From the IMG/VR virus record IMGVR_UViG_3300042301_001596, positions 1,441 through 65,440 of that record: a DNA stretch of 64,000 nt, one strand, 5' to 3'. Of the stretch, positions 1 through 64,000 are shown in pieces. Positions within the stretch are counted from its first letter, which is position 1. The number at the start of each line of letters is the position of its first letter. The stretch comes from a virus. Lineage: Duplodnaviria; Caudoviricetes. The notes under the pieces were generated by a model that saw only the letters and a program-made list of their open reading frames with translations, ran no database searches and had not been told where the DNA came from. The position numbers and the translations under genes are program-made.

Positions 1-189
1 ATGAAAAAAGCAGTAACACCCATCCAAACAATCAACAAGATTAAAAGCCAAATCAAGGCACTAAACAACCGCTTAAAAGAAGGGAAAGTAAAAAACCCAT
101 ACCCAGTACTTAATAAGATTGAAGGCTTGAAAGAGAGCCTAAAAATTGAAATGGAAAACTACTATTGGGAAAATTATTTGTCAATATAA
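1..189 (+). CDS. hypothetical early protein
   Basis: 62-aa ORF, co-oriented with the tightly packed early gene array. Confidence 0.55.
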   Translation: MKKAVTPIQTINKIKSQIKALNNRLKEGKVKNPYPVLNKIEGLKESLKIEMENYYWENYLSI

Positions 190-199
190 ATTTAATAAA

Positions 200-403
200 A
201 TGAACAAAGATTTATTTGAAACACCAAACAAGTTACCCAAAAAGGTACAAGCCATTTTAAGACACTATAATAGCCTTGAAATTGAAAATGGTATACAATA
301 TACCGACCTTATTAAAATGGGCAAAGAAATGGCTATTTATGGCTATGAATTTGAATTTTACCTTGACTGCATACCCTTTAATCTTAAAAAAGTAAAAAAT
401 TAA
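200..403 (+). CDS. hypothetical protein (start likely MNKDLF at 200)
   Basis: ORF 146..403; A-rich leader precedes the ATG at 200. Confidence 0.55.
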   Translation: MNKDLFETPNKLPKKVQAILRHYNSLEIENGIQYTDLIKMGKEMAIYGYEFEFYLDCIPFNLKKVKN

Positions 404-413
404 ATTAAATTTT

Positions 414-935
414 ATGAAAATTGAATTAAAAAACATCAAGTACTCCGAATGGGGTAGCGAGGAAACAAATTGTTTTCAGGCAAATATATACCTCAATGGA
501 AAATTAGTAGGCTATTGCGAAAATGATGGGAAGGGTGGATGTACAAATTACAACCGCATCCCTAATGTAGAATATAAAGTAATACAAGAGATGGAAGAAT
601 ATTGTAAGACACTACCCCCAGTAATTTATGATAGCCATTTACGTCAAGGAGAAAAATTTACTATTAATATGAATTTAGAGCATTACTTGGATAATCTATT
701 TGAGGAGCATTTAAAAGCCAAAGAGAAGGCTAAATTGACCAAAAAAATGGAAAAAGGTATATTGATAGGGAATGATTATAGCTACCGAATTATAGGCTTT
801 AAAGTGCCATTAAGCAAGGTATGGACTGAAGATCCTAATTTTTTCATCAAAACACTCAAGGATAGCTTGGATAAGTACGCTAAAAATGGATATAAATTAC
901 TTAATACGAATATACCACAACAATTTTTAAATTAA
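414..935 (+). CDS. hypothetical phage protein
   Basis: 173-aa ORF in the array; no family assigned. Confidence 0.7.
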   Translation: MKIELKNIKYSEWGSEETNCFQANIYLNGKLVGYCENDGKGGCTNYNRIPNVEYKVIQEMEEYCKTLPPVIYDSHLRQGEKFTINMNLEHYLDNLFEEHLKAKEKAKLTKKMEKGILIGNDYSYRIIGFKVPLSKVWTEDPNFFIKTLKDSLDKYAKNGYKLLNTNIPQQFLN

Positions 936-947
936 AAAACTACAAAA

Positions 948-1505
948 ATGAAAAATTTAACTGAAAAACAACAATTAATCATTGAAGAAATTACCAGTGA
1001 ATTTAACAAGATTAATGAAGAAAAAAAGAAATTGAAAAAAGGCACATTGCTTAAATTAAATGAAATAGTAGAGCAAAAAGAAAATGACCTTGAATTAAGA
1101 AAAACTATTGAATTACATAATGAGGCTTTTTTTAAAAATTTCTTGTGTATAGTAGATGATGCTATTAATAAACTTAATAGTGAATTACTTGATTATGGAT
1201 TGATAGCATTTAAAAACTCAAATCATAAATTTAATGCCAAACATAATTTAAGTGGAATTAGTATTTATATTGACAAAATAGATTACGCAAATCAAAATAA
1301 AACAAGTAAATACGGGATTACTATTAGAGCAATAAATGAAACATTTTACAAAACTTTTGAAAGTAAAATAGAAGGAATTGAAAAATATGTAAATTTTCAA
1401 GGTTTTAAATCTGCTGATTCATATGGGGGTGCATACAAAAATATTGAAGAATTTGCAGAAAAAAGTTCTTTAAGAGCTAATCTTAATTATTTACTTCTTC
1501 ATTAA
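948..1505 (+). CDS. hypothetical protein
   Basis: 185-aa ORF with A-rich leader. Confidence 0.65.
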   Translation: MKNLTEKQQLIIEEITSEFNKINEEKKKLKKGTLLKLNEIVEQKENDLELRKTIELHNEAFFKNFLCIVDDAINKLNSELLDYGLIAFKNSNHKFNAKHNLSGISIYIDKIDYANQNKTSKYGITIRAINETFYKTFESKIEGIEKYVNFQGFKSADSYGGAYKNIEEFAEKSSLRANLNYLLLH

Positions 1506-1532
1506 TAATTTTTAAATTAAATAAATAGTAAA

Positions 1533-1826
1533 ATGGAAAATTTAACCAAAAAAGAACCAGTAAAACAAATATTAATCTTAAAAGAAACTATTAGATTAGT
1601 TAGATTAAAAACAACCTATTGGGATGAAGAAGATTTTTTAATATTAACCGATTTAACGGATGATGAAATAAAAGACATTGTTACCCCTATTGTAGAAAAA
1701 GAAAGGAAGGAAGGTGAAGAATATTTTTATGATAACGAAGGATTAGTATGGGCATTAAAAGATTATTACCCTAACAATTTAGTTGATTTTTACACTATGG
1801 AAAACATTGATATAATAACAATTTAA
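1533..1826 (+). CDS. hypothetical acidic protein
   Basis: 97-aa ORF in the array. Confidence 0.6.
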   Translation: MENLTKKEPVKQILILKETIRLVRLKTTYWDEEDFLILTDLTDDEIKDIVTPIVEKERKEGEEYFYDNEGLVWALKDYYPNNLVDFYTMENIDIITI

Positions 1827-1838
1827 ACCCCAGTAATT

Positions 1839-2054
1839 ATGAAAGTATTAAAAACCTATGATGATTTTTTATGGCTTGATGTTACCGATATAGCCAAAAG
1901 TTTATGGCAATCTCAAGATTTTGAGTTGTATGCCGTATACGAGGATCATACCGAACACCTCATAAATACTGAAATGGAATTTGAAGCTGCATTGATGGAG
2001 AAATGCATTATTGCCATTGAATTATGTCATTTAAACCAAATTACAAATATTTAA
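1839..2054 (+). CDS. hypothetical protein
   Basis: 71-aa ORF in the array. Confidence 0.6.
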   Translation: MKVLKTYDDFLWLDVTDIAKSLWQSQDFELYAVYEDHTEHLINTEMEFEAALMEKCIIAIELCHLNQITNI

Positions 2055-2065
2055 AACTAAAAATT

Positions 2066-2710
2066 ATGCCAAATTGGTGCTACAATTCACTTTGCGTAAG
2101 TGGAGAAAAAGAAATACTTGCAGATTTTGTAAGTAAAACAATTATACCAGTAGATAGTGAAAACAATTTTTATGAAGATGAAAGAGGTAGATTTACCTTT
2201 AATATCTTACATCCTTTGCCTAAAGCATTGGAAGGAAACACATCCCCATTGAGAAAATTAGAGGGAGAAGATGATACCCAGTATAAAGAACGTATGGCTG
2301 AAAATGTACGATTATATGGTGCAGTAGATTGGTATGATTGGCATATAGATAATTGGGGAACAAAATGGGATGCAAGTAGTACCCTTATTGAAGAATTAAG
2401 TGAGGAGATTTTTAATGTTAGTTTCAATACCGCTTGGGGACCACCACTACATTGGTTTGAAAAAATTATCCCAATGTACCCTGAATTAGAATTTGAACTT
2501 GTATTTGATGAAGAATCACACGCTTTTTGTGGTAGAATGACTGGGATTGATGGAGAAATAGAACTACAAGAAGGTGAGCCTTATTTTACTGATGAAGAAG
2601 ATAAGAAGGTTATTTATGACATCAATAAAGGCTTATGGAAGTACGAAGATACTGGGATCTTAATTGAAGATGAAGATTTTTACCCCATTGATGTAAATCC
2701 TTTTGCATAA
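2066..2710 (+). CDS. YubB ferredoxin-like / DUF1281-like protein
   Basis: MPNWCxN start, WYDWxxxNWGTKWDA and FxTAWxPP motifs typical of this family; start moved to ATG 2066. Confidence 0.75.
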   Translation: MPNWCYNSLCVSGEKEILADFVSKTIIPVDSENNFYEDERGRFTFNILHPLPKALEGNTSPLRKLEGEDDTQYKERMAENVRLYGAVDWYDWHIDNWGTKWDASSTLIEELSEEIFNVSFNTAWGPPLHWFEKIIPMYPELEFELVFDEESHAFCGRMTGIDGEIELQEGEPYFTDEEDKKVIYDINKGLWKYEDTGILIEDEDFYPIDVNPFA

Positions 2711-2767
2711 ATATTTTTTTAATTAAATTAATTATTCTACCTTTAATTTTCAAAAACATAAAAGAAA

Positions 2768-3352
2768 ATGAAAACAACAACCACAAACCTATTCGCAACG
2801 GCAACTAAAGTTAAAGAAACAACCAAAAAAACCGATAAAAAGGTTATTTCTGCCCCATTATTGGGGAGTAAAGTCCAAAGGTACTCCGAACTCAAGCAAC
2901 TTATTGACTCCGCCACTGGGGAACTTAAAATGATTGAGGGAGATATTAAAAACGTAGGCAAGGACTTATTTATGAAAGAATACCGCCAACAAAAAAGCAC
3001 ACCCGATAATTTTAAAATTCAAGATGATACTGGCAATTCATGTATGTTTATATGCATGGACAAATACACTATTGTAGATGAAAACAAAGCAAATATCTTA
3101 TCCCAGTATGATGGATTATTAGCTGAGAATGTAGTGTATAAATTTAATGCAGACCTTGTTGAGAAATATGGTGCAGTATTAAGTGAACTTATCCTTAATT
3201 GCCCCGATATAGATGATTTAGACAAGGGAAATCTTATTAGTGGAGAAAAGACCTTTTCGGTAGCAAAAGGCAGCATTGATAGGCTTATGCAATATGATAG
3301 TCCAGAGGCAATATTTGAACTAATCAACCCCATTGTAGCACTTAAAAAATAA
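2768..3352 (+). CDS. hypothetical protein with N-terminal coiled coil
   Basis: 194-aa ORF downstream of an AT operator-like motif at 2719. Confidence 0.7.
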   Translation: MKTTTTNLFATATKVKETTKKTDKKVISAPLLGSKVQRYSELKQLIDSATGELKMIEGDIKNVGKDLFMKEYRQQKSTPDNFKIQDDTGNSCMFICMDKYTIVDENKANILSQYDGLLAENVVYKFNADLVEKYGAVLSELILNCPDIDDLDKGNLISGEKTFSVAKGSIDRLMQYDSPEAIFELINPIVALKK

Positions 3353-3356
3353 TAAA

Positions 3357-3596
3357 ATGAACAAGAAAACAAGCCAACACCAAATGTTAAGGGACACAAT
3401 GTATGTGATGTTTAAAGACAATCATTTGCCATATTTAGATATGGAAGATTTTTTAGTGATGTGGCAATCATTAGCCGACCAGTGGAACATAAGAATAGAT
3501 GATGAGCAATGGGAAGAATTTGCTGAAGAAGTTAATAGTGAAGCATCCAACAAACAAAGTGTATTTAATTCAATATTTGATAAATATTTTTTATGA
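3357..3596 (+). CDS. hypothetical protein
   Basis: 79-aa ORF; stop overlaps the next start (ATGA). Confidence 0.6.
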   Translation: MNKKTSQHQMLRDTMYVMFKDNHLPYLDMEDFLVMWQSLADQWNIRIDDEQWEEFAEEVNSEASNKQSVFNSIFDKYFL

Positions 3597-4252
3597 TCCC
3601 TTATTTAAACTTTAATTACATATACCCACCCCGACCTGAATATAAGATACCGCCCAAAGATTTAGATACATTTGACAATGGAGAATATGTAGTGCAACCA
3701 AAGTACAATGGTACTTGTTGCATAGTTTTCACAAATGGAACTAATGTTTATGTATATAACCGACACAAGCAACCTATTTCTCGGTATAGTCCTGATATAG
3801 ATTTTAAGGGATTAGCACAATCCGAGCAATGGTATGTATATACTGGGGAATATCTTAACAAAGGTAAATTAGGGGAGAATGGTATCAAGGAAAAAGACAA
3901 ATTTGTTATATGGGATGTTTTAGTTTGGGCAGACCAGTATTTAGTCGGTGATGATCTTTTGGCAAGAGTAAAGCTACTTGAGGAAACGTACCCTTGTGAT
4001 AGAGGCAGAATAACCGAAAATGGGTTAGAAATATACGAGCATTTATGCCTAACTAAACTAAACAACATATACAAAGCACCTACATATATGACTGGCTTTG
4101 CTGAATTGTATAAAGACATAGTTAAGACAGATATGTATGAAGGATTGGTTATTAAAAAGATTGATAGCAAATTGACTTTTGGCTTTCAGGAATTAAATAA
4201 CCACGATTGGCAAGTAAAATGTAGAAAGGAAACAAAAATTTATGAATTTTAA
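3593..4252 (+). CDS. ATP-dependent ligase-like nucleotidyltransferase (adenylation domain only)
   Basis: motif I QPKYNG, III YTGEY, IIIa FVIWDV, IV EGLVIK, V WQVKCRK; ends without an OB domain. Confidence 0.8.
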   Translation: MIPYLNFNYIYPPRPEYKIPPKDLDTFDNGEYVVQPKYNGTCCIVFTNGTNVYVYNRHKQPISRYSPDIDFKGLAQSEQWYVYTGEYLNKGKLGENGIKEKDKFVIWDVLVWADQYLVGDDLLARVKLLEETYPCDRGRITENGLEIYEHLCLTKLNNIYKAPTYMTGFAELYKDIVKTDMYEGLVIKKIDSKLTFGFQELNNHDWQVKCRKETKIYEF

Positions 4253-4264
4253 AAACAATGAATT

Positions 4265-4426
4265 ATGCTAATAACAACATGCTGCAATTACGAAAGTGAA
4301 ATTTACTATGAATTATGCCCCGAATGTAAAGAACATTGCGATTGGGAAGTTATTGACAATGAAGAATGGGAATTAAGAAACGAATACGAAAACCAAATAG
4401 AACAACAACAAATTAATAAACAATAA
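4265..4426 (+). CDS. small Cys-rich (Zn-ribbon-like) protein, not in ORF track
   Basis: manual translation MLITTCC...CPECKEHC..., 53 aa. Confidence 0.55.
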   Translation: MLITTCCNYESEIYYELCPECKEHCDWEVIDNEEWELRNEYENQIEQQQINKQ

Positions 4427-4438
4427 AACCAATTAACA

Positions 4439-4639
4439 ATGACAAAGTATGAATTAGTAAAGAAAACCGAAGTAAACGGAGATGTATGGTATTTTATTCG
4501 CAAAGAGGACGGCTATTCGCTAGAAAATAGCTGGACTATGCACCTAGAAAAAGCAGAACGAATGTTTCAAGAAATTGAAATCCGCAAGAATTTAGAGCCT
4601 ATTTTTGAAACCCTTAAAGCCATTGAAGTAGATGATTAA
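4439..4639 (+). CDS. hypothetical protein
   Basis: 66-aa ORF in the array. Confidence 0.6.
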   Translation: MTKYELVKKTEVNGDVWYFIRKEDGYSLENSWTMHLEKAERMFQEIEIRKNLEPIFETLKAIEVDD

Positions 4640-4773
4640 GATGATAATGAATTATTTTTCACAAGAACAAAAAGAAAAGAGAAAAAAACTCCGCCAATTA
4701 GGTATTAAAATTGCAGAAACCAACGACTATAAGGAATTAGTTAGATTAGTAAATGAATATAATAGATTAAAAG

Positions 4774-4977
4774 ATGAAAACTAAGCAAATTAGTGTATTG
4801 GAATATGCCAGTAAAGTAAACCCTGAATTTTTCAGGAAGAATAGGAAGTACCCCGACACACCATTAACAAGACACGCTATTATGTACCGAATTAAAAACA
4901 ATATGCCATTACCCGAAGTATTAAAATACAATAGGGTAGGCAAGGTACATGTATTGACCGTAGATGCAAATTTTTAG
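4774..4977 (+). CDS. small putative DNA-binding protein
   Basis: 67-aa basic ORF; ISVLEYA...TRHAIMYRIK resembles excisionase-type wHTH proteins. Confidence 0.45.
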   Translation: MKTKQISVLEYASKVNPEFFRKNRKYPDTPLTRHAIMYRIKNNMPLPEVLKYNRVGKVHVLTVDANF

Positions 4978-5000
4978 TAACAAATAAACCAACAAATTAA

Positions 5001-5198
5001 ATGAAAACAAACTTAGAATGGGTAATCAATTGTATTAACTCATGCACCAACTTAGAGCAATTAAAAACTTGTGAAGTAATTATCGGCCTTTATAAATTTA
5101 GATTAGCTAAAGACGGAATGACTGAGGCAGATATATATGGGGAAGAAAGCCAGTTATTGACCGCTTACTTGGATAAGGAGGCCATGTTATTAATCTAA
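5001..5198 (+). CDS. hypothetical protein
   Basis: 65-aa ORF. Confidence 0.6.
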   Translation: MKTNLEWVINCINSCTNLEQLKTCEVIIGLYKFRLAKDGMTEADIYGEESQLLTAYLDKEAMLLI

Positions 5199-5392
5199 TG
5201 GGTAATAGATACCAAATATCCGAGTCCGCCATGATCCAAATGGAGAATGACTACCTGAAGGAGAGGATAGAATTGTTAAAAAATGAAGTTAGATACTTAA
5301 AGGAAAAGTTATTGTCTTATGAGGAAACCAGCACCGGAGAAGGATATAATGCAAAGCAAACGTCAGGAACTCAAATCGTCAGGGATAATTGA
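5198..5392 (+). CDS. hypothetical coiled-coil protein
   Basis: 64-aa ORF coupled to the previous stop (TAATG). Confidence 0.5.
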   Translation: MGNRYQISESAMIQMENDYLKERIELLKNEVRYLKEKLLSYEETSTGEGYNAKQTSGTQIVRDN

Positions 5393-5540
5393 GGTATGGG
5401 TAAATGATGAATTGTATGCAACGAAACAATTTAAGGGTAAAAGCCACCGCAGTAAAATTATTCAGGAATGGCTGCAAAGGTTAGGCAAACCCTATGAACC
5501 AAGAAAAATTTATTTAGTAGTAAAACCAATGCCTTTATGA
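5319..5540 (+). CDS. hypothetical protein
   Basis: 73-aa ORF; stop overlaps the next start. Confidence 0.5.
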   Translation: MRKPAPEKDIMQSKRQELKSSGIIEVWVNDELYATKQFKGKSHRSKIIQEWLQRLGKPYEPRKIYLVVKPMPL

Positions 5541-5773
5541 CAAACATGACACCAATTAGACAAGTAATGGAAGCACGAAGTTTCCGTAATCAAAATGATT
5601 TTGACTCATGGTTATTAGATAACTTTGATAGGTTATATAATGAGGAGAAATCTATGATAGCCGAGGCCATGGAATATGCTTTTGATGAGGACGGGCATAG
5701 CAAGACATGGCGCAAAGCAGTCATTGAAAAATATTATTTAGAAAAATACTATGAGAAAAACACAACCAAGTAA
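5537..5773 (+). CDS. hypothetical protein
   Basis: 78-aa ORF. Confidence 0.55.
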   Translation: MTNMTPIRQVMEARSFRNQNDFDSWLLDNFDRLYNEEKSMIAEAMEYAFDEDGHSKTWRKAVIEKYYLEKYYEKNTTK

Positions 5774-6023
5774 TTACGCAGATACCTTTCTCAGTAAGTT
5801 AAAGGAACAATCTTTTACCATTATGTTATTGGTAGGTATAATGTATTACCAAAATACCCTATTTACCGGTCAAATGAATGAGTATAAAACTATGATTAAA
5901 GCCAAAGAAGATTTGATCCTGAAACTTACAGAGGAAGAAAGGCAGCGCCTAATAGATAGGGAAAAATATCTCATCAGCCAACGTGATGAATTTATTAAAG
6001 AACTAAAAGAAAAAATTAAATGA
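5751..6023 (+). CDS. membrane-anchored coiled-coil protein
   Basis: hydrophobic SFTIMLLVGIMYY followed by a heptad-rich tail. Confidence 0.55.
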   Translation: MRKTQPSNYADTFLSKLKEQSFTIMLLVGIMYYQNTLFTGQMNEYKTMIKAKEDLILKLTEEERQRLIDREKYLISQRDEFIKELKEKIK

Positions 6024-6232
6024 CCGACCTACAAAAGCAATACATAGACAACAACCATAAAAATGAGCCAATATCCATGATGATACCCAATATCAACCTA
6101 ACTTATTTGCAGATATTGACATACTATAAATCAATGGGATATGAGCCATTAAAGAAAAGAGGTAGAAGGCATGAGCATAAAACACCTGCTGGTTACTTTG
6201 ACGTAGATAACTACAAACCAGAAACAATATGA
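6020..6232 (+). CDS. hypothetical protein
   Basis: 70-aa ORF, ATGA-coupled on both sides. Confidence 0.55.
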   Translation: MTDLQKQYIDNNHKNEPISMMIPNINLTYLQILTYYKSMGYEPLKKRGRRHEHKTPAGYFDVDNYKPETI

Positions 6233-6852
6233 AATTGAACTCAAGCATACCCAGCTTTAAAGGATTAGTAAAGAAGTCCTACTTTACAAAAGACCCCAAA
6301 GATACCAATGAATACTACAATGTTTATGTATTTGGGATTCAATCAGTAGGCGGCAAGATAGTTACGTTCCATGTATTAACCGATTCAGGTATGTTAAGAA
6401 GTAGAGTTCCAATATCAGAAATATATACCAAAGTTCCGACAAACGATATACCATTCTATTACAAGCAATTATGGGATTGTTTTAGTGAGAATGTAGCAGT
6501 TGTTGAGTACGAGTTTTTAGCCTTCCATAAGGCACAAGTAGTGTTAAGAGATGGCAGTAAGGTATGGGCTACATATATCTTAACTATTGACTGGTATAAC
6601 AATCCATATAGCAAAGAACCTTCCGACTACAAGTGCGGTCATTTGCTTGAATCTGATGATGGATATTTGTTGTGTATGCCTAACAATAGGATCTTTTGGA
6701 AGGACTCTAATTTTGTAACCAAGCCCCTACCAGATGATTTAAAGCAGTTTAAGGTAGACACTGAACTTCCTTCCGTAGAAAACCAATCGGATAGGTGGGT
6801 TGCAGAAGATACCAATTCATTTTATTACGATATAATAGAAACAAACAAATAA
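6229..6852 (+). CDS. conserved phage protein of unknown function
   Basis: 207-aa ORF with QLWDCFS, TIDW, KCGH and PNNRI motifs, recalled from aquatic phage proteins. Confidence 0.7.
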   Translation: MKLNSSIPSFKGLVKKSYFTKDPKDTNEYYNVYVFGIQSVGGKIVTFHVLTDSGMLRSRVPISEIYTKVPTNDIPFYYKQLWDCFSENVAVVEYEFLAFHKAQVVLRDGSKVWATYILTIDWYNNPYSKEPSDYKCGHLLESDDGYLLCMPNNRIFWKDSNFVTKPLPDDLKQFKVDTELPSVENQSDRWVAEDTNSFYYDIIETNK

Positions 6853-6959
6853 AGGTAGTAATACTACTATAATGTGCGATAAAATGCACATAAATTTGGA
6901 ATTTTATCCTATATAAAACAAGTTATTGTAACAAATCAAATAACCTAAAAACAAAAAAC

Positions 6960-7121
6960 ATGAAAAAATTAACTGGTATTTTTCAAATTTTATTTTTCTT
7001 TTTAGTTGGCATACCAGCTTTCATTTTACTTTACGGAACAATTATAATTTCCTTTGCAATAAAGGAGTTAATCACTATCATCATCTTCTGGAGGCGCAAG
7101 GTCAATTTGGATAACAGATAG
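6960..7121 (+). CDS. small membrane protein, not in ORF track
   Basis: manual translation MKKLTGIFQILFFFLVGIPAFILLYG..., 53 aa; TAAATTTG element at 6891. Confidence 0.45.
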   Translation: MKKLTGIFQILFFFLVGIPAFILLYGTIIISFAIKELITIIIFWRRKVNLDNR

Positions 7122-7256
7122 TATCTTCAGGTCTTTATATTTTTGTAGCACATCAGACATTGAAACGGCATAAACCAATTTAGTCATTTTGGTCCCTTCC
7201 TTTTCAAAGAATATGCGGTACGTTTTCATCAGTTTTGCCATTTGCCTTTTGGACAA
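7068..7256 (-). CDS. hypothetical protein
   Basis: 62-aa ORF, last gene of the - strand block. Confidence 0.45.
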   Translation of the reverse strand: MSKRQMAKLMKTYRIFFEKEGTKMTKLVYAVSMSDVLQKYKDLKILSVIQIDLAPPEDDDSD

Positions 7257-7453
7257 CCCTCTGCCCCTTTTGGTGAGAAAACTTTTTTACTTGTTGTGCA
7301 GCCACATACTTCACAATAGTCCCGTAATGTACCCTGAACCCAGTGTTCACAATCAAAACAAGTTAAGAGCCTTTCTTGAGCAAGCTGACTTTCTTCCTCT
7401 GTTGGATTCATAGAAGCTGCATAGGACAGGAATATTTCTTTTAACTTGTTCAT
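7229..7453 (-). CDS. small Cys-rich Zn-binding protein
   Basis: RxxxCxxC...CxxCGC...CPxxKW pattern. Confidence 0.7.
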   Translation of the reverse strand: MNKLKEIFLSYAASMNPTEEESQLAQERLLTCFDCEHWVQGTLRDYCEVCGCTTSKKVFSPKGAEGCPKGKWQN

Positions 7454-8310
7454 ACGAATAAATTGGTATAATCGGAGTGTTCACCCCAGTAATTATGAGT
7501 TAAAGATAAATTATCTTTGCGATATATTGAATTATGGCTGGTAAAATGTATGCCATGGTTGATATGGATAGCTTGATTTTCGCAGTTCCATCGGCTTCTA
7601 TTCATTGTTTGAGTTTCAATCATACCGCTATTAGTACGCAAAGCATTGGGTAAAATGGCTAAGCAATGCTCAATGGCATCGTCAAATCTCATGGTCATTT
7701 GGTGAAACGGCTCATCATTTTGGCCTCTCTCTTGCCACCCATCAATGCAAAGACCTCCGTAATTCATATTGGTAAGTACGCTGCCTCTATCAAAATCAGG
7801 GAAATCAAAGTAACCCTTTGGGTACATTACATCATGCTCTAGGAAAGAAACGTAATCATATTCGCCAGTTTCTTTTGCAGAATAAAGGCATTGCATAATT
7901 TGGAGCAACTGATTAAGATGCGACTGGGACTGATACCAGCTTCTAACTTGGTAGAATGGGTTTTCCGGCATAGGCTCCCACATACAAGTTACAATGTCTG
8001 CTACTCCATTACTGGCTTGCTTAATTGTATCTAATGACTTGTATATTGATGGCCATATATTTTTGTTGTTGTTGTTGGAATAGAATATACCCAATTTTTT
8101 ACTTTTGGACTTAGGGTATACAAACACACTACCTTCTCTAATGCTGAAGATATTGCCGTCTATATCCAATTCCAGATATTTAACATGACCAACTGCTGGA
8201 TCCCCTATAATATCATTATTAGCTCTTACCACGAGCTTATCCGATACTATTTTATCCTTAATCAATTGGGTACAATCTTGACCTCCGTATGTTGCTTTAT
8301 TTATAATCAT
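7450..8310 (-). CDS. lectin-like (SUEL/DUF3395-type) domain fused to a GT-A glycosyltransferase
   Basis: N-term IxKATYG...IIGDPAVGHVKYL; C-term FLEHDVMY DxD-like motif. Confidence 0.6.
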   Translation of the reverse strand: MIINKATYGGQDCTQLIKDKIVSDKLVVRANNDIIGDPAVGHVKYLELDIDGNIFSIREGSVFVYPKSKSKKLGIFYSNNNNKNIWPSIYKSLDTIKQASNGVADIVTCMWEPMPENPFYQVRSWYQSQSHLNQLLQIMQCLYSAKETGEYDYVSFLEHDVMYPKGYFDFPDFDRGSVLTNMNYGGLCIDGWQERGQNDEPFHQMTMRFDDAIEHCLAILPNALRTNSGMIETQTMNRSRWNCENQAIHINHGIHFTSHNSIYRKDNLSLTHNYWGEHSDYTNLFV

Positions 8311-8984
8311 ATATCTATATTATATTTCCTCTTGTATACTAAAGACCAAAAATTAGTACAACCTGTATGATAATACTTTTCTTCATCATCTAATTCTAAT
8401 GAATTTTCACCTAAATACCAAGGAAGATGTTTAGCAGTATAAGGTTGAGGAAGCCTACTCCCATAATAAAATTTATCTCCACAATCCCACCCTTCTGTTT
8501 GCCTTTTCCTATCATACATTGCAAATGTAGTATCAACACCAGCTATATAATTACCTAAATAATCTTTATCATTCCAGTATTTTGATTCACATCCAATTAC
8601 GGCTTTAGCATATTCGGTATCTGGCAAATCATATATATCTAAAGATAAACCACATTTGGTGATATTTTTATTATCCAATCCATTTATTAATTTATCAACG
8701 TAATCCGATGGGACTGAAGAAATATCTAAATCATGATCCGTTACAATATAATACTCATCATTGTATTCATTAAACAATTTAGAATCCCAAAAAATCCTTT
8801 CCCCGTATCTATCTTTGAAAGTATGCACCTTAAAAGGACAATTTTTATACCATTCTAACAATGGCGGATAAGTAGATGAATTGTCCAAAAGAATCGGTTC
8901 GCATCCAGTATCAGCTAAATTTTCAGCTAATTTTTTAGGTATTGTCAACCTATTATACATTATTATGAAAGCTTTTATTTTCAT
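8307..8984 (-). CDS. GT2-like glycosyltransferase
   Basis: FIIMYNR, ILLDNSS, YYIVTDHDL (DxD) and VDTTFA motifs. Confidence 0.75.
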   Translation of the reverse strand: MKIKAFIIMYNRLTIPKKLAENLADTGCEPILLDNSSTYPPLLEWYKNCPFKVHTFKDRYGERIFWDSKLFNEYNDEYYIVTDHDLDISSVPSDYVDKLINGLDNKNITKCGLSLDIYDLPDTEYAKAVIGCESKYWNDKDYLGNYIAGVDTTFAMYDRKRQTEGWDCGDKFYYGSRLPQPYTAKHLPWYLGENSLELDDEEKYYHTGCTNFWSLVYKRKYNIDI

Positions 8985-9910
8985 ATTAAAACCGATTTTT
9001 TAGCTGTTTCTTGTATTATATCCCAATATTTTTTACTGGCAGTACCTTCTTTTATATCTAATGTTGCACTATAAGGCAACTGGTTCATGTACTCTGCTTT
9101 ATAGAATAAGCCACCGGCAGATGTAACAACACCGGCATTGTGAAATATATTTAATCTATCCCAATCCGCTTCGGTACTTGTACCCCATGAAAATTCTAGT
9201 TCTGGGTGACAAATGGTTTCTGCTCCACGTTTCCAGCCGTTCCACAAAACCGCCCACATGTCTGCGCACCATATCTGTAACTCATGATGAGTTGGATCTA
9301 ATTGCTTCTTTTGATTATTGAGGTGCGTTACTTCATAAAATAATCTTTCGCAATCTCTTTCAACGTCCGCCCAAAACTGCGCATCAATACCTTTCATCAG
9401 GTACTGCGCTCCGATTGAGTTTAGTTCATTATCTTTTATGAGTGATTCAGGTATGTCCACTATCTCACACATTTTATCTATTACGTCTTGGCCTTTGCCT
9501 AATATGTAGCTATGTCCTATGTACCAGCGACAATCGGATCCGTACCACTTATCATCTTGTAGGAACTGCTCCCAATCTATTTTCTTTGTAAACGCAATGT
9601 CGCAATCGTGATAAAGAATAGCTTCACCATTCAAGTAATCATTTGCTTCAAAATGCTGCTTTAATATGTTTGGACGTATTGAGGATATGTAATGTCTGCT
9701 TTGTCTGGTATCTTCATAGAAAAAGAAACGAGCTGGATAATTAGCCGCTAGTTTGCTCCATTCTTCTGGTACTACATTGTTAATCTTCCAGCAAACAATA
9801 TCAATCATGTTGGGGTTGATACCCATTTCAATAAAGTTATTTATCATAACTTCTACTTGCCATGCATAATAAAGTGAGGTTGGTTGAGCGCAAATGAACC
9901 TTAATTTCAT
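8981..9910 (-). CDS. peptidyl O-glycosyltransferase-like protein (plant SGT1 GT96 / HPAT GT95-like)
   Basis: YYAWQ, YISSIRP, ILYHDCDI and WCADMWA parallel the SGT1/HPAT motifs WQ, YxxxNKP/NRP, LDADM and WxxEMY; start likely 9910. Confidence 0.6.
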   Translation of the reverse strand: MKLRFICAQPTSLYYAWQVEVMINNFIEMGINPNMIDIVCWKINNVVPEEWSKLAANYPARFFFYEDTRQSRHYISSIRPNILKQHFEANDYLNGEAILYHDCDIAFTKKIDWEQFLQDDKWYGSDCRWYIGHSYILGKGQDVIDKMCEIVDIPESLIKDNELNSIGAQYLMKGIDAQFWADVERDCERLFYEVTHLNNQKKQLDPTHHELQIWCADMWAVLWNGWKRGAETICHPELEFSWGTSTEADWDRLNIFHNAGVVTSAGGLFYKAEYMNQLPYSATLDIKEGTASKKYWDIIQETAKKSVLI

Positions 9911-9953
9911 GTATTTTTTTTCCAAAGTTAACCGACTTAATTAAATTAAAAAA

Positions 9954-10574
9954 TTATTTTTTGGAATAAAACTGAATCATGTGCTTGGCTATCTTTTCTG
10001 GCACTCTTTTGTAGCTTTTTTGGAAAGTAGTTGGAGCCATATTTATTAGAACTTGATCTCTGTAAATATCAGTAGGGAACTTCTTTAACTTATCCATTAG
10101 ACCATAGCTATAAAGGTATATATTAGCCTTTTGGGTATACAATGATAGGTTAATTGGCAACCCCCATTTCTTTATCTTTTCCACCGCTCTCATCTCACAA
10201 TCCTTTTCTAATTCTATCATGTCATCAAGCATCTTGGACACCTGACTCTTATTCATAATCTTATCTCCTGAGAGCCATGCCCACATATTACCGCATGATG
10301 TACCCCATTTATCCCACCTTTCATCTGATTTCCATTGATCCATGTGAGAGGACTCGTGTACTAATATTTCGGACCACATGGCAAATGGCTTACCACAAGC
10401 AACCACCAGAACTTTATCATCTCCGTCAAAGTAACCACCGCACTCTGTTTCAAAGTCACCAGTTACTACAACCTTTTTGCTTGGCGATAAGACAAGCTCT
10501 ATCTTATACTCCCTACATTGCCTTTTGACAGAATTGATAAACGGCTTAAACTTATCATCTATAGGGAATTTCAT
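9954..10574 (-). CDS. zincin-like metallopeptidase
   Basis: ILVHESSHMDQ (HExxH) with downstream ExDCE. Confidence 0.65.
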   Translation of the reverse strand: MKFPIDDKFKPFINSVKRQCREYKIELVLSPSKKVVVTGDFETECGGYFDGDDKVLVVACGKPFAMWSEILVHESSHMDQWKSDERWDKWGTSCGNMWAWLSGDKIMNKSQVSKMLDDMIELEKDCEMRAVEKIKKWGLPINLSLYTQKANIYLYSYGLMDKLKKFPTDIYRDQVLINMAPTTFQKSYKRVPEKIAKHMIQFYSKK

Positions 10575-10798
10575 TTATTTGGATTGTTGATTATTCTTTC
10601 TATGTACCAGATTGCTTTTTTTAGATCCTCCTTCCCTCCTTTACGCTTCCACCTCCACAAATACTTTATGGCATTGCCAATGGCAAATGCTTCATCTCCG
10701 TCCAACCCTTTTATTGCTTCGTCAATTGCGTCTATACACTCAATTTTTCCAACGTTATAATGTGCTGGGTGGTCTACTTTAGATAATCCTTCCTTCAT
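10571..10798 (-). CDS. DUF3310 family protein
   Basis: VDHPAHY...IECIDAI...GNAIKYLWR...EDLKKAIWY signature. Confidence 0.9.
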   Translation of the reverse strand: MKEGLSKVDHPAHYNVGKIECIDAIDEAIKGLDGDEAFAIGNAIKYLWRWKRKGGKEDLKKAIWYIERIINNPNK

Positions 10799-11777
10799 GA
10801 ATAGCTATATTGTTAACTTTAAAGTTACCATTCTTTTCTACTAAAATATGGGCAAATCCTAAATTGTGCTTTGTGCCATGTGGATCATAATCAGGAGCTA
10901 GTGTACAAAGACAACCAACTGACCATGTACCAATTGTTTCTCCTTTCAGGGTTTTCTCAACGTGATGGCTAGTGGTATGCACATGGCCTATAATTGCATT
11001 TGATTTAACGCGTAAGAACAATCCTCTTGCTGCGTTTACTGGGGCAAATACTCCACGAATCATAGTATGACCATGATGCATCTGCAACTTACCGGCCATT
11101 AAAACTACATGCTCCGCAAAGAATTTAACACCCAACTCATCAAGTTTCATTCTTTGTGGCAAGTGGTAATACTCATCACTAAATAAGATTGGAGCCTTCT
11201 TTATTAAATAGCGTTTAATCCACGCGTCATGATTGCCCTCAATCCAATAGAATTTAGCTTTTGGAAATTGATATTTTAGATATTCTATAAATTGTTTTGC
11301 ATACTGGAACCATGTTCTTACATCATCAAGTCCGGGCGGTGGCGCATCATGGCTTGTAAATGGAGTGTTATCCAATATATCACCTCCCAGAACAATGCAG
11401 TTTACATCATTCTTCTTACCATATTCAACGGCTAATTCAATAGCTTCATTGTCTTGGTTAGGTATGTGAACATCAGAAAGCCAAAGAATGTTATTACACT
11501 CTTTTGGTAGAATTTGAAATTCTCTTTCCTTACAATTTGAAGGAGGTAGTTGTGGTTTGTGGTCCATCATATTTCTTGTGAGTTTTCTATTTTTCCCACC
11601 GATTGCGCCAGTAATAGTTCTAATCATTGTTCTAGCAACTTCTGGACTATCAAACAGATGAGGATATCTTTCAAATGCTATCTTACCCAAATTAGCTTTA
11701 GAACTATTAGGGAAAGCTAATAAAAGCTCCCTGATTATTTTATTCTTAACTGTTGGGCCTGTATGTTGATTTGGCAT
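10779..11777 (-). CDS. calcineurin-like metallophosphoesterase
   Basis: SDVH, GGDILD, GNHD, HGH and GHVH motifs. Confidence 0.9.
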   Translation of the reverse strand: MPNQHTGPTVKNKIIRELLLAFPNSSKANLGKIAFERYPHLFDSPEVARTMIRTITGAIGGKNRKLTRNMMDHKPQLPPSNCKEREFQILPKECNNILWLSDVHIPNQDNEAIELAVEYGKKNDVNCIVLGGDILDNTPFTSHDAPPPGLDDVRTWFQYAKQFIEYLKYQFPKAKFYWIEGNHDAWIKRYLIKKAPILFSDEYYHLPQRMKLDELGVKFFAEHVVLMAGKLQMHHGHTMIRGVFAPVNAARGLFLRVKSNAIIGHVHTTSHHVEKTLKGETIGTWSVGCLCTLAPDYDPHGTKHNLGFAHILVEKNGNFKVNNIAIHEGRII

Positions 11778-12376
11778 TATGCTAAGGTACTATGGAATAC
11801 ACTAAACTTATCCTTTCTATCATCAAGACCATGGGTTCCTCCGTTTACACGCTTTGTTACTGCAACTACTACATCATGGCTATGCCCTTTGTCGCACACG
11901 TCCCATAATTTATTCTTATGGAAGAAGAAGGCAGCAGAAGTAAGTGGATATTTGGTAGCCACTAGATCAGGATTAGCCATAATATCATCATCTACAAATT
12001 TATCAAACGCTGCGTAATTATCCTTACCAGTAAGCTGGATATAACCACGACCTCTGAATTTAAAACCATCTCCACTAGCTTCATCACCATTACCCATGCG
12101 GCCACCATAAACTTTGTTAGCAATTTTTTCAGGTTGTCTTGCATATTTTTCTGCTGCTTCTAAAGTTGGGAAATACTTAGGAAAAATCTTACGAAGCCCA
12201 TCAGCAGAGTAGTTCAAGTTTTCTTTTACAAACTTAAAGTTACCGCTTTCATGAGCGCATTGAGAAAGGAAATGAGATAATCTTAATGGACCATCTATGT
12301 TAAATTTCTCAATGATTAAAGGTATTTCTTCCATTACGTTTGCCGGAAGTTTCTTGGATAACGCTTCTAATTTCAT
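11777..12376 (-). CDS. endolysin, glycoside hydrolase family 19
   Basis: FLSQCAHES, ENLNYS, FRGRGYIQLTG and VNGG motifs. Confidence 0.93.
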   Translation of the reverse strand: MKLEALSKKLPANVMEEIPLIIEKFNIDGPLRLSHFLSQCAHESGNFKFVKENLNYSADGLRKIFPKYFPTLEAAEKYARQPEKIANKVYGGRMGNGDEASGDGFKFRGRGYIQLTGKDNYAAFDKFVDDDIMANPDLVATKYPLTSAAFFFHKNKLWDVCDKGHSHDVVVAVTKRVNGGTHGLDDRKDKFSVFHSTLA

Positions 12377-12377
12377 T

Positions 12378-12818
12378 TTAATTTATTTGTGAGTATAGAA
12401 ATAATGTTAGCATAGCAAACAAAACAGAATTAAGCCTATGTAGTTTTATTTCAAAATCTACTGCCTTTTCGTACTTCTCGTAAATCGCGATGTTTTTATA
12501 ATATCTATTACGATAGTCGTTTAACGTATCGTTTGCTATTTTATTGCGTGTGCTTAAACTATCTCTTACCACAAATAAATCAATGCGTAAGCTATCCCTT
12601 GTCTTGATGTTAGCCCTAATTAAACTATCAATACGAGCTTCTCTTAATGTAACTAAATTGCTCACGCTATCAAACGCAGCGTTTATCTTTTCGCCTTCTG
12701 CTCTACTAATAACAATCTTTTCCTCGCCGCCTATCTTCTTAACGTATTGGGCGAAGCTGAAACTTGGTGCTATTAGTATCAACAGAATTAGCAGAGTCCA
12801 ATTTAGCCTTAACTTCAT
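12378..12818 (-). CDS. exported coiled-coil lysis protein (spanin-like)
   Basis: N-terminal signal/TM segment, C-terminal hydrophobic segment, adjacent to endolysin. Confidence 0.55.
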   Translation of the reverse strand: MKLRLNWTLLILLILIAPSFSFAQYVKKIGGEEKIVISRAEGEKINAAFDSVSNLVTLREARIDSLIRANIKTRDSLRIDLFVVRDSLSTRNKIANDTLNDYRNRYYKNIAIYEKYEKAVDFEIKLHRLNSVLFAMLTLFLYSQIN

Positions 12819-13029
12819 TTAGTTCTGTTTTTAATTCTTTAACTTCTTCTTTTAACGTAACAATAGTATTTACGGTTTTTGTAATTACCTTCTTGTTATC
12901 CTCAGATGCCACCCCTTGCGCCGTTTCACTTTGCAATTGGCTTTGTTTTACTTTGTCTTGCAACTCTTTGATTTGGTTATCGGCTTTGGTGCCACAACCT
13001 AACAAAGCTATGAATATAAAATAACGCAT
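12739..13029 (-). CDS. lipoprotein, putative spanin component
   Basis: lipobox MRYFIFIALLG-C, coiled coil, overlaps the neighbouring gene by 80 nt. Confidence 0.55.
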   Translation of the reverse strand: MRYFIFIALLGCGTKADNQIKELQDKVKQSQLQSETAQGVASEDNKKVITKTVNTIVTLKEEVKELKTELNEVKAKLDSANSVDTNSTKFQLRPIR

Positions 13030-13322
13030 TACTTGAAGCTTTTAAGTGCTTTTAGGTCTACTGCCATTTCTAAACGAGCGGTACTCGCTGCATTACTGCT
13101 ATCACTTTTGCGCACCATTTCGTACAAAGCACCTATCTTTTCGTCTTGCTTTTCGTTACGCTTTGCGTTGTCTATATACAAGTAACTGATACCGCAGATG
13201 CATAAAAATAACATTCCAACAACTGGATTCTTGCTAAACTCTTTGAATGAAATAGGTAACGGGTTAGCTCCTATCTTTAAGCCTTCTGACTCTTCTGCTT
13301 TTTTTCTTACTGCTTTTGCCAT
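13029..13322 (-). CDS. single-TM protein of the lysis cassette
   Basis: PVVGMLFLCICGISYLY TM segment. Confidence 0.55.
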   Translation of the reverse strand: MAKAVRKKAEESEGLKIGANPLPISFKEFSKNPVVGMLFLCICGISYLYIDNAKRNEKQDEKIGALYEMVRKSDSSNAASTARLEMAVDLKALKSFK

Positions 13323-13582
13323 TATTTACGATCTTCTTTATTTTGTAATAATATTAGAATTTGCTCATTGCTCCTCTTGATGTCTTTAATATCATCTCTA
13401 ATTTCTTTCTTATCAGCTTCTAACTGGCCGATACGAACCTCATGGTTTTCATACTTCTTACCATCATCTTCAAATTTACCAGTTAACGCATAGTAACCAC
13501 CTAATATTGTGAGGATTACTATAATTAAAGATGTTTTTGATTGCCAAGTACGTTCAACTTGCTTTTCAATTGTTGCTTCCAT
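13322..13582 (-). CDS. single-TM coiled-coil protein (holin/antiholin-like)
   Basis: LIIVILTILGGYY TM plus coiled coil; start likely MEATIE at 13582. Confidence 0.55.
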   Translation of the reverse strand: MEATIEKQVERTWQSKTSLIIVILTILGGYYALTGKFEDDGKKYENHEVRIGQLEADKKEIRDDIKDIKRSNEQILILLQNKEDRK

Positions 13583-13583
13583 T

Positions 13584-13844
13584 TTATTCAGATGTTTTAT
13601 TGCCCTTAAAGTTTCCAATTAAATCTCCTATCTCCTTTACAGAAGCTAATCCTAAAGAGGTACATACCAAAGTAACAGTACCCCATACCAATGATTCGGC
13701 TGGAACTACATGACTTTCGCTATGTGAATTTGAATAAAGTGTCCAGTATAAGAAACCGGCACCAACAATTCCTACTAATCTTTTGCTTGAATTTGGGCTA
13801 TCTGCTGAGAAAAACCCTGCTACCCAATTGAATAATTTTTTCAT
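13584..13844 (-). CDS. putative holin
   Basis: SSKR motif followed by two TM helices; located in the lysis cassette. Confidence 0.65.
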   Translation of the reverse strand: MKKLFNWVAGFFSADSPNSSKRLVGIVGAGFLYWTLYSNSHSESHVVPAESLVWGTVTLVCTSLGLASVKEIGDLIGNFKGNKTSE

Positions 13845-13923
13845 ATAAATAATGATATTAAGAGTATAATAATAACGTAAACTAAAGCGAATACATACCC
13901 CTTGATATTATGATTTATACGTT

Positions 13924-14361
13924 TCATTTTTTGAGCTTTGTATAAATGTAAATAACAAGTAGGGCAATAAGAATAAATAACAAGAACTTATAAAAGTTAT
14001 TGGCCATTTTCTTCTTATCTTTTTCAACTATGGTTTTTGTGATTGTTTCTGCCTTTGAAATATTGGCAGAATCCTTTTTGGTTAGCTTGGATTCGGATTG
14101 CTTCTCGCGGCTGCCAGAAGTCCAAGTTTCTGTATACTTTGGAATGGTTATCATACTATCTTTAGTTACCCATAAGGTATCGTAGTATGTTATTGTTTTA
14201 GTAAAGTATTGTTCTTTTTCTATGACCTTTGTAACGCTGTCATAAAACGTAACTTTCACACTATCAATGGATCTGGTTACTGTGCTGTCCATTCTCCTCT
14301 CGGTTTTCTTAACCGAAGCGCAGCTACAGAAAAAAATCATTATGATAGCGAGTCTATTCAT
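13924..14361 (-). CDS. putative unimolecular spanin
   Basis: N-terminal lipobox (FFCS-C), Thr/Val-rich beta-like middle, C-terminal TM followed by KLKK. Confidence 0.65.
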   Translation of the reverse strand: MNRLAIIMIFFCSCASVKKTERRMDSTVTRSIDSVKVTFYDSVTKVIEKEQYFTKTITYYDTLWVTKDSMITIPKYTETWTSGSREKQSESKLTKKDSANISKAETITKTIVEKDKKKMANNFYKFLLFILIALLVIYIYTKLKK

Positions 14362-14409
14362 CTATCAAAAATAACTTTTTTCTGTCAAATTCTGCTAAAT
14401 TTATATAAA

Positions 14410-14787
14410 TTAATAAGCGTTATATGATTTTTCCTCCACAATGTCGGACTTGTATTTAATGTTAATCTCTCTTTTTATGGCTGCTCTTTGGTCATTTAGC
14501 CTGTAAACCTGTCTTGCCAAAAAGACAAATAACTTATCAAACTCACTGTCATTTTCGCAATCTCGGAGCGAATCCTCTACCACCCATAACTGCCTGTTTA
14601 TATCCAAAAGCCTATGTGTTAGCTTGTCTGCTGCCAGCTCCTTGAAGTTCTCTTTGATTACTTGGTTAATGTACTTCCACTCTTTCTTAATGTTAATCTG
14701 CTTTTCCTCGTCTAAAATTTCAAATGATTTGATGGTTAAGATGGTGAACTTGTCGGCTATTTCGCCAATGCTTACTTCTATTTTCAT
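14410..14787 (-). CDS. DUF6165-like protein
   Basis: EVSIGEIADKFTILxIK...LWxxED...ARxVYxLNDxRAxIKxxIN...EEKSY signature. Confidence 0.8.
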   Translation of the reverse strand: MKIEVSIGEIADKFTILTIKSFEILDEEKQINIKKEWKYINQVIKENFKELAADKLTHRLLDINRQLWVVEDSLRDCENDSEFDKLFVFLARQVYRLNDQRAAIKREINIKYKSDIVEEKSYNAY

Positions 14788-14799
14788 AATAATTATTTT

Positions 14800-14857
14800 A
14801 GGCAAAGATATATTTATTTAATTAAATTAATTACTTTTGCTTAATTAAATTAATTTT
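14800..14857. promoter_or_regulatory. divergent Bacteroidota-type promoters with two TTAATTAAATTAATT boxes
   Basis: TATCTTTG on - (14803-14810), TACTTTTG on + (14832-14839); boxes at 14818 and 14841. Confidence 0.7.
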
Positions 14858-16213
14858 ATGCCAACTAGCTTTCAATTCTTCAAACAAGAGGTAAGGGATT
14901 ACATAGTAGATAACGTAGACATAAACAAAAAGATATTAGATGTGGGGGCTGGTATTGGCACCTATTCTGATATGCTAAAAAACTATGGTTACTACATGGA
15001 TTGCGTAGAGATATACGAACCTTATGTAGTTAATTATCAATTAGATAAGAAGTACAACAATGTATTTATACAAAGCGTAGTTGGTTTCCATTTTGACTAT
15101 TACGAGTTCATTATCATGGGTGATGTGCTTGAGCATTTATCTGTGGAAGATGCACAAAGTATCATCAGAAAGATAGTCCATAGCGGTAAGCAATGTCTGA
15201 TAGCGGTGCCATATCTTATGGAACAGGGAGAGCATGAAGGTAACATCCATGAAACCCATTTGCAGCCTGACTTAACTCCGGCAGTCATGGAAACCAGATA
15301 CCCAGAACTTAGATTACTTTATGCTAACCAGTATTATGGCTACTATGTAAACAGAACCCATAAGCATGAGAAAGCCTACCTATTGTACGCTGATGACTCT
15401 TATTTTGATTTGGTCCAAGTATGCGCTGAATCTATCCGTAAGTTCAGCAGCCTACCGATATTAGTATACATGCTCAACTCTGATAAGAAGATTCCCGACA
15501 TAGAAGATACCAAAACAATTAGATGGGATTGTGATGTAAAGCACCTGAAACAAAGGTCCGACTACATTGATAGATCCAATAAAAGCATCTACAAACTACT
15601 AATACAAAGACCTTTAATAACCAAACATGCACTTGAAAACTATGCTGAAACGATTGCGTATGTGGATTCTGACTCTGTGGCTAGTCCATTTGTTGACAAC
15701 ATCTTTACTTTCTATAATGAAGAATCTAGTCACCCCTATTTTACAGAAGGTATCTATGAATATCTTATGGTCAATGGTAGAGGCGGCGCTGAAAGTAGGG
15801 CGGATTTAAGCACTACATTAGAAGCACCAGCCTGTGAGCTATTCAATATAAACCAGTATGTCCGTAACAGATACAGGCAAACAGGATATTATGTTGCAGG
15901 GCAGAACACCATTGAATTTTTAGATGAATGGTTCTGGATGTGTAACCACCCTAAAGTATTAAAGAACCACAACTATTACGCACCCTTCCATGAAGAAACC
16001 ATACTTCAAGCCCTTCTGTATAAGCGTATGACATTTTCAGGACTACCATACTGCTACATCAATGGACTACATAAAGACCTAAAATTTACTGGTCATGATA
16101 ATTTAATAGGGCCATGGATTAAAGTACCTTCACATAAAGAACATTTACTATTCTATCATGGAGAAAAGAACATTGAAAAGATTAAAGAATTTATAAACCA
16201 ACTAAACAAATAA
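14858..16213 (+). CDS. SAM-dependent methyltransferase fused to a GT-A glycosyltransferase
   Basis: ILDVGAGIG and GDVLEHL (class I MTase); AYVDSDS (DxD) and FYHGEK in the C-terminal domain. Confidence 0.8.
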   Translation: MPTSFQFFKQEVRDYIVDNVDINKKILDVGAGIGTYSDMLKNYGYYMDCVEIYEPYVVNYQLDKKYNNVFIQSVVGFHFDYYEFIIMGDVLEHLSVEDAQSIIRKIVHSGKQCLIAVPYLMEQGEHEGNIHETHLQPDLTPAVMETRYPELRLLYANQYYGYYVNRTHKHEKAYLLYADDSYFDLVQVCAESIRKFSSLPILVYMLNSDKKIPDIEDTKTIRWDCDVKHLKQRSDYIDRSNKSIYKLLIQRPLITKHALENYAETIAYVDSDSVASPFVDNIFTFYNEESSHPYFTEGIYEYLMVNGRGGAESRADLSTTLEAPACELFNINQYVRNRYRQTGYYVAGQNTIEFLDEWFWMCNHPKVLKNHNYYAPFHEETILQALLYKRMTFSGLPYCYINGLHKDLKFTGHDNLIGPWIKVPSHKEHLLFYHGEKNIEKIKEFINQLNK

Positions 16214-16216
16214 CCT

Positions 16217-16303
16217 ATGAAACAAATAGATGTAATTTTATTCATTATTATTACTTGGATAATAGGATTTTTAACAGGATATTTTAAAGCTAAAAACAAA
16301 TAA
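16217..16303 (+). CDS. tiny single-TM protein, not in ORF track
   Basis: MKQIDVILFIIITWIIGFLTGYFKAKNK; flanked by the direct repeat AAACAAATAACCTATGA. Confidence 0.45.
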   Translation: MKQIDVILFIIITWIIGFLTGYFKAKNK

Positions 16304-16306
16304 CCT

Positions 16307-16519
16307 ATGACACCAAAAGAAAAAGCACAAGAATTATTTGATAAAATCTACAATATAAGTGGCTTAACAAAAGAATCTAAACAAATTTCATTAATAGCAG
16401 TAGATGAAATATTAAAAGAATATGCACACGCAGAAAATCATATTGAAGATATTATGGGTAAAATAAGTATCTATATAAAGTATTGGCAAGAAGTTAAAAC
16501 AGAAATAGAATTATTATGA
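16307..16519 (+). CDS. MTPKEKA-family small phage protein
   Basis: MTPKEKAQEL...AVDEIL...YWQEVKxEI; paralog at 59623. Confidence 0.7.
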   Translation: MTPKEKAQELFDKIYNISGLTKESKQISLIAVDEILKEYAHAENHIEDIMGKISIYIKYWQEVKTEIELL

Positions 16520-18570
16520 GAATATTATTTTTAGCTCCGCATCTTAGCACAGGAGGTTGCCCCCAATTCATTCTTGGAAGGCTTGGTAGCATGAAGAATC
16601 ACACTGACAACGAATACTATGTAGTAGAATATCAATGCCATGGATTAGATTATGTGGTACAAAGAAACGATATAAAGAACCTAATTGGTAGTAATTTTAC
16701 TACCCTTTATGAAAATAAAATGATTCTATTTGATGTGATAGATTACTTCCAGCCTGATATAATCCATATAGATGAAATGTCTGAAAGATTGGATAGAGAG
16801 ATGGTAAGGAGGCTTTACAATCCAGATAGAAAGTATCGTATCGTAGAAACCTGCCATGACATCTCGTTTGATCCGAATAGCAAGTTATTTCACCCAGACT
16901 TATATTCATTCTGCACTCCGTATCATGAAGAAACTTTTGCTGATTTGGAATCCAAGTATGTTACAATACTTTATCCAATAGAGGAAATTAATCTTAGTAA
17001 ATTCAAGACTATCTGGCAAGATGAATTAGGCTTTGATAGAAACAAAAAGCATGTGCTGAATGTTGGCTTATGGACTCCGGGGAAGAATCAAGCTGAAGGA
17101 ATAGAAATAGCCCGTAAATATCCTGATATGATGTTTCACTTTGTAGGCAATCAGGCTGGGAACTTTAAGCACTACTGGGAACCATTGATGCAGAACTTAC
17201 CACCAAATGTAAAGGTATGGGGAGAGCGAACAGATATTGATCACTTCATGATAGCATCAGATGTATTTATGTTTAATAGCACATGGGAATGTAACCCAAT
17301 TGTACTTCGTGAAGCCATAAGTTATGGGCTACCTATTGTTGCGCGGAATCTTCCGCAGTATGCCGGAATGTATGATAACTACACATACTCAATAGATGCT
17401 GATTTAGAATTGATAGCTAAGTACAATAATATTACATACGATATACCAAAAGACAATACTACAGGTGATTTTGCAAGAGCGCATCAAGTAGCTTATGAAA
17501 AGATATTAGAACTCCCAGCACAAGTACAAAAGGTCCGCATCTTACAAAACTTCATTAATCACCCTTTCCTTGAAATAAAAGGAGAAAGCGATAGTGAATT
17601 TGATGTTAGATTTTATGATGAGAATGATGTATGCCAATACCAAAGTGTAATCAAGAGTAATAGCTGGGTAAGGCTCAATAGACAATACTATACTAAATGG
17701 AAAACGTATGTATATCAGGACGGAGAATTAATCTATGAAAACGTATTGGATTTGCATAGTAAAAGGGTATTCATATCAATAGAAAGTAGCGCGCTTGGAG
17801 ATACTATTGCATGGGTTCCGTATGCTTTAGAGTTCCAAAAGAAGCATGGTTGCAAGGTTGTGTTGTCCACTTTTCATAATAAAATACTGGACTACCCTGA
17901 ACTTGAATTAGTAGAACCCGGCAGCTCTGTTAATTGTTATGCCATGTATAAGATTGGTTGGCACTATGATACCAATAGAGAACCAGAACTGCCAAACACA
18001 ATACCACTACAAAAGGCAGCGTGTAATATTTTGGGCTTAAAATACACTGAAATTCGCCCCAAATTATTTACCAAGAGAGATTGCCCAGAGCATGATAAAT
18101 ACATCACTATTGCCACTAATTCTACCACAGGATGCAAGTTTTGGGTAAGGGAAGAATGGCAGAAGCTAATTAACCATTATACCGAACAAGGCTATAAAGT
18201 ATACAATGTTTCCAAAGAAGTAAATCCATTTGATAATTGCCCACAGATACCAGATACATCAATGGAATCAACAATGGATTGGATATACCATAGCACATTC
18301 TTCGTAGGACTCAGCAGTGGTTTATCGTGGCTCGCGTGGAGTTTAGGTAAGCAAGTTGTACTAATAAGCAACTTTACTGAATTTGACCATGAGTTCCTTA
18401 CCAACTGCATACGAATCACAAATGAAAAAGTATGTCATGGATGCTGGAACAAACCAGAAATAAAATTTGATAAAGGCAATTGGAATTGGTGTCCTTACAA
18501 TAAGAACTTTGAGTGCCAGACTTCAATCACCGCAGAGATGGTAATAAATAGAATTAGTCGTTACTTATAA
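16516..18570 (+). CDS. GT4 glycosyltransferase fused to an Aah/TibC (BAHT)-like protein O-glycosyltransferase
   Basis: N-term HLSTGGxPQ, KNQ, SxWExNPIVLREA (GT4); C-term SALGDTIAW, GLSSGLSWLAW, CHGCWN...WCP...FEC four-Cys iron-finger pattern. Confidence 0.85.
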   Translation: MRILFLAPHLSTGGCPQFILGRLGSMKNHTDNEYYVVEYQCHGLDYVVQRNDIKNLIGSNFTTLYENKMILFDVIDYFQPDIIHIDEMSERLDREMVRRLYNPDRKYRIVETCHDISFDPNSKLFHPDLYSFCTPYHEETFADLESKYVTILYPIEEINLSKFKTIWQDELGFDRNKKHVLNVGLWTPGKNQAEGIEIARKYPDMMFHFVGNQAGNFKHYWEPLMQNLPPNVKVWGERTDIDHFMIASDVFMFNSTWECNPIVLREAISYGLPIVARNLPQYAGMYDNYTYSIDADLELIAKYNNITYDIPKDNTTGDFARAHQVAYEKILELPAQVQKVRILQNFINHPFLEIKGESDSEFDVRFYDENDVCQYQSVIKSNSWVRLNRQYYTKWKTYVYQDGELIYENVLDLHSKRVFISIESSALGDTIAWVPYALEFQKKHGCKVVLSTFHNKILDYPELELVEPGSSVNCYAMYKIGWHYDTNREPELPNTIPLQKAACNILGLKYTEIRPKLFTKRDCPEHDKYITIATNSTTGCKFWVREEWQKLINHYTEQGYKVYNVSKEVNPFDNCPQIPDTSMESTMDWIYHSTFFVGLSSGLSWLAWSLGKQVVLISNFTEFDHEFLTNCIRITNEKVCHGCWNKPEIKFDKGNWNWCPYNKNFECQTSITAEMVINRISRYL

Positions 18571-18576
18571 TAAAAA

Positions 18577-18597
18577 AAGCAGGTTCGCAGCCTGCTT
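18577..18597. terminator. hairpin terminator between convergent genes
   Basis: AAGCAGG-7nt-CCTGCTT stem preceded by an A-run. Confidence 0.7.
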
Positions 18598-18627
18598 AAT
18601 TTATTATTAAACCACTAACCTTTAAAA

Positions 18628-18969
18628 CTATTTGTCAAATTGATTGCTTAAATCAACAATTGTTTTTGATACTACCACCCACTTCATTTCTTTGAAGAGT
18701 TCTTTTAACTTGGTAAAATCAGCATCTTCTAATTCTAATGTGGCTTTTCTTTCAAGAAATTCATCTTTAAAATCCTCTGGATTAATTTCAAATAGGTCTT
18801 TGTGCTTTTCAACTTCACCTAATAAACGAAGTCTTTTAATCATCTCATCAACATTTAATCCTCCTTGAGTTGGATTATTAATTGATGATTTCAATAAACT
18901 GTAAGTGGTAAAAAAGATTTTTTTGCCATCAATGTTTTCCTTAGATACTGATAATTCAATTGATTTCAT
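18628..18969 (-). CDS. hypothetical protein, possible tail fibre assembly chaperone
   Basis: 113 aa, helical, downstream of fibre genes; own TAGCTTTG element at 18987-18994. Confidence 0.5.
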   Translation of the reverse strand: MKSIELSVSKENIDGKKIFFTTYSLLKSSINNPTQGGLNVDEMIKRLRLLGEVEKHKDLFEINPEDFKDEFLERKATLELEDADFTKLKELFKEMKWVVVSKTIVDLSNQFDK

Positions 18970-19022
18970 AATGTATTTATTTTTAGCAAAGCTAATTAAA
19001 TTAATTTAATTAAAAAAAATAA

Positions 19023-19433
19023 TTATGGGGCTTCTGTTGTAGAAGTTGTTGTATCAGGGGCTTCTGTTGTAGTAGTTGTAGTAGGAGCCTCTGTAGTGGT
19101 AGTCGTAGTGGTACTTGGCACAGGAGGAATATACTCGCCTGTAATTGTCAATTTAAGTTGTGTTGCTGCCCAATTATATATCCAATTATTTGCATCTGAT
19201 GAAGTGTCCCAATCTAGGTAATCTTGTCCTGATATATTCAATGAACCATTTACCAAAGTATTAAACATAGGGTAAGGAGCTGGAGTAATTGGGCTTGTAA
19301 TAACCTCATTTAATTGATATTGAAAAGTTGCATTTGTAGATAAGTTATCAAAAGAAGATGTTAATACAAATACTGTTGCTTCTTTTTCTTCGCCATTTTG
19401 CCAAGACAAAATTGGTTCAATTGTTTTTGCCAT
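19023..19433 (-). CDS. tail-associated protein with C-terminal mucin-like Thr/Pro tail
   Basis: ends PSTTTTTTTEAPTTTTTTEAPDTTTSTTEAP. Confidence 0.7.
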   Translation of the reverse strand: MAKTIEPILSWQNGEEKEATVFVLTSSFDNLSTNATFQYQLNEVITSPITPAPYPMFNTLVNGSLNISGQDYLDWDTSSDANNWIYNWAATQLKLTITGEYIPPVPSTTTTTTTEAPTTTTTTEAPDTTTSTTEAP

Positions 19434-19439
19434 TTTATT

Positions 19440-19622
19440 TTATTTTATTTTATAAATATACTTATTATATCCCATTGATATATTTTGTTTGAAATATACA
19501 AACAATAATATAGCTAGTCCTACTATTAATAGGCTATTATCAACATTAGAAAAGTTTTGAACTGGTTCAATAACTAATTCAAGATTATTTAGGTTAACTG
19601 CTGTGTCTGTACTTGTTTCCAT
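19440..19622 (-). CDS. small single-TM protein
   Basis: LLIVGLAILLFVYF; TATCTTTG element at 19638-19645. Confidence 0.5.
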   Translation of the reverse strand: METSTDTAVNLNNLELVIEPVQNFSNVDNSLLIVGLAILLFVYFKQNISMGYNKYIYKIK

Positions 19623-19660
19623 TTTTATAAATTTTTACAAAGATATAATATAAATTGGGC

Positions 19661-20533
19661 TTACAAACCAAATCTTGCTTTAGTAGCATTATAATTTTGT
19701 AGAACCTCCGCAGCAGTTAATTCTCTGTTATATACATGTAATAATGCAATTTGCTGGTTTGCTCTAAAATCAAAATTCGCTGTACACCAACCTGCTGTAG
19801 AAGCTCTTAAAACAGGAGTATTGGTAGGAGTTGATGTTGCAATAAGATTCCCGTTTCCATATACCCTCATTCTTGATGAAGTTCCGGGGAGCCATGTACC
19901 AACCATATATAACCAAACATTATTGCTAGGGAATGTTCCACCTCTTGCTAAAGGCTGGGTAATAGCAAGTGTAACTGGGTCTACACCAACCCCCACTGAC
20001 ATCCACTGAGATGTACTAGGTGTTGATTTCCCAATAAATAAACTCCAACCATTTTGTTGAAACTGACCAAGATCTTGTCCTCTTTCAAACATAGTATAAC
20101 CAGTACGAGTTTCTTGCACGTTAAACCATCCTCCAAATGAAAAGGCACTATCATCAGCTCCTTTTGCTCCAGCCGAATTTGGGAATGATATAAATCCAGT
20201 ATTACCAGTTAATGCCATAAATTTTGGCCCAGTAGAATTATAAGCTACTGCTCCAGCAAAGGTGGCATTATATCCATTTCCACTTAAATCAAACCATGTA
20301 GTTCCAGTTCCCGGATAAGATTTAGGACTACTAGCATCCACATATATATTTAGGCCACTTGTAATGATAGGGATTGCGCTATAACCATAGAATTCACTAA
20401 TAGCATCAGGACTAGAAAATCCAGCATTAGCACTAAGTTGTCTTAGGCTATAAGTTGAAGGGAACCCCCAAACATCAACCTGTTCATTTCTAATTTGTGA
20501 TATACTCAGTGGTCCACTAACTGGTAAGGGCAT
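19661..20533 (-). CDS. tail protein with LamG/concanavalin A-like domain
   Basis: MPLPVSGPLSISQI phage-tail N-terminus; SYPGTGTTWFDLSGNG...YNRELTAAEVLQNYNA. Confidence 0.85.
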   Translation of the reverse strand: MPLPVSGPLSISQIRNEQVDVWGFPSTYSLRQLSANAGFSSPDAISEFYGYSAIPIITSGLNIYVDASSPKSYPGTGTTWFDLSGNGYNATFAGAVAYNSTGPKFMALTGNTGFISFPNSAGAKGADDSAFSFGGWFNVQETRTGYTMFERGQDLGQFQQNGWSLFIGKSTPSTSQWMSVGVGVDPVTLAITQPLARGGTFPSNNVWLYMVGTWLPGTSSRMRVYGNGNLIATSTPTNTPVLRASTAGWCTANFDFRANQQIALLHVYNRELTAAEVLQNYNATKARFGL

Positions 20534-23500
20534 TGATTATAGATTTAAGTTCTTCAATTTGTTTCTGCTGCTCTTTAAATGCTTCAATGAATAATCCTGC
20601 AAAGTTACCATATTTAACACCATACTCGTCTATATCCTTTGCATACGAAACAGCTTCTGGTAACACTTGATTTACTTCTTGTGCAATAACCCCAAGCTGC
20701 CTTCCTTTTTCTTCTTCACCAATTTTATCATAAAATACACCACGAAGATTTGTCACTTTTTCAAGAGCGTTATCTATAGTGATTATGTTATTTTTCTTAC
20801 GAGCATCAGAGAAAGCAACCACATCGCCAGTTGCAAAAATAGCTCCCTCAACATATAATCTATAAGATGTTGAGTTAGTTGATGTACCTATTGACAATCT
20901 ACCTGTTCCATATAGAGAATAGAATATCCAACCACCAGCATAACCTATATCATGCAAACCTATATCCGTAGACACTCTACCCATTAAATTAAATTGTGTC
21001 CCAACACCATACCCTGCCCAACCATTTCTGCCGCTACCATGTGTTGCTACATTACCATAAGTATTACCTTCTGCATCTGGAGAACGAAGTCCATAACCAT
21101 ATGAATTAAAATATAATCCTCCAGTTCCATTTACATAAAACCAATCACTTGTGCTTACTGAACCACTTACATTTAATGGTCCACTTGACCAACTCCCATA
21201 TAACTGACCACCACCAGATGTTGTACGCACAGCCCAAGATCCACCATTTAAAAGACCAAAATTACCACCAGTTTCTCCATATACATAACCTACAACTGCT
21301 GAATCATAATTAGATCTAAACTGCAGTCCAAAAGTAGATGTACCAGCACCAGTTATAGACCAATAACTAGTACTATCTGCGTAAAAATGGCTTCCATAAG
21401 TTTGGCTGTATAATCCTAGTCTTCCAGTGACTCTATACCAACTATTGTTGTATATACCATTAGCATCATTTATGCTATTATTATTTAAATACATAGTACC
21501 ATACAACCAATTCGTACCTTGACTATAAATACCTGCTGGATGATATGTTGCTTCACCTGTTCCTCCTACGTTTGCGTTGCCACGATAAGCAGCAGACCGA
21601 ACGTTACCACTTGTATCAATAGTAAACGACCATGTATTACTATAACCTACGTTATCAAACCTTACTGTATTTACATTAGTTGTCCAGTTACCTCCAGATC
21701 CTGTTGTTCTAGTTCCCCAACTTCCAACCGAGCCAGCAGTTCCAGCCATGTACATAAAACCAGATGCATGAGCGTCTCCGTTTACACTAAGCCTTACATC
21801 TGCAGTTACACCTAAGCCAAGATTTCCTGCAATTTGCATGTTGCCAGTTGTTGAGTTCAATGCAGCAATCGGAGCAACACCAATTCTACCCCAAGTAAAT
21901 CCTCTACCTGTACTTCCAGCATCCATTTGCATTTTGATGGAATAATCAATAACGGGTCCATATTGGTATAAACTTCCAACACCCATTGATATTTTATATT
22001 CATCGGATGACCAAAATCTAACTCCATTCCCATCACCGGGGGTTACATTATAAAAAGGATTTACATTAGAACCATTAGGGGCGCTACCTGCTGATCCTGT
22101 TATATTAATCCCCCATGTACCACTTGCTCCGCTACCTGTTAAACTTGGAGCGTAACTTGTATAATTACCACTATGCAAAAATTGATACCATGTAGCGTTC
22201 CAACTACTATTAATACCATTTCTTAAAGCTAATCCGGGTAACCCTGAAGCGTTCACTCCACTCCAATTACAAAAAGCTAATTGATATGAAGAATCTCCTG
22301 TACTTGCAGATGTACCATCCCAAGGAGAGTATGTCATTACACCAGCATAGTTACCAGTTGCACCAGTTACACTACCAGCGGTTGCAAAATCATATCTTAC
22401 AGACCTTGGGTTTGTTGTTGGTAAAGCAAATGTGTTAGGGTTTCTACTACCATCAGGAGAAGCTACAAAAGTAGTAGTTGTTGCAGATGTAGCATTACCT
22501 GTAATACTAATACCCCAAGTTCCACTAGCTCCCCCACCTGTTAGTGTTGGAGCGTAAGAGTTAAAGTTAGCTGCGTTAAGAACTTGATTACCATTTTGAG
22601 TAATTGCTCCAATAAAGTTTGCATTACCAGAAGCATCAACTGTACCTACACTACCTCCAGCACCATTACAAAATATTACACCTCCTGTTCCATGATCAAA
22701 GTTAAAGAACAATGCATTTGTTTTTGCACTGATGATACTATTACCAGTAGCTGGATTAGTTCTAAAATCTCCATAAGCTGTTGAACCATCACTGCCTCCA
22801 GTATAAAATCTAAAAGCATTTGCTAATATTGTAGTTCCAGTTGAGGTAAGTGTACTATTAATTGTTAATGGTACATTAAAGTTAGCATTAGCCTCATCTA
22901 TAGTTAATCCTGTTGTCCAAGTAACTGTACCACCAGAAGGAGATGTTCTAAATTCATGTCTACCATTACCTAAATGTTGAATATAAGCCATGGATTTTCT
23001 AGTAGGGTCATCTTGTGACCATGCTCCACTAAAAAGAGCATTAGAAGTAAAGTTTAAACCATTTGAATCAGAACCTAGTCTAGCAGGAGCAATAACTCCT
23101 GTTGTTACGAGCCTCCATTTTTCCCATGTTGAGGTTGAAACAATATTACCACCAGTATTTAAAGTAATAGCTGTTGATGTTGATGCACCACGACCTGTTA
23201 CTGTAGCTAGTGTTTCACTACCTGCTGTACCTGTAATATTAATACCCCAAGTACCTGAAGCATTAGCACCAGTTGTTGATGGAGCGCCTATAGTATTATA
23301 AGAAAGAGTTCTAGGAACAGAACCATTATATGTTGTTCCTGAAGCGTCCCCTGCTCCACCACTATTCATAGTTAAAACATTGGAGAAAGCTTGGGTTGCT
23401 CCTGAGCTTCCAGATGTGCCACTCGTTCCAGAAGTTCCGGAAGTACCAGACGTGCCGGTAGTTCCACTTGTACCACGAGAACCTGAAGTTCCACTTGAAC

Positions 23501-25421
23501 CAGAAGTTCCTGTAGTTCCAGAAGTTCCACTTGTACCTGTTGAACCGCTAGTACCAGATGTCCCACCTGTACCATCGGTTCCACTTGTTCCAGAAGTTCC
23601 GCTTGAACCTGAAACACCACTTGAACCAGTTGTTCCACTTGTACCACTTGTTCCACTTGTACCTCCTGTACCATCAGTTCCACTTGTTCCAGAAGTACCG
23701 CTAGTCGCAGAAGTTCCAGAAGTTCCAGAAGTACCAGAAGTTCCATCTGTACCACTAACTCCACTTACACCGCTTGTTCCAGAAGTACCTGTTGAGCCAC
23801 TAGTACCAGAAGTTCCATTAGTACCCGAAGTACCGCTCGTTCCAGAAGTACCACTTGGTGGATTAAATGTTGTTTGAGCGTATGAGTAGTTACTTGTACC
23901 TTCTGTATAAAAAGTTACATTTACACTTGAACCACCGTCATGCTGAGTATATATTTGACAATAAAGTCTGTCTGTTGCGTTTAATGCTGTTTGACCTAAA
24001 AATAAATCAGTAAAAAATTCTTTAATGACACCGTTAATCATGTTTTCGGTATCAAGGTTGGTAGTTCCTAATAAAGTAGAAACACCACCTGTTGTATATT
24101 TATAAAGCTCAATGTCAACAGCTAAATTTCCGTTACCATTTATAGCAAAGTGTGTTACCCATGCCCAGTTCCCCGAAGGAATACTTGTTAAATTAGGAAC
24201 ACCACTATCTGTCGCATAAGTTGCAAATAAAGTTCTTGTAGAACCCGATACGCTTCTTGTTACAGCTTGTTGACCTGTAATTGTACCATTAGGTGACCAT
24301 TGTTTATATGTCGGACTACCAAAAGCAGTATTCGTATTTAAAGATTGATTTAGATAGTATACAAGTCCCCCTGCAACACCATTCATACCGTTTACCCCTG
24401 AAGTACCTGCTGTTCCGCTAGTCCCTGATGTACCTGTCGTACCTGAAGTACCCGTTATACCACTAGAACCCGAAGTACCAGATGTACCCGTTGTTCCACT
24501 TGTACCGCTTGTACCAGATGTAGCTGAAGTTCCTGATGTTCCCGAAGTTCCACCGGTACCATCCGTACCGCTTGTTCCACTAGAGCCAGACGTAGCTGAA
24601 GTTCCAGAAGTTCCGGTTGTACCAGAAGTACCAGAAGTACCGCTTGTTCCACCTGTACCATCAGTACCAGAAGTGCCACTAGAACCTGAAGTAGCAGAAG
24701 TACCCGAAGTACCTGTTGTACCCGAAGTGCCACTGCTTCCGCTTGTTCCAGAGCTACCACTAGTTCCTGTTGTTCCTGAAGTTCCGCTTGTTGCAGACGT
24801 ACCTGAAGTTCCACTAGTACCACTCGTTCCATCAGTTCCTGATGTAGCAGATGTACCAGACGTACCAGAAGTTCCAGAGCTACCAGACGTACCTGAAGTA
24901 CCACTAGTTCCACCCGTACCATCAGTTCCTGATGTACCAGTCGTTCCCGAAGTTCCTGAAGTAGACGAACTACCTGAAGATCCACTTGTTCCAGCTGTCG
25001 CTGAAGTTCCAGAGCTACCGCTTGTACCAGTTGTACCACTAGTACCCGAAGTGCCTGTAGTACCTGATGTACCAGTAGTGCCGCTTGTACCCGAAGTACC
25101 AGAAGTTCCACTAGTTCCAGAAGTTCCACCAGAACCATCTGTTCCAGACGTACCTGAAGTACCAGTAGTTCCAGAAGTACCAGTAGTACCACTTGTTCCG
25201 GCAGTAGCTGAAGTTCCAGATGTACCAGAAGTTCCAGACGTACCAGAAGTTCCACTACTACCAGTAGTACCTGATGTACCACTAGTGCCACTTGTTCCAC
25301 TGCTTCCAGATGTACCTATAGTTCCTGAAGTATCAGCAGCGACAATACCATCTATTGCAACGAGAATACCATTTTCATCCCTTAATTTTAAATCTCCAGA
25401 AATTAGATTTTGTATTGCCAC
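20517..25421 (-). CDS. long tail fibre with (Gly-Thr-Ser)n repeats and C-terminal S74 intramolecular chaperone
   Basis: 1634 aa; SDARKKNNI...GVIAQEV...LPEAV...VxYG...LFIEAFKE chaperone motif. Confidence 0.88.
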   Translation of the reverse strand: MAIQNLISGDLKLRDENGILVAIDGIVAADTSGTIGTSGSSGTSGTSGTSGTTGSSGTSGTSGTSGTSGTSATAGTSGTTGTSGTTGTSGTSGTDGSGGTSGTSGTSGTSGTSGTTGTSGTTGTSGTSGTTGTSGSSGTSATAGTSGSSGSSSTSGTSGTTGTSGTDGTGGTSGTSGTSGSSGTSGTSGTSATSGTDGTSGTSGTSGTSATSGTSGTTGTSGSSGTSGSSGTSGTTGTSGTSATSGSSGTSGTDGTGGTSGTSGTSGTTGTSGTSATSGSSGTSGTDGTGGTSGTSGTSATSGTSGTSGTTGTSGTSGSSGITGTSGTTGTSGTSGTAGTSGVNGMNGVAGGLVYYLNQSLNTNTAFGSPTYKQWSPNGTITGQQAVTRSVSGSTRTLFATYATDSGVPNLTSIPSGNWAWVTHFAINGNGNLAVDIELYKYTTGGVSTLLGTTNLDTENMINGVIKEFFTDLFLGQTALNATDRLYCQIYTQHDGGSSVNVTFYTEGTSNYSYAQTTFNPPSGTSGTSGTSGTNGTSGTSGSTGTSGTSGVSGVSGTDGTSGTSGTSGTSATSGTSGTSGTDGTGGTSGTSGTSGTTGSSGVSGSSGTSGTSGTDGTGGTSGTSGSTGTSGTSGTTGTSGSSGTSGSRGTSGTTGTSGTSGTSGTSGTSGSSGATQAFSNVLTMNSGGAGDASGTTYNGSVPRTLSYNTIGAPSTTGANASGTWGINITGTAGSETLATVTGRGASTSTAITLNTGGNIVSTSTWEKWRLVTTGVIAPARLGSDSNGLNFTSNALFSGAWSQDDPTRKSMAYIQHLGNGRHEFRTSPSGGTVTWTTGLTIDEANANFNVPLTINSTLTSTGTTILANAFRFYTGGSDGSTAYGDFRTNPATGNSIISAKTNALFFNFDHGTGGVIFCNGAGGSVGTVDASGNANFIGAITQNGNQVLNAANFNSYAPTLTGGGASGTWGISITGNATSATTTTFVASPDGSRNPNTFALPTTNPRSVRYDFATAGSVTGATGNYAGVMTYSPWDGTSASTGDSSYQLAFCNWSGVNASGLPGLALRNGINSSWNATWYQFLHSGNYTSYAPSLTGSGASGTWGINITGSAGSAPNGSNVNPFYNVTPGDGNGVRFWSSDEYKISMGVGSLYQYGPVIDYSIKMQMDAGSTGRGFTWGRIGVAPIAALNSTTGNMQIAGNLGLGVTADVRLSVNGDAHASGFMYMAGTAGSVGSWGTRTTGSGGNWTTNVNTVRFDNVGYSNTWSFTIDTSGNVRSAAYRGNANVGGTGEATYHPAGIYSQGTNWLYGTMYLNNNSINDANGIYNNSWYRVTGRLGLYSQTYGSHFYADSTSYWSITGAGTSTFGLQFRSNYDSAVVGYVYGETGGNFGLLNGGSWAVRTTSGGGQLYGSWSSGPLNVSGSVSTSDWFYVNGTGGLYFNSYGYGLRSPDAEGNTYGNVATHGSGRNGWAGYGVGTQFNLMGRVSTDIGLHDIGYAGGWIFYSLYGTGRLSIGTSTNSTSYRLYVEGAIFATGDVVAFSDARKKNNIITIDNALEKVTNLRGVFYDKIGEEEKGRQLGVIAQEVNQVLPEAVSYAKDIDEYGVKYGNFAGLFIEAFKEQQKQIEELKSIINALTS
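23395..23856 (-). repeat. second Gly-X-Y (GTS) repeat block
   Basis: about 150 residues of SGT triplets; boundaries approximate. Confidence 0.9.
24390..25330 (-). repeat. first Gly-X-Y (GTS) repeat block
   Basis: about 310 residues of SGT/TGT/DGT triplets with synonymous codon variation; boundaries approximate. Confidence 0.9.
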
Positions 25422-25432
25422 CTTGATTATTT

Positions 25433-25957
25433 TTATTGTTGAACGACTACTCTCACAAATTCATTACTGTAAAAAGCAACTGCTACTGTTAATGATCCAG
25501 CTGTTTTATCCCATACAACTTGGTTTCCTGTTGGAGTACCTGAAGTTAATATGGCTCCGATGTTGTTACCTTGTCTAAATGCGTTAACACATCTTTTACC
25601 AATTGCTTCTGGGAAGTATATTGTAAATGAACCTAAAGTTGCATTGTTAGAATATTCAAATACACTAAAGTTACCACCACCGCCGGGGATTACACCACCA
25701 CCACCATTTCCATTTCCTAATATTTCAATTGCTAATTGCAATTTAGCACCACATAGTGCATAAACATAATTAGATGTTCCGGGTATTCCACTTAACTGCT
25801 GGTCAATACCATATTGCAAAGCTTTTCTTTCTAGGTAAAGTTGCTGAGCCTTACGCGGATCAATACTTCCATTGAAGAAAGCATTTTGCTTAGGAATAGA
25901 ATCATTCCATAAGTATTGTGAAATTTCTGCTATAGATACTACTTCTTGTGGTGTCAT
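25433..25957 (-). CDS. putative tail structural protein
   Basis: 174 aa with Gly-rich hinge; directly upstream of the fibre. Confidence 0.6.
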   Translation of the reverse strand: MTPQEVVSIAEISQYLWNDSIPKQNAFFNGSIDPRKAQQLYLERKALQYGIDQQLSGIPGTSNYVYALCGAKLQLAIEILGNGNGGGGVIPGGGGNFSVFEYSNNATLGSFTIYFPEAIGKRCVNAFRQGNNIGAILTSGTPTGNQVVWDKTAGSLTVAVAFYSNEFVRVVVQQ

Positions 25958-25959
25958 GT

Positions 25960-26478
25960 TTAGAAGAATAAAGCTTGGTTAGTAGATATGTATGTTGCTC
26001 TGTTTAATGCAGCTTGTGCTGAATAAATATCAGAAGCAAATGTAATTGCCTGATCTGCACTATCAATTTCAACTCGTAATACTAGTTTCGTTTGGTACCA
26101 GTTGGTGCTTGCAGACAAATTAGAATTTGCAACTTGACTTTCAGTTAAGCCGTAATAAAAAGTTTCATTATATGCTGTAAATGCGAATGATATAGTCTTT
26201 GAAGTGACTATTGTGTTTGTACTGCTCATCCATTGTACAGTAATACTTAATGCAGAATCTTGAGATAACACATCTAAATCAATGCTTGTATCAACTAAAT
26301 CCCAAACCACATAATCTGTAGTTGTTCCAGCCGGTACTAGAAACGTACCATTAGCTTGTAATAAATATACTCTGCGAGAAGTAATGGCTACATCACTTCC
26401 CGTACTTGTATCGGTTAATGTAATAACTGACGGAGTGCCACTAAACTGACTGGCCGTAAAATTAGGTACAAGAGGCAT
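25960..26478 (-). CDS. putative tail/collar protein
   Basis: 172 aa, Ser/Thr-rich beta-type N-terminus; TATATTTG element at 26497-26504. Confidence 0.6.
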   Translation of the reverse strand: MPLVPNFTASQFSGTPSVITLTDTSTGSDVAITSRRVYLLQANGTFLVPAGTTTDYVVWDLVDTSIDLDVLSQDSALSITVQWMSSTNTIVTSKTISFAFTAYNETFYYGLTESQVANSNLSASTNWYQTKLVLRVEIDSADQAITFASDIYSAQAALNRATYISTNQALFF

Positions 26479-26521
26479 TTGCTTTAAATTTTACACCAAA
26501 TATAAGAAAAATATAGCTATA

Positions 26522-26686
26522 TTAGCCCTTTTTTCTTTTCTTCATGGCAGCTAATTTACTAGCTTTTTTGGGTAGCTTCATCCCCCTGCTCTCTCGGTTC
26601 CATTCTGCTACGTCAACTCCTTCTTTTTCAAGCTCTTTTTTATGTATATTAAAGTAGGCGGCTTGAGCCTTAGATTTGTATGGCAT
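26522..26686 (-). CDS. small basic protein (MPYKSKAQ family), not in ORF track
   Basis: manual translation, 54 aa, Lys-rich. Confidence 0.6.
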   Translation of the reverse strand: MPYKSKAQAAYFNIHKKELEKEGVDVAEWNRESRGMKLPKKASKLAAMKKRKKG

Positions 26687-26699
26687 ATCTAATTTTTTA

Positions 26700-29600
26700 T
26701 TATTCCTGCTCTTGTTCTTCTTCCTGCTCTAACCCTAATACCTCTTCCCAAGTTAATTTTAAATCTTCTTTTAAATATTCTTCTGGTCCTGGCTTTTCAC
26801 CAAATAACTTCTTTTTAATTTTTTTGGTTGCAAGAGTTTTTATTTTATTTATCGCACTTATTAAATCCTCCTTTGAAACCTCTGAGATTGGCTTCATTAC
26901 CGTAGTTTCATCTACCAAAACAGGAACGCCTTTTTCATATATTTTGGTAATATAATCGCCAACCAATTCATCTCTCTCTTTTACAAACTCATCAAACTCT
27001 TTGCTTGTTATGGGTTTACCAGCTGGATCTTCATTATAGTTAACCATGAGATTCTTATCCATTGTACTAGAAACCTGAGTATCATCTAATAAAGATTGTA
27101 AATCTCTTTTATCGTACATTTTTTCATTTACCACCTTGATACCATTAAAAGCAGGTATTGCTCTTTTTAAAATAGCATCTGTGCCATCTATCTTAATTTG
27201 TTCTCTTAATTCATTCAAAAATAATGGCTCAAATAAATCACTAGCAATCTGCCCTTTATTATCCAATGTATACTTTTTACCTTGAAAATTCTCTGAAAAT
27301 GCTAAATCAGTCGCAACACCAACAAATGGAGATGCTTTACCTCTAAAGAATTTATATGTTTCTGCTTTAGCATCAAATTTAACAGGCTTCCCGTTAATTG
27401 TTTTTCCTCTCATTGTCATCATTGCCAAGTATCTCACATAAGGAGTAAACCTACCAAATATATTGTAAGACCATCCATTTTTTGTATCTCTTACTTGACC
27501 AAATGTTACGCTCGTTGGATCACTATCTACTTCTTTATCTGGATCAAGTGCCATTGCACCCATAATCAACGCTCCCATAGACAAACCTGCTGCCGTTTCC
27601 TTTAAGGCATATTTTCTAACTTCTGGAGTCATTGCCCTATAGTACCCTTTATTTTTTCCAAGGTTAGCAACATCTCCTAGTCCCATTATATTCATTGATG
27701 AGGACATAAGTCCCGGCGCCCAAAATAATGCAGAAATTATAGGCTCTGATCTTTTTATTAATTCAGATTGATGTATTTTACCTCTACCAGTAATGTTATT
27801 TGCATAACTAGCTAAGCTTTTAAAATCTTCAAGATTATTATCTAACGTCTTACCTTTGGCTATTAATTTTTCTGCTCCTCTTAAAAATATCTGTAATCTA
27901 AATTCATTACTAAATGCGGCAAAAACTCTCTCAAATGGAGAAGATATATCTGATGCTTTGTATGTTTTTTTGGTGATTTCGCCCGGATATGTTTCCCATT
28001 TTCCTTCTTTATTTTGAACAGAATATGGTTCTCCTTTTTTAGATACAGTAAACTTTATTTTATCTAACCAGTTTTGCCCACCAAATTGTTCATTTGTAAT
28101 TGATTCTCTGAATCCTTTTGGATCAATAATATCCAATCCAGACCTTTTAATCATATCAATCAAAGGCTTATTCTCAAAAATAGAAACAAGCCTTCTTCTA
28201 AAATTTTTTTCACTGAAAGCAACATCCAATTGCGCACCTAATCCTTTTGCTGTAGCCTTTATATTCATTGGGTTCAAAACAGCAAGTCCATTCTGGATAA
28301 ACACAACAGAGTTATCAAAGCCTGCTTTTAATGCTTTTTGTGTATTAATTCCTTCTTTAATAAATTTACCACTTACAGCAAAAGCTTTTTGAAAACCCTT
28401 TTTAGAATCCATTTCTTCCTTAGCCAACTTTTGAATATACTCAAACTTTAAATTATCTAGCTTATCCCTAGCATCTAATAGTTTATTAAATAATTCTGGA
28501 TTCTTTTTCCTTAATTCAGTATCATCTAATATATTTAGACGCTTTGGCTTTTCTGAATAATCCCCTTCTTTAATTCTTCTTTCAAATTCAGCTATTTGTG
28601 ATTCAATATTTTTTATAGAACCCTCTAACTTTTTCTTACCTTCATTATAATAACCAGCTTCTTCTCTAGCTTTTACTAATTGCTTGTTTAAATCAGCTAT
28701 TCTTTGATTCTTCTTAATCTCCTCTCTTTCTGTTTTTGGTTTACCTGCTTTTACATCTTCAATTTCATTAAGAATTTTAGCTTCCTTCTTTAAGCCTTCT
28801 AGTTTTGTTTGTATTTCTGATTTAGTTTCTCTTGGCTTACTATATTTGCCAGCAATCATATCCTGCACATCCTTTTTAGTAAGTCCGGCTAAGTCAGATT
28901 CCAAAAAACTATGCACTTTATTAACTATATCTTCAAGTTTTACTTCTTCAAGTTTTTCAATTGCTTCTCCGACATACAATCTAGCTAATTTTGCAACATC
29001 TGGAGCTATTTCAATAAACTTGTCAACATATGGTATAGGAACTGCTGTTAATTTATTTGACCTTAACTTTTTTCTAATATCATCAATTACTTTACTTCTT
29101 TCAGCAGCGTAATCTATCTTTTTCTTTGGAGCTTCACCTAATCTAATAGTTTTCTTTGTTTCTTCTACTTCCCTATTGGTTAATTCTTTAGCAGCAGCTT
29201 CATCTACCTTAGCTCTTAACTCCTCTACTTCCTTTTCTAATTTTGATATTTTCTCAAAATCAGCTTTTGCTTCTGCTTTTTGTTTTTCAGTCAATACTTC
29301 TACCCCATTCTTATCCATCTTATCAATGTAATAATCAGAGATAGTTGACATTGGCGGAGGCATACCCTTTCTAGCCTGCAATTGCCTAGCTGCATCAGTA
29401 CCAATCAAGTCATTAATTTGAACTAATCTTCTTTGCTTAGAAAGCAATTCATCAGTTGGGTTTTCTGCTATCTTAGCATCTAATTCAAGATTCAAAATCT
29501 TTACAACTTCTTGGCCAAAAGAGGTGGCGGCCTTTTTAGATTCTATGTCGCTCAATAATTTATTTACATCACCTCCAGCCTTCAACCACTCTTCAGCTTT

Positions 29601-29813
29601 TCTATTTGCCTCAATATTGGTAACTACATCTGGATCATAACTTTTCATGCCAAGCATCTCTCTTCTTATCTGATTAGCTGCTTTGTTAATGCCTCTAACT
29701 TCTGATTTCGCCCCAGCCAATTCTTCAGAAAAAGATTCTAAGTTTTTAGCTAAGTATTCTTTAAGCTGCGCTTCGTTGTACTCAATTCCGTCTATAATGT
29801 AAATGCAACCCAT
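26700..29813 (-). CDS. large internal virion/ejection protein
   Basis: 1037 aa, helical, hydrophobic segments near the C-terminus; position after the muzzle. Confidence 0.65.
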   Translation of the reverse strand: MGCIYIIDGIEYNEAQLKEYLAKNLESFSEELAGAKSEVRGINKAANQIRREMLGMKSYDPDVVTNIEANRKAEEWLKAGGDVNKLLSDIESKKAATSFGQEVVKILNLELDAKIAENPTDELLSKQRRLVQINDLIGTDAARQLQARKGMPPPMSTISDYYIDKMDKNGVEVLTEKQKAEAKADFEKISKLEKEVEELRAKVDEAAAKELTNREVEETKKTIRLGEAPKKKIDYAAERSKVIDDIRKKLRSNKLTAVPIPYVDKFIEIAPDVAKLARLYVGEAIEKLEEVKLEDIVNKVHSFLESDLAGLTKKDVQDMIAGKYSKPRETKSEIQTKLEGLKKEAKILNEIEDVKAGKPKTEREEIKKNQRIADLNKQLVKAREEAGYYNEGKKKLEGSIKNIESQIAEFERRIKEGDYSEKPKRLNILDDTELRKKNPELFNKLLDARDKLDNLKFEYIQKLAKEEMDSKKGFQKAFAVSGKFIKEGINTQKALKAGFDNSVVFIQNGLAVLNPMNIKATAKGLGAQLDVAFSEKNFRRRLVSIFENKPLIDMIKRSGLDIIDPKGFRESITNEQFGGQNWLDKIKFTVSKKGEPYSVQNKEGKWETYPGEITKKTYKASDISSPFERVFAAFSNEFRLQIFLRGAEKLIAKGKTLDNNLEDFKSLASYANNITGRGKIHQSELIKRSEPIISALFWAPGLMSSSMNIMGLGDVANLGKNKGYYRAMTPEVRKYALKETAAGLSMGALIMGAMALDPDKEVDSDPTSVTFGQVRDTKNGWSYNIFGRFTPYVRYLAMMTMRGKTINGKPVKFDAKAETYKFFRGKASPFVGVATDLAFSENFQGKKYTLDNKGQIASDLFEPLFLNELREQIKIDGTDAILKRAIPAFNGIKVVNEKMYDKRDLQSLLDDTQVSSTMDKNLMVNYNEDPAGKPITSKEFDEFVKERDELVGDYITKIYEKGVPVLVDETTVMKPISEVSKEDLISAINKIKTLATKKIKKKLFGEKPGPEEYLKEDLKLTWEEVLGLEQEEEQEQE

Positions 29814-29825
29814 TATTTATAAGTA

Positions 29826-30326
29826 TTATTGTTTTGATAAATATCTATCAAATTCTAAAATAGCCGCTTCGTTTGTACCACATCTGTTATAACGACTAAT
29901 CAAATCACCATAAGTTCCAACTGCTTTTAATTGGATTGTAACAAACTGCTGCATGAATATACCTACTGCGCAATCTTCTTCATCAGCTTCCTCGTAGAAT
30001 TTTTTGTATTGGTTATATACATCTAATTCCATGTCATAAGCTACTTGTAAAGCTGTTGCAATTGAATCAATTTCATCTTCAATAGCATCTATTTTTGGAA
30101 CATCTGCCACATCACCCATATCATTGATGAAATCAACAAATATCTGGTAATGAGTAAGCTCCTCAGCACTTTCTGCTAAGAAATACTTTTGACCACCGAA
30201 GTAACCTAATCTTTGTAAATTGTTTGCTATATGCTTCCAAAGATTAGATTGGTAAAGTTCTGCATATATTGCTTTCTGCAAGCCCTTTTTCATGCTAGGG
30301 CTTAATAAATTTTTTACGTTGGGCAT
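29826..30326 (-). CDS. ferritin-like protein
   Basis: AELY...GYFG...YFLAESAEELTH...MELDV...FVTIQ four-helix di-iron pattern; 166 aa. Confidence 0.8.
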   Translation of the reverse strand: MPNVKNLLSPSMKKGLQKAIYAELYQSNLWKHIANNLQRLGYFGGQKYFLAESAEELTHYQIFVDFINDMGDVADVPKIDAIEDEIDSIATALQVAYDMELDVYNQYKKFYEEADEEDCAVGIFMQQFVTIQLKAVGTYGDLISRYNRCGTNEAAILEFDRYLSKQ

Positions 30327-33300
30327 TTTATTTGGATTTTTAATTTTTCTACTAAGTTCTCAAAGTTACGATCTACAAAGTCTTTTTTAGCATTTTCTTT
30401 AGCTTTTTTACTAGCCTTATTTACAGCTTCTTTGTATTCTTTTGCTAACTCTGCTTCTGGAGCTTTTTCAGTAACCTTTCCCTTGCTAACTTCTTTACTA
30501 ACTTCTCCCTCACCTTCGGTTCTAAGTTGTTGATTTTCTGCTTTAAACTCTGCTTCATATTGATTTATTAAATTGTTTATATGTTCTTCTGATGCCTCTC
30601 CCTCAATTTGCTCATCTAATGGCTTCCTTAATTCCTTTTCTAACCTTTCTTGTTCTTCCAAATACTGTTCAGCATATTGCTCAGCTACCCTCATTTCCTC
30701 TTGCTCTATCTTATACTCAGCATTATATCTTTCTAAATAAGCTTTGCTTGCATCTAACCTTGTATTGTTATTCCCAATTTCAGACATCAATGCGTCTTTA
30801 ATATCTCTTTCAGATATTTTTTGACCACTAGCTTCCCATAATCTATGAGCTAAATCATCTAAAGACTCTGTACCACCTGCGTAATCTCTGGCTTTTACCT
30901 CAGCTGTTTTAAGCTCTCTACGTCCAGTATTTAAAGAAGCTCTTTTAGTAGTGCCAGACACCTCATTAATAGCATCTTGACTTACTTTTCCACCTTCAGC
31001 TAAATACCTTAATGCTACTTGCTCTGCATCACTAGGAGGCTCCATTTCAGCAACTCTACTATGTATCTTTTTAGCTTCAGCCCTATCTAAGTCTTTTTGA
31101 GCAAATGTTTTTTCTTCTTTTGGCTTTTCGGTAACTATAATTTTTTCTTCTACAGGAGCTACTTCTTTTTTACCAAAAGGCAACTTAAAGTCAATTGTTT
31201 CTCGCAATTCTTCTTTTGTTGTTCCGGTAAATTCAAGTCCTTTTGACTCTGCCCACTTTTTTATTTCACTAACCGTTTGAGGACTTGCGGTTACTTTTCC
31301 CTGTTTTTTAAATTCAATTCTAAATACAGAATTGCCATTTTTTATATCTGTGTTTACAATAATACTACCATCTTTTATTTTACCTGTTTTACCAATAGGA
31401 AATGTTTTATAGTAATCTTTTGTAATGCTCTTTTCATTTTTTTCTATTTCTTTTTCACTTAATTCAACTTTTTCTTTTGGCTTTGCTTCAGTTAACTTAA
31501 CTTTTTCTGTTACTTTAACTTCTGGTTTTACTCCTTCCAAAGAAGATAATTTTGCATTATACTTGGCATTAACCAATTTTTCATTAGCAACAATTGGAGT
31601 CATTTTATTGATTTCCGCATCAGTAAATCCATATTTTTTTAAATCTGATTCAAGCTTTTTGGTTATCATAGCCGGAATACCTTTCTTTAAATCATCTAAC
31701 TCTGTTTGCCGCTCTTTTTCTATATCAGCTTTCTTAGATTCTATATCTTCTATTGCTTTTACTTCAGTTGGTTTAACTTCTTCTAAAGATTTTAATTCTG
31801 CATTAATTTCAGCTATTCTGCCTTCTCTTTTATCTAATAAATTTTTATACTCTGCATCTGACATACCTAATTGCAAAGGTTTTAAATTATATTCATCTAA
31901 CTCATTTTGTAATTCAGATTTTCTTTGTTTTACATCTTCTGTCACTTTAACTTCTGTAGTAGAAGTTTTTGTTTTAGGCTGTTCAAATTTACCTAATTCA
32001 TAATCAGCTAAAGATTTTGGAACTGTTACTCTAACAAACTTTTCTATCGTACCATCTGGCAAAGTATTCTCACCACTTGACGATATTCTTTCTTTAAATA
32101 CTTCTGGGACTTCTGCTTCAGATTTATATGTAAATGTAACTATATTACCCTCTATTGATTCTTTTGCTTGCTGTTCTATACTAGGTTTTTTAACTTCAGC
32201 AGGGACTATCCCTTCTCCAACCTTAAATCCAGTAACATCATCTACTTCTTCAGAAATACCAGTTTCATCTTTTGATTTAATTACCTTTTTAATTTGATTG
32301 TCGTAGAAATCAACTTCTTTATTTTTATCAGCTATTTCTAAGTCTATTTCTTTTACTATTGCAGGAGTAACCGTTTTTTTCTTTTCCTCTAAATCTTTAA
32401 TTTCAGATTTTATATTATCTGTTTTTTCTGTCAAACCAGTAACTGAAGCTACTTTTTCTTCAGGAACAAAATCCTGAACCTTAGCCTTAGTTTCAACAAA
32501 TTTTGGAATCTCATCTAATGTCCTTTTACCATCAGGATATTTTTCTGCTATGACATTTAAAACTTCTTTAGGAACAGTTGATAATACATTCTTAGCTGCT
32601 GAAGATAAATATTTTGGCCCTATGTGAGCTACCTTAAAGGCGGCATCCATAATAGCATAATCTCCGGCCTCTCTAAAGCCATTTTCAATTGCCTCCGCAT
32701 CTGTCACTTTGTACCCTGCGCGTTGCTGTATTTTTGACCTTTCATATCCAGCAATACCGCCAGTCCCAGAAACTACACCAATACTCTTAAGAGCATTACC
32801 AGCTGCTTTTATAAAAGACTCTTTAGCTGCGTTTGGTATTATACTTCCGCCAGCTTTACCACCAACCCCTCTAGCCATAACAGCCGCAACTAATGCGTCT
32901 GGTATTGCTGAAATAGGAGCTATTTCCATAGCTTTCTTAGCAGCTGAAACTCTATCCATACCTTCTTCCAATCCTCTTTGGTATAATTCTCTTCTTTGAT
33001 TGGCCAAAGCATTGTAATACATTTCACCAACCATTGCAGTTTGCCCTACATAAGGTATGGCTGTCAATGCCGCTAATTTAGGTAATCCACCTACTAATCC
33101 ACCTAAATAACCAGAAACGGCAGAAGGCGCTTCTTGTGGAACATTTGGTTCCTTTCTTATTTTTTCATCTAATAAATTGGCAAGCTCTTCTGGACTATCT
33201 GTAAAATTAATTTCAGTAGATTCTATAGGATCTTTTAAACTCCTAACAAATGAATCACCAGCGGATTCAAAAAATCCTTGACTTCTAACTAAATATTCTT

Positions 33301-33847
33301 TACCATCCTTACCTGTTACTTTAGTTAAATCTCCGTTTATAGACTTATCAACGTATTCTTGTATTTGTTTCTTAGCAGCAGGTTTTGAAGGATCAAATTT
33401 CAATCCCTTCTTTTTATATATATCTGCTAACGTATTTACCGCTACATCATTTAGCTTAAGTTCATTTTCATAAGCAAGAGCTTCTTGCTTTGGCAAATTA
33501 GTAGGTATACCTAATACTGGCTCTTTTTTCTGAACAGGAGCTGCAACAGGCTTTGGAGCACCTGTTTTAAGTAAATCAATTTGCTTTTGACTAAATCCTT
33601 GTAATGGTAATCCTGTAGGGGAAGATTCTGTGCCACCAACTTTTTTTTTTAATCCCATGTCTACAGAAAACACATCATACTCAGGTACATCATAACCATC
33701 ACTAACTAATGTATTATGCAATCTTTTTGCCTTATTAGAATCAGACATATCTGCCTTAAAGGTATTAAAATCTGGAAGATCATATTCATTCTTTATATTA
33801 TTATAAAGACGAACTATTGGATCTGGTTGCACTTTATTATCTACCAT
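30314..33847 (-). CDS. large internal virion/ejection protein
   Basis: 1177 aa, Ala/Gly-rich membrane-like middle, Glu/Lys-rich C-terminal half. Confidence 0.65.
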   Translation of the reverse strand: MVDNKVQPDPIVRLYNNIKNEYDLPDFNTFKADMSDSNKAKRLHNTLVSDGYDVPEYDVFSVDMGLKKKVGGTESSPTGLPLQGFSQKQIDLLKTGAPKPVAAPVQKKEPVLGIPTNLPKQEALAYENELKLNDVAVNTLADIYKKKGLKFDPSKPAAKKQIQEYVDKSINGDLTKVTGKDGKEYLVRSQGFFESAGDSFVRSLKDPIESTEINFTDSPEELANLLDEKIRKEPNVPQEAPSAVSGYLGGLVGGLPKLAALTAIPYVGQTAMVGEMYYNALANQRRELYQRGLEEGMDRVSAAKKAMEIAPISAIPDALVAAVMARGVGGKAGGSIIPNAAKESFIKAAGNALKSIGVVSGTGGIAGYERSKIQQRAGYKVTDAEAIENGFREAGDYAIMDAAFKVAHIGPKYLSSAAKNVLSTVPKEVLNVIAEKYPDGKRTLDEIPKFVETKAKVQDFVPEEKVASVTGLTEKTDNIKSEIKDLEEKKKTVTPAIVKEIDLEIADKNKEVDFYDNQIKKVIKSKDETGISEEVDDVTGFKVGEGIVPAEVKKPSIEQQAKESIEGNIVTFTYKSEAEVPEVFKERISSSGENTLPDGTIEKFVRVTVPKSLADYELGKFEQPKTKTSTTEVKVTEDVKQRKSELQNELDEYNLKPLQLGMSDAEYKNLLDKREGRIAEINAELKSLEEVKPTEVKAIEDIESKKADIEKERQTELDDLKKGIPAMITKKLESDLKKYGFTDAEINKMTPIVANEKLVNAKYNAKLSSLEGVKPEVKVTEKVKLTEAKPKEKVELSEKEIEKNEKSITKDYYKTFPIGKTGKIKDGSIIVNTDIKNGNSVFRIEFKKQGKVTASPQTVSEIKKWAESKGLEFTGTTKEELRETIDFKLPFGKKEVAPVEEKIIVTEKPKEEKTFAQKDLDRAEAKKIHSRVAEMEPPSDAEQVALRYLAEGGKVSQDAINEVSGTTKRASLNTGRRELKTAEVKARDYAGGTESLDDLAHRLWEASGQKISERDIKDALMSEIGNNNTRLDASKAYLERYNAEYKIEQEEMRVAEQYAEQYLEEQERLEKELRKPLDEQIEGEASEEHINNLINQYEAEFKAENQQLRTEGEGEVSKEVSKGKVTEKAPEAELAKEYKEAVNKASKKAKENAKKDFVDRNFENLVEKLKIQIKCPT

Positions 33848-33849
33848 TT

Positions 33850-35169
33850 TTAATAAGCTTTTTTCTTTTTACCTGATTTATTCTTACCGCGTACTAATTT
33901 AACCTTAGAGCCGCTTGGTAATGCGCGAGAAACTACTGAAGCTCTAATTTGAGATTCTGGTATTATTTGTGTTTTACCCCAATCAATTATATCTGTATTA
34001 ACACCTGTTGGTTTACCTGTTTTTTTATCTCTTTCTTTTTGATAAACAATGCTGTAATACTGATTATCATTAAGACCTCTTCCTACTATTGCTGTCTTTT
34101 TGTCTTTACCTAAATCTTTTAATATAATTTCAGGTAAATTCATGATTTCAATATTTTCTCCTTCTACACCAGCAAAAGTTTTTCCTAACCTTGCGTCAGA
34201 AAGATACTGGTCAACTGGATCAACATAATCCTCCTCATCATCTGCTGCTGCTCTCGCATTTATAGCTGCCTGAGTTTTATTGAATTTAGTTTCCCAATCA
34301 TAATCTGCTGCCTCTTCTTTTATCAATCCGCCCGGCTTTTGAGTTAATGCATAACCAACAGCTAAATCAGCACCACTTGATATATCTTTATTAAACTTTT
34401 TCCTAAAATTTTCATTTATTTGAGAAGTAAAATCTTTATCTTTAAATAATTCATCAAAATGCTCTTTTGTTCCTCTGTTGCTTTTATATTCGTTAATAGC
34501 ACCTAGCATCGCATTTTTTACTGTATTATCATCTAAACTTTCATAAGTTTTTTTAATAACCTTTCCTGTTGGTTTATTATTTATAATTTCTTTTTCAAAA
34601 ACCTCTTTAGTAGGTAATTTTATCCCACCCCACACATTAGTAGTAAATTTCTTTTCATCATGTGGATCATATATATCTACCTGCATAATATCTGGAGGTG
34701 TATAACCAGCCCCTACAGGCAGCATTGCATTATTCATTACATCTAAATAATTATCAGAAACACGTTTACCAGACTTAATAGCCTGATTGATATAATCCTT
34801 AAATGCTTTTCTTTCAGCGGTAGCTTGTTTACCTTGCTCAATAAACCCTTGCAAATCTTTGAACCCGGCCATTAATGTTGACTGTGCATCATAACCATAC
34901 TTTGAAGGGTTGGTAATTGCTTGCTTATTTTTAATACCAAATTCTTGAACTTCTTTCAATTTCTTGGCAAAAATATCAACCTCGGCTTTAGATAAACCAG
35001 CAGGATTTAAAGACTTTTCATAATCCTTAAAATACTTGTCTACAGCTTCAGCTTTAGCTTGCTGTTTTTGCATAAGACCAATAGCTAATTGAGTTGGCTT
35101 AGATGAAACATCTATAGCCACATTTCCGCCTCTAAATGGGTTTATACCCAGTAATCCTGTACTTGCCAT
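33850..35169 (-). CDS. internal virion/ejection protein
   Basis: 439 aa, helical, podovirus ejectosome position. Confidence 0.6.
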   Translation of the reverse strand: MASTGLLGINPFRGGNVAIDVSSKPTQLAIGLMQKQQAKAEAVDKYFKDYEKSLNPAGLSKAEVDIFAKKLKEVQEFGIKNKQAITNPSKYGYDAQSTLMAGFKDLQGFIEQGKQATAERKAFKDYINQAIKSGKRVSDNYLDVMNNAMLPVGAGYTPPDIMQVDIYDPHDEKKFTTNVWGGIKLPTKEVFEKEIINNKPTGKVIKKTYESLDDNTVKNAMLGAINEYKSNRGTKEHFDELFKDKDFTSQINENFRKKFNKDISSGADLAVGYALTQKPGGLIKEEAADYDWETKFNKTQAAINARAAADDEEDYVDPVDQYLSDARLGKTFAGVEGENIEIMNLPEIILKDLGKDKKTAIVGRGLNDNQYYSIVYQKERDKKTGKPTGVNTDIIDWGKTQIIPESQIRASVVSRALPSGSKVKLVRGKNKSGKKKKAY

Positions 35170-35918
35170 TAAAAAATCTTTTTAGGTGTACTTGTTTGAA
35201 AATATTCCTTAAGTTTGGGAGGTAATTTCGGTTTATTTCCCGGCATACCAATAATATCAGACGATAATGATGCATTTGATAATGTTGGAGAATTTGATTT
35301 ATTACCAAATAAACCTTTAAATGGATTTTGTCCCGGATTACTATCCATATACTGCATACCTCCAGCTGCCGCATTACTTAAACCTTGCCCTAGCATTTGC
35401 ATACCAGCATTATATCTTTCACCAGCAGCAGCTCCTTTCATTTGCTCTAATTGAAGTTTACGTTGATAAGGAGTCATTGTATTTATATCAAACAATTCAT
35501 CTTCATTTGCTTTTTTCATTTGAGTCGCTCTTCCTAATTCAGAAAACCTTTGACTTCTAGCGTATTCGCCACCAAGAATAGCATTATTTAAAGCCTCCCC
35601 TTTTAATCTAGAAAGTTTTGTTACACCACCAATGGCCCCTTTTCTATCTTGCAATGCACTTATACCAGCGGCTGCAGTCCTGTCTGCATTGCGCGTAGCC
35701 TGTTGATAAGCAGCTGATTGATAAGGACTTTCTGTAAATCTATTTAAAGCTTGTTGATAGTAATCATTTAGTGATTTACTCTCTTTTCTTAATGGGCTAT
35801 TTTTAGCTAAATTTTCTAATTGAGCTTCTGCTGATTTCTGTTCTCTTCTTGCTTTGGCTGCTTTAGCGCCACCCCAAATAGCACTACCAACTGATACCCC
35901 TGTTGTCATCCAACTCAT
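35169..35918 (-). CDS. small ejection (DNA pilot-like) protein
   Basis: Gly/Ala-rich N-terminus (TTGVSVGSAIWGG), Gln/Ala-rich helix. Confidence 0.65.
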   Translation of the reverse strand: MSWMTTGVSVGSAIWGGAKAAKARREQKSAEAQLENLAKNSPLRKESKSLNDYYQQALNRFTESPYQSAAYQQATRNADRTAAAGISALQDRKGAIGGVTKLSRLKGEALNNAILGGEYARSQRFSELGRATQMKKANEDELFDINTMTPYQRKLQLEQMKGAAAGERYNAGMQMLGQGLSNAAAGGMQYMDSNPGQNPFKGLFGNKSNSPTLSNASLSSDIIGMPGNKPKLPPKLKEYFQTSTPKKIF

Positions 35919-36406
35919 AAAATACTTTTTATGTTATTTAAAATATCTTTATATTCAATATGAATATTAGTACCAGTCAATAAATTTACATGTGGCTCTA
36001 ATATCTTTTCTTCTATTTTATTTACAATCTCCTCTTGCTCTGTAACACTCAAATCATTAAACTCGGATTTCATATCATCTAATGGATGATAAGTTGTCCA
36101 AATACAATCTTCAATAACATATAAAACTCTTCTAGTTCCGGGTTTCGTTATTCCAGTGTAAGGAGCGGTTATTTGATCCCATTCCCCACCGTCTATTGAA
36201 ACCGCAACCATACCATAAGAAACAGTATACGGATGCTCGGTTTTATGAATTTTACTTGTAATCAAAGAACCGGCAGGCATAAATATTTCTCTAATATACA
36301 GACCATTAGTAAACATGTGTTTAACTGGGCAATCTACAACATCAAAATTAGATAGCATTACTACTTCTAATTCATCAATTACGTTGTCGTTGCTTCTAGC
36401 TATCAC
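35915..36406 (-). CDS. cupin-fold phage protein
   Basis: HxFxxGLYIRE...PAG...KIHKTEH...APY...PGTRR...WTTYH pattern. Confidence 0.7.
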   Translation of the reverse strand: MIARSNDNVIDELEVVMLSNFDVVDCPVKHMFTNGLYIREIFMPAGSLITSKIHKTEHPYTVSYGMVAVSIDGGEWDQITAPYTGITKPGTRRVLYVIEDCIWTTYHPLDDMKSEFNDLSVTEQEEIVNKIEEKILEPHVNLLTGTNIHIEYKDILNNIKSIL

Positions 36407-36951
36407 TACCTATTATTTAATGGCGAATTAATATATTTAGTCGTTGCGCTGTTCAAATATACGAAAGAATTTGCACTTGCTTTCTCAAATTTTATAACAA
36501 TATAATTGCCCTTTAGGCTATCCCCCTCAATAAGTCCTCCGGGGCTATTTGCATCCCTTAAAAATGATGCATGATATTCAGATTCTAAAGTTTCAAAATC
36601 CGTTGCTAAAAGCTCACTATCCTGTCTGGCCCCTGCACTCTCCATTTGGGTGTATATATCTGGACAAGCCCATACTGCGCTACCTGTTTCCATAACAGAA
36701 ACCCAAGTCTTTTTATCTAATGAATTTGAGTTAAATACCGGGGTAATGGATGCATTATATTGAGTACCATAGAAATTACAATAAGGACTCGTTCCATGCT
36801 TCCAGATTCCGCCATTTTTAAACGTAAACATAGTAGTATTCACCTCACCCATAAATTCAGGGTGATACGAGTAAAATGACTCAAAAGCATTATCAGGCTC
36901 TGAAAAAACTATGGTAAATGGATCTTGATGAAAATATAATGTATTTGCCAT
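36406..36951 (-). CDS. C-terminal module of the tail stabilisation/muzzle protein, encoded separately
   Basis: TIVFSE...FESFYSYHPE...FTFKNGGIWKH...NFYGTQY resembles muzzle C-termini. Confidence 0.65.
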   Translation of the reverse strand: MANTLYFHQDPFTIVFSEPDNAFESFYSYHPEFMGEVNTTMFTFKNGGIWKHGTSPYCNFYGTQYNASITPVFNSNSLDKKTWVSVMETGSAVWACPDIYTQMESAGARQDSELLATDFETLESEYHASFLRDANSPGGLIEGDSLKGNYIVIKFEKASANSFVYLNSATTKYINSPLNNR

Positions 36952-36969
36952 TTAATTTAATTTATTTAA

Positions 36970-39900
36970 TTAACAAGATGTTTCGTTTGTTAATGTACCA
37001 TTACCTCCTGTGATTAACCAATTATTTACCCCATTAGAATAATAATTATCAGGTACAACAGTTGTTAGAGCGGAGTCTTGATAAACTACTACACTATTAG
37101 TTAATACTGAAGATGCTGAATAATAGTTTAAAGGTGTGCCTGCAAAATCAATACAAGCTAAAGCGCCGCTAGTTGAATCTACCCCTAGTGGAAAAGTATA
37201 AAAAGACAAAGTTGTTGTTGTTGTTGTTGGCGGCAAAGTAGTAGTAGTAGTACTCGTACTAGTAGTTGTTGTAGTTGGAACTGCAGTTGTAGTCGTAGTT
37301 GTTGGAGCCGCAGTTGTTGTTGTGGTTGTGCTTGTACTAGTCGTAGTAGTTGTGGTACTTGTTGTAGTACTAGTTGTTGTGGTTGTCGGAACCGCAGCTG
37401 CTGTTGTTGTAGTAGTTGTCGGAGCCGAAGTTGTAGTGGTCGTAGTAGTAGGTGTACATGACGAACAAGCACTCGTAACTGTTGCAACAGGGTTTCCATT
37501 AGTTACAGATACTGATACATATTGGCCTCCAAAAGACACATACCATGTACCTGTTGCTGCTGCTGCAAATATTGCGCCTGTGAATGTAGTACAATTACAG
37601 AAAATAGGACTATCACCTGTTACAGTTCCTGATGCTGCAAACCCACAAGCATCTTCAAAAGCTCCACCAAAACCAATTAAAAATGATAGTGTAGTAGTAG
37701 TTGTTGTTGTAGGCGCTAACGTAGTTGTTGTTGTCGTAGTTGGCCCAGCAGTTGTAGTTGTAGTTGTTGATGTAGTCGTTGTAGTCGGAGCAGCGGTTGT
37801 AGTTGTAGTTGTTGATGTAGTCGTTGTAGTCGGAGCAGCGGTTGTAGTTGTACTTGTTGTTGTTGTTGTTGTATTACATTGAACAAAATTACCTGCTATA
37901 ACATTAAGATTAAAATATACAGTCGTATTTGAGTTTATTGACGGAATTATTACAGGATTTGATTTACCACATAGTGATGCAAAATCTCCACTAGTATTAC
38001 CTAATCCATATTGAATGTCATTACCAGATGTATTAGTTATAGCAAGATAAGGTGTAGATCCTTGGCTAAATGTTTGTCCAGAATAAAGATCATAAAGCGG
38101 ATAGTTGCTAGTATTAAATGTAGATTGTTGCCATAATGTCCAATTTAATCCAAAATCTAAACTATACCATAATTGTATTAATTGTCCAGTATTAGAAAGT
38201 TCTGATATTCTCCAATCAACATCAAAGAAAAGATTTGATGTTGTTGTGGTAGTCGTAGGCGCAACCGTTGTTGTAGTAGTTGTGGTGCTAGTCGTAGTTG
38301 TAGTAGGCGCAATAGTGGTAGTTGTAGTTGTACTAGTAGTAGTTGGAGCAGACGTAGTAGTAGTTGTAGAAGGAGGTAAATACCTATTAATTTCCTCCAT
38401 TGCAATAATATACTTGTTTGTATTAGCATCAAATACACCATATATACAAGGATTACCAGAATATACAGCACCTGTTGCAGGTACACCATTATTCAAGTCT
38501 TGTCTATAAGCAGCCAGTGTTGCTACAAAAAAAGCATTTGTCTTGTTAGTAATGCTAATAGGAGTTATACCATCTTGAGCCAATCTACACACCACACCTC
38601 TAAAATTATCTACAAAGTAGTCAGCATAGTTGTTCCATGCAAGACTTGTAGCAGCATCACCAATACCATAATCACCAGCATAATACTGAATCTTATTAAT
38701 TAATTGATTACTATTAGCTTGTAATGGATTTCCAGTTACATCTTTTACAATTTGAGTTAAGATAGGTACATTACCAACTTTAAAATTCTGGTAAACCTTT
38801 AAGTATCTATCTCTAACATGCAATCTCAATACATCACCAAACGACCTATCATACTCATCAAAATCCTCGTAAATAAATCTATTTGTAGCATTAAGATTTG
38901 TATTTGATTGATATGCCTGACCAAATCTAATTAATGTAGGGAAATATGTTTTTGAAGCATTTTCATCTATTACAGAAGGCCTTCCGTTACTATTTGTAAT
39001 TAAATTATATGTATCGTTAAAGCTATTTTCAATAATTTCAATTTCAGAGCCTTTTAAAACCTGAAATTCAAATGTCATTGGTTGAACAAATATACTATTT
39101 GAACCAACTGCATCATTTGTAGATTTAGCTACAATATACACTTTACCTGTTTGAGGAACAGTGATTTGCTTATCAATAGTAAATGTGGTATCTACGTTTT
39201 GTTTTATATCATTTACTTCAATTGGAAGCAATGAAATAGTAAACTTAGGCGATAATGGAACTAAATTAGTACAAATAAGAGCATAAACAGAAAACTGTGA
39301 TGTACCATCTGATGCCATATTAAATGTTCCCTTTATAGAAACAGGTTGCTGTAAAGTTGTAGACTTGTTATAGAAAAAATATCCAATATCAGACCAAACC
39401 GGATAACTTGCTCCAGTTAAGGACACATTTACATTCGGTTGTGTTTGTATTCTATATGATGCATTATCAATAGCTGTATTAACAGTTATTGGAAATGATA
39501 CACTTCTTGATACAAAGGCACCGGACACTCCAATATTAAATTCTCCAGACCTGTATTCATATTTATCGCTATAAGGAACTCTTCTCAATCTATAGAACAA
39601 GTCACCATTATTAATAGCAAGAGTTGTTCCTCCGTTAGGAAGTTTTGTCAAACCATAGTGATACCTTGTTGGCAATCCCGCATCTCCAATTCCATACTGC
39701 TTACCAAACTCATAGAAAAATCTTTGAGTTGAAGAAGCATTGTTTGTATAATTGTACAATAATATTTCATAGTGTTGCCAATCTTCAGTTCCGGGAAATT
39801 GGAATGTACCATCAATATCACTATTTGGGTATCTTACTTTTAGAAAATTACCAACCGCTGTATTGGTATTATTGTTAGCTGTTGTAGTATATTCAATAGT

Positions 39901-41826
39901 AGAAAGCGTACCAACGATTTCATAGTCAAATTGACTGGTGATATTTTGAGGATTACCAGCAACATCATATCTCCTTATAAATTTAATTCTATCACCTTCT
40001 GTGTAATTGTAAGAAACAACATTTTGGGTTGAACTAATTTGGTCATTATATTCTTGGATATTACCAATACCTATGTAAACAAATTTTGTATTATCTATAC
40101 CATCAGGTAATGAAGTGTAAGCCGAATCACTTACCCAGCAAAGACGTTTATTGTAAGTTGTATTATTAGATCTAACAATCTGATAATAAGAAGCATATAA
40201 TGGAGGTCTATTTAAAATAGATAAATTAACCAATGGAAAATCATCTGAAAGAACTCTTGATGGAGTATTAATTATAGCATTTTTTGATGTTTGTGTACCA
40301 ATTGTTCTACCTTGTGCATCAAAGTATTGAATACCATATTGATAACCACCATTCCAAACATTTGCAAATCTTGTATTGTCATTATCTAATGCAGGTATTG
40401 TAGCAAAAGCTGTTGATGTCAATACAAAACCACCTGCATAAGTCATAGTTAGCTTATTACCAACTATTGGGCCATCTTGAGTATATCCCTCTGAAACCAT
40501 AGCAGCAGATATGCCAGCTAAAATATCACTTACTAAATAATTAGTAGTAAGTCCCGTAGTTGAATAAGATGTACTTAAATCAGTTCCGCTTGAACTAAAA
40601 GAATTAATAAAATAAGTACCTGCCGCATTATTCAATTCAATAACATTGCCATTTACATCATTTGTACCTGTACCATATAGATATATTTCCATTTTAGTAC
40701 CTGCGCCACTATCATTACCATTTACTGATGCAAAGAAAGATATACCACATTGGTCATAATTATAACTTGATGCAGTAGAATATGTAGTTGCTTCTAAGTT
40801 AACCTCTGTTTTATCATACCCTTCTAAAATACCTGCATATAATAATACGTTACCATTTGCAAGTTCTGCTGCATTGGCTCTTTGTGGAACCCAATCTTGC
40901 AACTGATCTGCTTCTATAACATCAATTTGAGTATATATAGAGTCATTATAAAACCTGAAATAATAAATATCATTATTATCTATTCCAAGAGTATCTTTAT
41001 CAAAAGACTTTATTAGGTACCAATCACTTGTCCCATTACTAAATGTTTCTCTAAAAGCAACTTCAATAGCTTTAACATCAGTATCTCCTGTTGAAAAGTT
41101 AATAGCAATTCTTGAATTGTAAGTATCACTTATGTCATTTGTAAGCGTTAATGATGGCTGTTGAGGCAAAGGAACTATGCTCTTTGAACTCCATACAGAC
41201 TTTTCATTATTATCATAAACGTATCTATAACAAAATTGAAATAATTTGTTTCTTAAATTATTAATAGTAATTGTAGTATCGTTCTCGTAAGTAACTTGAG
41301 GCGGCATTACTGGAGGAGCTTTTGCTACAAGCAAATATTCCGCTACCCAGTCAGTTCCATATAGATTGTTTACATTTAGTACCCTAGGAGGATTATATCC
41401 ATCATTAAAGAATAATAAATCACCTTCTAAATCCCTATAAAATATATTAATTGATAAAACCTTGTAAGAAGGGTTGAAATTTAAAATATCAACACCATTA
41501 CTATTTGTCTTACTTTGAAGAACGGTTGTTATAGACTGTGTATTTAAGTCATAATAAGCGATGGTATGGAAACCATCACTATTCCAGATAAAATAATAAG
41601 CCCTGTTCCTTACCTTATCTCCATAAAATCCAATAACCTTACTTACTCCACTAGGCAAGCTGTAGTTTATTAAAGTATTTCCTAAAATATTAGAAACAAC
41701 TTTATCCTGACCACGACCTTGTGCGTCTTTTGTGACGTTCAATGCATCTACATAATCATTATTACTAATTCTGTATTCTGCATCATCTAGGTTTAATTTA
41801 CCACTAAAGGGAGTATTTATTATCAT
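36970..41826 (-). CDS. tail stabilisation/muzzle protein with mucin-like C-terminal extension
   Basis: KLNLDD..YVDALN, FFNDGYNPPR, FQFCYRYVYD, YAGDYGIG, DxxRGVVCRL motifs; poly-Thr tracts after about residue 1150. Confidence 0.8.
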   Translation of the reverse strand: MIINTPFSGKLNLDDAEYRISNNDYVDALNVTKDAQGRGQDKVVSNILGNTLINYSLPSGVSKVIGFYGDKVRNRAYYFIWNSDGFHTIAYYDLNTQSITTVLQSKTNSNGVDILNFNPSYKVLSINIFYRDLEGDLLFFNDGYNPPRVLNVNNLYGTDWVAEYLLVAKAPPVMPPQVTYENDTTITINNLRNKLFQFCYRYVYDNNEKSVWSSKSIVPLPQQPSLTLTNDISDTYNSRIAINFSTGDTDVKAIEVAFRETFSNGTSDWYLIKSFDKDTLGIDNNDIYYFRFYNDSIYTQIDVIEADQLQDWVPQRANAAELANGNVLLYAGILEGYDKTEVNLEATTYSTASSYNYDQCGISFFASVNGNDSGAGTKMEIYLYGTGTNDVNGNVIELNNAAGTYFINSFSSSGTDLSTSYSTTGLTTNYLVSDILAGISAAMVSEGYTQDGPIVGNKLTMTYAGGFVLTSTAFATIPALDNDNTRFANVWNGGYQYGIQYFDAQGRTIGTQTSKNAIINTPSRVLSDDFPLVNLSILNRPPLYASYYQIVRSNNTTYNKRLCWVSDSAYTSLPDGIDNTKFVYIGIGNIQEYNDQISSTQNVVSYNYTEGDRIKFIRRYDVAGNPQNITSQFDYEIVGTLSTIEYTTTANNNTNTAVGNFLKVRYPNSDIDGTFQFPGTEDWQHYEILLYNYTNNASSTQRFFYEFGKQYGIGDAGLPTRYHYGLTKLPNGGTTLAINNGDLFYRLRRVPYSDKYEYRSGEFNIGVSGAFVSRSVSFPITVNTAIDNASYRIQTQPNVNVSLTGASYPVWSDIGYFFYNKSTTLQQPVSIKGTFNMASDGTSQFSVYALICTNLVPLSPKFTISLLPIEVNDIKQNVDTTFTIDKQITVPQTGKVYIVAKSTNDAVGSNSIFVQPMTFEFQVLKGSEIEIIENSFNDTYNLITNSNGRPSVIDENASKTYFPTLIRFGQAYQSNTNLNATNRFIYEDFDEYDRSFGDVLRLHVRDRYLKVYQNFKVGNVPILTQIVKDVTGNPLQANSNQLINKIQYYAGDYGIGDAATSLAWNNYADYFVDNFRGVVCRLAQDGITPISITNKTNAFFVATLAAYRQDLNNGVPATGAVYSGNPCIYGVFDANTNKYIIAMEEINRYLPPSTTTTTSAPTTTSTTTTTTIAPTTTTTSTTTTTTTVAPTTTTTTSNLFFDVDWRISELSNTGQLIQLWYSLDFGLNWTLWQQSTFNTSNYPLYDLYSGQTFSQGSTPYLAITNTSGNDIQYGLGNTSGDFASLCGKSNPVIIPSINSNTTVYFNLNVIAGNFVQCNTTTTTTSTTTTAAPTTTTTSTTTTTTAAPTTTTTSTTTTTTAGPTTTTTTTLAPTTTTTTTLSFLIGFGGAFEDACGFAASGTVTGDSPIFCNCTTFTGAIFAAAATGTWYVSFGGQYVSVSVTNGNPVATVTSACSSCTPTTTTTTTSAPTTTTTTAAAVPTTTTTSTTTSTTTTTTSTSTTTTTTAAPTTTTTTAVPTTTTTSTSTTTTTLPPTTTTTTLSFYTFPLGVDSTSGALACIDFAGTPLNYYSASSVLTNSVVVYQDSALTTVVPDNYYSNGVNNWLITGGNGTLTNETSC
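37751..37840. repeat. exact 45-bp tandem duplication within a poly-Thr tract
   Basis: GTTGTAGTTGTAGTTGTTGATGTAGTCGTTGTAGTCGGAGCAGCG at 37751-37795 and 37796-37840. Confidence 0.9.
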
Positions 41827-41829
41827 ATC

Positions 41830-42600
41830 TTATGCCTTAACAGTCATTCTTTGTGTATCTAAATTCAATTCATATCCTTGCATTAAGTATAAAGGTTTAA
41901 ATTGAGCGTTAGCTATTCTTCTTTGATTATAAAATTCCTGCTTTCTATCTCTCTTATCACCTAAATTACCTCTTCTAGTAGATGGCATAGATGCTATATC
42001 TCTCCAAGAAATCCATGCAAGCAAAGCTTCTCTAAATTGAATAGGTATAGAAAACGTTTCTTCTGGATTTCCGCTAGATAGATATTCTATCATTAAATAA
42101 GAATAATAAAAATACTGATTTAAAAGAACAACACCATTTGAATCATCAATGTTAAATTGACCTACAAATGGAGAACCACTTGGCAATCCGTAAATATTTT
42201 GGAAACCATAGCCGTCCCAGTAATTAAACCATAATGGCAAGTCTGTCTGATACCATGTTGCCAAAGTATCATCTTGAGTCAAAGCCAATCTGTTTGGCTG
42301 TTGATCCCCGTAAAATGTCATTTTACTATTAAACTTTAAAGGAATAATTTCCCCAACTGAATTTAATACACCTATTTTAGTATAGCTTATATAATCATTA
42401 GGTAATTGTGCAGTATAATTGGTTGTGTCAACTGGAACCTTAACTGTTCTTATTTTATAAAAAAAGTCAAGCCCTAGTTTTTCCATACCTCTAACAGCTA
42501 TATTATATAATTTAGCATATTTGTGTACTGACTGTTCACTTTCATCAATGTAATCATTGATAACTGAATCTAATGTTATGTAATTTCTTACTTGGGACAT
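41830..42600 (-). CDS. tail ring / tubular protein
   Basis: YITLDSVINDY...LPNDYISYTKI...IEYLSSG...EALLAWI, crAss-like ring protein pattern; synteny. Confidence 0.7.
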   Translation of the reverse strand: MSQVRNYITLDSVINDYIDESEQSVHKYAKLYNIAVRGMEKLGLDFFYKIRTVKVPVDTTNYTAQLPNDYISYTKIGVLNSVGEIIPLKFNSKMTFYGDQQPNRLALTQDDTLATWYQTDLPLWFNYWDGYGFQNIYGLPSGSPFVGQFNIDDSNGVVLLNQYFYYSYLMIEYLSSGNPEETFSIPIQFREALLAWISWRDIASMPSTRRGNLGDKRDRKQEFYNQRRIANAQFKPLYLMQGYELNLDTQRMTVKA

Positions 42601-42602
42601 TT

Positions 42603-42875
42603 TTAATTATTTGAAAAATAAGCTAATATATCGTTATGACGAATCAAAAAATGCAATTCATTATTTACAACAACAGGCTCTCCTGCTCCCTTAATATGGA
42701 AAATGCAATCATCTTTTTTGGCTTCCATTTTTACTTTAGCAGTTCCGCGACCTACAGAAATTACTTTTGCTTTGCTACTTCTTTCCCTAAATCCTTCAGG
42801 GATAAATAATCCGCCTTCTGTAATTTCATCAGCCATAAATGGTTTCACTAAAACAAAATCTCTAATTGGTTTCAT
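42603..42875 (-). CDS. groES: co-chaperonin GroES
   Basis: MKPIRDFVLVK...TEGGLFIP...VISVGRG...IRHNDILA. Confidence 0.85.
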   Translation of the reverse strand: MKPIRDFVLVKPFMADEITEGGLFIPEGFRERSSKAKVISVGRGTAKVKMEAKKDDCIFHIKGAGEPVVVNNELHFLIRHNDILAYFSNN

Positions 42876-42887
42876 TGGTTGTTATTT

Positions 42888-43520
42888 TTAGTTATTATTA
42901 TCTACTCCATCATTACTTTGGTCTATAGGCCTTGACTTTTCAAAAACCAATTGACCTTTAATATACTCTATTACTACTGGCATATAATCATCAGGAATAA
43001 TTAATGTTGAATCCAAATCTGTTGAATTACCACCACTAACCATTCTAATTGTTGCTTTATATGATGTCAAAGGTATTGAGCTTTTTACATAAATGTTTTT
43101 ACCTTCAACCCAATATGCTATTTTATTCTGAATAGGTCTTAACTGCTCTTGATAAGCAATCTGATTCATGCTTAATGGAATTGCTGTTTGAGATGTTTTT
43201 TTATCCCCTACAAATTGTAATGTAGCAACTCCTTCGTTTTTACCTAATGCAACGGGTATTGATGGTAAATCAACCCTGTAAGTTACATTATCTACGGTTT
43301 CAGCTTCTATATCTAAATTCTTAAAAGTAGTATAGAATGAATTATTGATATAAGATATACCATCTATCTGTATATTATCAGTATAATTTTTTCTTGCAGC
43401 TGCCCCAATAGCATCATTTAACCATTGGTTAACTAATCCATATGTGATATTAGAATCATCAGACGGCTGCCCGTTATATATTTGCCTTAATATTCTTTCT
43501 ATTAATTGATACCTAGTCAT
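42888..43520 (-). CDS. tail ring protein
   Basis: 210 aa; synteny; C-terminal IPDDY...DxSND pattern. Confidence 0.65.
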   Translation of the reverse strand: MTRYQLIERILRQIYNGQPSDDSNITYGLVNQWLNDAIGAAARKNYTDNIQIDGISYINNSFYTTFKNLDIEAETVDNVTYRVDLPSIPVALGKNEGVATLQFVGDKKTSQTAIPLSMNQIAYQEQLRPIQNKIAYWVEGKNIYVKSSIPLTSYKATIRMVSGGNSTDLDSTLIIPDDYMPVVIEYIKGQLVFEKSRPIDQSNDGVDNNN

Positions 43521-44188
43521 TATTGTCCAGTTTGGTTTATTTGATTAGCATATTGCATCACCGCTCCGTCTTGTAAATTTAATCCAATTAACTTTAATGC
43601 ACGAGTAATAATTTCAAGAATATCTATTTCAGCCCAAACAGGCTGTACGCTTGCGCCAGAATTATAAACAGGTCTACCGCTTACTGTAGTAAATGCCCAA
43701 ACAATAGCCGGGGCAGATTTTACATAAGACAAAACAGCCGTACCTAATGTTTTAGGGTAAAACTGAAATTGATTATTTTCTAACAAGTATATTGGATTAT
43801 CCGCAATTGGATCAATTTGACTATTGTAATAAGAATACAATTTATCTTGAGAAACAAATCTTATTCTGTGCAATCCGTCAGACTTCCACATAGCATCAAC
43901 TTGCAAAAAATCAGCTGGTGCTGGAGCAACTCCAGTTCCACTATTTATAGTCAAAGTAGATTCTGCAATCAAAGGGGTTAACCTTTGTCTAGTGTTTTCA
44001 TTTTGACTATAATTTATTCTAGCTTGAGGCCTTCCGTATTGATATTGCTGAAATTCACCCAATAGATAATCTTGATATGAAATCTGCGCTTGATTTATAG
44101 TCAGATTAAACTCTGCCGGAGTTAAATAGCCATTCTGCGCCTTATTAACCGCATACTGGCAAATACGATATACATCATTAACATTCAT
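43520..44188 (-). CDS. head-tail adaptor / ring protein
   Basis: NVNDVY...NKAQNGYLTPAEFNxxINQAQ, crAss-like ring protein motif. Confidence 0.75.
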   Translation of the reverse strand: MNVNDVYRICQYAVNKAQNGYLTPAEFNLTINQAQISYQDYLLGEFQQYQYGRPQARINYSQNENTRQRLTPLIAESTLTINSGTGVAPAPADFLQVDAMWKSDGLHRIRFVSQDKLYSYYNSQIDPIADNPIYLLENNQFQFYPKTLGTAVLSYVKSAPAIVWAFTTVSGRPVYNSGASVQPVWAEIDILEIITRALKLIGLNLQDGAVMQYANQINQTGQ

Positions 44189-44228
44189 TGAAATAAGTTA
44201 TACAACAAATATACGAAAAAGTAATAAA

Positions 44229-44263
44229 AAAGCCCCGTAATTTTTAGGTTACGAGGGCTTCTT
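44229..44263 (-). terminator. rho-independent terminator
   Basis: AAGCCC-CGTAA...TTACG-AGGGCTT stem with adjacent A-run (U-tail on -). Confidence 0.7.
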
Positions 44264-44281
44264 ATATTTGGAGGGAAAGTA

Positions 44282-45172
44282 TTAAACTAGCTTCTTTAAT
44301 TGCTCTAAAAATGCCTTACTTTCATCTTGAGGGTACATTGCAAATTCAACCAAGTAATTTTGCGGTTTTTTATCTGAAGGTATTTTGCAGATAAATCCAC
44401 CATCACCTGACCAATAAGCAGAACCTTTCTTAGTAGTAGTATCTATTTTATTGTCAATTAATGCTTTTTTAACAATGTAAGCTATTTCAACTTCTTTAGA
44501 ACCAGCGCTTTGCATAAACTTATTAGGTTGCGCCTCAGCGTAAAGCTCATAGTCGTTTCTTAATGCTTCCAATGATTTAGGCATACCTAATTCATCTACA
44601 AATGAAATTCCAAGATAATTACAGTGCTTACGCATTTCTTCGTCAGAAGCTAATGAAGCATATTTAATAGCTTCAACTTTAGCAACTCTCTTAGCGCGTT
44701 CAAGTTCTGCTGTTCTTTGAGGATTCCATTGGAAAAATGTAACTTTTCTTGTTCCTTTTCTATTTTGGTTATCAAGGTTTGCATTACATAGACTTAAAAA
44801 CTCAAGAGCTTCTACATCATATTCTGCTACTCTTAAAACCCTTCTATCAAAGATTAAACTTCTTCTATTTTGCTCTACGAATGATTTTTCTAGACCTTTT
44901 TGATCCTCAACCCAAATGCTTGGATAGCCTCTCAAAAGTCTAATTCTCTCCATTCTACCCTTCTTTTCATTCCAAACATCATCAATACCTTCCATGTGGT
45001 ATTTACCATTTTTTTTGGTATCTGATAATTTGAAAATTTTAAAAGTATTACCGGTAGCTACGGGAGCATCATTAAGTGCTGCTGTAGATTCTTCGTATTG
45101 TCTTGATTGTACTGCTTCACTTTGTTGTGAAAAATTGGCTTCTTGTATGCCAACTGCCTTTAAACGAGCCAT
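44282..45172 (-). CDS. conserved crAss-like protein downstream of capsid gene
   Basis: RIRL...SIWVEDQ pattern; synteny after MCP. Confidence 0.65.
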   Translation of the reverse strand: MARLKAVGIQEANFSQQSEAVQSRQYEESTAALNDAPVATGNTFKIFKLSDTKKNGKYHMEGIDDVWNEKKGRMERIRLLRGYPSIWVEDQKGLEKSFVEQNRRSLIFDRRVLRVAEYDVEALEFLSLCNANLDNQNRKGTRKVTFFQWNPQRTAELERAKRVAKVEAIKYASLASDEEMRKHCNYLGISFVDELGMPKSLEALRNDYELYAEAQPNKFMQSAGSKEVEIAYIVKKALIDNKIDTTTKKGSAYWSGDGGFICKIPSDKKPQNYLVEFAMYPQDESKAFLEQLKKLV

Positions 45173-45198
45173 AAAATGGTTTTTATATGTTTAAAATA

Positions 45199-45229
45199 GG
45201 TAGCGACAATCAATAAAGTTGTCGCTACC
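45199..45229 (-). terminator. hairpin downstream of major capsid gene
   Basis: GGTAGCGACAA-9nt-TTGTCGCTACC perfect 11-bp stem. Confidence 0.75.
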
Positions 45230-45253
45230 CGATTAATTAAAGGTAATTAAAAA

Positions 45254-46666
45254 TTAGTTACCTTGAAGGATGATAAACTGATTTGCTGCACAAACGCGAG
45301 TACCACGATAAGTGATCATTGCGATTTGATTAGTCATTGTACCATCTGTTGGATTAGGAGATCCACCACCAAATTGCCATACACGAATACCGTTACCAAC
45401 AGTACCGCCCACAGGAGGCTGCTGATACATGATAGTAATGTTCTTGTAAGCTTGAGCAGTTTTTGCATCCTTAGTTTCACCCATTGGATAGATTAGACCG
45501 AAATTACGGAAGTAATCTACGTTAGGAGTTAAACCAGTTGTAACCTCAGTGTTGAATTGAGAGTACTTCTTAACAGATAATAAGTAACCGTCAATGAAGA
45601 TTTCTTGGAAGCCATAAGCAACAGAAGCCTCTTTTGACTTTTCGCCTTGACCATAAACGAAAGCACCAGCAGGGTATGCAGAGAAGATACCATCACTGAA
45701 GTCTTGTCTTTGGAAGATATCACACAACCAAGCAGATTGCTTAGCGCAACCATTAACGTCCATGATACGAGTAATCTCATGAAGTTTAGCGATATCAAGT
45801 GTACCCGGAGTGTAACCAACAGTTTCACCGTCAGCAACTACTTTAGGGATGATACCAACAGAACCTTGAGAATTAGAATCAATAGCGTTATTGTTTTGTA
45901 AGTTACCACGCATTAATTTAGCTTCTACGTTGTTTTTGAAACGCACAAGTGTTTTGTACATACCTTTGTATGTAAATGCAGTAGCACCGTTTGCAGCCAT
46001 ATCAGGAGATACAGGGAACTCATAATATGTTTCAGCCATTTGTGCTAAGTCGGTATTGCTCCAACCATCACGAATTTCTGTTACATAGTTATCATATCTT
46101 TGATCCAATTGGATTAAAGGATTGATTTGAGTTGAAGCTTCACCAGCATCAGCGTCACCGCCAAATAATAAAACTTCACCAGCAAGTAATGAGTTAACAC
46201 CAGCTGAAGCAAAACGCTGACCAGTTTGCTTAGGAGCAACTTCAAATGTGAAAGCATAAGGAGTTGTATCATCAATTGAGATAATAACACCTTCTACGTT
46301 TGAAGAAGCAACACGCAATGTTTCTTTTAATCTAAGTGGAGATTGAGTACCATTGTTGTAGTACGCTTCTTGACCAAGAGTTAAAGTTAAAGTTGCGCCA
46401 ACACCTGCTGCTACAGTTGATTCGTTTGTAACACCCGGCATTAATTTACCGCGGTTTTCAAACCAGAAGTAGTTTAAGTTTTTAACTTCTTCCATGCCGC
46501 TATGAGCTGCTAACCACCAAGTAAAATCTTCGTTACCGTACTTTTGAGTGTACTGCTTGTAGTACTGTGGGGTTAATAATTGTAAGTCAACCATCAGTTG
46601 ACGATTCTGGGACTGGAGTGATATTGCACCCGGTTGCAGAATATTAGAGGTAGGTATTCCTGCCAT
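45254..46666 (-). CDS. major capsid protein (crAss-like HK97 fold)
   Basis: 470 aa, KYGN, FWFENRG, YGFQEI motifs; portal-scaffold-MCP synteny. Confidence 0.85.
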   Translation of the reverse strand: MAGIPTSNILQPGAISLQSQNRQLMVDLQLLTPQYYKQYTQKYGNEDFTWWLAAHSGMEEVKNLNYFWFENRGKLMPGVTNESTVAAGVGATLTLTLGQEAYYNNGTQSPLRLKETLRVASSNVEGVIISIDDTTPYAFTFEVAPKQTGQRFASAGVNSLLAGEVLLFGGDADAGEASTQINPLIQLDQRYDNYVTEIRDGWSNTDLAQMAETYYEFPVSPDMAANGATAFTYKGMYKTLVRFKNNVEAKLMRGNLQNNNAIDSNSQGSVGIIPKVVADGETVGYTPGTLDIAKLHEITRIMDVNGCAKQSAWLCDIFQRQDFSDGIFSAYPAGAFVYGQGEKSKEASVAYGFQEIFIDGYLLSVKKYSQFNTEVTTGLTPNVDYFRNFGLIYPMGETKDAKTAQAYKNITIMYQQPPVGGTVGNGIRVWQFGGGSPNPTDGTMTNQIAMITYRGTRVCAANQFIILQGN

Positions 46667-46714
46667 AATATTTAGTTTTTAATCTTAACACCTTCTCCAA
46701 GGGTAATATTTAAG

Positions 46715-47911
46715 TTACGAACTAAAAGCCCAGTTAGCCAATTGCTCTTGAATAGCAGAATTTGGATTTAGACTTGGAGCCGTTCCTTGCGGAGTGGGGG
46801 TTTGGTTAAGGTTAATATTACCACTTTTCTTTAAATGAGCTAACAATCTTTGAGATGCAGCTTCATTCGCTACCTTTTGCAAAATTCTAGGCAAATTTTC
46901 AAGAACATATTTGTCGGCCATTATTTGTCTAACATTTGGCTTTCCTTCCTCGTTAAACCATCTGTTTTCTAAATAAGCTTCGCCATCAAAATCTGATAGT
47001 TCCTGCTTTAATGCTAATCTCTCATCTTCCGCTACGTTAAATGAAATCGGTATTTCAACATCATCGTCTTTAACCGAAACATTAAACCCATTGAAAGATT
47101 GAAATTCAGAATCCAGCGTTCTTTCATAAACAGACCTAGCTTGTTGCAAATATTCAAATTCCTCTTGATATTCCGCTTCTCTACCGGCCTCATTATAAAT
47201 ATCTGGTAGTTTTATTTCACTTTTTAACTTCGCTATTTCCGGCCTAAGCACTTTTGCTTCAATCATCAGACGTTTCTCTGTGTAATCAGCTTGTGCCTGC
47301 CATGTCTTTAACTTATCAGCATAATCCTCATCAGTTTCATCATAACCTTGTTCAGGTTTCAAAGGTACGAAAAATTGATCATAAAATAAAAGATCAACTT
47401 CATCTGCACTTAAATCCTTAAACTTGTTTTGAATATTTGTTTTCACAATTTCAGCAGCAATTTCTGTTGTTAATTCAGAACTAGTTAATTTATCAAGTTT
47501 TTTTTGTTCGTTTAAAATTTGATAAACTTCATCAGTTTTACCTTCTCTAATTGCATCAAACAAAGTTCTACTAACATCATCAGAAAAATCAAAACTAGGA
47601 GCTTGCTCCCTTTCTTCAATTAATCTCATGAACTCTTGCTCTGCTTCATCTACTGTATCAAATCCAAATCTTTCTTTTATAAAAGAATCTGGATTAAAAG
47701 TAGAATAATCGGCCTGTTGTGTTTGTTGTTGATTATCACTAACGATTGAATCCGGAGATGTGTTAGGTGAATTATCAACGATTTGTTGTTCGTTTGCAGT
47801 AGGGGCTACTTCTACTTGCGGTTGCACTTGCGGTACAACATCTTCATCCGAAAACGGATTGTAACCTTCTGCCAGCTTTATTGGAGCTGACATGTCTTGA
47901 TTTTCTAGCAT
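46715..47911 (-). CDS. putative scaffolding protein
   Basis: 398 aa, very acidic, low-complexity N-terminus, upstream of MCP. Confidence 0.7.
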   Translation of the reverse strand: MLENQDMSAPIKLAEGYNPFSDEDVVPQVQPQVEVAPTANEQQIVDNSPNTSPDSIVSDNQQQTQQADYSTFNPDSFIKERFGFDTVDEAEQEFMRLIEEREQAPSFDFSDDVSRTLFDAIREGKTDEVYQILNEQKKLDKLTSSELTTEIAAEIVKTNIQNKFKDLSADEVDLLFYDQFFVPLKPEQGYDETDEDYADKLKTWQAQADYTEKRLMIEAKVLRPEIAKLKSEIKLPDIYNEAGREAEYQEEFEYLQQARSVYERTLDSEFQSFNGFNVSVKDDDVEIPISFNVAEDERLALKQELSDFDGEAYLENRWFNEEGKPNVRQIMADKYVLENLPRILQKVANEAASQRLLAHLKKSGNINLNQTPTPQGTAPSLNPNSAIQEQLANWAFSS

Positions 47912-47935
47912 AAATGCTTATTTTGTTTTTCGTTA

Positions 47936-48199
47936 TTAATCTATAACTATAGAGCCATCTACATCAATTGTAATGGCATACTTAACACCAGTATTTGTTA
48001 GTAATTGAACACCATACCAATCAGAACCATTCCCATAGATTGGCTGTATCAAATCACTTTCAGCATATAGAATATTAGCAACAGTCAAAGTTGCTGTGGT
48101 TGCATAAACTATTCTGGTTCCTTGTAAAACCCCAACATTATAAGCTTCTTGAGCTGTTGGGTATGTATTTTTAGATAAAACGTATGCGTAATTTGCCAT
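47936..48199 (-). CDS. small structural (decoration-like) protein
   Basis: 87 aa, beta-rich; resembles the last domain of the muzzle extension. Confidence 0.55.
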   Translation of the reverse strand: MANYAYVLSKNTYPTAQEAYNVGVLQGTRIVYATTATLTVANILYAESDLIQPIYGNGSDWYGVQLLTNTGVKYAITIDVDGSIVID

Positions 48200-48210
48200 T
48201 TTATTTTATT

Positions 48211-48558
48211 TTAAGCTATTTTTAAATATTTACCAATAATGCCAAATGCCACAATTCCGCTTGCATTAATTGATGAAACGTCTGTTTTAGTAGTTAAGTT
48301 AACACCTAAAACCGTAACCCAGTTAATAGGTACTTCTGGAGCTGGTAATAATTGACCTTCAATTGAACCATCATCATTTGTTGTGGTAAAATTAATTGCG
48401 CCAGAAGGAGTTACTACTTGAACTACAGCTGAGTCCCAACCAGATAAATCTTGGTAAAAACTACTATTAGCATTAAAAGAATCAGTTGCATCTACAACTG
48501 TACTAATTTTAGAACTAAATTTTTGAAGTCTTATTAAGAGCTTGCTTACCGTTGCCAT
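48211..48558 (-). CDS. small structural protein
   Basis: 115 aa, beta-rich, between portal and scaffold. Confidence 0.55.
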   Translation of the reverse strand: MATVSKLLIRLQKFSSKISTVVDATDSFNANSSFYQDLSGWDSAVVQVVTPSGAINFTTTNDDGSIEGQLLPAPEVPINWVTVLGVNLTTKTDVSSINASGIVAFGIIGKYLKIA

Positions 48559-48580
48559 TTTTTTTTATTTTATAGTTTAT

Positions 48581-50977
48581 TTATTGTTGTGTTTCCATTT
48601 GTTGTTCCATTTCAGGTTCCATTTGTTGTTCTTGAGGACCTTGTTCCATTTCTTGCTGTTGCATTTGCTCCATTTCAGCTTGTTGCTGTTGAGCCAAGGC
48701 TTTCTGTTGTTGCTGATTTTGAACAGCAATTGGAACAGTTACATTCTGCAACATATTTGCAACCAAAGTCTGAAGTTCTGCCGGTACAGGTATATTCGCT
48801 TTTGCAAGATCAAAAACACCTTGTAAAATTATCTCCTTTTCCTTAGTTAAAGACTTTTGCTGTTCAAGAGCGCTATCCGCTTGCATCTTAGCTTGAATAC
48901 TAGCTTGTTGAGCTTCTGCATTTTGCTGAGAATTGATTTGAGCTTTTTCTTGCTCAGTTTTTATAAATCTTTTCTGAGCTTGTCTAAAATACAATTCTCC
49001 AAGTTCTACATTTTCCTTAGCCATTCTCATTGCTTTGAATGGATCTAAGTAAATAACTAACTGAGGATTTGATGCAACAGCATTGTTCATCATTGCTTGT
49101 AATGTAGCAACTTGTACATCGTCAGGCATCATCTTAATAGAAGCAACAAAGTTTCTATCTTTTACATCTTCTTGGTTTAATAAATCGCTGTATTTTTTAG
49201 CACCATGCGTAACGCTTTTATTAATTAAGCAAGCAACTTTTTTAGCTGTTTCTTCCATTACATAAATATATGCATCATACATATATTCTGTAGCGTTATT
49301 CGCTAAAACTCTTGAAGCCTCAATATTAGAAGCAGCTACTCTTGGTTGCGCAGCCTGATTCATTAAATTAGGATCTTCACCTAATTCATCTTTTAATACT
49401 TGATAATGGAATTGATATAACTGAATTAAAGCTTGTAATTGAGGTGAAAAACCTGTATTAGCTAATTCTGTAATTGGAACAGGAATACGATTACCTTCAG
49501 CATCTCTACCGCGATAATAAAGCTTACCTGTTTGCTCCCAAATCTTTTGAACATCAATAGGCTTTACAGAATCACCTAAACCTAAGTCAAGTTCCTGTAA
49601 TGCATCAACATCAATTGCCGCACCTGCTGGTACCATTTTAGCTACAAGTTGTTGTATCTTTAATCTAGCTAAAATCATTTGCTCAATAGGCTCTTCAATT
49701 TTTTCTGGTACAGCTACGTTACGCATGTCATAAGGATCATACATATAAAAGCTATAAGAAAACTCTGCGTTACCTATTTCTTTTGGATCTTGTGGACGAA
49801 TCATGTTTTTCTTGACACCCCAATGAATCATTGTTTGAGTAACCGGGCAATAAACACCATGATAAATATTCCACTTTTTCTCTTCTAAATATTCTTGATT
49901 TTCATCTAATTTTTCTGGCTTTCCTTTTTTGATAATAGTGCTACCATTCTTTTTAGTTTTAGTAACAGTATAACCATCAGAATCTAATGTGCGAATTTCA
50001 AAATTCATCAAATCAATATTCCACTCGTCATAAGGTCTTAGCCAAGAAACATTCCAATCTTGCATCCACTTAATCTTATCAGTAAGTTGATACTCTTTTG
50101 AAGATTGTGCTAACAAAAATATATCTTCCTCAGAAAGAGTTCCTCCTGCTGCTTTGCTATATCTCGCTCTTACTTCACTAATCTTCATTGAAAGAATATG
50201 ACCTCTGTATGTCGTATCTCTAAAATCAGGAAAATCAGAATATGAATAGATAGCATTTTCAGGTCTAATCCATTGAACATGAACTTCACCTTCTTCATCC
50301 ATCCAAGTATATGTACAAACTAATCCAACCTCAGCTGAATCATGCAATAACCTTTGTTTCAAAACATCGTTCCATCCATTAGCTTCAAAAACATTATTAC
50401 AACCAATGCTGTATAATATTTCTTCTGGCAAATGATTGAACTCCATTATCCATTGATCTAACTCATCCCTATCTTCTGCAACAAATTTATCTTTAGGGAT
50501 AATTTCAACACCCGATTCTTGCTGTAATTGAGCAAGAGTTTCTTTATTTCTGTATAAAAATTCTGCCTCATCTGCTTGTCTTTGTTTTAACATTGCAGAT
50601 GCGCTATCATTGGCATTAACAGTAATTTTTTCTTTGCGACTCATCCAAGAACCAACTAATCTAGCAACAATAGTATTGCCAATAATAATTGATTTCCAGT
50701 TAATATTTACAAAATTGGCTTTACCATTCATTTCCAATCGGTCCATAAACACACTCATGTCTACTTTACCGTTGGCAATTTGTCTGTTTTTTCTAAATCT
50801 ATTGTTTCTTAACCAAAAATAAGTTTGGTTACCATAAATTGTAGAATAGATATTTTGGGCAACATTTTTACCGTATAAATAATCTTTTTTAGACGCTACA
50901 TCAGTAGTAATTTGGAAGTCTTTAAGCGACTGTCCACTACTATTTGCCGAGGATATGTATAAAGGACTTTCTGCCAA
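48581..50977 (-). CDS. portal protein
   Basis: about 800 aa after TerL; YSYSxxPDF, LxxLKIQQ, QTGxxYYR crAss-like portal motifs; start likely TTG 50977. Confidence 0.85.
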   Translation of the reverse strand: MAESPLYISSANSSGQSLKDFQITTDVASKKDYLYGKNVAQNIYSTIYGNQTYFWLRNNRFRKNRQIANGKVDMSVFMDRLEMNGKANFVNINWKSIIIGNTIVARLVGSWMSRKEKITVNANDSASAMLKQRQADEAEFLYRNKETLAQLQQESGVEIIPKDKFVAEDRDELDQWIMEFNHLPEEILYSIGCNNVFEANGWNDVLKQRLLHDSAEVGLVCTYTWMDEEGEVHVQWIRPENAIYSYSDFPDFRDTTYRGHILSMKISEVRARYSKAAGGTLSEEDIFLLAQSSKEYQLTDKIKWMQDWNVSWLRPYDEWNIDLMNFEIRTLDSDGYTVTKTKKNGSTIIKKGKPEKLDENQEYLEEKKWNIYHGVYCPVTQTMIHWGVKKNMIRPQDPKEIGNAEFSYSFYMYDPYDMRNVAVPEKIEEPIEQMILARLKIQQLVAKMVPAGAAIDVDALQELDLGLGDSVKPIDVQKIWEQTGKLYYRGRDAEGNRIPVPITELANTGFSPQLQALIQLYQFHYQVLKDELGEDPNLMNQAAQPRVAASNIEASRVLANNATEYMYDAYIYVMEETAKKVACLINKSVTHGAKKYSDLLNQEDVKDRNFVASIKMMPDDVQVATLQAMMNNAVASNPQLVIYLDPFKAMRMAKENVELGELYFRQAQKRFIKTEQEKAQINSQQNAEAQQASIQAKMQADSALEQQKSLTKEKEIILQGVFDLAKANIPVPAELQTLVANMLQNVTVPIAVQNQQQQKALAQQQQAEMEQMQQQEMEQGPQEQQMEPEMEQQMETQQ

Positions 50978-51033
50978 TTTGAATATATTTTGTGTCAAAT
51001 ATACTAAATCTCCAGAATTTAATAAAATTTTAA

Positions 51034-53082
51034 TTAATTAAAAGAAGGAACATAGCTTTTTACCAAAGGTTCTCTTTTCGCAGGCTTGATGACAGGTTCC
51101 ATTAAACAAACGATAAGCATTAAAAAAGAAACAGTAATATCGTAGTCAGTTCTGTTATTTGGATCAAACTTCTTGGCATCCTCTAATAAGTTCTCAAAAT
51201 CTATAGAATCAATATGTGATTCAAAATACATGATTCCTACATCAGCTTGTTTTGTAAGGCTAAAAGGGGTAGTAGGGAAACCTTTATACCTCTCAGCTGT
51301 TTCTCTTTTTGCCGGATCTATTGTAGAAATCGGATAAGAACCCAAATATCCAACTCTTCCCCTATCCCTAAAGTATGAAAGATAATCATCACTGTTATGC
51401 TCATACCAAGCCTGATAACCATAGTATTCTGCTGCTAAAAGAACTTGTTCATGTAGTGTTTCTTTAATATTAGGCCTTCCATACAGATGACCAATCGCCT
51501 TACCAGTACTTGAAGGATCTAATAAATTATACCTTCTACCAATCCAAGCGGATGCCTTAGAACCATATTTACCTCCCTGACTATTACTATATCCATCAAT
51601 TGCAATTGCACCATCATCAGTCCTTCCGGGCTTCTTTGTTCTAATATCAAACACATGACTGTTCTCTTTTCCAACAGGTGGAAATTGAGTAATAACCCAA
51701 TGAAAATCTTCCTCTTTATCGTTTATGTTCCTCCATTTTACCGTTTGGTCAATATCTCTATAAAATATAACATGCCTTTTCAATACCGGATTTTCTTTTA
51801 AATAAGACTCTCTAGCACTTATATTCATTACATTAAAAATACAACCATCAGCATCTGTACTAAATGCCTCATCAATCGTTAATGGCTCTTTTCTAATACG
51901 AGCTGATAATGCTCTTGGGTTGTTTTTAACCGTTTCTCTATCTGCTTCAATTTGCAAAAAAGTCTTTTCTTCATCAGGAAAGCCAAAATCATCAAAGTTT
52001 CTTGTTCTTTTTGCGGACATAAAAAATCTATACAACCCACTAGATGTAGTACCATTATCTTGTCTTTTCTCCTGATTGCTCTCTTCCCAAAGTAACTTAA
52101 AAGCCTCTTGAACACCATCTTTTTCAGATGTAAGTTTCTCTACAGTAGTTGTATATAAAGCTTTACCAATAACCTTACCTTCATCATCCAGTAAACAATA
52201 ACGCACAACCTCATGTCTGTCATAAACGTTCACTTCTGTTGTTTTACCGCACTCATCCGCCACATACCTATGCAACTTCTGTCCATCATAAGCTACTGTA
52301 TCGGCAGATTGGTGGTCAATAATAGAACCAAGCTCGTCTTTATCTACATTTTCCTCAGCCTTCTTACCTCTTACGTTTGTTTTTTGGAAACGCATTTCTG
52401 ACTTTGGATTAACACCCAAAGACATATCATATTCAGGTCTAAAAAACTTAGGAAGCCTTCTAAATGGATTTACAACCGTTTTTGCAAAGAATTTCTTAGC
52501 ATCAGAACCTGTTTTAGATTGAATACCTCCATTGGTCATCTTAGTTCTGGTAGTGTATTCTGTAACAAACAATCCTGCCACAAAAGACTTACCAAAACGT
52601 CTTTTTGTAACCTCCAGCATTCCCATACAAAGCGGATCCTGTATGCAATAGTCCATAAAATAGAACTTCTCTAAATCTGGGATCCTAAATTTAGGATAAC
52701 CAATATCTATACTCCACCATTGCAAATACAAGTAATGCATACCTGTTAAAAAGGTAGGCTTGCCATTATTCATGTACCAAAAACCATTCAATCTCCTATC
52801 CCACTCCTGTTTCTTAAACTCCTCTAATTTTTCATCATAAAACTCAGGAGCCTCATCTTTTTTCTTTTTATCATACTCATCCCATTCTTTCATGGTATCA
52901 GCATACCAGCTTGGTAACGGTATTCTTTTCCAATATTGCTCATCTTGAATATCCGACCTTTGGTAAATGCCCCTATGCTCAACTTGTTTAGTCAATATAT
53001 TAAATACATAACCTTCTGGAGGAAGATTACAATCTAATCCCTGAATGTGAATCGTGGAACCTTTTTCAATTTTTTCGTACAT
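51034..53082 (-). CDS. terL: terminase large subunit
   Basis: KRRFGKS (Walker A), YVADECGK (Walker B), AIDGYS nuclease motif, YDITVS. Confidence 0.92.
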   Translation of the reverse strand: MYEKIEKGSTIHIQGLDCNLPPEGYVFNILTKQVEHRGIYQRSDIQDEQYWKRIPLPSWYADTMKEWDEYDKKKKDEAPEFYDEKLEEFKKQEWDRRLNGFWYMNNGKPTFLTGMHYLYLQWWSIDIGYPKFRIPDLEKFYFMDYCIQDPLCMGMLEVTKRRFGKSFVAGLFVTEYTTRTKMTNGGIQSKTGSDAKKFFAKTVVNPFRRLPKFFRPEYDMSLGVNPKSEMRFQKTNVRGKKAEENVDKDELGSIIDHQSADTVAYDGQKLHRYVADECGKTTEVNVYDRHEVVRYCLLDDEGKVIGKALYTTTVEKLTSEKDGVQEAFKLLWEESNQEKRQDNGTTSSGLYRFFMSAKRTRNFDDFGFPDEEKTFLQIEADRETVKNNPRALSARIRKEPLTIDEAFSTDADGCIFNVMNISARESYLKENPVLKRHVIFYRDIDQTVKWRNINDKEEDFHWVITQFPPVGKENSHVFDIRTKKPGRTDDGAIAIDGYSNSQGGKYGSKASAWIGRRYNLLDPSSTGKAIGHLYGRPNIKETLHEQVLLAAEYYGYQAWYEHNSDDYLSYFRDRGRVGYLGSYPISTIDPAKRETAERYKGFPTTPFSLTKQADVGIMYFESHIDSIDFENLLEDAKKFDPNNRTDYDITVSFLMLIVCLMEPVIKPAKREPLVKSYVPSFN

Positions 53083-53083
53083 A

Positions 53084-53470
53084 CTATGAGCGTTTGCCTG
53101 CTAATTCACCTATCTCATCAGCAACACTTTCTGGTGAGAAAGGTCTTTTATTTATTACAACTGCTTCTTTTTTACTTTCTTTCCCTTCTTGGTTTATGCC
53201 AGCGGATATTTCTAATGCCCTAATAGACTCAGTAATAGTACCTGCTTCAGACCAAAGCTTCTGTAATCTTTCAAATGACTTGTCTTTTGGATCAATCAAC
53301 TCAATATCCAATAAGTTAATCCTATTTAACAACTCGGCCATTTCATTTGCCTTTCTTTGCAAGCTATAATAAAGCTTAATTGCTCCATCCTGCTCATAAT
53401 AAGCAAGTTTGCTTGTCAAATAAGCATTTGACTTCTCTAACTCTTTTACTTTTTGTTCTAATTCAGACAT
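53084..53470 (-). CDS. putative terminase small subunit
   Basis: 128 aa, helical, directly upstream of terL. Confidence 0.5.
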   Translation of the reverse strand: MSELEQKVKELEKSNAYLTSKLAYYEQDGAIKLYYSLQRKANEMAELLNRINLLDIELIDPKDKSFERLQKLWSEAGTITESIRALEISAGINQEGKESKKEAVVINKRPFSPESVADEIGELAGKRS

Positions 53471-54156
53471 ACTACATTTGGTGTTGATATTGTTACCAAT
53501 TTTGATGCATCGGAAATTCCATACCCAATTAAAACCTCATTATTAATTACCCTTGATGTTAAATCATGGTCAATAGCAATCACTTCATTCCTTTCATGGC
53601 CTTCTGGATAATATCTTAATCTAATTATTTTACCTTCAGTGCCATCATCGTTCTGATAAATAATTTCATAATCACTTGATATCAAAGTAGTTACAACCTT
53701 ACCAGTCAAATCTCCACTTGTAACGTAAATTTTATTTTTAATCAAAGTAGAAGGTATGCCTTCTAAAAATCCAGTATATGGCTCAAATATTCTTAAACCT
53801 GTAACAAAATTATTAAGTGGCTGCCATGGTTTATCTTGGCCATCTCTCCATAAGAAACATTCTTCAATAGGTATTGAGAAATATTGAATATCAGAAGAAG
53901 CTTCTGCTGTTGGTCTTAGGTAATTAAAAAGTTTGTATGTATCATGTGTAGCATTATGGTGTATCAATATTTCAGCACCTTCTGGGATGTCTTTAGCTGC
54001 TACAACTGTTGCATTTACTGGTTTTACATAACGCATATTAAAGTTATCATAAACCCTTTCCAACTTGATTTTAGTGCCATCTTTAAAAGTATGGCTGTTT
54101 TTACTTTCTAAATCTACTTTAATAATAACTCTATTTGACGGAGCAATTAATTTCAT
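53458..54156 (-). CDS. GroES-like domain protein
   Basis: APSNRVIIKV...ATVVA...IPEGAEILIHHN, crAss-like GroES-related pattern, probably two domains. Confidence 0.6.
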   Translation of the reverse strand: MKLIAPSNRVIIKVDLESKNSHTFKDGTKIKLERVYDNFNMRYVKPVNATVVAAKDIPEGAEILIHHNATHDTYKLFNYLRPTAEASSDIQYFSIPIEECFLWRDGQDKPWQPLNNFVTGLRIFEPYTGFLEGIPSTLIKNKIYVTSGDLTGKVVTTLISSDYEIIYQNDDGTEGKIIRLRYYPEGHERNEVIAIDHDLTSRVINNEVLIGYGISDASKLVTISTPNVVCLN

Positions 54157-54157
54157 A

Positions 54158-54250
54158 TTTAATTAATTTAATACAAATGTAGAACTAATTTAATTAATTT
54201 AATACTTTTTTTTAAAATAAAAATTAGTAAATTTTAAGTATATTTGTTAA
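54158..54250. promoter_or_regulatory. divergent promoters
   Basis: TACATTTG on - (54174-54181), TATATTTG on + (54239-54246), AT boxes at 54158 and 54187. Confidence 0.65.
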
Positions 54251-54280
54251 AACAATTTATAAACAATAAAATAAAAAAAA

Positions 54281-54637
54281 ATGGCAAATCATGTATCGGT
54301 TTATGTTTATCGTAGAAATCAATACGATTTAACGAACCCAAATGGAACACCTGCAACAAATGGTGTATTATTCACTTTACCAACTGCTAACTTACAGGTT
54401 CAACCTTCTACAGTTGTGGCAAATGGTGTACAAATGAACTCATTAATTCTTATGTACCCAAGTGGCCTTAATCAACCAGCTGAAAAATTATACAGTAACG
54501 CAACTGTTGCTGGTTTAATTGCAGCTATTAATGGAAATGGTATTCAAACTACAACAACAACAACAACAGTAGCACCGACCACCACCACTACCACTACAGC
54601 GGCTCCTACAACCACTACTACAACAACAGCACCTTAA
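54281..54637 (+). CDS. putative virion decoration protein with poly-Thr tail
   Basis: 118 aa; ends TTTTTTTVAPTTTTTTTAAPTTTTTTTAP. Confidence 0.7.
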   Translation: MANHVSVYVYRRNQYDLTNPNGTPATNGVLFTLPTANLQVQPSTVVANGVQMNSLILMYPSGLNQPAEKLYSNATVAGLIAAINGNGIQTTTTTTTVAPTTTTTTTAAPTTTTTTTAP

Positions 54638-54672
54638 CAAAAAAATTAAAAAACAAATAAAAACATTATAAA

Positions 54673-54936
54673 ATGGCACAAATAGTATCAATTACAGCAT
54701 ATCAAAGAAATCAATATGCTTTATTAAACCCTAACGGAACTCCAGCAACATCTGGTATTGCTTACGGATTCCCAGTTGAAGGATTTGTAGCTTACCCAGC
54801 TCCTTCTGGATTTGTAGCAAACGGAGTAACTATGAACTCAATAGTTGAAGTAGCTCCAACAGGCTTAAATCAAGTACCTGTTTACTTCTACACAAATGCC
54901 ACTGTAGCGCAAATTAATGCAGCTGCAAACGCTTAA
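54673..54936 (+). CDS. paralog of 54281..54637 without the Thr tail
   Basis: shares RNQYxLxNPNGTPAT, VANGVxMNS, PxGLNQ and YxNATVA. Confidence 0.75.
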   Translation: MAQIVSITAYQRNQYALLNPNGTPATSGIAYGFPVEGFVAYPAPSGFVANGVTMNSIVEVAPTGLNQVPVYFYTNATVAQINAAANA

Positions 54937-54943
54937 ATAAATT

Positions 54944-54970
54944 AGGCCCCTATTTTTTAGGGGCTTTTTT
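54944..54970 (+). terminator. rho-independent terminator
   Basis: GCCCCTA-TTTTT-TAGGGGC followed by a T-run. Confidence 0.8.
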
Positions 54971-55093
54971 ATTTTCTTTATATACTGTTTTTAGATTTTT
55001 GTAGATTCTTTCTGCATCATCAATAGTCTTGCCTGAACCGGCAGCTAGGGCAACAGATAATCTTCTTAATTTTTTGGCGGCTTTGTTATTCAT
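54950..55093 (-). CDS. small basic protein, not in ORF track
   Basis: manual translation MNNKAAKKLRRL..., 47 aa, ATGA-coupled to the methylase. Confidence 0.45.
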   Translation of the reverse strand: MNNKAAKKLRRLSVALAAGSGKTIDDAERIYKNLKTVYKENKKAPKK

Positions 55094-55704
55094 ATACAAC
55101 TTTTTAAAATTTCTTCACATAATTGATTCGGTATTTTGCTTCTTTCAAAAGCATTTGCAAGTCCTTGTGTTCCTGTCCTTGAACCTCTTGGCGCACTAAC
55201 ATGACAAGTATCTCCGTTTTTACAAGCAGGTCTTGGAATCCAAGTTTGGCTATTTGTCCAAATATCAGTTGGCTTCATTCTGCTATCTCCATATTGACAA
55301 TATGTTACACTATGACGCTTAAAACGTTGCATAATTTGCAACTTTCTGAGCATGCCTCTTGGGTTTTCAATAAAAAAATATTTTGGATTAAAATAATCAA
55401 TTATCTCAATTGTTTTTTTTACTAATTCTATTCCTAATCTTGCTGTGTCTGATTTTGGTATTGCATCTCCATCTGTTTTTGTCCAGTTTCTGCCTATTGC
55501 TGCAACACTAAAACCTGTGCATGGTGGACTAGCCCATATAATATCTGGCTTAAATGGAACTTTATTTACATCAAATTCTAAAATATCAACAACATAATCA
55601 ATACCACCAAATTGTTCAATATCACTTGAGTAAACATTCATTCTTAATTGTTCAGCTACATTACCAATAGATTTACTACCAGCAAATAATTCCAATATAT
55701 ACAT
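55090..55704 (-). CDS. DNA cytosine-5 methyltransferase (short type)
   Basis: LELFAG (motif I), WASPPC (IV), FIENP (VI). Confidence 0.85.
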   Translation of the reverse strand: MYILELFAGSKSIGNVAEQLRMNVYSSDIEQFGGIDYVVDILEFDVNKVPFKPDIIWASPPCTGFSVAAIGRNWTKTDGDAIPKSDTARLGIELVKKTIEIIDYFNPKYFFIENPRGMLRKLQIMQRFKRHSVTYCQYGDSRMKPTDIWTNSQTWIPRPACKNGDTCHVSAPRGSRTGTQGLANAFERSKIPNQLCEEILKSCI

Positions 55705-55713
55705 AATTAATTT

Positions 55714-55836
55714 TTATCTCCCTTGACCTCTATATTCTTTAGGTTTAGGAGTGTGTTTGTTATAAGATTTTTTTGCACTTCCTGTCTTTCTTTTACCGAA
55801 TGAAATTTTTCTGGAATCAGATTTAACTTTGGCCAT
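55714..55836 (-). CDS. small basic protein ending YRGQGR, not in ORF track
   Basis: manual translation, 40 aa, K/R-rich. Confidence 0.5.
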   Translation of the reverse strand: MAKVKSDSRKISFGKRKTGSAKKSYNKHTPKPKEYRGQGR

Positions 55837-56110
55837 TTTGATGTTTTTTTAGGATTAATTGGTACGAATATAAACCATTTCCTTCATATCTTTTATTCAA
55901 GGTATGTCCACCAAACCTTTCTTTTCTAAAATCCCTTAATCCAGCAGATACTGATGCTTCGGGGACATCTATAAATTTAGATATTTCTCCAAGCGTCCTG
56001 TATACACTATCCTTCATAAGCTCTTTTAGTTTAAAATGGTTGTTAGCTAACCTTTGATAATCCCTTTCTTTAACATAATCAGCGCCATCAAATTGTAATT
56101 CTTGTTGCAT
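55823..56110 (-). CDS. winged-HTH DNA-binding protein
   Basis: RTLGEIS...PEASVSAxLRDFRK...GLYxYxL. Confidence 0.65.
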   Translation of the reverse strand: MQQELQFDGADYVKERDYQRLANNHFKLKELMKDSVYRTLGEISKFIDVPEASVSAGLRDFRKERFGGHTLNKRYEGNGLYSYQLILKKHQNGQS

Positions 56111-56114
56111 AGTA

Positions 56115-56339
56115 TTACTTTTTATTTTTAAAATAATCTAAGTCAATATTTCCTCCGTCCATTCTATTTGGGTAGACGATAATGTCGGTGTCGTAAAAAT
56201 TACGCACAATACCACTGTCGTGTAATATAACTTTCCAAACAGTGTTGACTTCGCTTCCGTAATCAATCCATGCGATAGCTTTTCCTTTTCCGAGTGGGGT
56301 GTGGACATCTATAATATTTTTTAATTCATGTATGTACAT
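56115..56339 (-). CDS. hypothetical phage protein
   Basis: 74 aa, VxTPLGxG...IDYG motif. Confidence 0.6.
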   Translation of the reverse strand: MYIHELKNIIDVHTPLGKGKAIAWIDYGSEVNTVWKVILHDSGIVRNFYDTDIIVYPNRMDGGNIDLDYFKNKK

Positions 56340-56677
56340 TAAAATGGAGCTTCTTCTTGTTTACCAGAAAGTAACTGCAATGTAGCTACTCTTGCATGCA
56401 ATTGTGCAACACTTTCGTTTGTGCTACCATTTACATAATTTTTTGCTTCTGGCTTACCTTCCATGTAAATCAAAGTTCCTTTTTTTAAATAGCTTGCAAC
56501 ATTAATTTTTTCAGTCCAATAAGCACATGAAATCCAAGTTGTCTTATCAACCTCTTGTCCATCTTGCTTTTTAAACTTTTCACTGTAAGCCATTGAGAAA
56601 TTAATCACCGTCTTACCATTAACATTGTTAACTACTGCATCTTGGCCTAAACGACCAATAACTGAAATTCTAATCAT
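56339..56677 (-). CDS. ssb: single-stranded DNA-binding protein
   Basis: IGRLGQDA...TTW...YLKKG..IYMEG; C-terminal PF. Confidence 0.92.
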   Translation of the reverse strand: MIRISVIGRLGQDAVVNNVNGKTVINFSMAYSEKFKKQDGQEVDKTTWISCAYWTEKINVASYLKKGTLIYMEGKPEAKNYVNGSTNESVAQLHARVATLQLLSGKQEEAPF

Positions 56678-56697
56678 TGTTTTGTTTTTTATAATTA

Positions 56698-58563
56698 TTA
56701 AAATATTACTTCTTCCCCATTTTCATCTTGATATGGTAACCAAGCCTGACTTGCTTCTTTTCTTTTCCAAAAATCATAATTCTTTTTATTCAACATCTCT
56801 TGTATAAAATCTCTGCCTTCAATAAAAAATCTTCTTCTTTCCCATACATACTCAACCAACATAAAACCTTTTCTGCCAACGCTTTTCTTTTTAATCTTTT
56901 TAGAGTGAAATTCTGCTAAAGGATTATTAGGATCCGTTTGCGCAAATGGTCTATGATAGACTAAAATGTTATCCATTTTGTTATTCCACATTGCACCATC
57001 TGCAACATCAAAAACATCTGGACATTTGTAATTACCTGTCTTATCTCTTTCCATTAATTTAGGATGCGCAATTACCCAGAAATATACATCATTTTTCTTT
57101 GCAAATCTTGAAAAGTCAGCTAATAATGTTTCAAGATATTTATCTGTTCTTCCACCAAATCCTTTGTAATCATTTGTCATCTGATTGAACGGATCAATAC
57201 AACAAAAATCAACTTTCTCTTGCACAATCAATTCAAGAAATTTTTCTTTGATATACTGGGGGGTAGGGGAAAGCATTTCTGCGCTGATGTAAAATATATG
57301 CTTAGAAATAAAATCATAAGCAGCTTCATAAACCTCATTTGATGGTCTATTTGGATTAAATGGAGTACACTCACAACCCAATAACATCTCAACATAATCA
57401 TGAAAATATTCTTCAGCTGGAGTATCTTCAGGTGAAAATGTAGCAATCTTCTCCCCAAACATTATGATTCTTCCCAAAATCTGTGACTTCTGCCAAGCGG
57501 TCTTTCCGTAGTTACCAATACCGGTCAACAGTGTTATTTCTCCTCTTTTTGGCTTAAACAAATAATCAAGCTCAGGTACACCAACCCCCATAATCTTCTC
57601 AAACCCTTTTTCGTTTATTGATAAAGCCCTATCCTTAACATCAATACCATAAACCACATCTTCAATCCTATAATTCTCGCCATTTTCTTCTGTAAATTCA
57701 CGCTTTACATCAATCTCATAATTAGTTTCTTTACTAACCAACTTCTCTTTCTGTATAGAAGCCGTTCCAAAATTGTTCTTATTTGCCCTATATCCGCTCT
57801 TTACGGCACTTTTCATCTCCGACATAGTAAAGTCATTACTAACGGTATATTCTGCCGAAATTAGGCCTAATGCGGCGCTTTCATCAATACCGAAGCGGCA
57901 ACATGCTGAAGCTAATTTGAAAATATATGTATTTCGCTCACCTGTTACAAAAGCATCGTTCTTATTCGTAAGCCATTTTAAAATTCTACGAAAGTTTTCG
58001 GAATCATCAATATTCTGGTTTTCAGTTACGGTTATCTTCTCAATTTTCTTAGCTTTTGCAAACACTAAAGCATTTTCGTTTACATAAATTTCAGGATCAA
58101 AGCTTTCGTAACAAACCCTACTTACATTAATTCCACTCCTGTCAATTTCAGGAAATACTTCCTGTAAAGACTGAAAATGCTCTCTATGCTTTGAACCGTC
58201 AGCTATTTTTACCAATGCTTTTAATCCATTACCAGATGGGCTAACCCAACAGGCATAAACAAAATCATGTGAAATTATATCGGTTTGCTTATCCCTTAAT
58301 TCAGATATATCATCAAAATCAAGCACAATAAAACCACTATGCTCAATAAGTTGCTCATCTTTTCTGTCGTTACCAAACTTACCGCTAAAGCAAACTGATG
58401 GTAAATTTAACTTAATCTTATTAGCCTTTTCCTTGTCAAGAGTGTTTCTGATTTCGGTAACCAGTTCCTTACTTGAACCAAATTTAATCCTTTCTAAAGC
58501 TTTTTCAATTGTGATGTAGTGAGGTTCCTTGCTAAAAATGTTTTTAAAAATAGTAGCTATCAT
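56698..58563 (-). CDS. primase-helicase (BT4734/VirE-N + PriCT + SF4 helicase)
   Basis: LPSVCFSG, FIVLDFD, SPSGNGLK; GERN; TGIGNYGKT (Walker A), CIDPFN, IAHP. Confidence 0.85.
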   Translation of the reverse strand: MIATIFKNIFSKEPHYITIEKALERIKFGSSKELVTEIRNTLDKEKANKIKLNLPSVCFSGKFGNDRKDEQLIEHSGFIVLDFDDISELRDKQTDIISHDFVYACWVSPSGNGLKALVKIADGSKHREHFQSLQEVFPEIDRSGINVSRVCYESFDPEIYVNENALVFAKAKKIEKITVTENQNIDDSENFRRILKWLTNKNDAFVTGERNTYIFKLASACCRFGIDESAALGLISAEYTVSNDFTMSEMKSAVKSGYRANKNNFGTASIQKEKLVSKETNYEIDVKREFTEENGENYRIEDVVYGIDVKDRALSINEKGFEKIMGVGVPELDYLFKPKRGEITLLTGIGNYGKTAWQKSQILGRIIMFGEKIATFSPEDTPAEEYFHDYVEMLLGCECTPFNPNRPSNEVYEAAYDFISKHIFYISAEMLSPTPQYIKEKFLELIVQEKVDFCCIDPFNQMTNDYKGFGGRTDKYLETLLADFSRFAKKNDVYFWVIAHPKLMERDKTGNYKCPDVFDVADGAMWNNKMDNILVYHRPFAQTDPNNPLAEFHSKKIKKKSVGRKGFMLVEYVWERRRFFIEGRDFIQEMLNKKNYDFWKRKEASQAWLPYQDENGEEVIF

Positions 58564-58567
58564 CGTA

Positions 58568-59296
58568 TTAATTTAAAGTTTTTCCTAATTCCTGTTGTCT
58601 TTTCTTGTAAGCTTCAAAATCATTATTTTTATAAATCTGCTGCTTTGGTAAATCTAAACCAACCAATTCATCATTCCATGAACTGTTGTTAAAGAAAGTT
58701 TGTGGATCCTTCCTAAATTTTTTATCTGGTTGGATAGTCTTGTATTTTGGGATATAGTCAATAATTGATTTTCTATCTAAATCTTGCAATGACTCCCACT
58801 TCTTTTTCAATTTCACTTTATCACCCACTTTCTTGTCATATAAATCCCAGAAAATATCAAACGATATATTTATTTCTTTTATTTCCTTTCCTTTTATTTC
58901 CTTTCCTTTCCTTTCCTTTTTAGCATTGCTATCGGATTGCGTTTGCATTGCGTTCGCATTTTCCCATCTATAACTAGCTGATTTTCTTGCTTTTGCACTT
59001 TTATCATTTCTTTGTTCTAGTCTTTCTTGAACAGAATTACTGCCAAAATAATCACCATTAAAAATGAATAAATCAAAGTCATTTACTACGCTCGCTACAA
59101 GGTCGCTATCCGATCTTAAATCATACGCAATGCCTTCGTAATCCATTCGCAATGCGTTCGCATTATTGTATAAATCTTCTACTATTGACCAAAAAACACC
59201 ATACCCCTGCATGCCATGTTTTCTAATCAACCTTTTTATCTTCTCATCATTACGAGCATTATAGTCGTGTGAGAAGTAGAATGTATCTTTTGGCAT
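58568..59296 (-). CDS. replication initiator (DUF4373 / Lin1244-like N-terminus)
   Basis: YFSHDYNARNDEK...GYGVFW; C-terminal FDIFWDLY..KV...PQTFFN...W. Confidence 0.8.
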   Translation of the reverse strand: MPKDTFYFSHDYNARNDEKIKRLIRKHGMQGYGVFWSIVEDLYNNANALRMDYEGIAYDLRSDSDLVASVVNDFDLFIFNGDYFGSNSVQERLEQRNDKSAKARKSASYRWENANAMQTQSDSNAKKERKGKEIKGKEIKEINISFDIFWDLYDKKVGDKVKLKKKWESLQDLDRKSIIDYIPKYKTIQPDKKFRKDPQTFFNNSSWNDELVGLDLPKQQIYKNNDFEAYKKRQQELGKTLN

Positions 59297-59305
59297 TTTA
59301 AAATC

Positions 59306-59503
59306 TTAATCGTTTATTAAATCGGTTTTCAAAGCTTCATTTATGCGTATAATCTCACTATCAGTAAATAGTAATTTACCTTGCATTTTGCGCGATAATT
59401 CCGATTCTGGTATCTTGGCATTTAATGAAAGCCAACGCTGAGTGCGACCATCCATAGCTTCCTTGATTCGTTCATGAAGCTTCATTGTTTTAATTTCTTC
59501 CAT
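59306..59503 (-). CDS. Cro/CI-type HTH regulator
   Basis: GRTQRWLS...IPESELSRKMQG...FTxxE. Confidence 0.75.
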   Translation of the reverse strand: MEEIKTMKLHERIKEAMDGRTQRWLSLNAKIPESELSRKMQGKLLFTDSEIIRINEALKTDLIND

Positions 59504-59514
59504 AAAATTTATTG

Positions 59515-59615
59515 TTGAATAGCAAAAATAGTATTAATTTCTAAATTCCCAAATATTTTTAATTTTTTTTAAAAATAATTTTGTGGTTTAATTAATTTAA
59601 TTAAATTTGCATAAA
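59515..59615. promoter_or_regulatory. divergent promoter region of the replication/recombination modules
   Basis: TATTTTTG on - (59523-59530), TAAATTTG on + (59602-59609), AT box at 59589-59604. Confidence 0.7.
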
Positions 59616-59622
59616 ATAAATT

Positions 59623-59862
59623 ATGACACCAAAAGAAAAGGCCGAAGAATTACTAATGTATTATATGCAAGTTCCAAAAGATAATGGATATGTTATTAAT
59701 ATAGAACATGGTAGACAAAATGCTTTTAAAGCAATAATAGAAGTTCAGTATGCTATTGCTGAAACTGGAGTATTGTCAGGATTTTGGTATGAAACTGGAG
59801 AACAATTGGAAAAAATATATAAAAAATATAAAAAAGAATTTATAAAAATAGATGGAAAATAG
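59623..59862 (+). CDS. MTPKEKA-family small phage protein
   Basis: N-terminus nearly identical to that of 16307..16519. Confidence 0.65.
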   Translation: MTPKEKAEELLMYYMQVPKDNGYVINIEHGRQNAFKAIIEVQYAIAETGVLSGFWYETGEQLEKIYKKYKKEFIKIDGK

Positions 59863-60022
59863 AGAACTAATATATGAATTGGCTAAAAAGCTTGATTTAA
59901 TAATAGAAGTAACAAAAGATGGTAAATACGCTGGTAAATATAAATTCATAAATAACAAACTACATAAACTAAAAGAAGATGAGAAATTCAACGATAATAG
60001 TAAAGAAAAAGAGATGCGTTAG
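59852..60022 (+). CDS. hypothetical protein, not in ORF track
   Basis: manual translation MENRELIYELAKKL..., 56 aa, fills the gap. Confidence 0.45.
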   Translation: MENRELIYELAKKLDLIIEVTKDGKYAGKYKFINNKLHKLKEDEKFNDNSKEKEMR

Positions 60023-60515
60023 ATGCGGAAACATTGATTACCATTTTTCAAAAAAGATGTGTAAACAATGCGCTACTATTGAATCTACGCAAAAAAGAAT
60101 GGAAGAATTTGAAGATGATGGAGAAAGTTTTCAAAATCTTGTTTCAGATTTAGATCATGTATTTAGCCAGTATATTAGATGTAAATATGCCAGTAAAGAT
60201 GGTATGGTAGAATGTTATACATCTGGGAAAAAAATGAGATGGCAGGAAATACAATGCGGTCATTTTATACCAAGGGCAAATCTTGGAACCAGATGGTTAG
60301 AAGCTAATTGTAGGCCACAATCAATGGAAGAAAATTATTTTAAGCTTGGTAATCTAGAGGAGTTTGAATATAAGTTAGATGCAGAGAATAATGGTGTTGT
60401 AGAATATTTGAGAGAATTAGCAAGACAGGTTGCTAAGCCAACTAAAGATGAATTAAAAGCCTTAATTATTGAATATAGGTCCAAATTAAATTTGGTAAAG
60501 AAGAAGTTTAATTAA
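59979..60515 (+). CDS. NinG/Rap-like recombination endonuclease
   Basis: LDxVFSQYIR...CYTSG...QCGHFIPR...TRW...NCRPQ; N-terminal CxxC-CxxC. Confidence 0.8.
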   Translation: MRNSTIIVKKKRCVRCGNIDYHFSKKMCKQCATIESTQKRMEEFEDDGESFQNLVSDLDHVFSQYIRCKYASKDGMVECYTSGKKMRWQEIQCGHFIPRANLGTRWLEANCRPQSMEENYFKLGNLEEFEYKLDAENNGVVEYLRELARQVAKPTKDELKALIIEYRSKLNLVKKKFN

Positions 60516-60579
60516 ATTTATTTTTTTAATTAAATTAATTAAATTAATTTTGTACTCAAACATTAAAAAAAAACATAAA

Positions 60580-60777
60580 ATGGCAAGAAACATTAGTCCA
60601 GATTCGGTATCAAGTAAAGTATCGGATCTTAAGGTAGGAGAAAGTTTACTATTAGAAAACCCATATACTTCAGTAATGGTTATGGTTTCAAATCTTAAAA
60701 GAAAAGAAGAGCATAAAGTAAAAGTTTTTAAAATTAAAGCAGATGAAAATAAAACAAATGTAACCAGACTAAAATAA
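60580..60777 (+). CDS. small DNA-binding-like protein
   Basis: LKVGES...VTRLK pattern; TAATTTTG at 60545; start likely 60580. Confidence 0.55.
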   Translation: MARNISPDSVSSKVSDLKVGESLLLENPYTSVMVMVSNLKRKEEHKVKVFKIKADENKTNVTRLK

Positions 60778-60782
60778 GTAAT

Positions 60783-61154
60783 ATGCACATACAAACCATC
60801 AACTACACTAGAACTTTTAATTTAGGTAATTATTCATCAGAAAAAATAGGGGTTGAATTTGCTTTGAATCCGGGTGAATCAGCAGATAAAGCTCTTGATA
60901 ACGCAAGACAACTTGTTGAAGAATACCATAAAAAGAGTGTTAAGCAAATTGAAGAAGCTGGGTTTTATTTTGAACAAGATGAACCAATTGCTGAAAAGGT
61001 AATACCAACACAGTCAAAAAAGACTTTAACAGAAAGAACAAAAGAGTTTATTGATTCTTGCACAACAAAACAAGAATTAAAAGCTTGGGAACTAATGTGT
61101 AAAAACAATCTTGAATTGCTGGAATATTATAATAACAAACTAAACAACCTTTAA
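60783..61154 (+). CDS. hypothetical protein
   Basis: 123 aa, YxRTFNLGNYSSEKI motif. Confidence 0.65.
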   Translation: MHIQTINYTRTFNLGNYSSEKIGVEFALNPGESADKALDNARQLVEEYHKKSVKQIEEAGFYFEQDEPIAEKVIPTQSKKTLTERTKEFIDSCTTKQELKAWELMCKNNLELLEYYNNKLNNL

Positions 61155-61156
61155 TT

Positions 61157-61885
61157 ATGAACTGGAGCGAAACACTTATTAGATCAAGTTCTGTTGGGTA
61201 TTTAATGACAGAGCCGGTAACTAAAGCCGACAAAGAAGCCGGTTTATTATCAAAAACTGCACAAAAACATTTAATTGAAGTTTATATCGCTGAGAAATAT
61301 GGTAGAAAGCGAGATATACAAACAAAACAAATGAAGAAAGGTGTTGAGGTTGAAGATGATTCAATTGATCTTTTAAATAATTTTTGGGGAGTAGATTATG
61401 ATAAAAATGAACATAGATTTACTAATGATTACATATCAGGGCATCCAGATATAATTACTGTTAATCCAAATAAAGTTATTGATATTAAATCAAGTTATGA
61501 CCTTTGGACATTCTTAGGAAATATACCAGATAAACTTGATAATTTGTATTACTGGCAACTTCAATCTTACATGTGGCTTACAGCTGCTACTAGTGGGCAT
61601 ATTGCATACTGTCTTGTGAATACCCCATTCAACATTGTTGAGCAAGAGAAAAGATACTTACTTAATAAGATGAATGTTATTTCAGAAGAAAGCCCAGAAT
61701 ATGTAAAAGAAGCTCTTAAATTAGAATTTAGTTTGACTTTTGATGATATTGATATTTCAGAAAGGATATTAATATTCAATGTTGAAAGAAACGAAGATGA
61801 CATTTTAAAGATTCAGCATAAAGTAGAAAAAGCAAGAGAATTTTTATTTGAACTTGAAAACAAACATCTAAATTTCAATAAATGA
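61157..61885 (+). CDS. YqaJ/lambda-type exonuclease
   Basis: IRSS...MKKG..VE...GHPD...DIKSS...YYWQLQSYM (PD-(D/E)xK). Confidence 0.85.
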   Translation: MNWSETLIRSSSVGYLMTEPVTKADKEAGLLSKTAQKHLIEVYIAEKYGRKRDIQTKQMKKGVEVEDDSIDLLNNFWGVDYDKNEHRFTNDYISGHPDIITVNPNKVIDIKSSYDLWTFLGNIPDKLDNLYYWQLQSYMWLTAATSGHIAYCLVNTPFNIVEQEKRYLLNKMNVISEESPEYVKEALKLEFSLTFDDIDISERILIFNVERNEDDILKIQHKVEKAREFLFELENKHLNFNK

Positions 61886-62232
61886 CCGGAGCTAATATCA
61901 TAAGTGCAATCCAAAATTTAAAAATGGCTCAAGAGCAATTAGAAGATTTTTGCAGGCAGTTCCCCAACTCACAGGGAGAAAGGATATTTAAAAATTATAG
62001 TAAAAAAATAGATTGGATTTTTAATGATATTATAACCCACCCGTTTCTTACAACTGAAGTTAGAATTGGAATTAAAAACGAAATACAAAGTGATGTTTTT
62101 GCAGTTCCAGCTATAGTTGAAAAGGTTGCTTTATTGAACCCGGAACAAAGAGAAATTATAGAATCTACATTAGATGCTATGATAAACGGAGAAGAAGTAA
62201 AAATTGTTGACATTAACGAAATAAATAAATAA
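61882..62232 (+). CDS. hypothetical protein
   Basis: 116 aa, ATGA-coupled. Confidence 0.6.
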   Translation: MTGANIISAIQNLKMAQEQLEDFCRQFPNSQGERIFKNYSKKIDWIFNDIITHPFLTTEVRIGIKNEIQSDVFAVPAIVEKVALLNPEQREIIESTLDAMINGEEVKIVDINEINK

Positions 62233-62234
62233 AA

Positions 62235-62507
62235 ATGGCTAAGAAAAAAGAAAAAGAACTCAACCTACCATCTAATGCACAAGTACTTGATGGATGCGAC
62301 TTTTGTATGCAATTTGATTATGATGATCCACATGTAATTGGTGCTAGTGAAAGCTCAGATGGCGTAATGGAGATAGTATTGAAGTCTTACATGGACGTTG
62401 GTATAACATTTTTATGTCCAACAACCGGAAAGAAACTAAGACTATTTGCAAGGCCTTTATCAGACAAAGGCAGACAGATTTTAGAAATGCAAGCAGAACA
62501 AGATTAA
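62235..62507 (+). CDS. hypothetical protein
   Basis: 90-aa ORF. Confidence 0.6.
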   Translation: MAKKKEKELNLPSNAQVLDGCDFCMQFDYDDPHVIGASESSDGVMEIVLKSYMDVGITFLCPTTGKKLRLFARPLSDKGRQILEMQAEQD

Positions 62508-62526
62508 TAACCACAAAACCAAAAAA

Positions 62527-63072
62527 ATGAAAAAGCTAATAACAACCACACTAATCATTATCTTCTTAGTAAACACTGCAATGTCGCAGATATTTGATGG
62601 TATTAATTTAAAAGAAGATAGAAACCTATTATTATCAAAGTTGAAAACAAAAGGATTTACTTTTGATTACGCAGCAGGTGAAACCACAAAGCTCTCAGGA
62701 GAATACGATAACAAACTTGCTAGAGTATATATAGTAAATACTATTAAATCAAATAAGCCAGTTGTATTGACGGCTTATGTTGGAGATGCTGATACATGGG
62801 ATGAATTGCTTGCAAACTATAAAAAGTATGTAAAAGTATTTTCAGACAAATACGGTAACCCAGATATGTATTCAGAATCTTTCAAATCACCTTACGACAA
62901 AGACTTTAAGGGATATGAAATGGAAGCGGTGAGAAATGAAAAGTCAAACTTTATTTCCGAATGGACTAGAGATGGTATTAATTATTCGGTAGAGATATTT
63001 CAATATAATAGTATAATTATTACATATAGAAACGAAGAAAATTACAGGATAAATAAGATGGAGTGGAAGTAA
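62527..63072 (+). CDS. exported protein with signal peptide
   Basis: MKKLITTTLIIIFLVNTAMS-Q, a Bacteroidota-type signal peptide with Gln at +1. Confidence 0.7.
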   Translation: MKKLITTTLIIIFLVNTAMSQIFDGINLKEDRNLLLSKLKTKGFTFDYAAGETTKLSGEYDNKLARVYIVNTIKSNKPVVLTAYVGDADTWDELLANYKKYVKVFSDKYGNPDMYSESFKSPYDKDFKGYEMEAVRNEKSNFISEWTRDGINYSVEIFQYNSIIITYRNEENYRINKMEWK

Positions 63073-63078
63073 ATAACA

Positions 63079-63101
63079 AAGGCGGCCTAAAAAACCGCCT
63101 T
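63079..63101. terminator. hairpin terminator between convergent genes
   Basis: AAGGCGG-9nt-CCGCCTT. Confidence 0.7.
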
Positions 63102-63182
63102 ATTTATTATCTTCAGAAAGACATTTTACGCATACACCATCTTCCAATAAAATGTCATGAGTTACACAAACGTCTTTATCCA

Positions 63183-63467
63183 TTATGATTTCTTATGTTT
63201 ATTTGCGAATTTACGAGCAGCTTCAACGCTACCAAATCCCCAAGCTTTTAATGCTAATGCCTTACGAGTAGGTTCTCCATTAGGCTTTTTCATAGCACCT
63301 AACATGCCACTAAATCTAGCAGCAAAAGAAACCCTTCTAGGATTAACGCCAGATTTAACTGGGGCTTTTAAATTGCCACCAGTTTCAGCATTATAAGATG
63401 CACGACCTTTTGCGTTTAATCCGCCTTCTGGATTTTTACCTTCTTTTCTTTGCCAAGCTCCTGACAT
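63183..63467 (-). CDS. DUF6321-like basic phage protein
   Basis: WQRKEGKNPEGGLNAKGR...RRxSFxAR. Confidence 0.7.
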   Translation of the reverse strand: MSGAWQRKEGKNPEGGLNAKGRASYNAETGGNLKAPVKSGVNPRRVSFAARFSGMLGAMKKPNGEPTRKALALKAWGFGSVEAARKFANKHKKS

Positions 63468-63469
63468 AA

Positions 63470-63628
63470 CTATTTATTTTTTTTCATTGCTTTAATTTTT
63501 TTCTCTTGTTTCAACATTTCGGCAGTTGGCTTCTTACCACTACCCTTGTTGGCACGAATATTATCCCATAATCCCCTACGAGAATATGATCCATCCGCGC
63601 GTTTCATCATCTGTAGTTTGTTTTTCAT
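63470..63628 (-). CDS. small basic protein (GLWDNIRA family), not in ORF track
   Basis: manual translation, 52 aa. Confidence 0.55.
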   Translation of the reverse strand: MKNKLQMMKRADGSYSRRGLWDNIRANKGSGKKPTAEMLKQEKKIKAMKKNK

Positions 63629-63643
63629 ACGCTAATTTACGAA

Positions 63644-63901
63644 TTATTTTTGATTTTCAGCTTTCCATATCACTAAATCTATTCCAGTTAAGTGATTAGG
63701 AGGCTCCAAAATTGGCTTTTTTTCACTTTGTACTGGTATTTGTACCGATTTGCGTACATCTTCCAAATTTGAGGCGCTTTTGCCGTAATTATCCATCAAA
63801 TAATTGACCACTTGCTGAACAGATGTCAAATTTTGCTCTTTTTGAATCATTTCCAACTTATATAAGTCAAATCTTACTCCAATTGGGTTGCTTTTTTTCA
63901 T
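63644..63901 (-). CDS. ribbon-helix-helix-like DNA-binding protein
   Basis: KSNPIGVRFD beta-strand followed by two helices. Confidence 0.55.
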   Translation of the reverse strand: MKKSNPIGVRFDLYKLEMIQKEQNLTSVQQVVNYLMDNYGKSASNLEDVRKSVQIPVQSEKKPILEPPNHLTGIDLVIWKAENQK

Positions 63902-63910
63902 AAAATAAAT

Positions 63911-63985
63911 TGTAGCTACAAAGTTAATACTAAAAAGTGAAATGTAGCTACAAAATTAAATTAATTATCGCTAATTGTAGCTACA
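63911..63985. promoter_or_regulatory. three perfect palindromes TGTAGCTACA (operator array)
   Basis: copies at 63911, 63943 and 63976; the first overlaps TAACTTTG (- strand, 63919-63926). Confidence 0.75.
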
Positions 63986-64000
63986 AAATTTAAGTTACAC

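Follow-up and report, generated by a model that had tools for sequence, protein, structure and literature searches.

Two candidate protein O-glycosylation modules in an uncultured phage, paired with a collagen-like tail fibre and with poly-Thr proteins

The window analyzed here, 64,000 nucleotides from the genome of an uncultured 65-kb phage (100% complete, CheckV), carries glycosyltransferase (GT)-like genes in two blocks around a lysis cassette, together with genes for proteins that contain long Ser- and Thr-rich tracts; the question is what these enzymes modify. The original prediction, protein O-glycosylation of the phage's own Ser/Thr tracts by two initiating enzymes, is partly supported: enzymes and tracts are specifically paired, and two of the five predicted GTs remain leads. 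Two enzyme sets most likely attach sugars to the tail fibre of the phage and to Thr-rich stretches of other phage proteins, and the phage probably has two protein O-glycosylation modules, soluble and cytoplasmic, whose targets would be its own proteins prior to assembly. This reading is based on which domains the proteins contain, on conservation of their catalytic residues, on gene fusions, and on the way enzyme and substrate genes pair up in many lineages. A literature search found no description of such a two-module phage system, and to our knowledge sugar on a phage's own proteins has to date been measured only in mycobacteriophages.

The genes of the first candidate module, its proposed substrate, and the neighbouring lysis gene are the following:

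16516..18570, + strand: P0009, 684 aa, GT4 domain (aa 165-283) and TibC/Aah-type (BAHT) protein O-glycosyltransferase domain (aa 360-682), from Pfam, TIGR04414 and PDB
14858..16213, + strand: P0008, 451 aa, SAM-dependent methyltransferase (aa ~5-165) and a C-terminal domain, from a profile against PDB and Pfam of homologues
14410..14805, - strand: DUF6165 protein, divergent from P0008
11777..12376, - strand: GH19-type endolysin of the lysis cassette (context only)
20517..25421, - strand: tail fibre, 1634 aa, proposed P0009 substrate, two Pro-free (Gly-Thr-Ser)n collagen-like regions and a C-terminal S74 chaperone

The endolysin lies between two GT blocks as predicted (phrog_181 4.9e-68; Pfam Glyco_hydro_19 1.6e-6), and the description of 16516 as a GT gene is borne out. 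P0009 matches Pfam Glycos_transf_1 (1.5e-12) and Glyco_transf_9 (1.1e-7), and its assignment to the TibC/Aah family by sequence is firm, with a match to TibC (PDB 4rb4) at 3.4e-41 and a score of 226.8 bits on TIGR04414 (cut-off 200). It retains the catalytic Asp429, Thr537, Lys541, Trp605 and Cys640/643/659/667, equivalent to the catalytic Asp, Thr226, Lys230, Trp305 and Cys4 iron finger of TibC; across 116 phage homologues, the catalytic Asp, the two phosphate-binding residues, the Trp and the four iron-finger Cys show little or no variation. Arg286, which contacts adenine in TibC, is replaced by Thr in P0009, and Arg occupies this position in 0/116 phage homologues; P0009 also does not retain the hydrophobic thumb tip of TibC.

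These scores bear on a reading that is held to be very unlikely, in which the enzymes act on a non-protein target, either bases of the phage DNA, which would be hypermodified, or the LPS, capsule or teichoic acids of the host, for superinfection exclusion, and the tracts are unmodified linkers and an ordinary collagen-like stalk. Although the wider clan to which the TibC domain belongs, GT9, includes LPS heptosyltransferases and P0009 gives weak matches to heptosyltransferase I/RfaC, the score on LPS heptosyltransferase I is 19.6 bits compared with 226.8 bits on the protein-glycosylating subfamily, and the family-specific iron finger is kept. DNA glucosylation and serotype conversion are the best-known phage GT roles, according to passages of PMC12619734, and the GT blocks flank the lysis genes, outside the structural operon; however, membrane-like segments, as for lipid-linked acceptors, occur in 0/6 proteins of the proposed system, and neither DNA nor LPS explains the specific pairing with two repeat types described below.

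Modification of the phage's own proteins, the preferred reading, has a candidate acceptor in the fibre. Its collagen-like regions (nt 24372-25325 and 23394-23852; Gly-X-Y repeats at aa 33-350 and 524-676) total 471 aa, 369 aa of which are in strict runs, in agreement with the ~460 aa of GTS triplets originally reported; 94 triplets are exactly GTS (X is Thr in 101/123 and Y is Ser in 94/123), and there is no Pro in the repeats. The fibre matches Pfam Collagen at 9.4e-47, with Peptidase_S74 at the C-terminus. Because the 94 GTS triplets are encoded by 27 different 9-mers and both Ser codon boxes are in use (63 TCN and 31 AGY), the repeat appears to be maintained at the protein level and not by DNA slippage. 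TibC is a cytoplasmic enzyme that glycosylates Ser in proteins (passages of PMC4358343), and since it modifies Ser and not Thr, a TibC-type enzyme fits the GTS fibre and not the poly-Thr tracts. P0009 is proposed as the initiating enzyme for the collagen-like fibre.

Its neighbour at 14858 had also been predicted to be a GT. What stands is an N-terminal methyltransferase (profile match to PDB 3cc8 at 4.8e-8; methyltransferase models matched by 23/23 homologues in Pfam, GT models by 0/23); the C-terminal domain is probably a GT-A glycosyltransferase, a lead from the language-model atlas to GT8/Nucleotid_trans accompanied by an invariant D-x-D (D270/D272). Homologues of P0008 and P0009 are fused into a single ORF of 1110-1168 aa in 16/36 loci. 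The predicted DUF6165-like gene is confirmed (Pfam DUF6165 6.3e-11, 42.6 bits, cut-off 27), with a homologue in 45/80 BAHT-seeded loci.

Whether repeats and GTs co-occur at random, the outcome named in the original prediction as speaking against it, was evaluated in 240 viral loci, where 'absent' means absent within 10 kb and clusters are not fully independent; the pairing is far from random and specific. Of the BAHT-seeded loci in which at least 6 kb of sequence follows the BAHT gene, 40/41 have an S/T-rich Gly-X-Y ORF downstream of it; of the control loci seeded on P0007 (see below) and without BAHT, 0/73 have such an ORF. In a second BAHT set, seeded on a Microcystis phage enzyme 34-45% identical to that of the window, Gly-Ser/Thr collagen occurs in 43/80 loci, 28/38 full loci and 20/28 clusters, and within 10 kb an S/T-rich Gly-X-Y ORF is missing from 8/28 clusters; the pairing recurs in two of three GenBank phage lineages (Mel-JY01 and LR756501). 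Counted by cluster, Pro-free Gly-Ser/Thr collagen-like genes accompany 33/41 TibC-type enzyme clusters vs 1/42 P0007-family clusters (p 2e-14).

The second candidate module and the proteins considered with it are:

8981..9925, - strand: P0007, 314 aa, predicted GT-A-fold glycosyltransferase (AlphaFold and Foldseek), proposed initiating enzyme for poly-Thr tracts
7450..8310, - strand: P0005, 286 aa, N-terminal rhamnose-binding (SUEL-type) lectin domain and predicted GT-A-fold transferase (profile, AlphaFold, Foldseek)
8307..8984, - strand: P0006, 225 aa, possible small GT2-type transferase (language-model lead)
36970..41826, - strand: muzzle-like large virion protein, 1618 aa, proposed P0007 substrate, phrog_14478 at the N-terminus and three poly-Thr/Pro tracts
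36406..36951, - strand: crAss muzzle C-terminal-end match, 181 aa (Pfam crAss_MUZ 24.5 bits, crAss_MUZ_C 21.7 bits; cut-off 27 for both)
19023..19433, - strand: small protein, 136 aa, proposed P0007 substrate and candidate virion protein, poly-Thr tail at aa 107-130
54281..54637, + strand: small protein, 118 aa, possible substrate and candidate virion protein, poly-Thr tail at aa 89-117

The AlphaFold model of P0007 (pLDDT 87.8) is predicted to have a GT-A fold. Its best Foldseek matches, the UGGT catalytic domain (1.2e-7), Skp1 alpha-galactosyltransferase and glycogenin (1e-7 to 1e-5, TM 0.45-0.5), are retaining GT-A enzymes of GT8/GT24 type whose substrates are proteins or glycoproteins, and the D-x-D is conserved (H106-D107-C108-D109 is invariant among homologues); a likeness to plant SGT1/HPAT, the enzymes cited in the original prediction, is conjectural. 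Unlike these enzymes, P0007 shows no sequence-level membership, with no match in Pfam or NCBIfam and no Glyco_transf_8 even at E<=10, and falls in a large unnamed phage family of its own (phrog_4417), which counts 936 clusters at 50% identity. Among 16 long family members scanned, the fusion partners are GT2, GT6, GT32-like or methyltransferase domains in seven and radical-SAM/SPASM domains in one more. P0005, likewise unmatched in Pfam and NCBIfam, matches the L-rhamnose-binding lectin 5h4s by profile (8.8e-10) and, as a model (pLDDT 82.1), BoGT6a in Foldseek (2.1e-7); of the BAHT-seeded loci, 17 have it, and P0007 is found in every one of these 17. P0005 is a proposed elongating enzyme. P0006 has no Pfam match; of the members of its nearest atlas clusters (score 0.98-0.99), 14-17% contain PF00535, and a homologue of P0006 occurs in 1/80 BAHT-seeded loci. 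The five predicted GT genes therefore divide into 16516, supported by profiles, 7450 and 8981, supported by predicted GT-A folds, and two leads, 8307 and the GT domain of 14858.

The poly-Thr features were all recovered as predicted: three poly-Thr/Pro tracts on the large protein (aa 1153-1197, 1316-1380 and 1455-1540; nt 37207-38370) and the tails of the two small ones. These three are the only poly-Thr ORFs of the window, and 20 codon-shuffled windows contain none. The labels muzzle and crAss-like are weakly supported, as the crAss_MUZ matches are below the Pfam cut-off and fall on the next ORF; crAss-like affinity is loosely supported, the nearest cultured relatives being Flavobacteriia podophages at 23-28% identity. 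Homologues of the large protein in three loci (L089, L121 and L149) carry poly-Thr and are followed directly downstream by a P0007 homologue. Orthologues of the 19023 protein end in either poly-Thr or an acidic Pro/Glu/Val tail, and tail type tends to track the presence of P0007 (8/4 vs 1/6, p 0.057). A family search with the 54281 protein returned low-complexity matches only.

Around the P0007 family, 62/80 seeded loci have a poly-Thr ORF, which in 52/80 directly precedes the P0007-family gene on its strand (<=150 bp), with 86 poly-Thr ORFs in 595 kb upstream vs 6 in 570 kb downstream; by cluster the counts are 38/42 for P0007 vs 3/28 for BAHT. The adjacency recurs in phages of unrelated type, among them Firmicutes siphophages and a herellevirus, and all three cultured phages checked (Enterococcus, Lactobacillus and Chryseobacterium) have a P0007-family gene directly behind a poly-Thr gene. 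The P0007 of the window has no adjoining poly-Thr gene (the nearest is ~9 kb off), nor do seven loci with a P0007 88-96% identical to it, and in the first set 4/23 P0007-bearing loci have no poly-Thr ORF in range. Locus L031, scored as lacking P0007, is on a contig with a P0007 homologue elsewhere (L149). Tree-based independent contrasts point the same way in 3/3 cases (p 0.25), too few to decide. Because the TibC-type/collagen and P0007/poly-Thr pairings dissociate doubly, two enzyme-substrate modules are probable.

Such pairing could also arise from accessory-gene hot spots shared near fibre genes, the proteins targeted being those of the host, or phage proteins outside the virion, in takeover or defence evasion. 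This is no more probable than a non-protein target: the adjacency is directional and immediate and extends across unrelated phages, the partner is the annotated major tail protein in Iacchus and occupies the major-tail-protein position in phiFL2B, and five partners are homologues of the muzzle-like virion protein, even though 21 of 26 partners scanned match no recognizable virion family (three match structural PHROGs, these being 3/3 of those with a functional category), the 19023 and 54281 products are only putative structural proteins, and the known TibC/Aah substrates are, in passages of PMC4358343, adhesins encoded next door and not virion parts. Slightly less probable still is that the tracts work without sugar, as flexible spacers or a Thr/Ser-stabilized triple helix, and that the GT-like proteins are non-catalytic chaperones or assembly factors, for although Arg286 is lost and Thr is common in bacterial collagen-like proteins, most of them unglycosylated (passages of PMC8968730), loss of catalysis is not expected when the catalytic base, phosphate-binding residues and D-x-D are invariant across hundreds of diverged homologues, and fusions of several GTs and a methyltransferase make sense only for glycan building.

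For the two candidate glycosylation modules we infer acceptor residues, step order, sugar and purpose as follows. In the first (P0009 and P0008, perhaps with DUF6165), the TibC-type domain would add the first sugar to Ser of the Pro-free (Gly-Thr-Ser)n fibre regions, fused or neighbouring GT domains would lengthen the glycan, and the methyltransferase of P0008 would decorate it, possibly in the capping role originally suggested. In the second (P0007 and P0005, possibly P0006), P0007 would initiate a glycan on the poly-Thr of the muzzle-like, 19023 and 54281 proteins, and the lectin-bearing P0005 would lengthen it. Likely purposes would be to stabilize a triple helix that lacks Pro and to stiffen or shield linkers. 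Heptose as donor sugar is left unproven, because the complete genome has no gmhA or rfaE-II match and a gmhA-like gene is present in only 1/5 other BAHT-bearing phages, far from the BAHT gene.

Comparison of the proposed system with known ones begins with TibC-TibA and Aah-AIDA-I of E. coli (BAHT; TIGR04414; PDB 4RAP/4RB4). Beyond the homologous catalytic domain, they share with P0009 a soluble cytoplasmic enzyme encoded near a repetitive Ser-rich substrate that it would hyper-glycosylate before export or assembly; however, P0009 is phage-encoded and fused to GT4 (and, in relatives, to a methyltransferase and a further domain as well), its neighbouring repeat protein is a collagen-like fibre whereas theirs is a beta-helical autotransporter, it differs from TibC in Arg286 and the thumb tip, and the phage genome lacks heptose genes. 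Freeman et al. 2023 (Cell Host Microbe) reportedly described virion glycosylation in mycobacteriophages, in which capsid and tail-tube subunits bear glycans at their C-terminal ends. Phage-encoded GTs are common to both cases, and poly-Thr C-terminal tails beside a GT gene (phiFL2B gp48, Iacchus gp072 and the 19023 protein of the window) look like the same principle, but the host phyla differ and here a collagen-like fibre would be a second type of substrate. The collagen-like repeats of BclA and BclA3 contain Pro. BclA of Bacillus anthracis/cereus and BclA3-SgtA of Clostridioides difficile resemble the fibre in having Thr-rich Gly-X-Y repeats that are O-glycosylated (passages of PMC8968730), a dedicated GT, SgtA, being involved for BclA3 (passages of PMC8968730 and PMC7157674); they are surface proteins of the bacterial spore exosporium served by other GT families, whereas the enzyme of the window is TibC-type and its repeat Pro-free Gly-Thr-Ser. 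Giant viruses (chloroviruses, mimivirus fibrils) likewise encode cytoplasmic glycosylation of virion surface proteins (passages of PMC9614988 and PMC4691112), but infect eukaryotic hosts and use other enzymes and linkages.

Profiling of the glycosyltransferase (GT) genes against the Ser/Thr tracts, on which the original prediction would have the phage enzymes build O-linked glycans, shows that enzyme and tract are paired non-randomly and specifically. Counted by clusters that are partly non-independent, and with absence meaning absence within 10 kb, collagen-like repeats accompany 33/41 clusters from loci seeded with the bacterial autotransporter heptosyltransferase family (BAHT) vs 1/42 P0007-seeded clusters (p 2e-14), and poly-Thr tracts accompany 38/42 P0007-seeded vs 3/28 BAHT-seeded clusters (p 9e-12). 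Comparative support for the proposed glycosylation, drawn from sequence, is strong. The genes concerned and the landmarks around them are:

7450-8310, minus strand: P0005, lectin and GT-A domains
8307-8984, minus strand: P0006, candidate GT
8981-9925, minus strand: P0007, GT-A candidate
11777-12376, minus strand: GH19 endolysin
14410-14805, minus strand: DUF6165 protein
14858-16213, plus strand: P0008, methyltransferase and candidate GT domains
16516-18570, plus strand: P0009, GT4 and TibC/Aah-type (BAHT) domains
19023-19433, minus strand: small protein with poly-Thr tail
20517-25421, minus strand: fibre
36970-41826, minus strand: 1618-aa muzzle-like protein
48581-50998: portal
51034-53082: terminase
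54281-54637, plus strand: small protein with poly-Thr tail

When the sequence was re-checked, all four tract-bearing proteins were found as originally described. The fibre (1634 aa) has Gly-X-Y periodicity, with repeats at residues 33-350 and 524-676 (471 aa in total), of which 369 aa (123 triplets) lie in strict runs; X is Thr in 101/123 triplets and Y is Ser in 94/123, and 94 triplets are exactly GTS. Pfam Collagen matches the protein in 8 stretches (9.4e-47) and its C-terminus is an S74 intramolecular chaperone (Pfam); proline is absent from the repeats, which is atypical for a collagen triple-helix repeat. The DNA repeats are degenerate (62-67% matches in long 9- and 18-base arrays), and the 94 GTS triplets are encoded by 27 different 9-mers using both Ser codon families; it is thus at the amino-acid level that selection acts. 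The 1618-aa protein carries poly-Thr/Pro tracts at residues 1153-1197, 1316-1380 and 1455-1540, and poly-Thr tails end both small proteins; no other ORF of the window, whatever its frame, is poly-Thr, and codon shuffling produced 0 in 20 windows. A Gly/Ser/Thr/Asn-rich part of the fibre (residues ~770-1210), which separates its collagen-like regions from the S74 chaperone, contains the motif ASGTWGI(N/S)ITG three times; it may form a beta-helix whose loops could likewise act as acceptors for a TibC-type enzyme.

The assignment of P0009 as a GT is firm, as it combines a GT4 domain at residues 165-283 (Pfam Glycos_transf_1, 47.9 bits vs a gathering score of 26.4) with a C-terminal match to TIGR04414 at residues 360-682 (226.8 bits vs a cut-off of 200), and its C-terminal half matches TibC in the PDB (3.4e-41). 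Residue roles were transferred from TibC (PMC4358343) onto the P0009-TibC alignment, and conservation was assessed over 116 distinct phage homologues. In that paper, Asp110 of TibC is the catalytic base, and Thr226, Lys230 and Trp305 bind phosphate/sugar; P0009 retains these as Asp429, Thr537, Lys541 and Trp605, respectively, the first three being invariant in the 116 phage homologues and the last present in 114/116. The iron finger Cys640/643/659/667 (TibC Cys339/342/358/370) is likewise retained, and is invariant (116/116). Because the catalytic and sugar/phosphate-binding residues and the iron-finger cysteines are all retained, the C-terminal domain of P0009 is, as judged from the alignment, a relative of TibC in fold and chemistry, a relationship that does not imply the sugar donor. 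Arg286 of TibC contacts adenine N1 (ADP-sugar specificity), and the substitution R286A abolishes or largely reduces activity (PMC4358343); the corresponding residue is Thr586 in P0009 and T, V, I, L or A, never Arg, in the 116 phage homologues. The thumb, a beta-hairpin whose hydrophobic tip Phe265-Val266 builds the TibC dodecamer, is a shorter stretch in P0009, with Phe265 opposite a gap and Val266 opposite Pro in the alignment; the stereoselectivity position is Ser, as in AAH.

The phage genome has no match to gmhA or rfaE-II, and a gmhA-like gene occurs in only 1/5 other BAHT-bearing phage records checked. This gene lies at 119364-119834 in a 343-kb phage (G001, the record of locus L178), scores 188 bits, just below the cut-off, and is separated from the BAHT gene by ~100 kb; no such gene was seen in the remaining four. 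A 'cytidylyltransferase-like' neighbour of the enzyme in Microcystis phage Mel-JY01 was considered as heptose-pathway evidence and rejected, having no Pfam match at 1e-4. Within the structural block of the window, a ferritin/rubrerythrin-like gene (29826-30326, minus strand; Pfam Ferritin 3.7e-15) lies between two unannotated proteins of >1000 aa, and merits mention because the finger motif of a TibC-type enzyme depends on iron.

TibC takes heptose from ADP-heptose and attaches it to Ser of an autotransporter encoded nearby; the neighbour of P0009 is the collagen-like fibre, not an autotransporter. TibC modifies Ser, not Thr (PMC4358343), and the (Gly-Thr-Ser)n fibre thus suits a TibC-type domain better than poly-Thr does. 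The full GT4-BAHT fusion is found on 203 viral contigs, of which the best 80 (57-94% identity) formed a first set, with a repeat ORF defined as Gly-X-Y with >=45% S/T. Such an ORF lies downstream of the enzyme gene in 40/41 loci of these best 80 that have >=6 kb downstream, and in 0/24 of those with <3 kb, as truncation predicts. Only four other GenBank phage records, representing three lineages, have a BAHT homologue. In Mel-JY01 the BAHT domain makes up the C-terminal end of a 1226-aa protein that also contains GT4 (annotated FkbM methyltransferase), and a (GTS/GSS)n ORF lies 1.7 kb from its gene; in the 735-kb phage LR756501 a GSS/GTS ORF lies ~3.6 kb from the BAHT gene, and LR756504 has no such repeat ORF within 10 kb. 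When the Mel-JY01 enzyme was used as the seed, 347 more contigs were found; in the best 80 of these (contigs up to 373 kb), whose enzymes are 34-45% identical to that of the window, the repeat ORF is present in 43/80 loci and in 28/38 full-length loci, poly-Thr in only 6, and P0007 in none. With enzymes clustered at 70% identity, the repeat accompanies 13/13 clusters of the first set and 20/28 of the second. In the Mel-JY01 record (L081), a plus-strand frame of 1016 aa (2-3049) is packed with collagen-like GTS/GSS triplets and reaches the first base of the record. A CDS annotated on the minus strand (739-2298) overlaps it; the annotation may have put the repeat gene on the wrong strand, and the gene may continue across the record ends.

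For P0007 and P0005 no family match was obtained in Pfam or NCBIfam (for P0007 none even at E<=10); P0007 could not be placed in GT8 by sequence and has no PDB sequence match, and PDB sequence searches with P0007, P0008, the 1618-aa protein and a P0007 profile gave nothing useful. Structural models were built using alignments of 31 homologues each (pLDDT 87.8 for P0007 and 82.1 for P0005), and both show a Foldseek probability of 1.00 to many GT-A enzymes; P0007 comes closest to the UGGT catalytic domain, Skp1 alpha-GalT and glycogenin, and P0005 to BoGT6a. Both proteins also have a D-x-D or equivalent motif (an invariant HDCD in P0007, EHD in P0005), and on the predicted models they can confidently be called GT-A-fold transferases. 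The N-terminus of P0005 is a rhamnose-binding-lectin domain (8.8e-10). P0008 has a real SAM methyltransferase domain, and its C-terminal 'GT' is a language-model lead with an invariant D-x-D; no Pfam GT model matches that domain in 23 homologues, and a homologue search for shorter proteins resembling it gave fragments only, without Pfam annotation. A comparison of the P0008 and P0007 families gave an hhalign probability of 7%, and the P0008 C-terminus was accordingly not called related to P0007. Thus, of the five GT genes predicted, P0009 is firm and P0007 and P0005 are GT-A by model, whereas the P0008 C-terminus and P0006 are leads only; the DUF6165 gene is confirmed by Pfam. None of these six proteins has membrane-like segments.

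Both positions are covered by 35 loci of the first set: 19 have P0007 together with poly-Thr, 12 have neither, 4 have P0007 alone and 0 have poly-Thr alone. Independent contrasts on the BAHT tree go in the expected direction in 3/3 cases (p 0.25), too few for significance. One contig scored as P0007-negative (L031) does have a homologue at a more distant position (L149). The P0007 family is large: a collection at 90% identity contains 2868 of its proteins, and clustering at 50% identity leaves 936 clusters. Of 16 long members scanned, seven have added GT2, GT6, GT32-like or methyltransferase domains; one more, the family representative P0290, has radical-SAM/SPASM domains in place of another GT, a fusion suggesting that these substrates may undergo additional chemistry. 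P0005 and P0006 were also considered as the partners in P0007 fusions; BLASTP against the P0007+GT6 and P0007+GT2 fusions was not significant, so the fusions do not show P0005 and P0006 themselves as the fused partners.

A single distant P0007 member (P0408) retrieved 1 locus as query, and an alignment of 45 diverse members was used instead, giving at least 594 viral loci. In the best 80 of these, a poly-Thr ORF is present in 62; in 52 it lies <=150 bp upstream of the enzyme gene and shares its strand, and in these 52 the enzymes are 37-69% identical to the window's P0007; an S/T-rich Gly-X-Y ORF is present in only 2/80, both also BAHT-bearing. Poly-Thr ORFs number 86 in 595 kb upstream vs 6 in 570 kb downstream of P0007 homologues (p 1e-18). 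The P0007 of the window does not adjoin a substrate gene, and seven loci with P0007 88-96% identical to it have no adjacent poly-Thr ORF either; the enzyme genes of this sub-lineage seem to have collected around the lysis cassette.

The poly-Thr partner is a homologue of the 1618-aa muzzle-like protein in three relatives (L089, L121, L149), with a weaker or partial match in two more (L106, L164), and in the first three a small muzzle-C gene comes after the GT. The window (36406-41826, minus strand) has the muzzle-like protein and the ORF matching the crAss muzzle C-terminus as separate genes; in L149, L121 and L089 a P0007-type GT gene sits between the two. Of 26 other partners scanned, 3 matched structural or tail PHROGs and 2 matched PHROGs to which no function is assigned, while 21 had no match. 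Orthologues of the 19023-19433 protein in the first set (L001-L080) share a common core followed by either a poly-Thr tail or an acidic Pro/Glu/Val tail (e.g. VPPEPIVEE...EEPI), and the two look like alternative ways to an extended tail; the poly-Thr form is found in 8/12 loci with P0007 vs 1/7 without (p 0.057).

Cultured phages carry P0007 homologues too, with 77 records in all: Lactobacillus phages account for 23, Enterococcus for 21, Staphylococcus for 11, Lactococcus for 8 and Clostridium for 3, and the rest include Chryseobacterium MA9V-3. In all three cultured phages opened (MA9V-3, phiFL2B and Iacchus) the gene directly upstream of the P0007 homologue bears poly-Thr: gp48 of Enterococcus phage phiFL2B is in the major-tail-protein (tail-tube) position and has ~25 Thr/Ser residues at its end, and gp072 of Lactobacillus phage Iacchus is annotated 'major tail protein' and is two-thirds poly-Thr. 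In phiFL2B (L246, 2345-3909), gp49 is annotated 'major tail protein', yet it is a P0007-family homologue (30.5% over 95% of the query); its annotation is probably shifted by one gene.

Beside the domain identities, conserved residues, fusions and gene pairings, which are observed, we infer acceptor residues, step order, sugars and purpose for two cytoplasmic modules, each of which would combine an enzyme set with its own acceptor type. In module 1, the TibC-type domain of P0009 would start a glycan on Ser of the fibre (GTS)n before trimerisation, the GT4 domain of P0009 and the C-terminal domain of P0008 would lengthen it, and the P0008 methyltransferase would decorate it. The four domains of P0008 and P0009 form one polypeptide in 16/36 related loci, which ties them to one pathway. 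In module 2, P0007 would begin glycan synthesis on the poly-Thr tracts, and lengthening would fall to P0005, perhaps with P0006; P0005 is always accompanied by P0007 (17/17 loci). Glycosylation of the spore protein BclA is considered to stabilise its triple helix (PMC8968730), and by analogy module 1 may plausibly serve to hold together a triple helix that has no proline; for module 2, stiffening and shielding of linkers is plausible.

Among the closest known systems are the glycosylated collagen-like spore proteins BclA/BclA3 (PMC8968730, PMC7157674) and giant-virus glycosylation (PMC9614988, PMC4691112), and mycobacteriophage virion glycosylation, as cited in PMC12619734, follows the same principle as proposed here. 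TibC/Aah and their adhesins have a homologous enzyme in common with the window phage, but substrate and setting differ. A literature search, whose coverage was without most subscription journals, found no paper describing the system proposed here. A broader reading, which we put forward tentatively as somewhat short of probable, is that tailed phages from many lineages, infecting many host phyla, carry one or both portable enzyme and acceptor modules that make the virion's own glycocalyx: the TibC-type enzyme would coat proline-free Gly-Ser/Thr collagen helices, with sugars replacing hydroxyproline, and the GT-A family would build mucin-like glycans on poly-Thr tags appendable to almost any virion protein. 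Carriers would include cultured Enterococcus, Lactobacillus, Lactococcus, Staphylococcus, Chryseobacterium and Microcystis phages, and phage virion glycosylation would then be common and not a mycobacteriophage curiosity. Should the sugars prove real, glycosylation of virions would be a modular trait spread widely among phages, with consequences for how they bind receptors, how stable the particles are, how they adhere to mucus or polysaccharide and how antibodies recognise therapeutic phages; the TibC/Aah family would reach from pathogen adhesin maturation to virus assembly, and there would be a bacterial-type route to stabilising proline-free collagen. As the pairings are present in cultured phiFL2B, Iacchus, MA9V-3 and Mel-JY01, the idea is directly testable by standard mass spectrometry.

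The record comprises 65,440 bases and is 100% complete (CheckV), the window covering 64,000 of these with a GC content of 28-42%. The window also encodes ring and adaptor proteins, a long minus-strand structural block and replication genes, and has no tRNA genes. A megablast search with 9 kb of the structural region found no near relative among GenBank phages, and among cultured phages TerL and portal sequences come no closer than 23-28% identity, the homologues being in 87 records (68 Flavobacterium, 15 Cellulophaga, 2 Tenacibaculum, 1 Maribacter, 1 uncultured); the host is likely a member of the Bacteroidota (Flavobacteriia). The phage had been called crAss-like. The Pfam models CrAss_Ring_2 (36.5 bits) and SU10_adaptor (33.9) pass their cut-offs of 27, but crAss_MUZ (24.5) and crAss_MUZ_C (21.7) are both below 27 and fall on the small ORF 36406-36951, not on the 1618-aa protein, for which the PDB holds no sequence match. 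With muzzle models below cut-off, and TerL and portal nearest to those of Flavobacteriia phages at such low identity, 'crAss-like' is a loose label. Amid the ring and adaptor genes is a gene for a GroES-like co-chaperonin (42603-42875, minus strand; Cpn10, 6.5e-16). A short C5 cytosine DNA methyltransferase homologue of 204 aa is encoded at 55090-55704 (minus strand); its best Pfam stretch spans only positions 47-117 of 324, and phrog_757 matches near full length (residues 1-201).

Follow-up and report, generated by a model that had tools for sequence, protein, structure and literature searches.

The question raised by this locus is what a 309-aa phage protein, encoded by the first gene of a short operon, glycosylates, and whether it shares descent with the plant enzymes to which it has been compared. 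The window, i.e., the whole stretch of 64,000 nt that was analyzed, represents nearly the entire 65,440-bp IMG/VR record, which is 100% complete according to CheckV, and has a G+C content of 34%. The initial annotation described the protein as a homolog of the plant peptidyl-serine galactosyltransferase SGT1 (GT96) and the hydroxyproline arabinosyltransferases HPAT (GT95). These plant enzymes show the motifs WQ, YxxxN[KR]P, DxD/EPD, and WxxEMY in this order and act on extensin-like Ser/Pro repeats. The features of the window that bear on the question are collected in Table 1.

Table 1. Location and predicted nature of the window features discussed in the text.
Feature	Coordinates	Strand	Description
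Enzyme gene	8981..9910	minus	Predicted GT-A glycosyltransferase of 309 aa, PHROG 4417; predicted soluble
225-aa protein	8307..8984	minus	GT2-like by motifs: invariant D34-N35 and D83-x-D85
286-aa protein	7450..8310	minus	N-terminal SUEL/rhamnose-binding-lectin-like domain followed by a GT-A domain
74-aa Cys-rich domain	7229..7453	minus	Last gene of the operon; invariant C32, C35, C47, C50, C52, C67
TAACTTTG	9923..9930	minus	Element 12 nt ahead of the enzyme ATG
451-aa methyltransferase fusion	14858..16213	plus	Sugar gene; may extend the glycan
684-aa GT4 + GT9-like protein	16516..18570	plus	Sugar gene; may extend the glycan
136-aa protein	19023..19433	minus	Candidate substrate; C-terminal tail T7-EAP-T6-EAPD-TTTSTTEAP
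1618-aa virion structural protein	36970..41826	minus	Candidate substrate; phrog_14478
118-aa protein	54281..54637	plus	Candidate substrate; C-terminal tail T7-VAP-T7-AAP-T7-AP

An in-frame TTG at 9925 would lengthen the enzyme ORF; we took the ATG at 9910 as the start codon, since the N-termini of family members match it. All six motifs that had been listed for the protein were recovered in the same order: YYAWQ (residues 14-18), YISSIRP (74-80), HDCD (101-104), GAQYL (167-171), WCADMWA (214-220), and IFHNAG (255-260). They exceed what would be expected by chance, because most of them contain residues that are conserved across 48 relatives. In the alignment of these 48 family members (32-68% identity), residues Y74, D104, Y130, G167, M218, W223, F240, H257, G260, and K271 were invariant, and W17, Q18, D102, Q169, Q212, W214, and W219 were kept in at least 90% of the rows. 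The DxD motif corresponds to D102/D104 in H101-D102-C103-D104 and follows a strand formed by residues 97-101.

The structure of the enzyme was predicted with AlphaFold2 using the 48-row alignment, and the whole chain was found to form one globular domain (pLDDT 97.8, pTM 0.93). Because the fold starts at residue 3, where the first strand of the model begins, no membrane segment was read. The model shows the features of GT-A membership, namely a single Rossmann-like nucleotide-sugar domain with a DxD where a central strand ends. A Foldseek search of the PDB returned, among the matches listed, GT-A glycosyltransferases only (WbbM, UGGT, Skp1 alpha-galactosyltransferase, glycogenin, LgtC, and the GT6 blood-group enzymes), and GlyE is also among the nearest solved folds; structural alignments to GT8-type folds had 7-13% identity. 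In the BFVD collection of viral structures, the top two matches were family members, including Orf49 of phage LP65, followed by GT8-labelled proteins. With a GT-A fold predicted and a DxD present, the identification of the protein as a glycosyltransferase was upheld, and the model places it closest to the retaining GT8-type transferases. We read it as a predicted soluble, metal-dependent, GT8-like transferase that probably employs a retaining mechanism. The GT8-like architecture is suggested by the best folds, which are GT8 members, and by the invariance of H257, a comparison made at the level of folds and motifs. By analogy with GT8, H257 is presumably the third metal ligand. In the GT8 motif, a Lys lies 3 residues after H-x-x-G; the conserved Lys of the enzyme family lies 11 residues after it. 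The retaining transferases of GT8 (glycogenin, LgtC, Gat1, GlyE), together with UGGT of GT24, share the predicted fold of the enzyme, yet Pfam Glyco_transf_8 matched neither the enzyme at E ≤ 1 nor any of the 48 relatives.

Sequence searches placed the enzyme in phrog_4417, a PHROG annotated as 'unknown function' (E 2.5e-63), with a full-length match of residues 4-302 to profile positions 2-291 of 293. Pfam and NCBIfam yielded no family at E ≤ 1, and searches of PDB chain sequences, run both with the enzyme sequence and with the profile built from the 48 rows, produced chance matches only (lectins at E 0.32, TAL-effector repeats at E 0.018). Among 3081 candidates from a collection clustered at 90%, 2859 proteins belonged to the family at E ≤ 0.001; at 50% identity, the family has 864 representatives. 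The public names found for family members were all 'hypothetical' or 'uncharacterized', and full-text literature searches found no paper on the PHROG 4417 family or on phage poly-Thr tags. The gene occurs in 77 records of isolated phages, all with less than 60% identity to the enzyme, that infect Lactobacillus (23), Enterococcus (21), Staphylococcus (11), Lactococcus (8), Clostridium (3), Chryseobacterium (1), and others; the hosts of family-bearing phages include lactic acid bacteria, enterococci, staphylococci, and clostridia as well as aquatic Bacteroidota. A second glycosyltransferase domain (GT2, GT6, GT29, GT7C, GT25, or GT32-like) is present in 22 of 80 longer relatives, and radical SAM + SPASM in one.

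That the enzyme is a true evolutionary member of the plant and algal HPAT (GT95)/SGT1 (GT96) lineage, beyond being a GT8-like analog, appears doubtful to us. The likeness is one of proposed role and neighborhood: HPAT1-3 and SGT1 are initiating O-glycosyltransferases of repetitive, proline-containing structural proteins, and they are the nearest named clusters by language model. In ESM Atlas, the HPAT label was carried by 22 of the 30 nearest named clusters, although it covers just 10% of the members of the top HPAT-labelled cluster. This neighborhood is the sole pointer to the plant families, and the homology proposed in the initial annotation was not borne out by Pfam HPAT (PF23452), which found no family match. 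The model did not match the enzyme at E ≤ 1, and among the 48 relatives it produced one noise-level match (E 0.23; the cut-off is 23.9 bits) to a protein that is not among the 25 of 48 rows rescanned. It was also absent from 80 fused relatives at E ≤ 1e-3, from seven phage homologs, and from the family gene in the enzyme's own genome and in sets of 5, 48, and 38 family-bearing records. A search of 401 Bacteroidota genomes likewise failed to find PF23452; this negative, like those for the enzyme's own genome and the family-bearing records, is weak, given that 14 control genomes were also without a match. No HPAT or SGT1 structure occurred among the matches listed in the PDB and BFVD fold searches. 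The plant enzymes reside in the Golgi membrane and use Hyp or Ser as acceptor, whereas the phage enzyme is predicted to be soluble, with a presumed Thr acceptor and no HMM match. In the available text of PMC8012813, GT95 is described as related to GT96, with both families starting O-glycans on repetitive proteins, which speaks for a common lineage; the same text describes plant HPATs as Golgi type II membrane proteins, and the phage enzyme is predicted to lack such an anchor. The portions available of PMC8476585 are likewise divided in their bearing, since GT95 is predicted to be GT-A-like and GT96 to have a possibly novel fold.

The second nearest named set in ESM Atlas was Pfam DUF7164 (PF23741), and one Bacteroidota gene cluster contains both a DUF7164 gene and a fused member of the family. 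An hhalign comparison of the family with 50 DUF7164 relatives returned a probability of 8-9%, with Y-I-[SN]-S-I, DxD, and H...F-x-K aligned in the same order. The DUF7164 model had no match among the family members tested (48 relatives, 80 fused proteins, and 7 phage homologs), and a search of 301 Bacillota genomes for PF23741 was negative.

The acceptor was approached through the gene neighborhood. A sample of 83 loci was assembled from 80 IMG/VR loci, in which the family gene has 52-95% identity, and three annotated phages, and an ORF was called Thr-rich if threonine made up 50% or more of any 20 consecutive residues. Such an ORF lay within reach in 62 of the 83 loci, with none in the remaining 21. 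Upstream sequence extended for 1.5 kb or more in 72 of the IMG/VR loci. The directly upstream ORF on the same strand was Thr-rich in 52 of these, compared with 29 of 1010 among the other ORFs of the same loci that were 80 aa or longer (odds ratio 88, Fisher p 7e-51). This p overstates the independence of the loci, which are related. The enzyme of the window has no adjoining Thr-rich gene, and its own lineage makes up 12 of the 20 exceptions to adjacency.

The same arrangement was seen in annotated phages, in which the family gene followed Thr-rich proteins in all seven inspected. In five of them (Enterococcus phiFL2B, Lactococcus 1706, Staphylococcus vB-SscS-F1, Lactobacillus Iacchus, and LP65) at least one of the Thr-rich carriers is annotated as a head, tail, or structural protein, and in Clostridium phiCTP1 and Chryseobacterium MA9V-3 they are annotated as hypothetical; MA9V-3 has two Thr-rich genes upstream of the family gene. 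In LP65, a structural protein annotated by mass spectrometry and a small Thr-rich protein precede the family gene. In phage 1706, T9-10 followed by HHD forms the C-terminus of both the major tail protein and the protease-capsid protein. In phiFL2B, the family gene (gp49) follows gp48, a 218-aa protein of the tail module with a long terminal Thr/Ser run, and the head protein carries C-terminal Thr runs as well. The phiFL2B, phiCTP1, and 1706 loci have no other annotated glycosyltransferase in the vicinity of the family gene. The label 'major tail protein' is placed on gp49 in the phiFL2B record and on gp48 in the phiFL2A record.

Loci from Bacillota genomes, probably prophages, displayed the Thr-run pattern in 12 of 17 cases, with proteins of ~214 aa and ~400 aa bearing terminal Thr runs just upstream. 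Across a set of 80 bacterial-genome loci, 58 had no Thr-rich ORF by the 50%-threonine filter. Taken as a whole, the association of the family with Thr runs on phage particle proteins is well supported. The converse, that poly-Thr is exclusive to carriers of the family, was considered and is unsupported: the family was present in 2 of the 37 searchable IMG/VR records (of 45) with an (ACN)8 run and missing from the other 35, many records being fragments. In 24 of the 37, the (ACN)8 run was part of an open frame spanning 100 codons or more.

Co-variation was then analyzed within the phage's own lineage, for which relatives were collected by terminase (81-98% identity) and 27 records were searched for the family and for (ACN)6 runs. 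Thirteen of these records are at least 90% complete; 11 possess the enzyme and all 11 have (ACN)6 runs, and the other two (G455 and G456) have neither. Records below 90% completeness were left unscored for absence, among them one that is 89% complete (G449) and has runs and no enzyme. Three enzyme-bearing genomes (G447, G008, G023) encode one small protein in two forms, a poly-Thr-tailed copy of 109-125 aa and a tail-less copy of 87 aa. The enzyme-less pair has only a tail-less homolog (78-81 aa) of the window's 118-aa protein, and the G456 ortholog of the 136-aa protein bears a Ser/Thr-rich (GTS)n tail instead of poly-Thr. The two enzyme-less genomes may represent a single loss.

Three proteins of the window are candidate substrates (Table 1). 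The 1618-aa virion protein contains three poly-Thr linkers, at aa 1154-1197, 1319-1380, and 1460-1540. PHROGs assigned no family to the 136-aa and 118-aa proteins, and Pfam gave a single match for the two, a sub-threshold, composition-type one on the 118-aa protein, which has a tail-less, 87-aa paralog at 54673-54936. The Thr runs of the three candidates are spaced by Ala-Pro and similar spacers.

The enzyme gene heads an operon, as had been proposed, although it is one of four genes rather than a set of three glycosyltransferases; the four overlap by 4 nt at each junction (Table 1) and include at least one further glycosyltransferase. The best match of the 225-aa protein was weak (heparosan synthase, E 0.02), and the protein was found in five loci of the compared set. 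The lectin-like N-domain of the 286-aa protein matched 5h4s (E 2e-10), and E158-H159-D160 occupies the place of the DxD. This protein is a conserved partner, being encoded next after the family gene in 39 loci and fused to the family domain in P0123 and P0167. The Cys-rich domain and the family domain form a single protein in P0123, P0124, P0130, P0142, P0148, and P0153, and in P0153 Pfam DUF6171 lies at the position of the Cys-rich domain; a complex prediction for the enzyme with the 74-aa protein gave no answer (score 0.01). Among close relatives, the gene after the enzyme varies between a 170-aa methyltransferase-like gene, the 225-aa protein, and other transferase-like genes, the last occupying the slot of the 225-aa protein in locus L014. 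Within this glycosylation cassette, the enzyme is thus the part that stays constant, and its partners swap. Approximately 5 kb from the operon lie the methyltransferase fusion and GT4 + GT9-like genes, which are fused together in L013/L045. In total, the phage has at least four sugar-related genes besides the enzyme. The operon adjoins lysis genes and has no Thr-rich neighbor, and PHROGs identified no DNA-hypermodification genes.

We consider it likely that the 309-aa enzyme starts sugar addition on poly-Thr segments of the phage's own proteins and that its partners extend the product into a mucin-like coat. The cytoplasmic enzyme would use a nucleotide sugar and a metal bound by D102-x-D104 and H257 to attach the first sugar, prior to assembly, to Thr hydroxyls in T5-7 runs spaced by AP, VAP, or EAP. 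Its acceptors would be the 1618-aa virion protein, at its three linkers, and the 136-aa and 118-aa proteins, at their C-terminal tails. The GT2-like, lectin-domain GT-A, and Cys-rich operon genes would then extend or decorate the glycan, and the methyltransferase and GT4/GT9 genes might join in its extension. An initiating role is favored because the enzyme is constant, its partners swap, and no other transferase is annotated in the phiFL2B, phiCTP1, and 1706 loci. The earlier designation as the initiating enzyme for Thr/Pro-rich tails fits the link of the family to Thr runs and its constant membership in the cassette, and the initiating step itself is one that we infer. An enzyme that extends a poly-Thr glycan whose first sugar is added by another protein, e.g., the lectin-domain GT-A or the GT4/GT9 protein, seems unlikely to us. 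Several of the nearest solved folds do extend protein-bound glycans (Skp1 alpha-galactosyltransferase, GlyE, UGGT), and the additional sugar-related genes of the phage would offer initiators. However, it is the enzyme that is constant beside the Thr-rich gene as partners vary, it is the sole transferase-like gene annotated nearby in the three loci just named, and the lectin-like domain of the 286-aa partner would suit recognition of a sugar that is already present.

It is also improbable that the acceptor is not a protein, i.e., that the enzyme modifies host envelope polysaccharide, teichoic acid, a lipid carrier, or phage DNA, and that the Thr runs are no more than flexible linkers, found with it because both belong to one mobile structural module. 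Phage glycosyltransferases are commonly tied to DNA glucosylation and serotype conversion, as described in the available text of PMC12619734. A non-protein acceptor would also agree with the position of the window operon beside lysis genes, not a Thr-rich gene, and with the 35 of 37 records that have poly-Thr runs and no family member. Against it, adjacency to Thr-rich genes recurs across unrelated phage groups, enzyme and runs are gained and lost together within one lineage, base-hypermodification genes were not detected by PHROGs, and the enzyme has no membrane segment, its fold beginning at residue 3.

To our knowledge, glycosylated phage particles have been shown for mycobacteriophages only. 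In Che8 and its relatives (Freeman et al., 2023, cited in PMC12619734 and PMC11256854), the glycosyltransferases are phage-encoded, the glycans sit at the C-terminal ends of capsid and tail-tube subunits, and they are reported to shield the virion against antibodies, according to the available text of these two sources. Relatives in the present family carry poly-Thr tails on the same two proteins, capsid and tail, that this text names. The system described here differs in that its family is unnamed, its tag is near-pure Thr, its hosts are Bacteroidota-type and Bacillota, and its glycan is predicted from the genes. The gene combination expected of a mycobacteriophage-type virion O-glycosylation system, in which the phage encodes a glycosyltransferase as well as virion proteins with Ser/Thr-rich tails, was found in the window and in relatives. 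The mucin-type GalNAc-transferases (GT27) are a different GT-A family and serve as an analogy only; their lectin domains are ricin-type, whereas the lectin-like domain here is SUEL-type.

A broader reading, which we put forward tentatively and hold to be less probable than the role proposed for the enzyme itself, is that poly-Thr is a portable glycosylation tag read by a single dedicated family of soluble, GT8-like enzymes. Phages whose hosts are Bacteroidota, Bacillota, or other bacteria would use it to build mucin-like coats on heads, tails, and fibers with extenders that are swapped rapidly, Bacteroidota lanthipeptide-type clusters would glycosylate Thr-rich peptides by means of the enzyme fused to a second transferase, and the family would have a common ancestor with the plant enzymes that initiate extensin glycosylation. 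If poly-Thr is read in this manner, glycosylation of phage particles would be common, with consequences for adsorption and particle stability, for the binding of phages to mucus, and for their recognition by the immune system during phage therapy. A simple pair of tag and enzyme would also become available for O-glycoprotein production in bacteria. Cultured dairy phages, e.g., Lactococcus phage 1706, allow a direct test of the idea.

The upstream element TAACTTTG was found where the initial annotation had placed it, on the minus strand. It matches TAnnTTTG, the consensus of the Bacteroidota -7 promoter box. As a word, TAACTTTG is not enriched in the window (7 copies vs. 5.6 expected), nor is the overall count of TAnnTTTG, and a scan of positions 6700-10700 for sigma-70 promoters and terminators gave none above shuffles. 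TAnnTTTG does end 4-45 nt before 13 of 83 gene starts vs. 2.8 ± 1.6 by random placement, with a maximum of 9 in 2000 trials; the enzyme's own site is left out of the 13 because the ORF caller took the TTG start. A Bacteroidota host fits the window phage, since the TAnnTTTG pattern, the nearest isolated phage, and MAG contigs agree.

The operon slot between the glycosyltransferase family gene and the gene for the 286-aa lectin-domain protein differs among close relatives. We compared the slot of the window with those of loci L004, L006, L009, L010, L014, L028, and L046. The window has a 225-aa GT2-like gene there, relatives at 89-95% carry a methyltransferase-like gene of 170 aa, and the slot of L014 is filled by three other genes. 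A variable slot beside the family gene looks like glycan diversification. Immediately upstream of the enzyme lies a gene that is conserved in four close relatives; its 206-aa product matched the Pfam family DUF6782 (putative metallopeptidases) with 26.5 bits, slightly under the cut-off of 27 bits. The coordinates of these and other window features are collected in the table.

Window features in the operon slot, beside the enzyme and elsewhere
Feature	Window position	Match or remark
225-aa GT2-like gene	8307-8984	variable slot
206-aa protein	9954-10574	gene just upstream of enzyme
684-aa protein	16516-18570	GT4 domain joined to GT9 heptosyltransferase-like domain
1634-aa tail fibre	20517-25421	collagen-like Gly-Thr-Ser stretch, ~aa 144-170
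GroES-like co-chaperonin gene	42603-42875	phrog_3188, E 1.8e-14; within structural module

Chromosomal homologues of the enzyme in Chitinophaga, Pedobacter, Sphingobacterium, and Mucilaginibacter (genome loci L114, L098, L096, L122, and others among L088-L167) are 559-711 aa long and carry a fused GT2/GT7C-like domain. These fused homologues were found in lanthipeptide-type clusters together with genes for LanB, a LanC-like protein, an ABC exporter with a C39 peptidase, GT11, and DUF7164, and small leader-type ORFs at the cluster loci terminate in Thr runs. A RiPP marker was present at 28 of the 80 bacterial-genome loci with the family gene and at none of the phage and IMG/VR loci examined. 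The Bacteroidota clusters with fused homologues may encode glycosylated lanthipeptides.

A (GTS)n tail was observed on the orthologue of the 136-aa poly-Thr protein in G456, a close relative that lacks the enzyme. Thr runs were present, and the family gene absent, in the record behind the terminase-based relatives L178 and L179. Both come from a single 59,908-bp IMG/VR contig that is classified under inverted terminal repeats and has two terminase copies in opposite orientation; the doubling is probably a fold-back assembly artefact.

Across the whole window, 13 of 83 gene starts had a TAnnTTTG element just upstream (2.8 expected), and such sites often head gene blocks (e.g., 54181, 54239, 44213, and 14832). 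This placement points to promoters of the Bacteroidota type whose leaders are very short.
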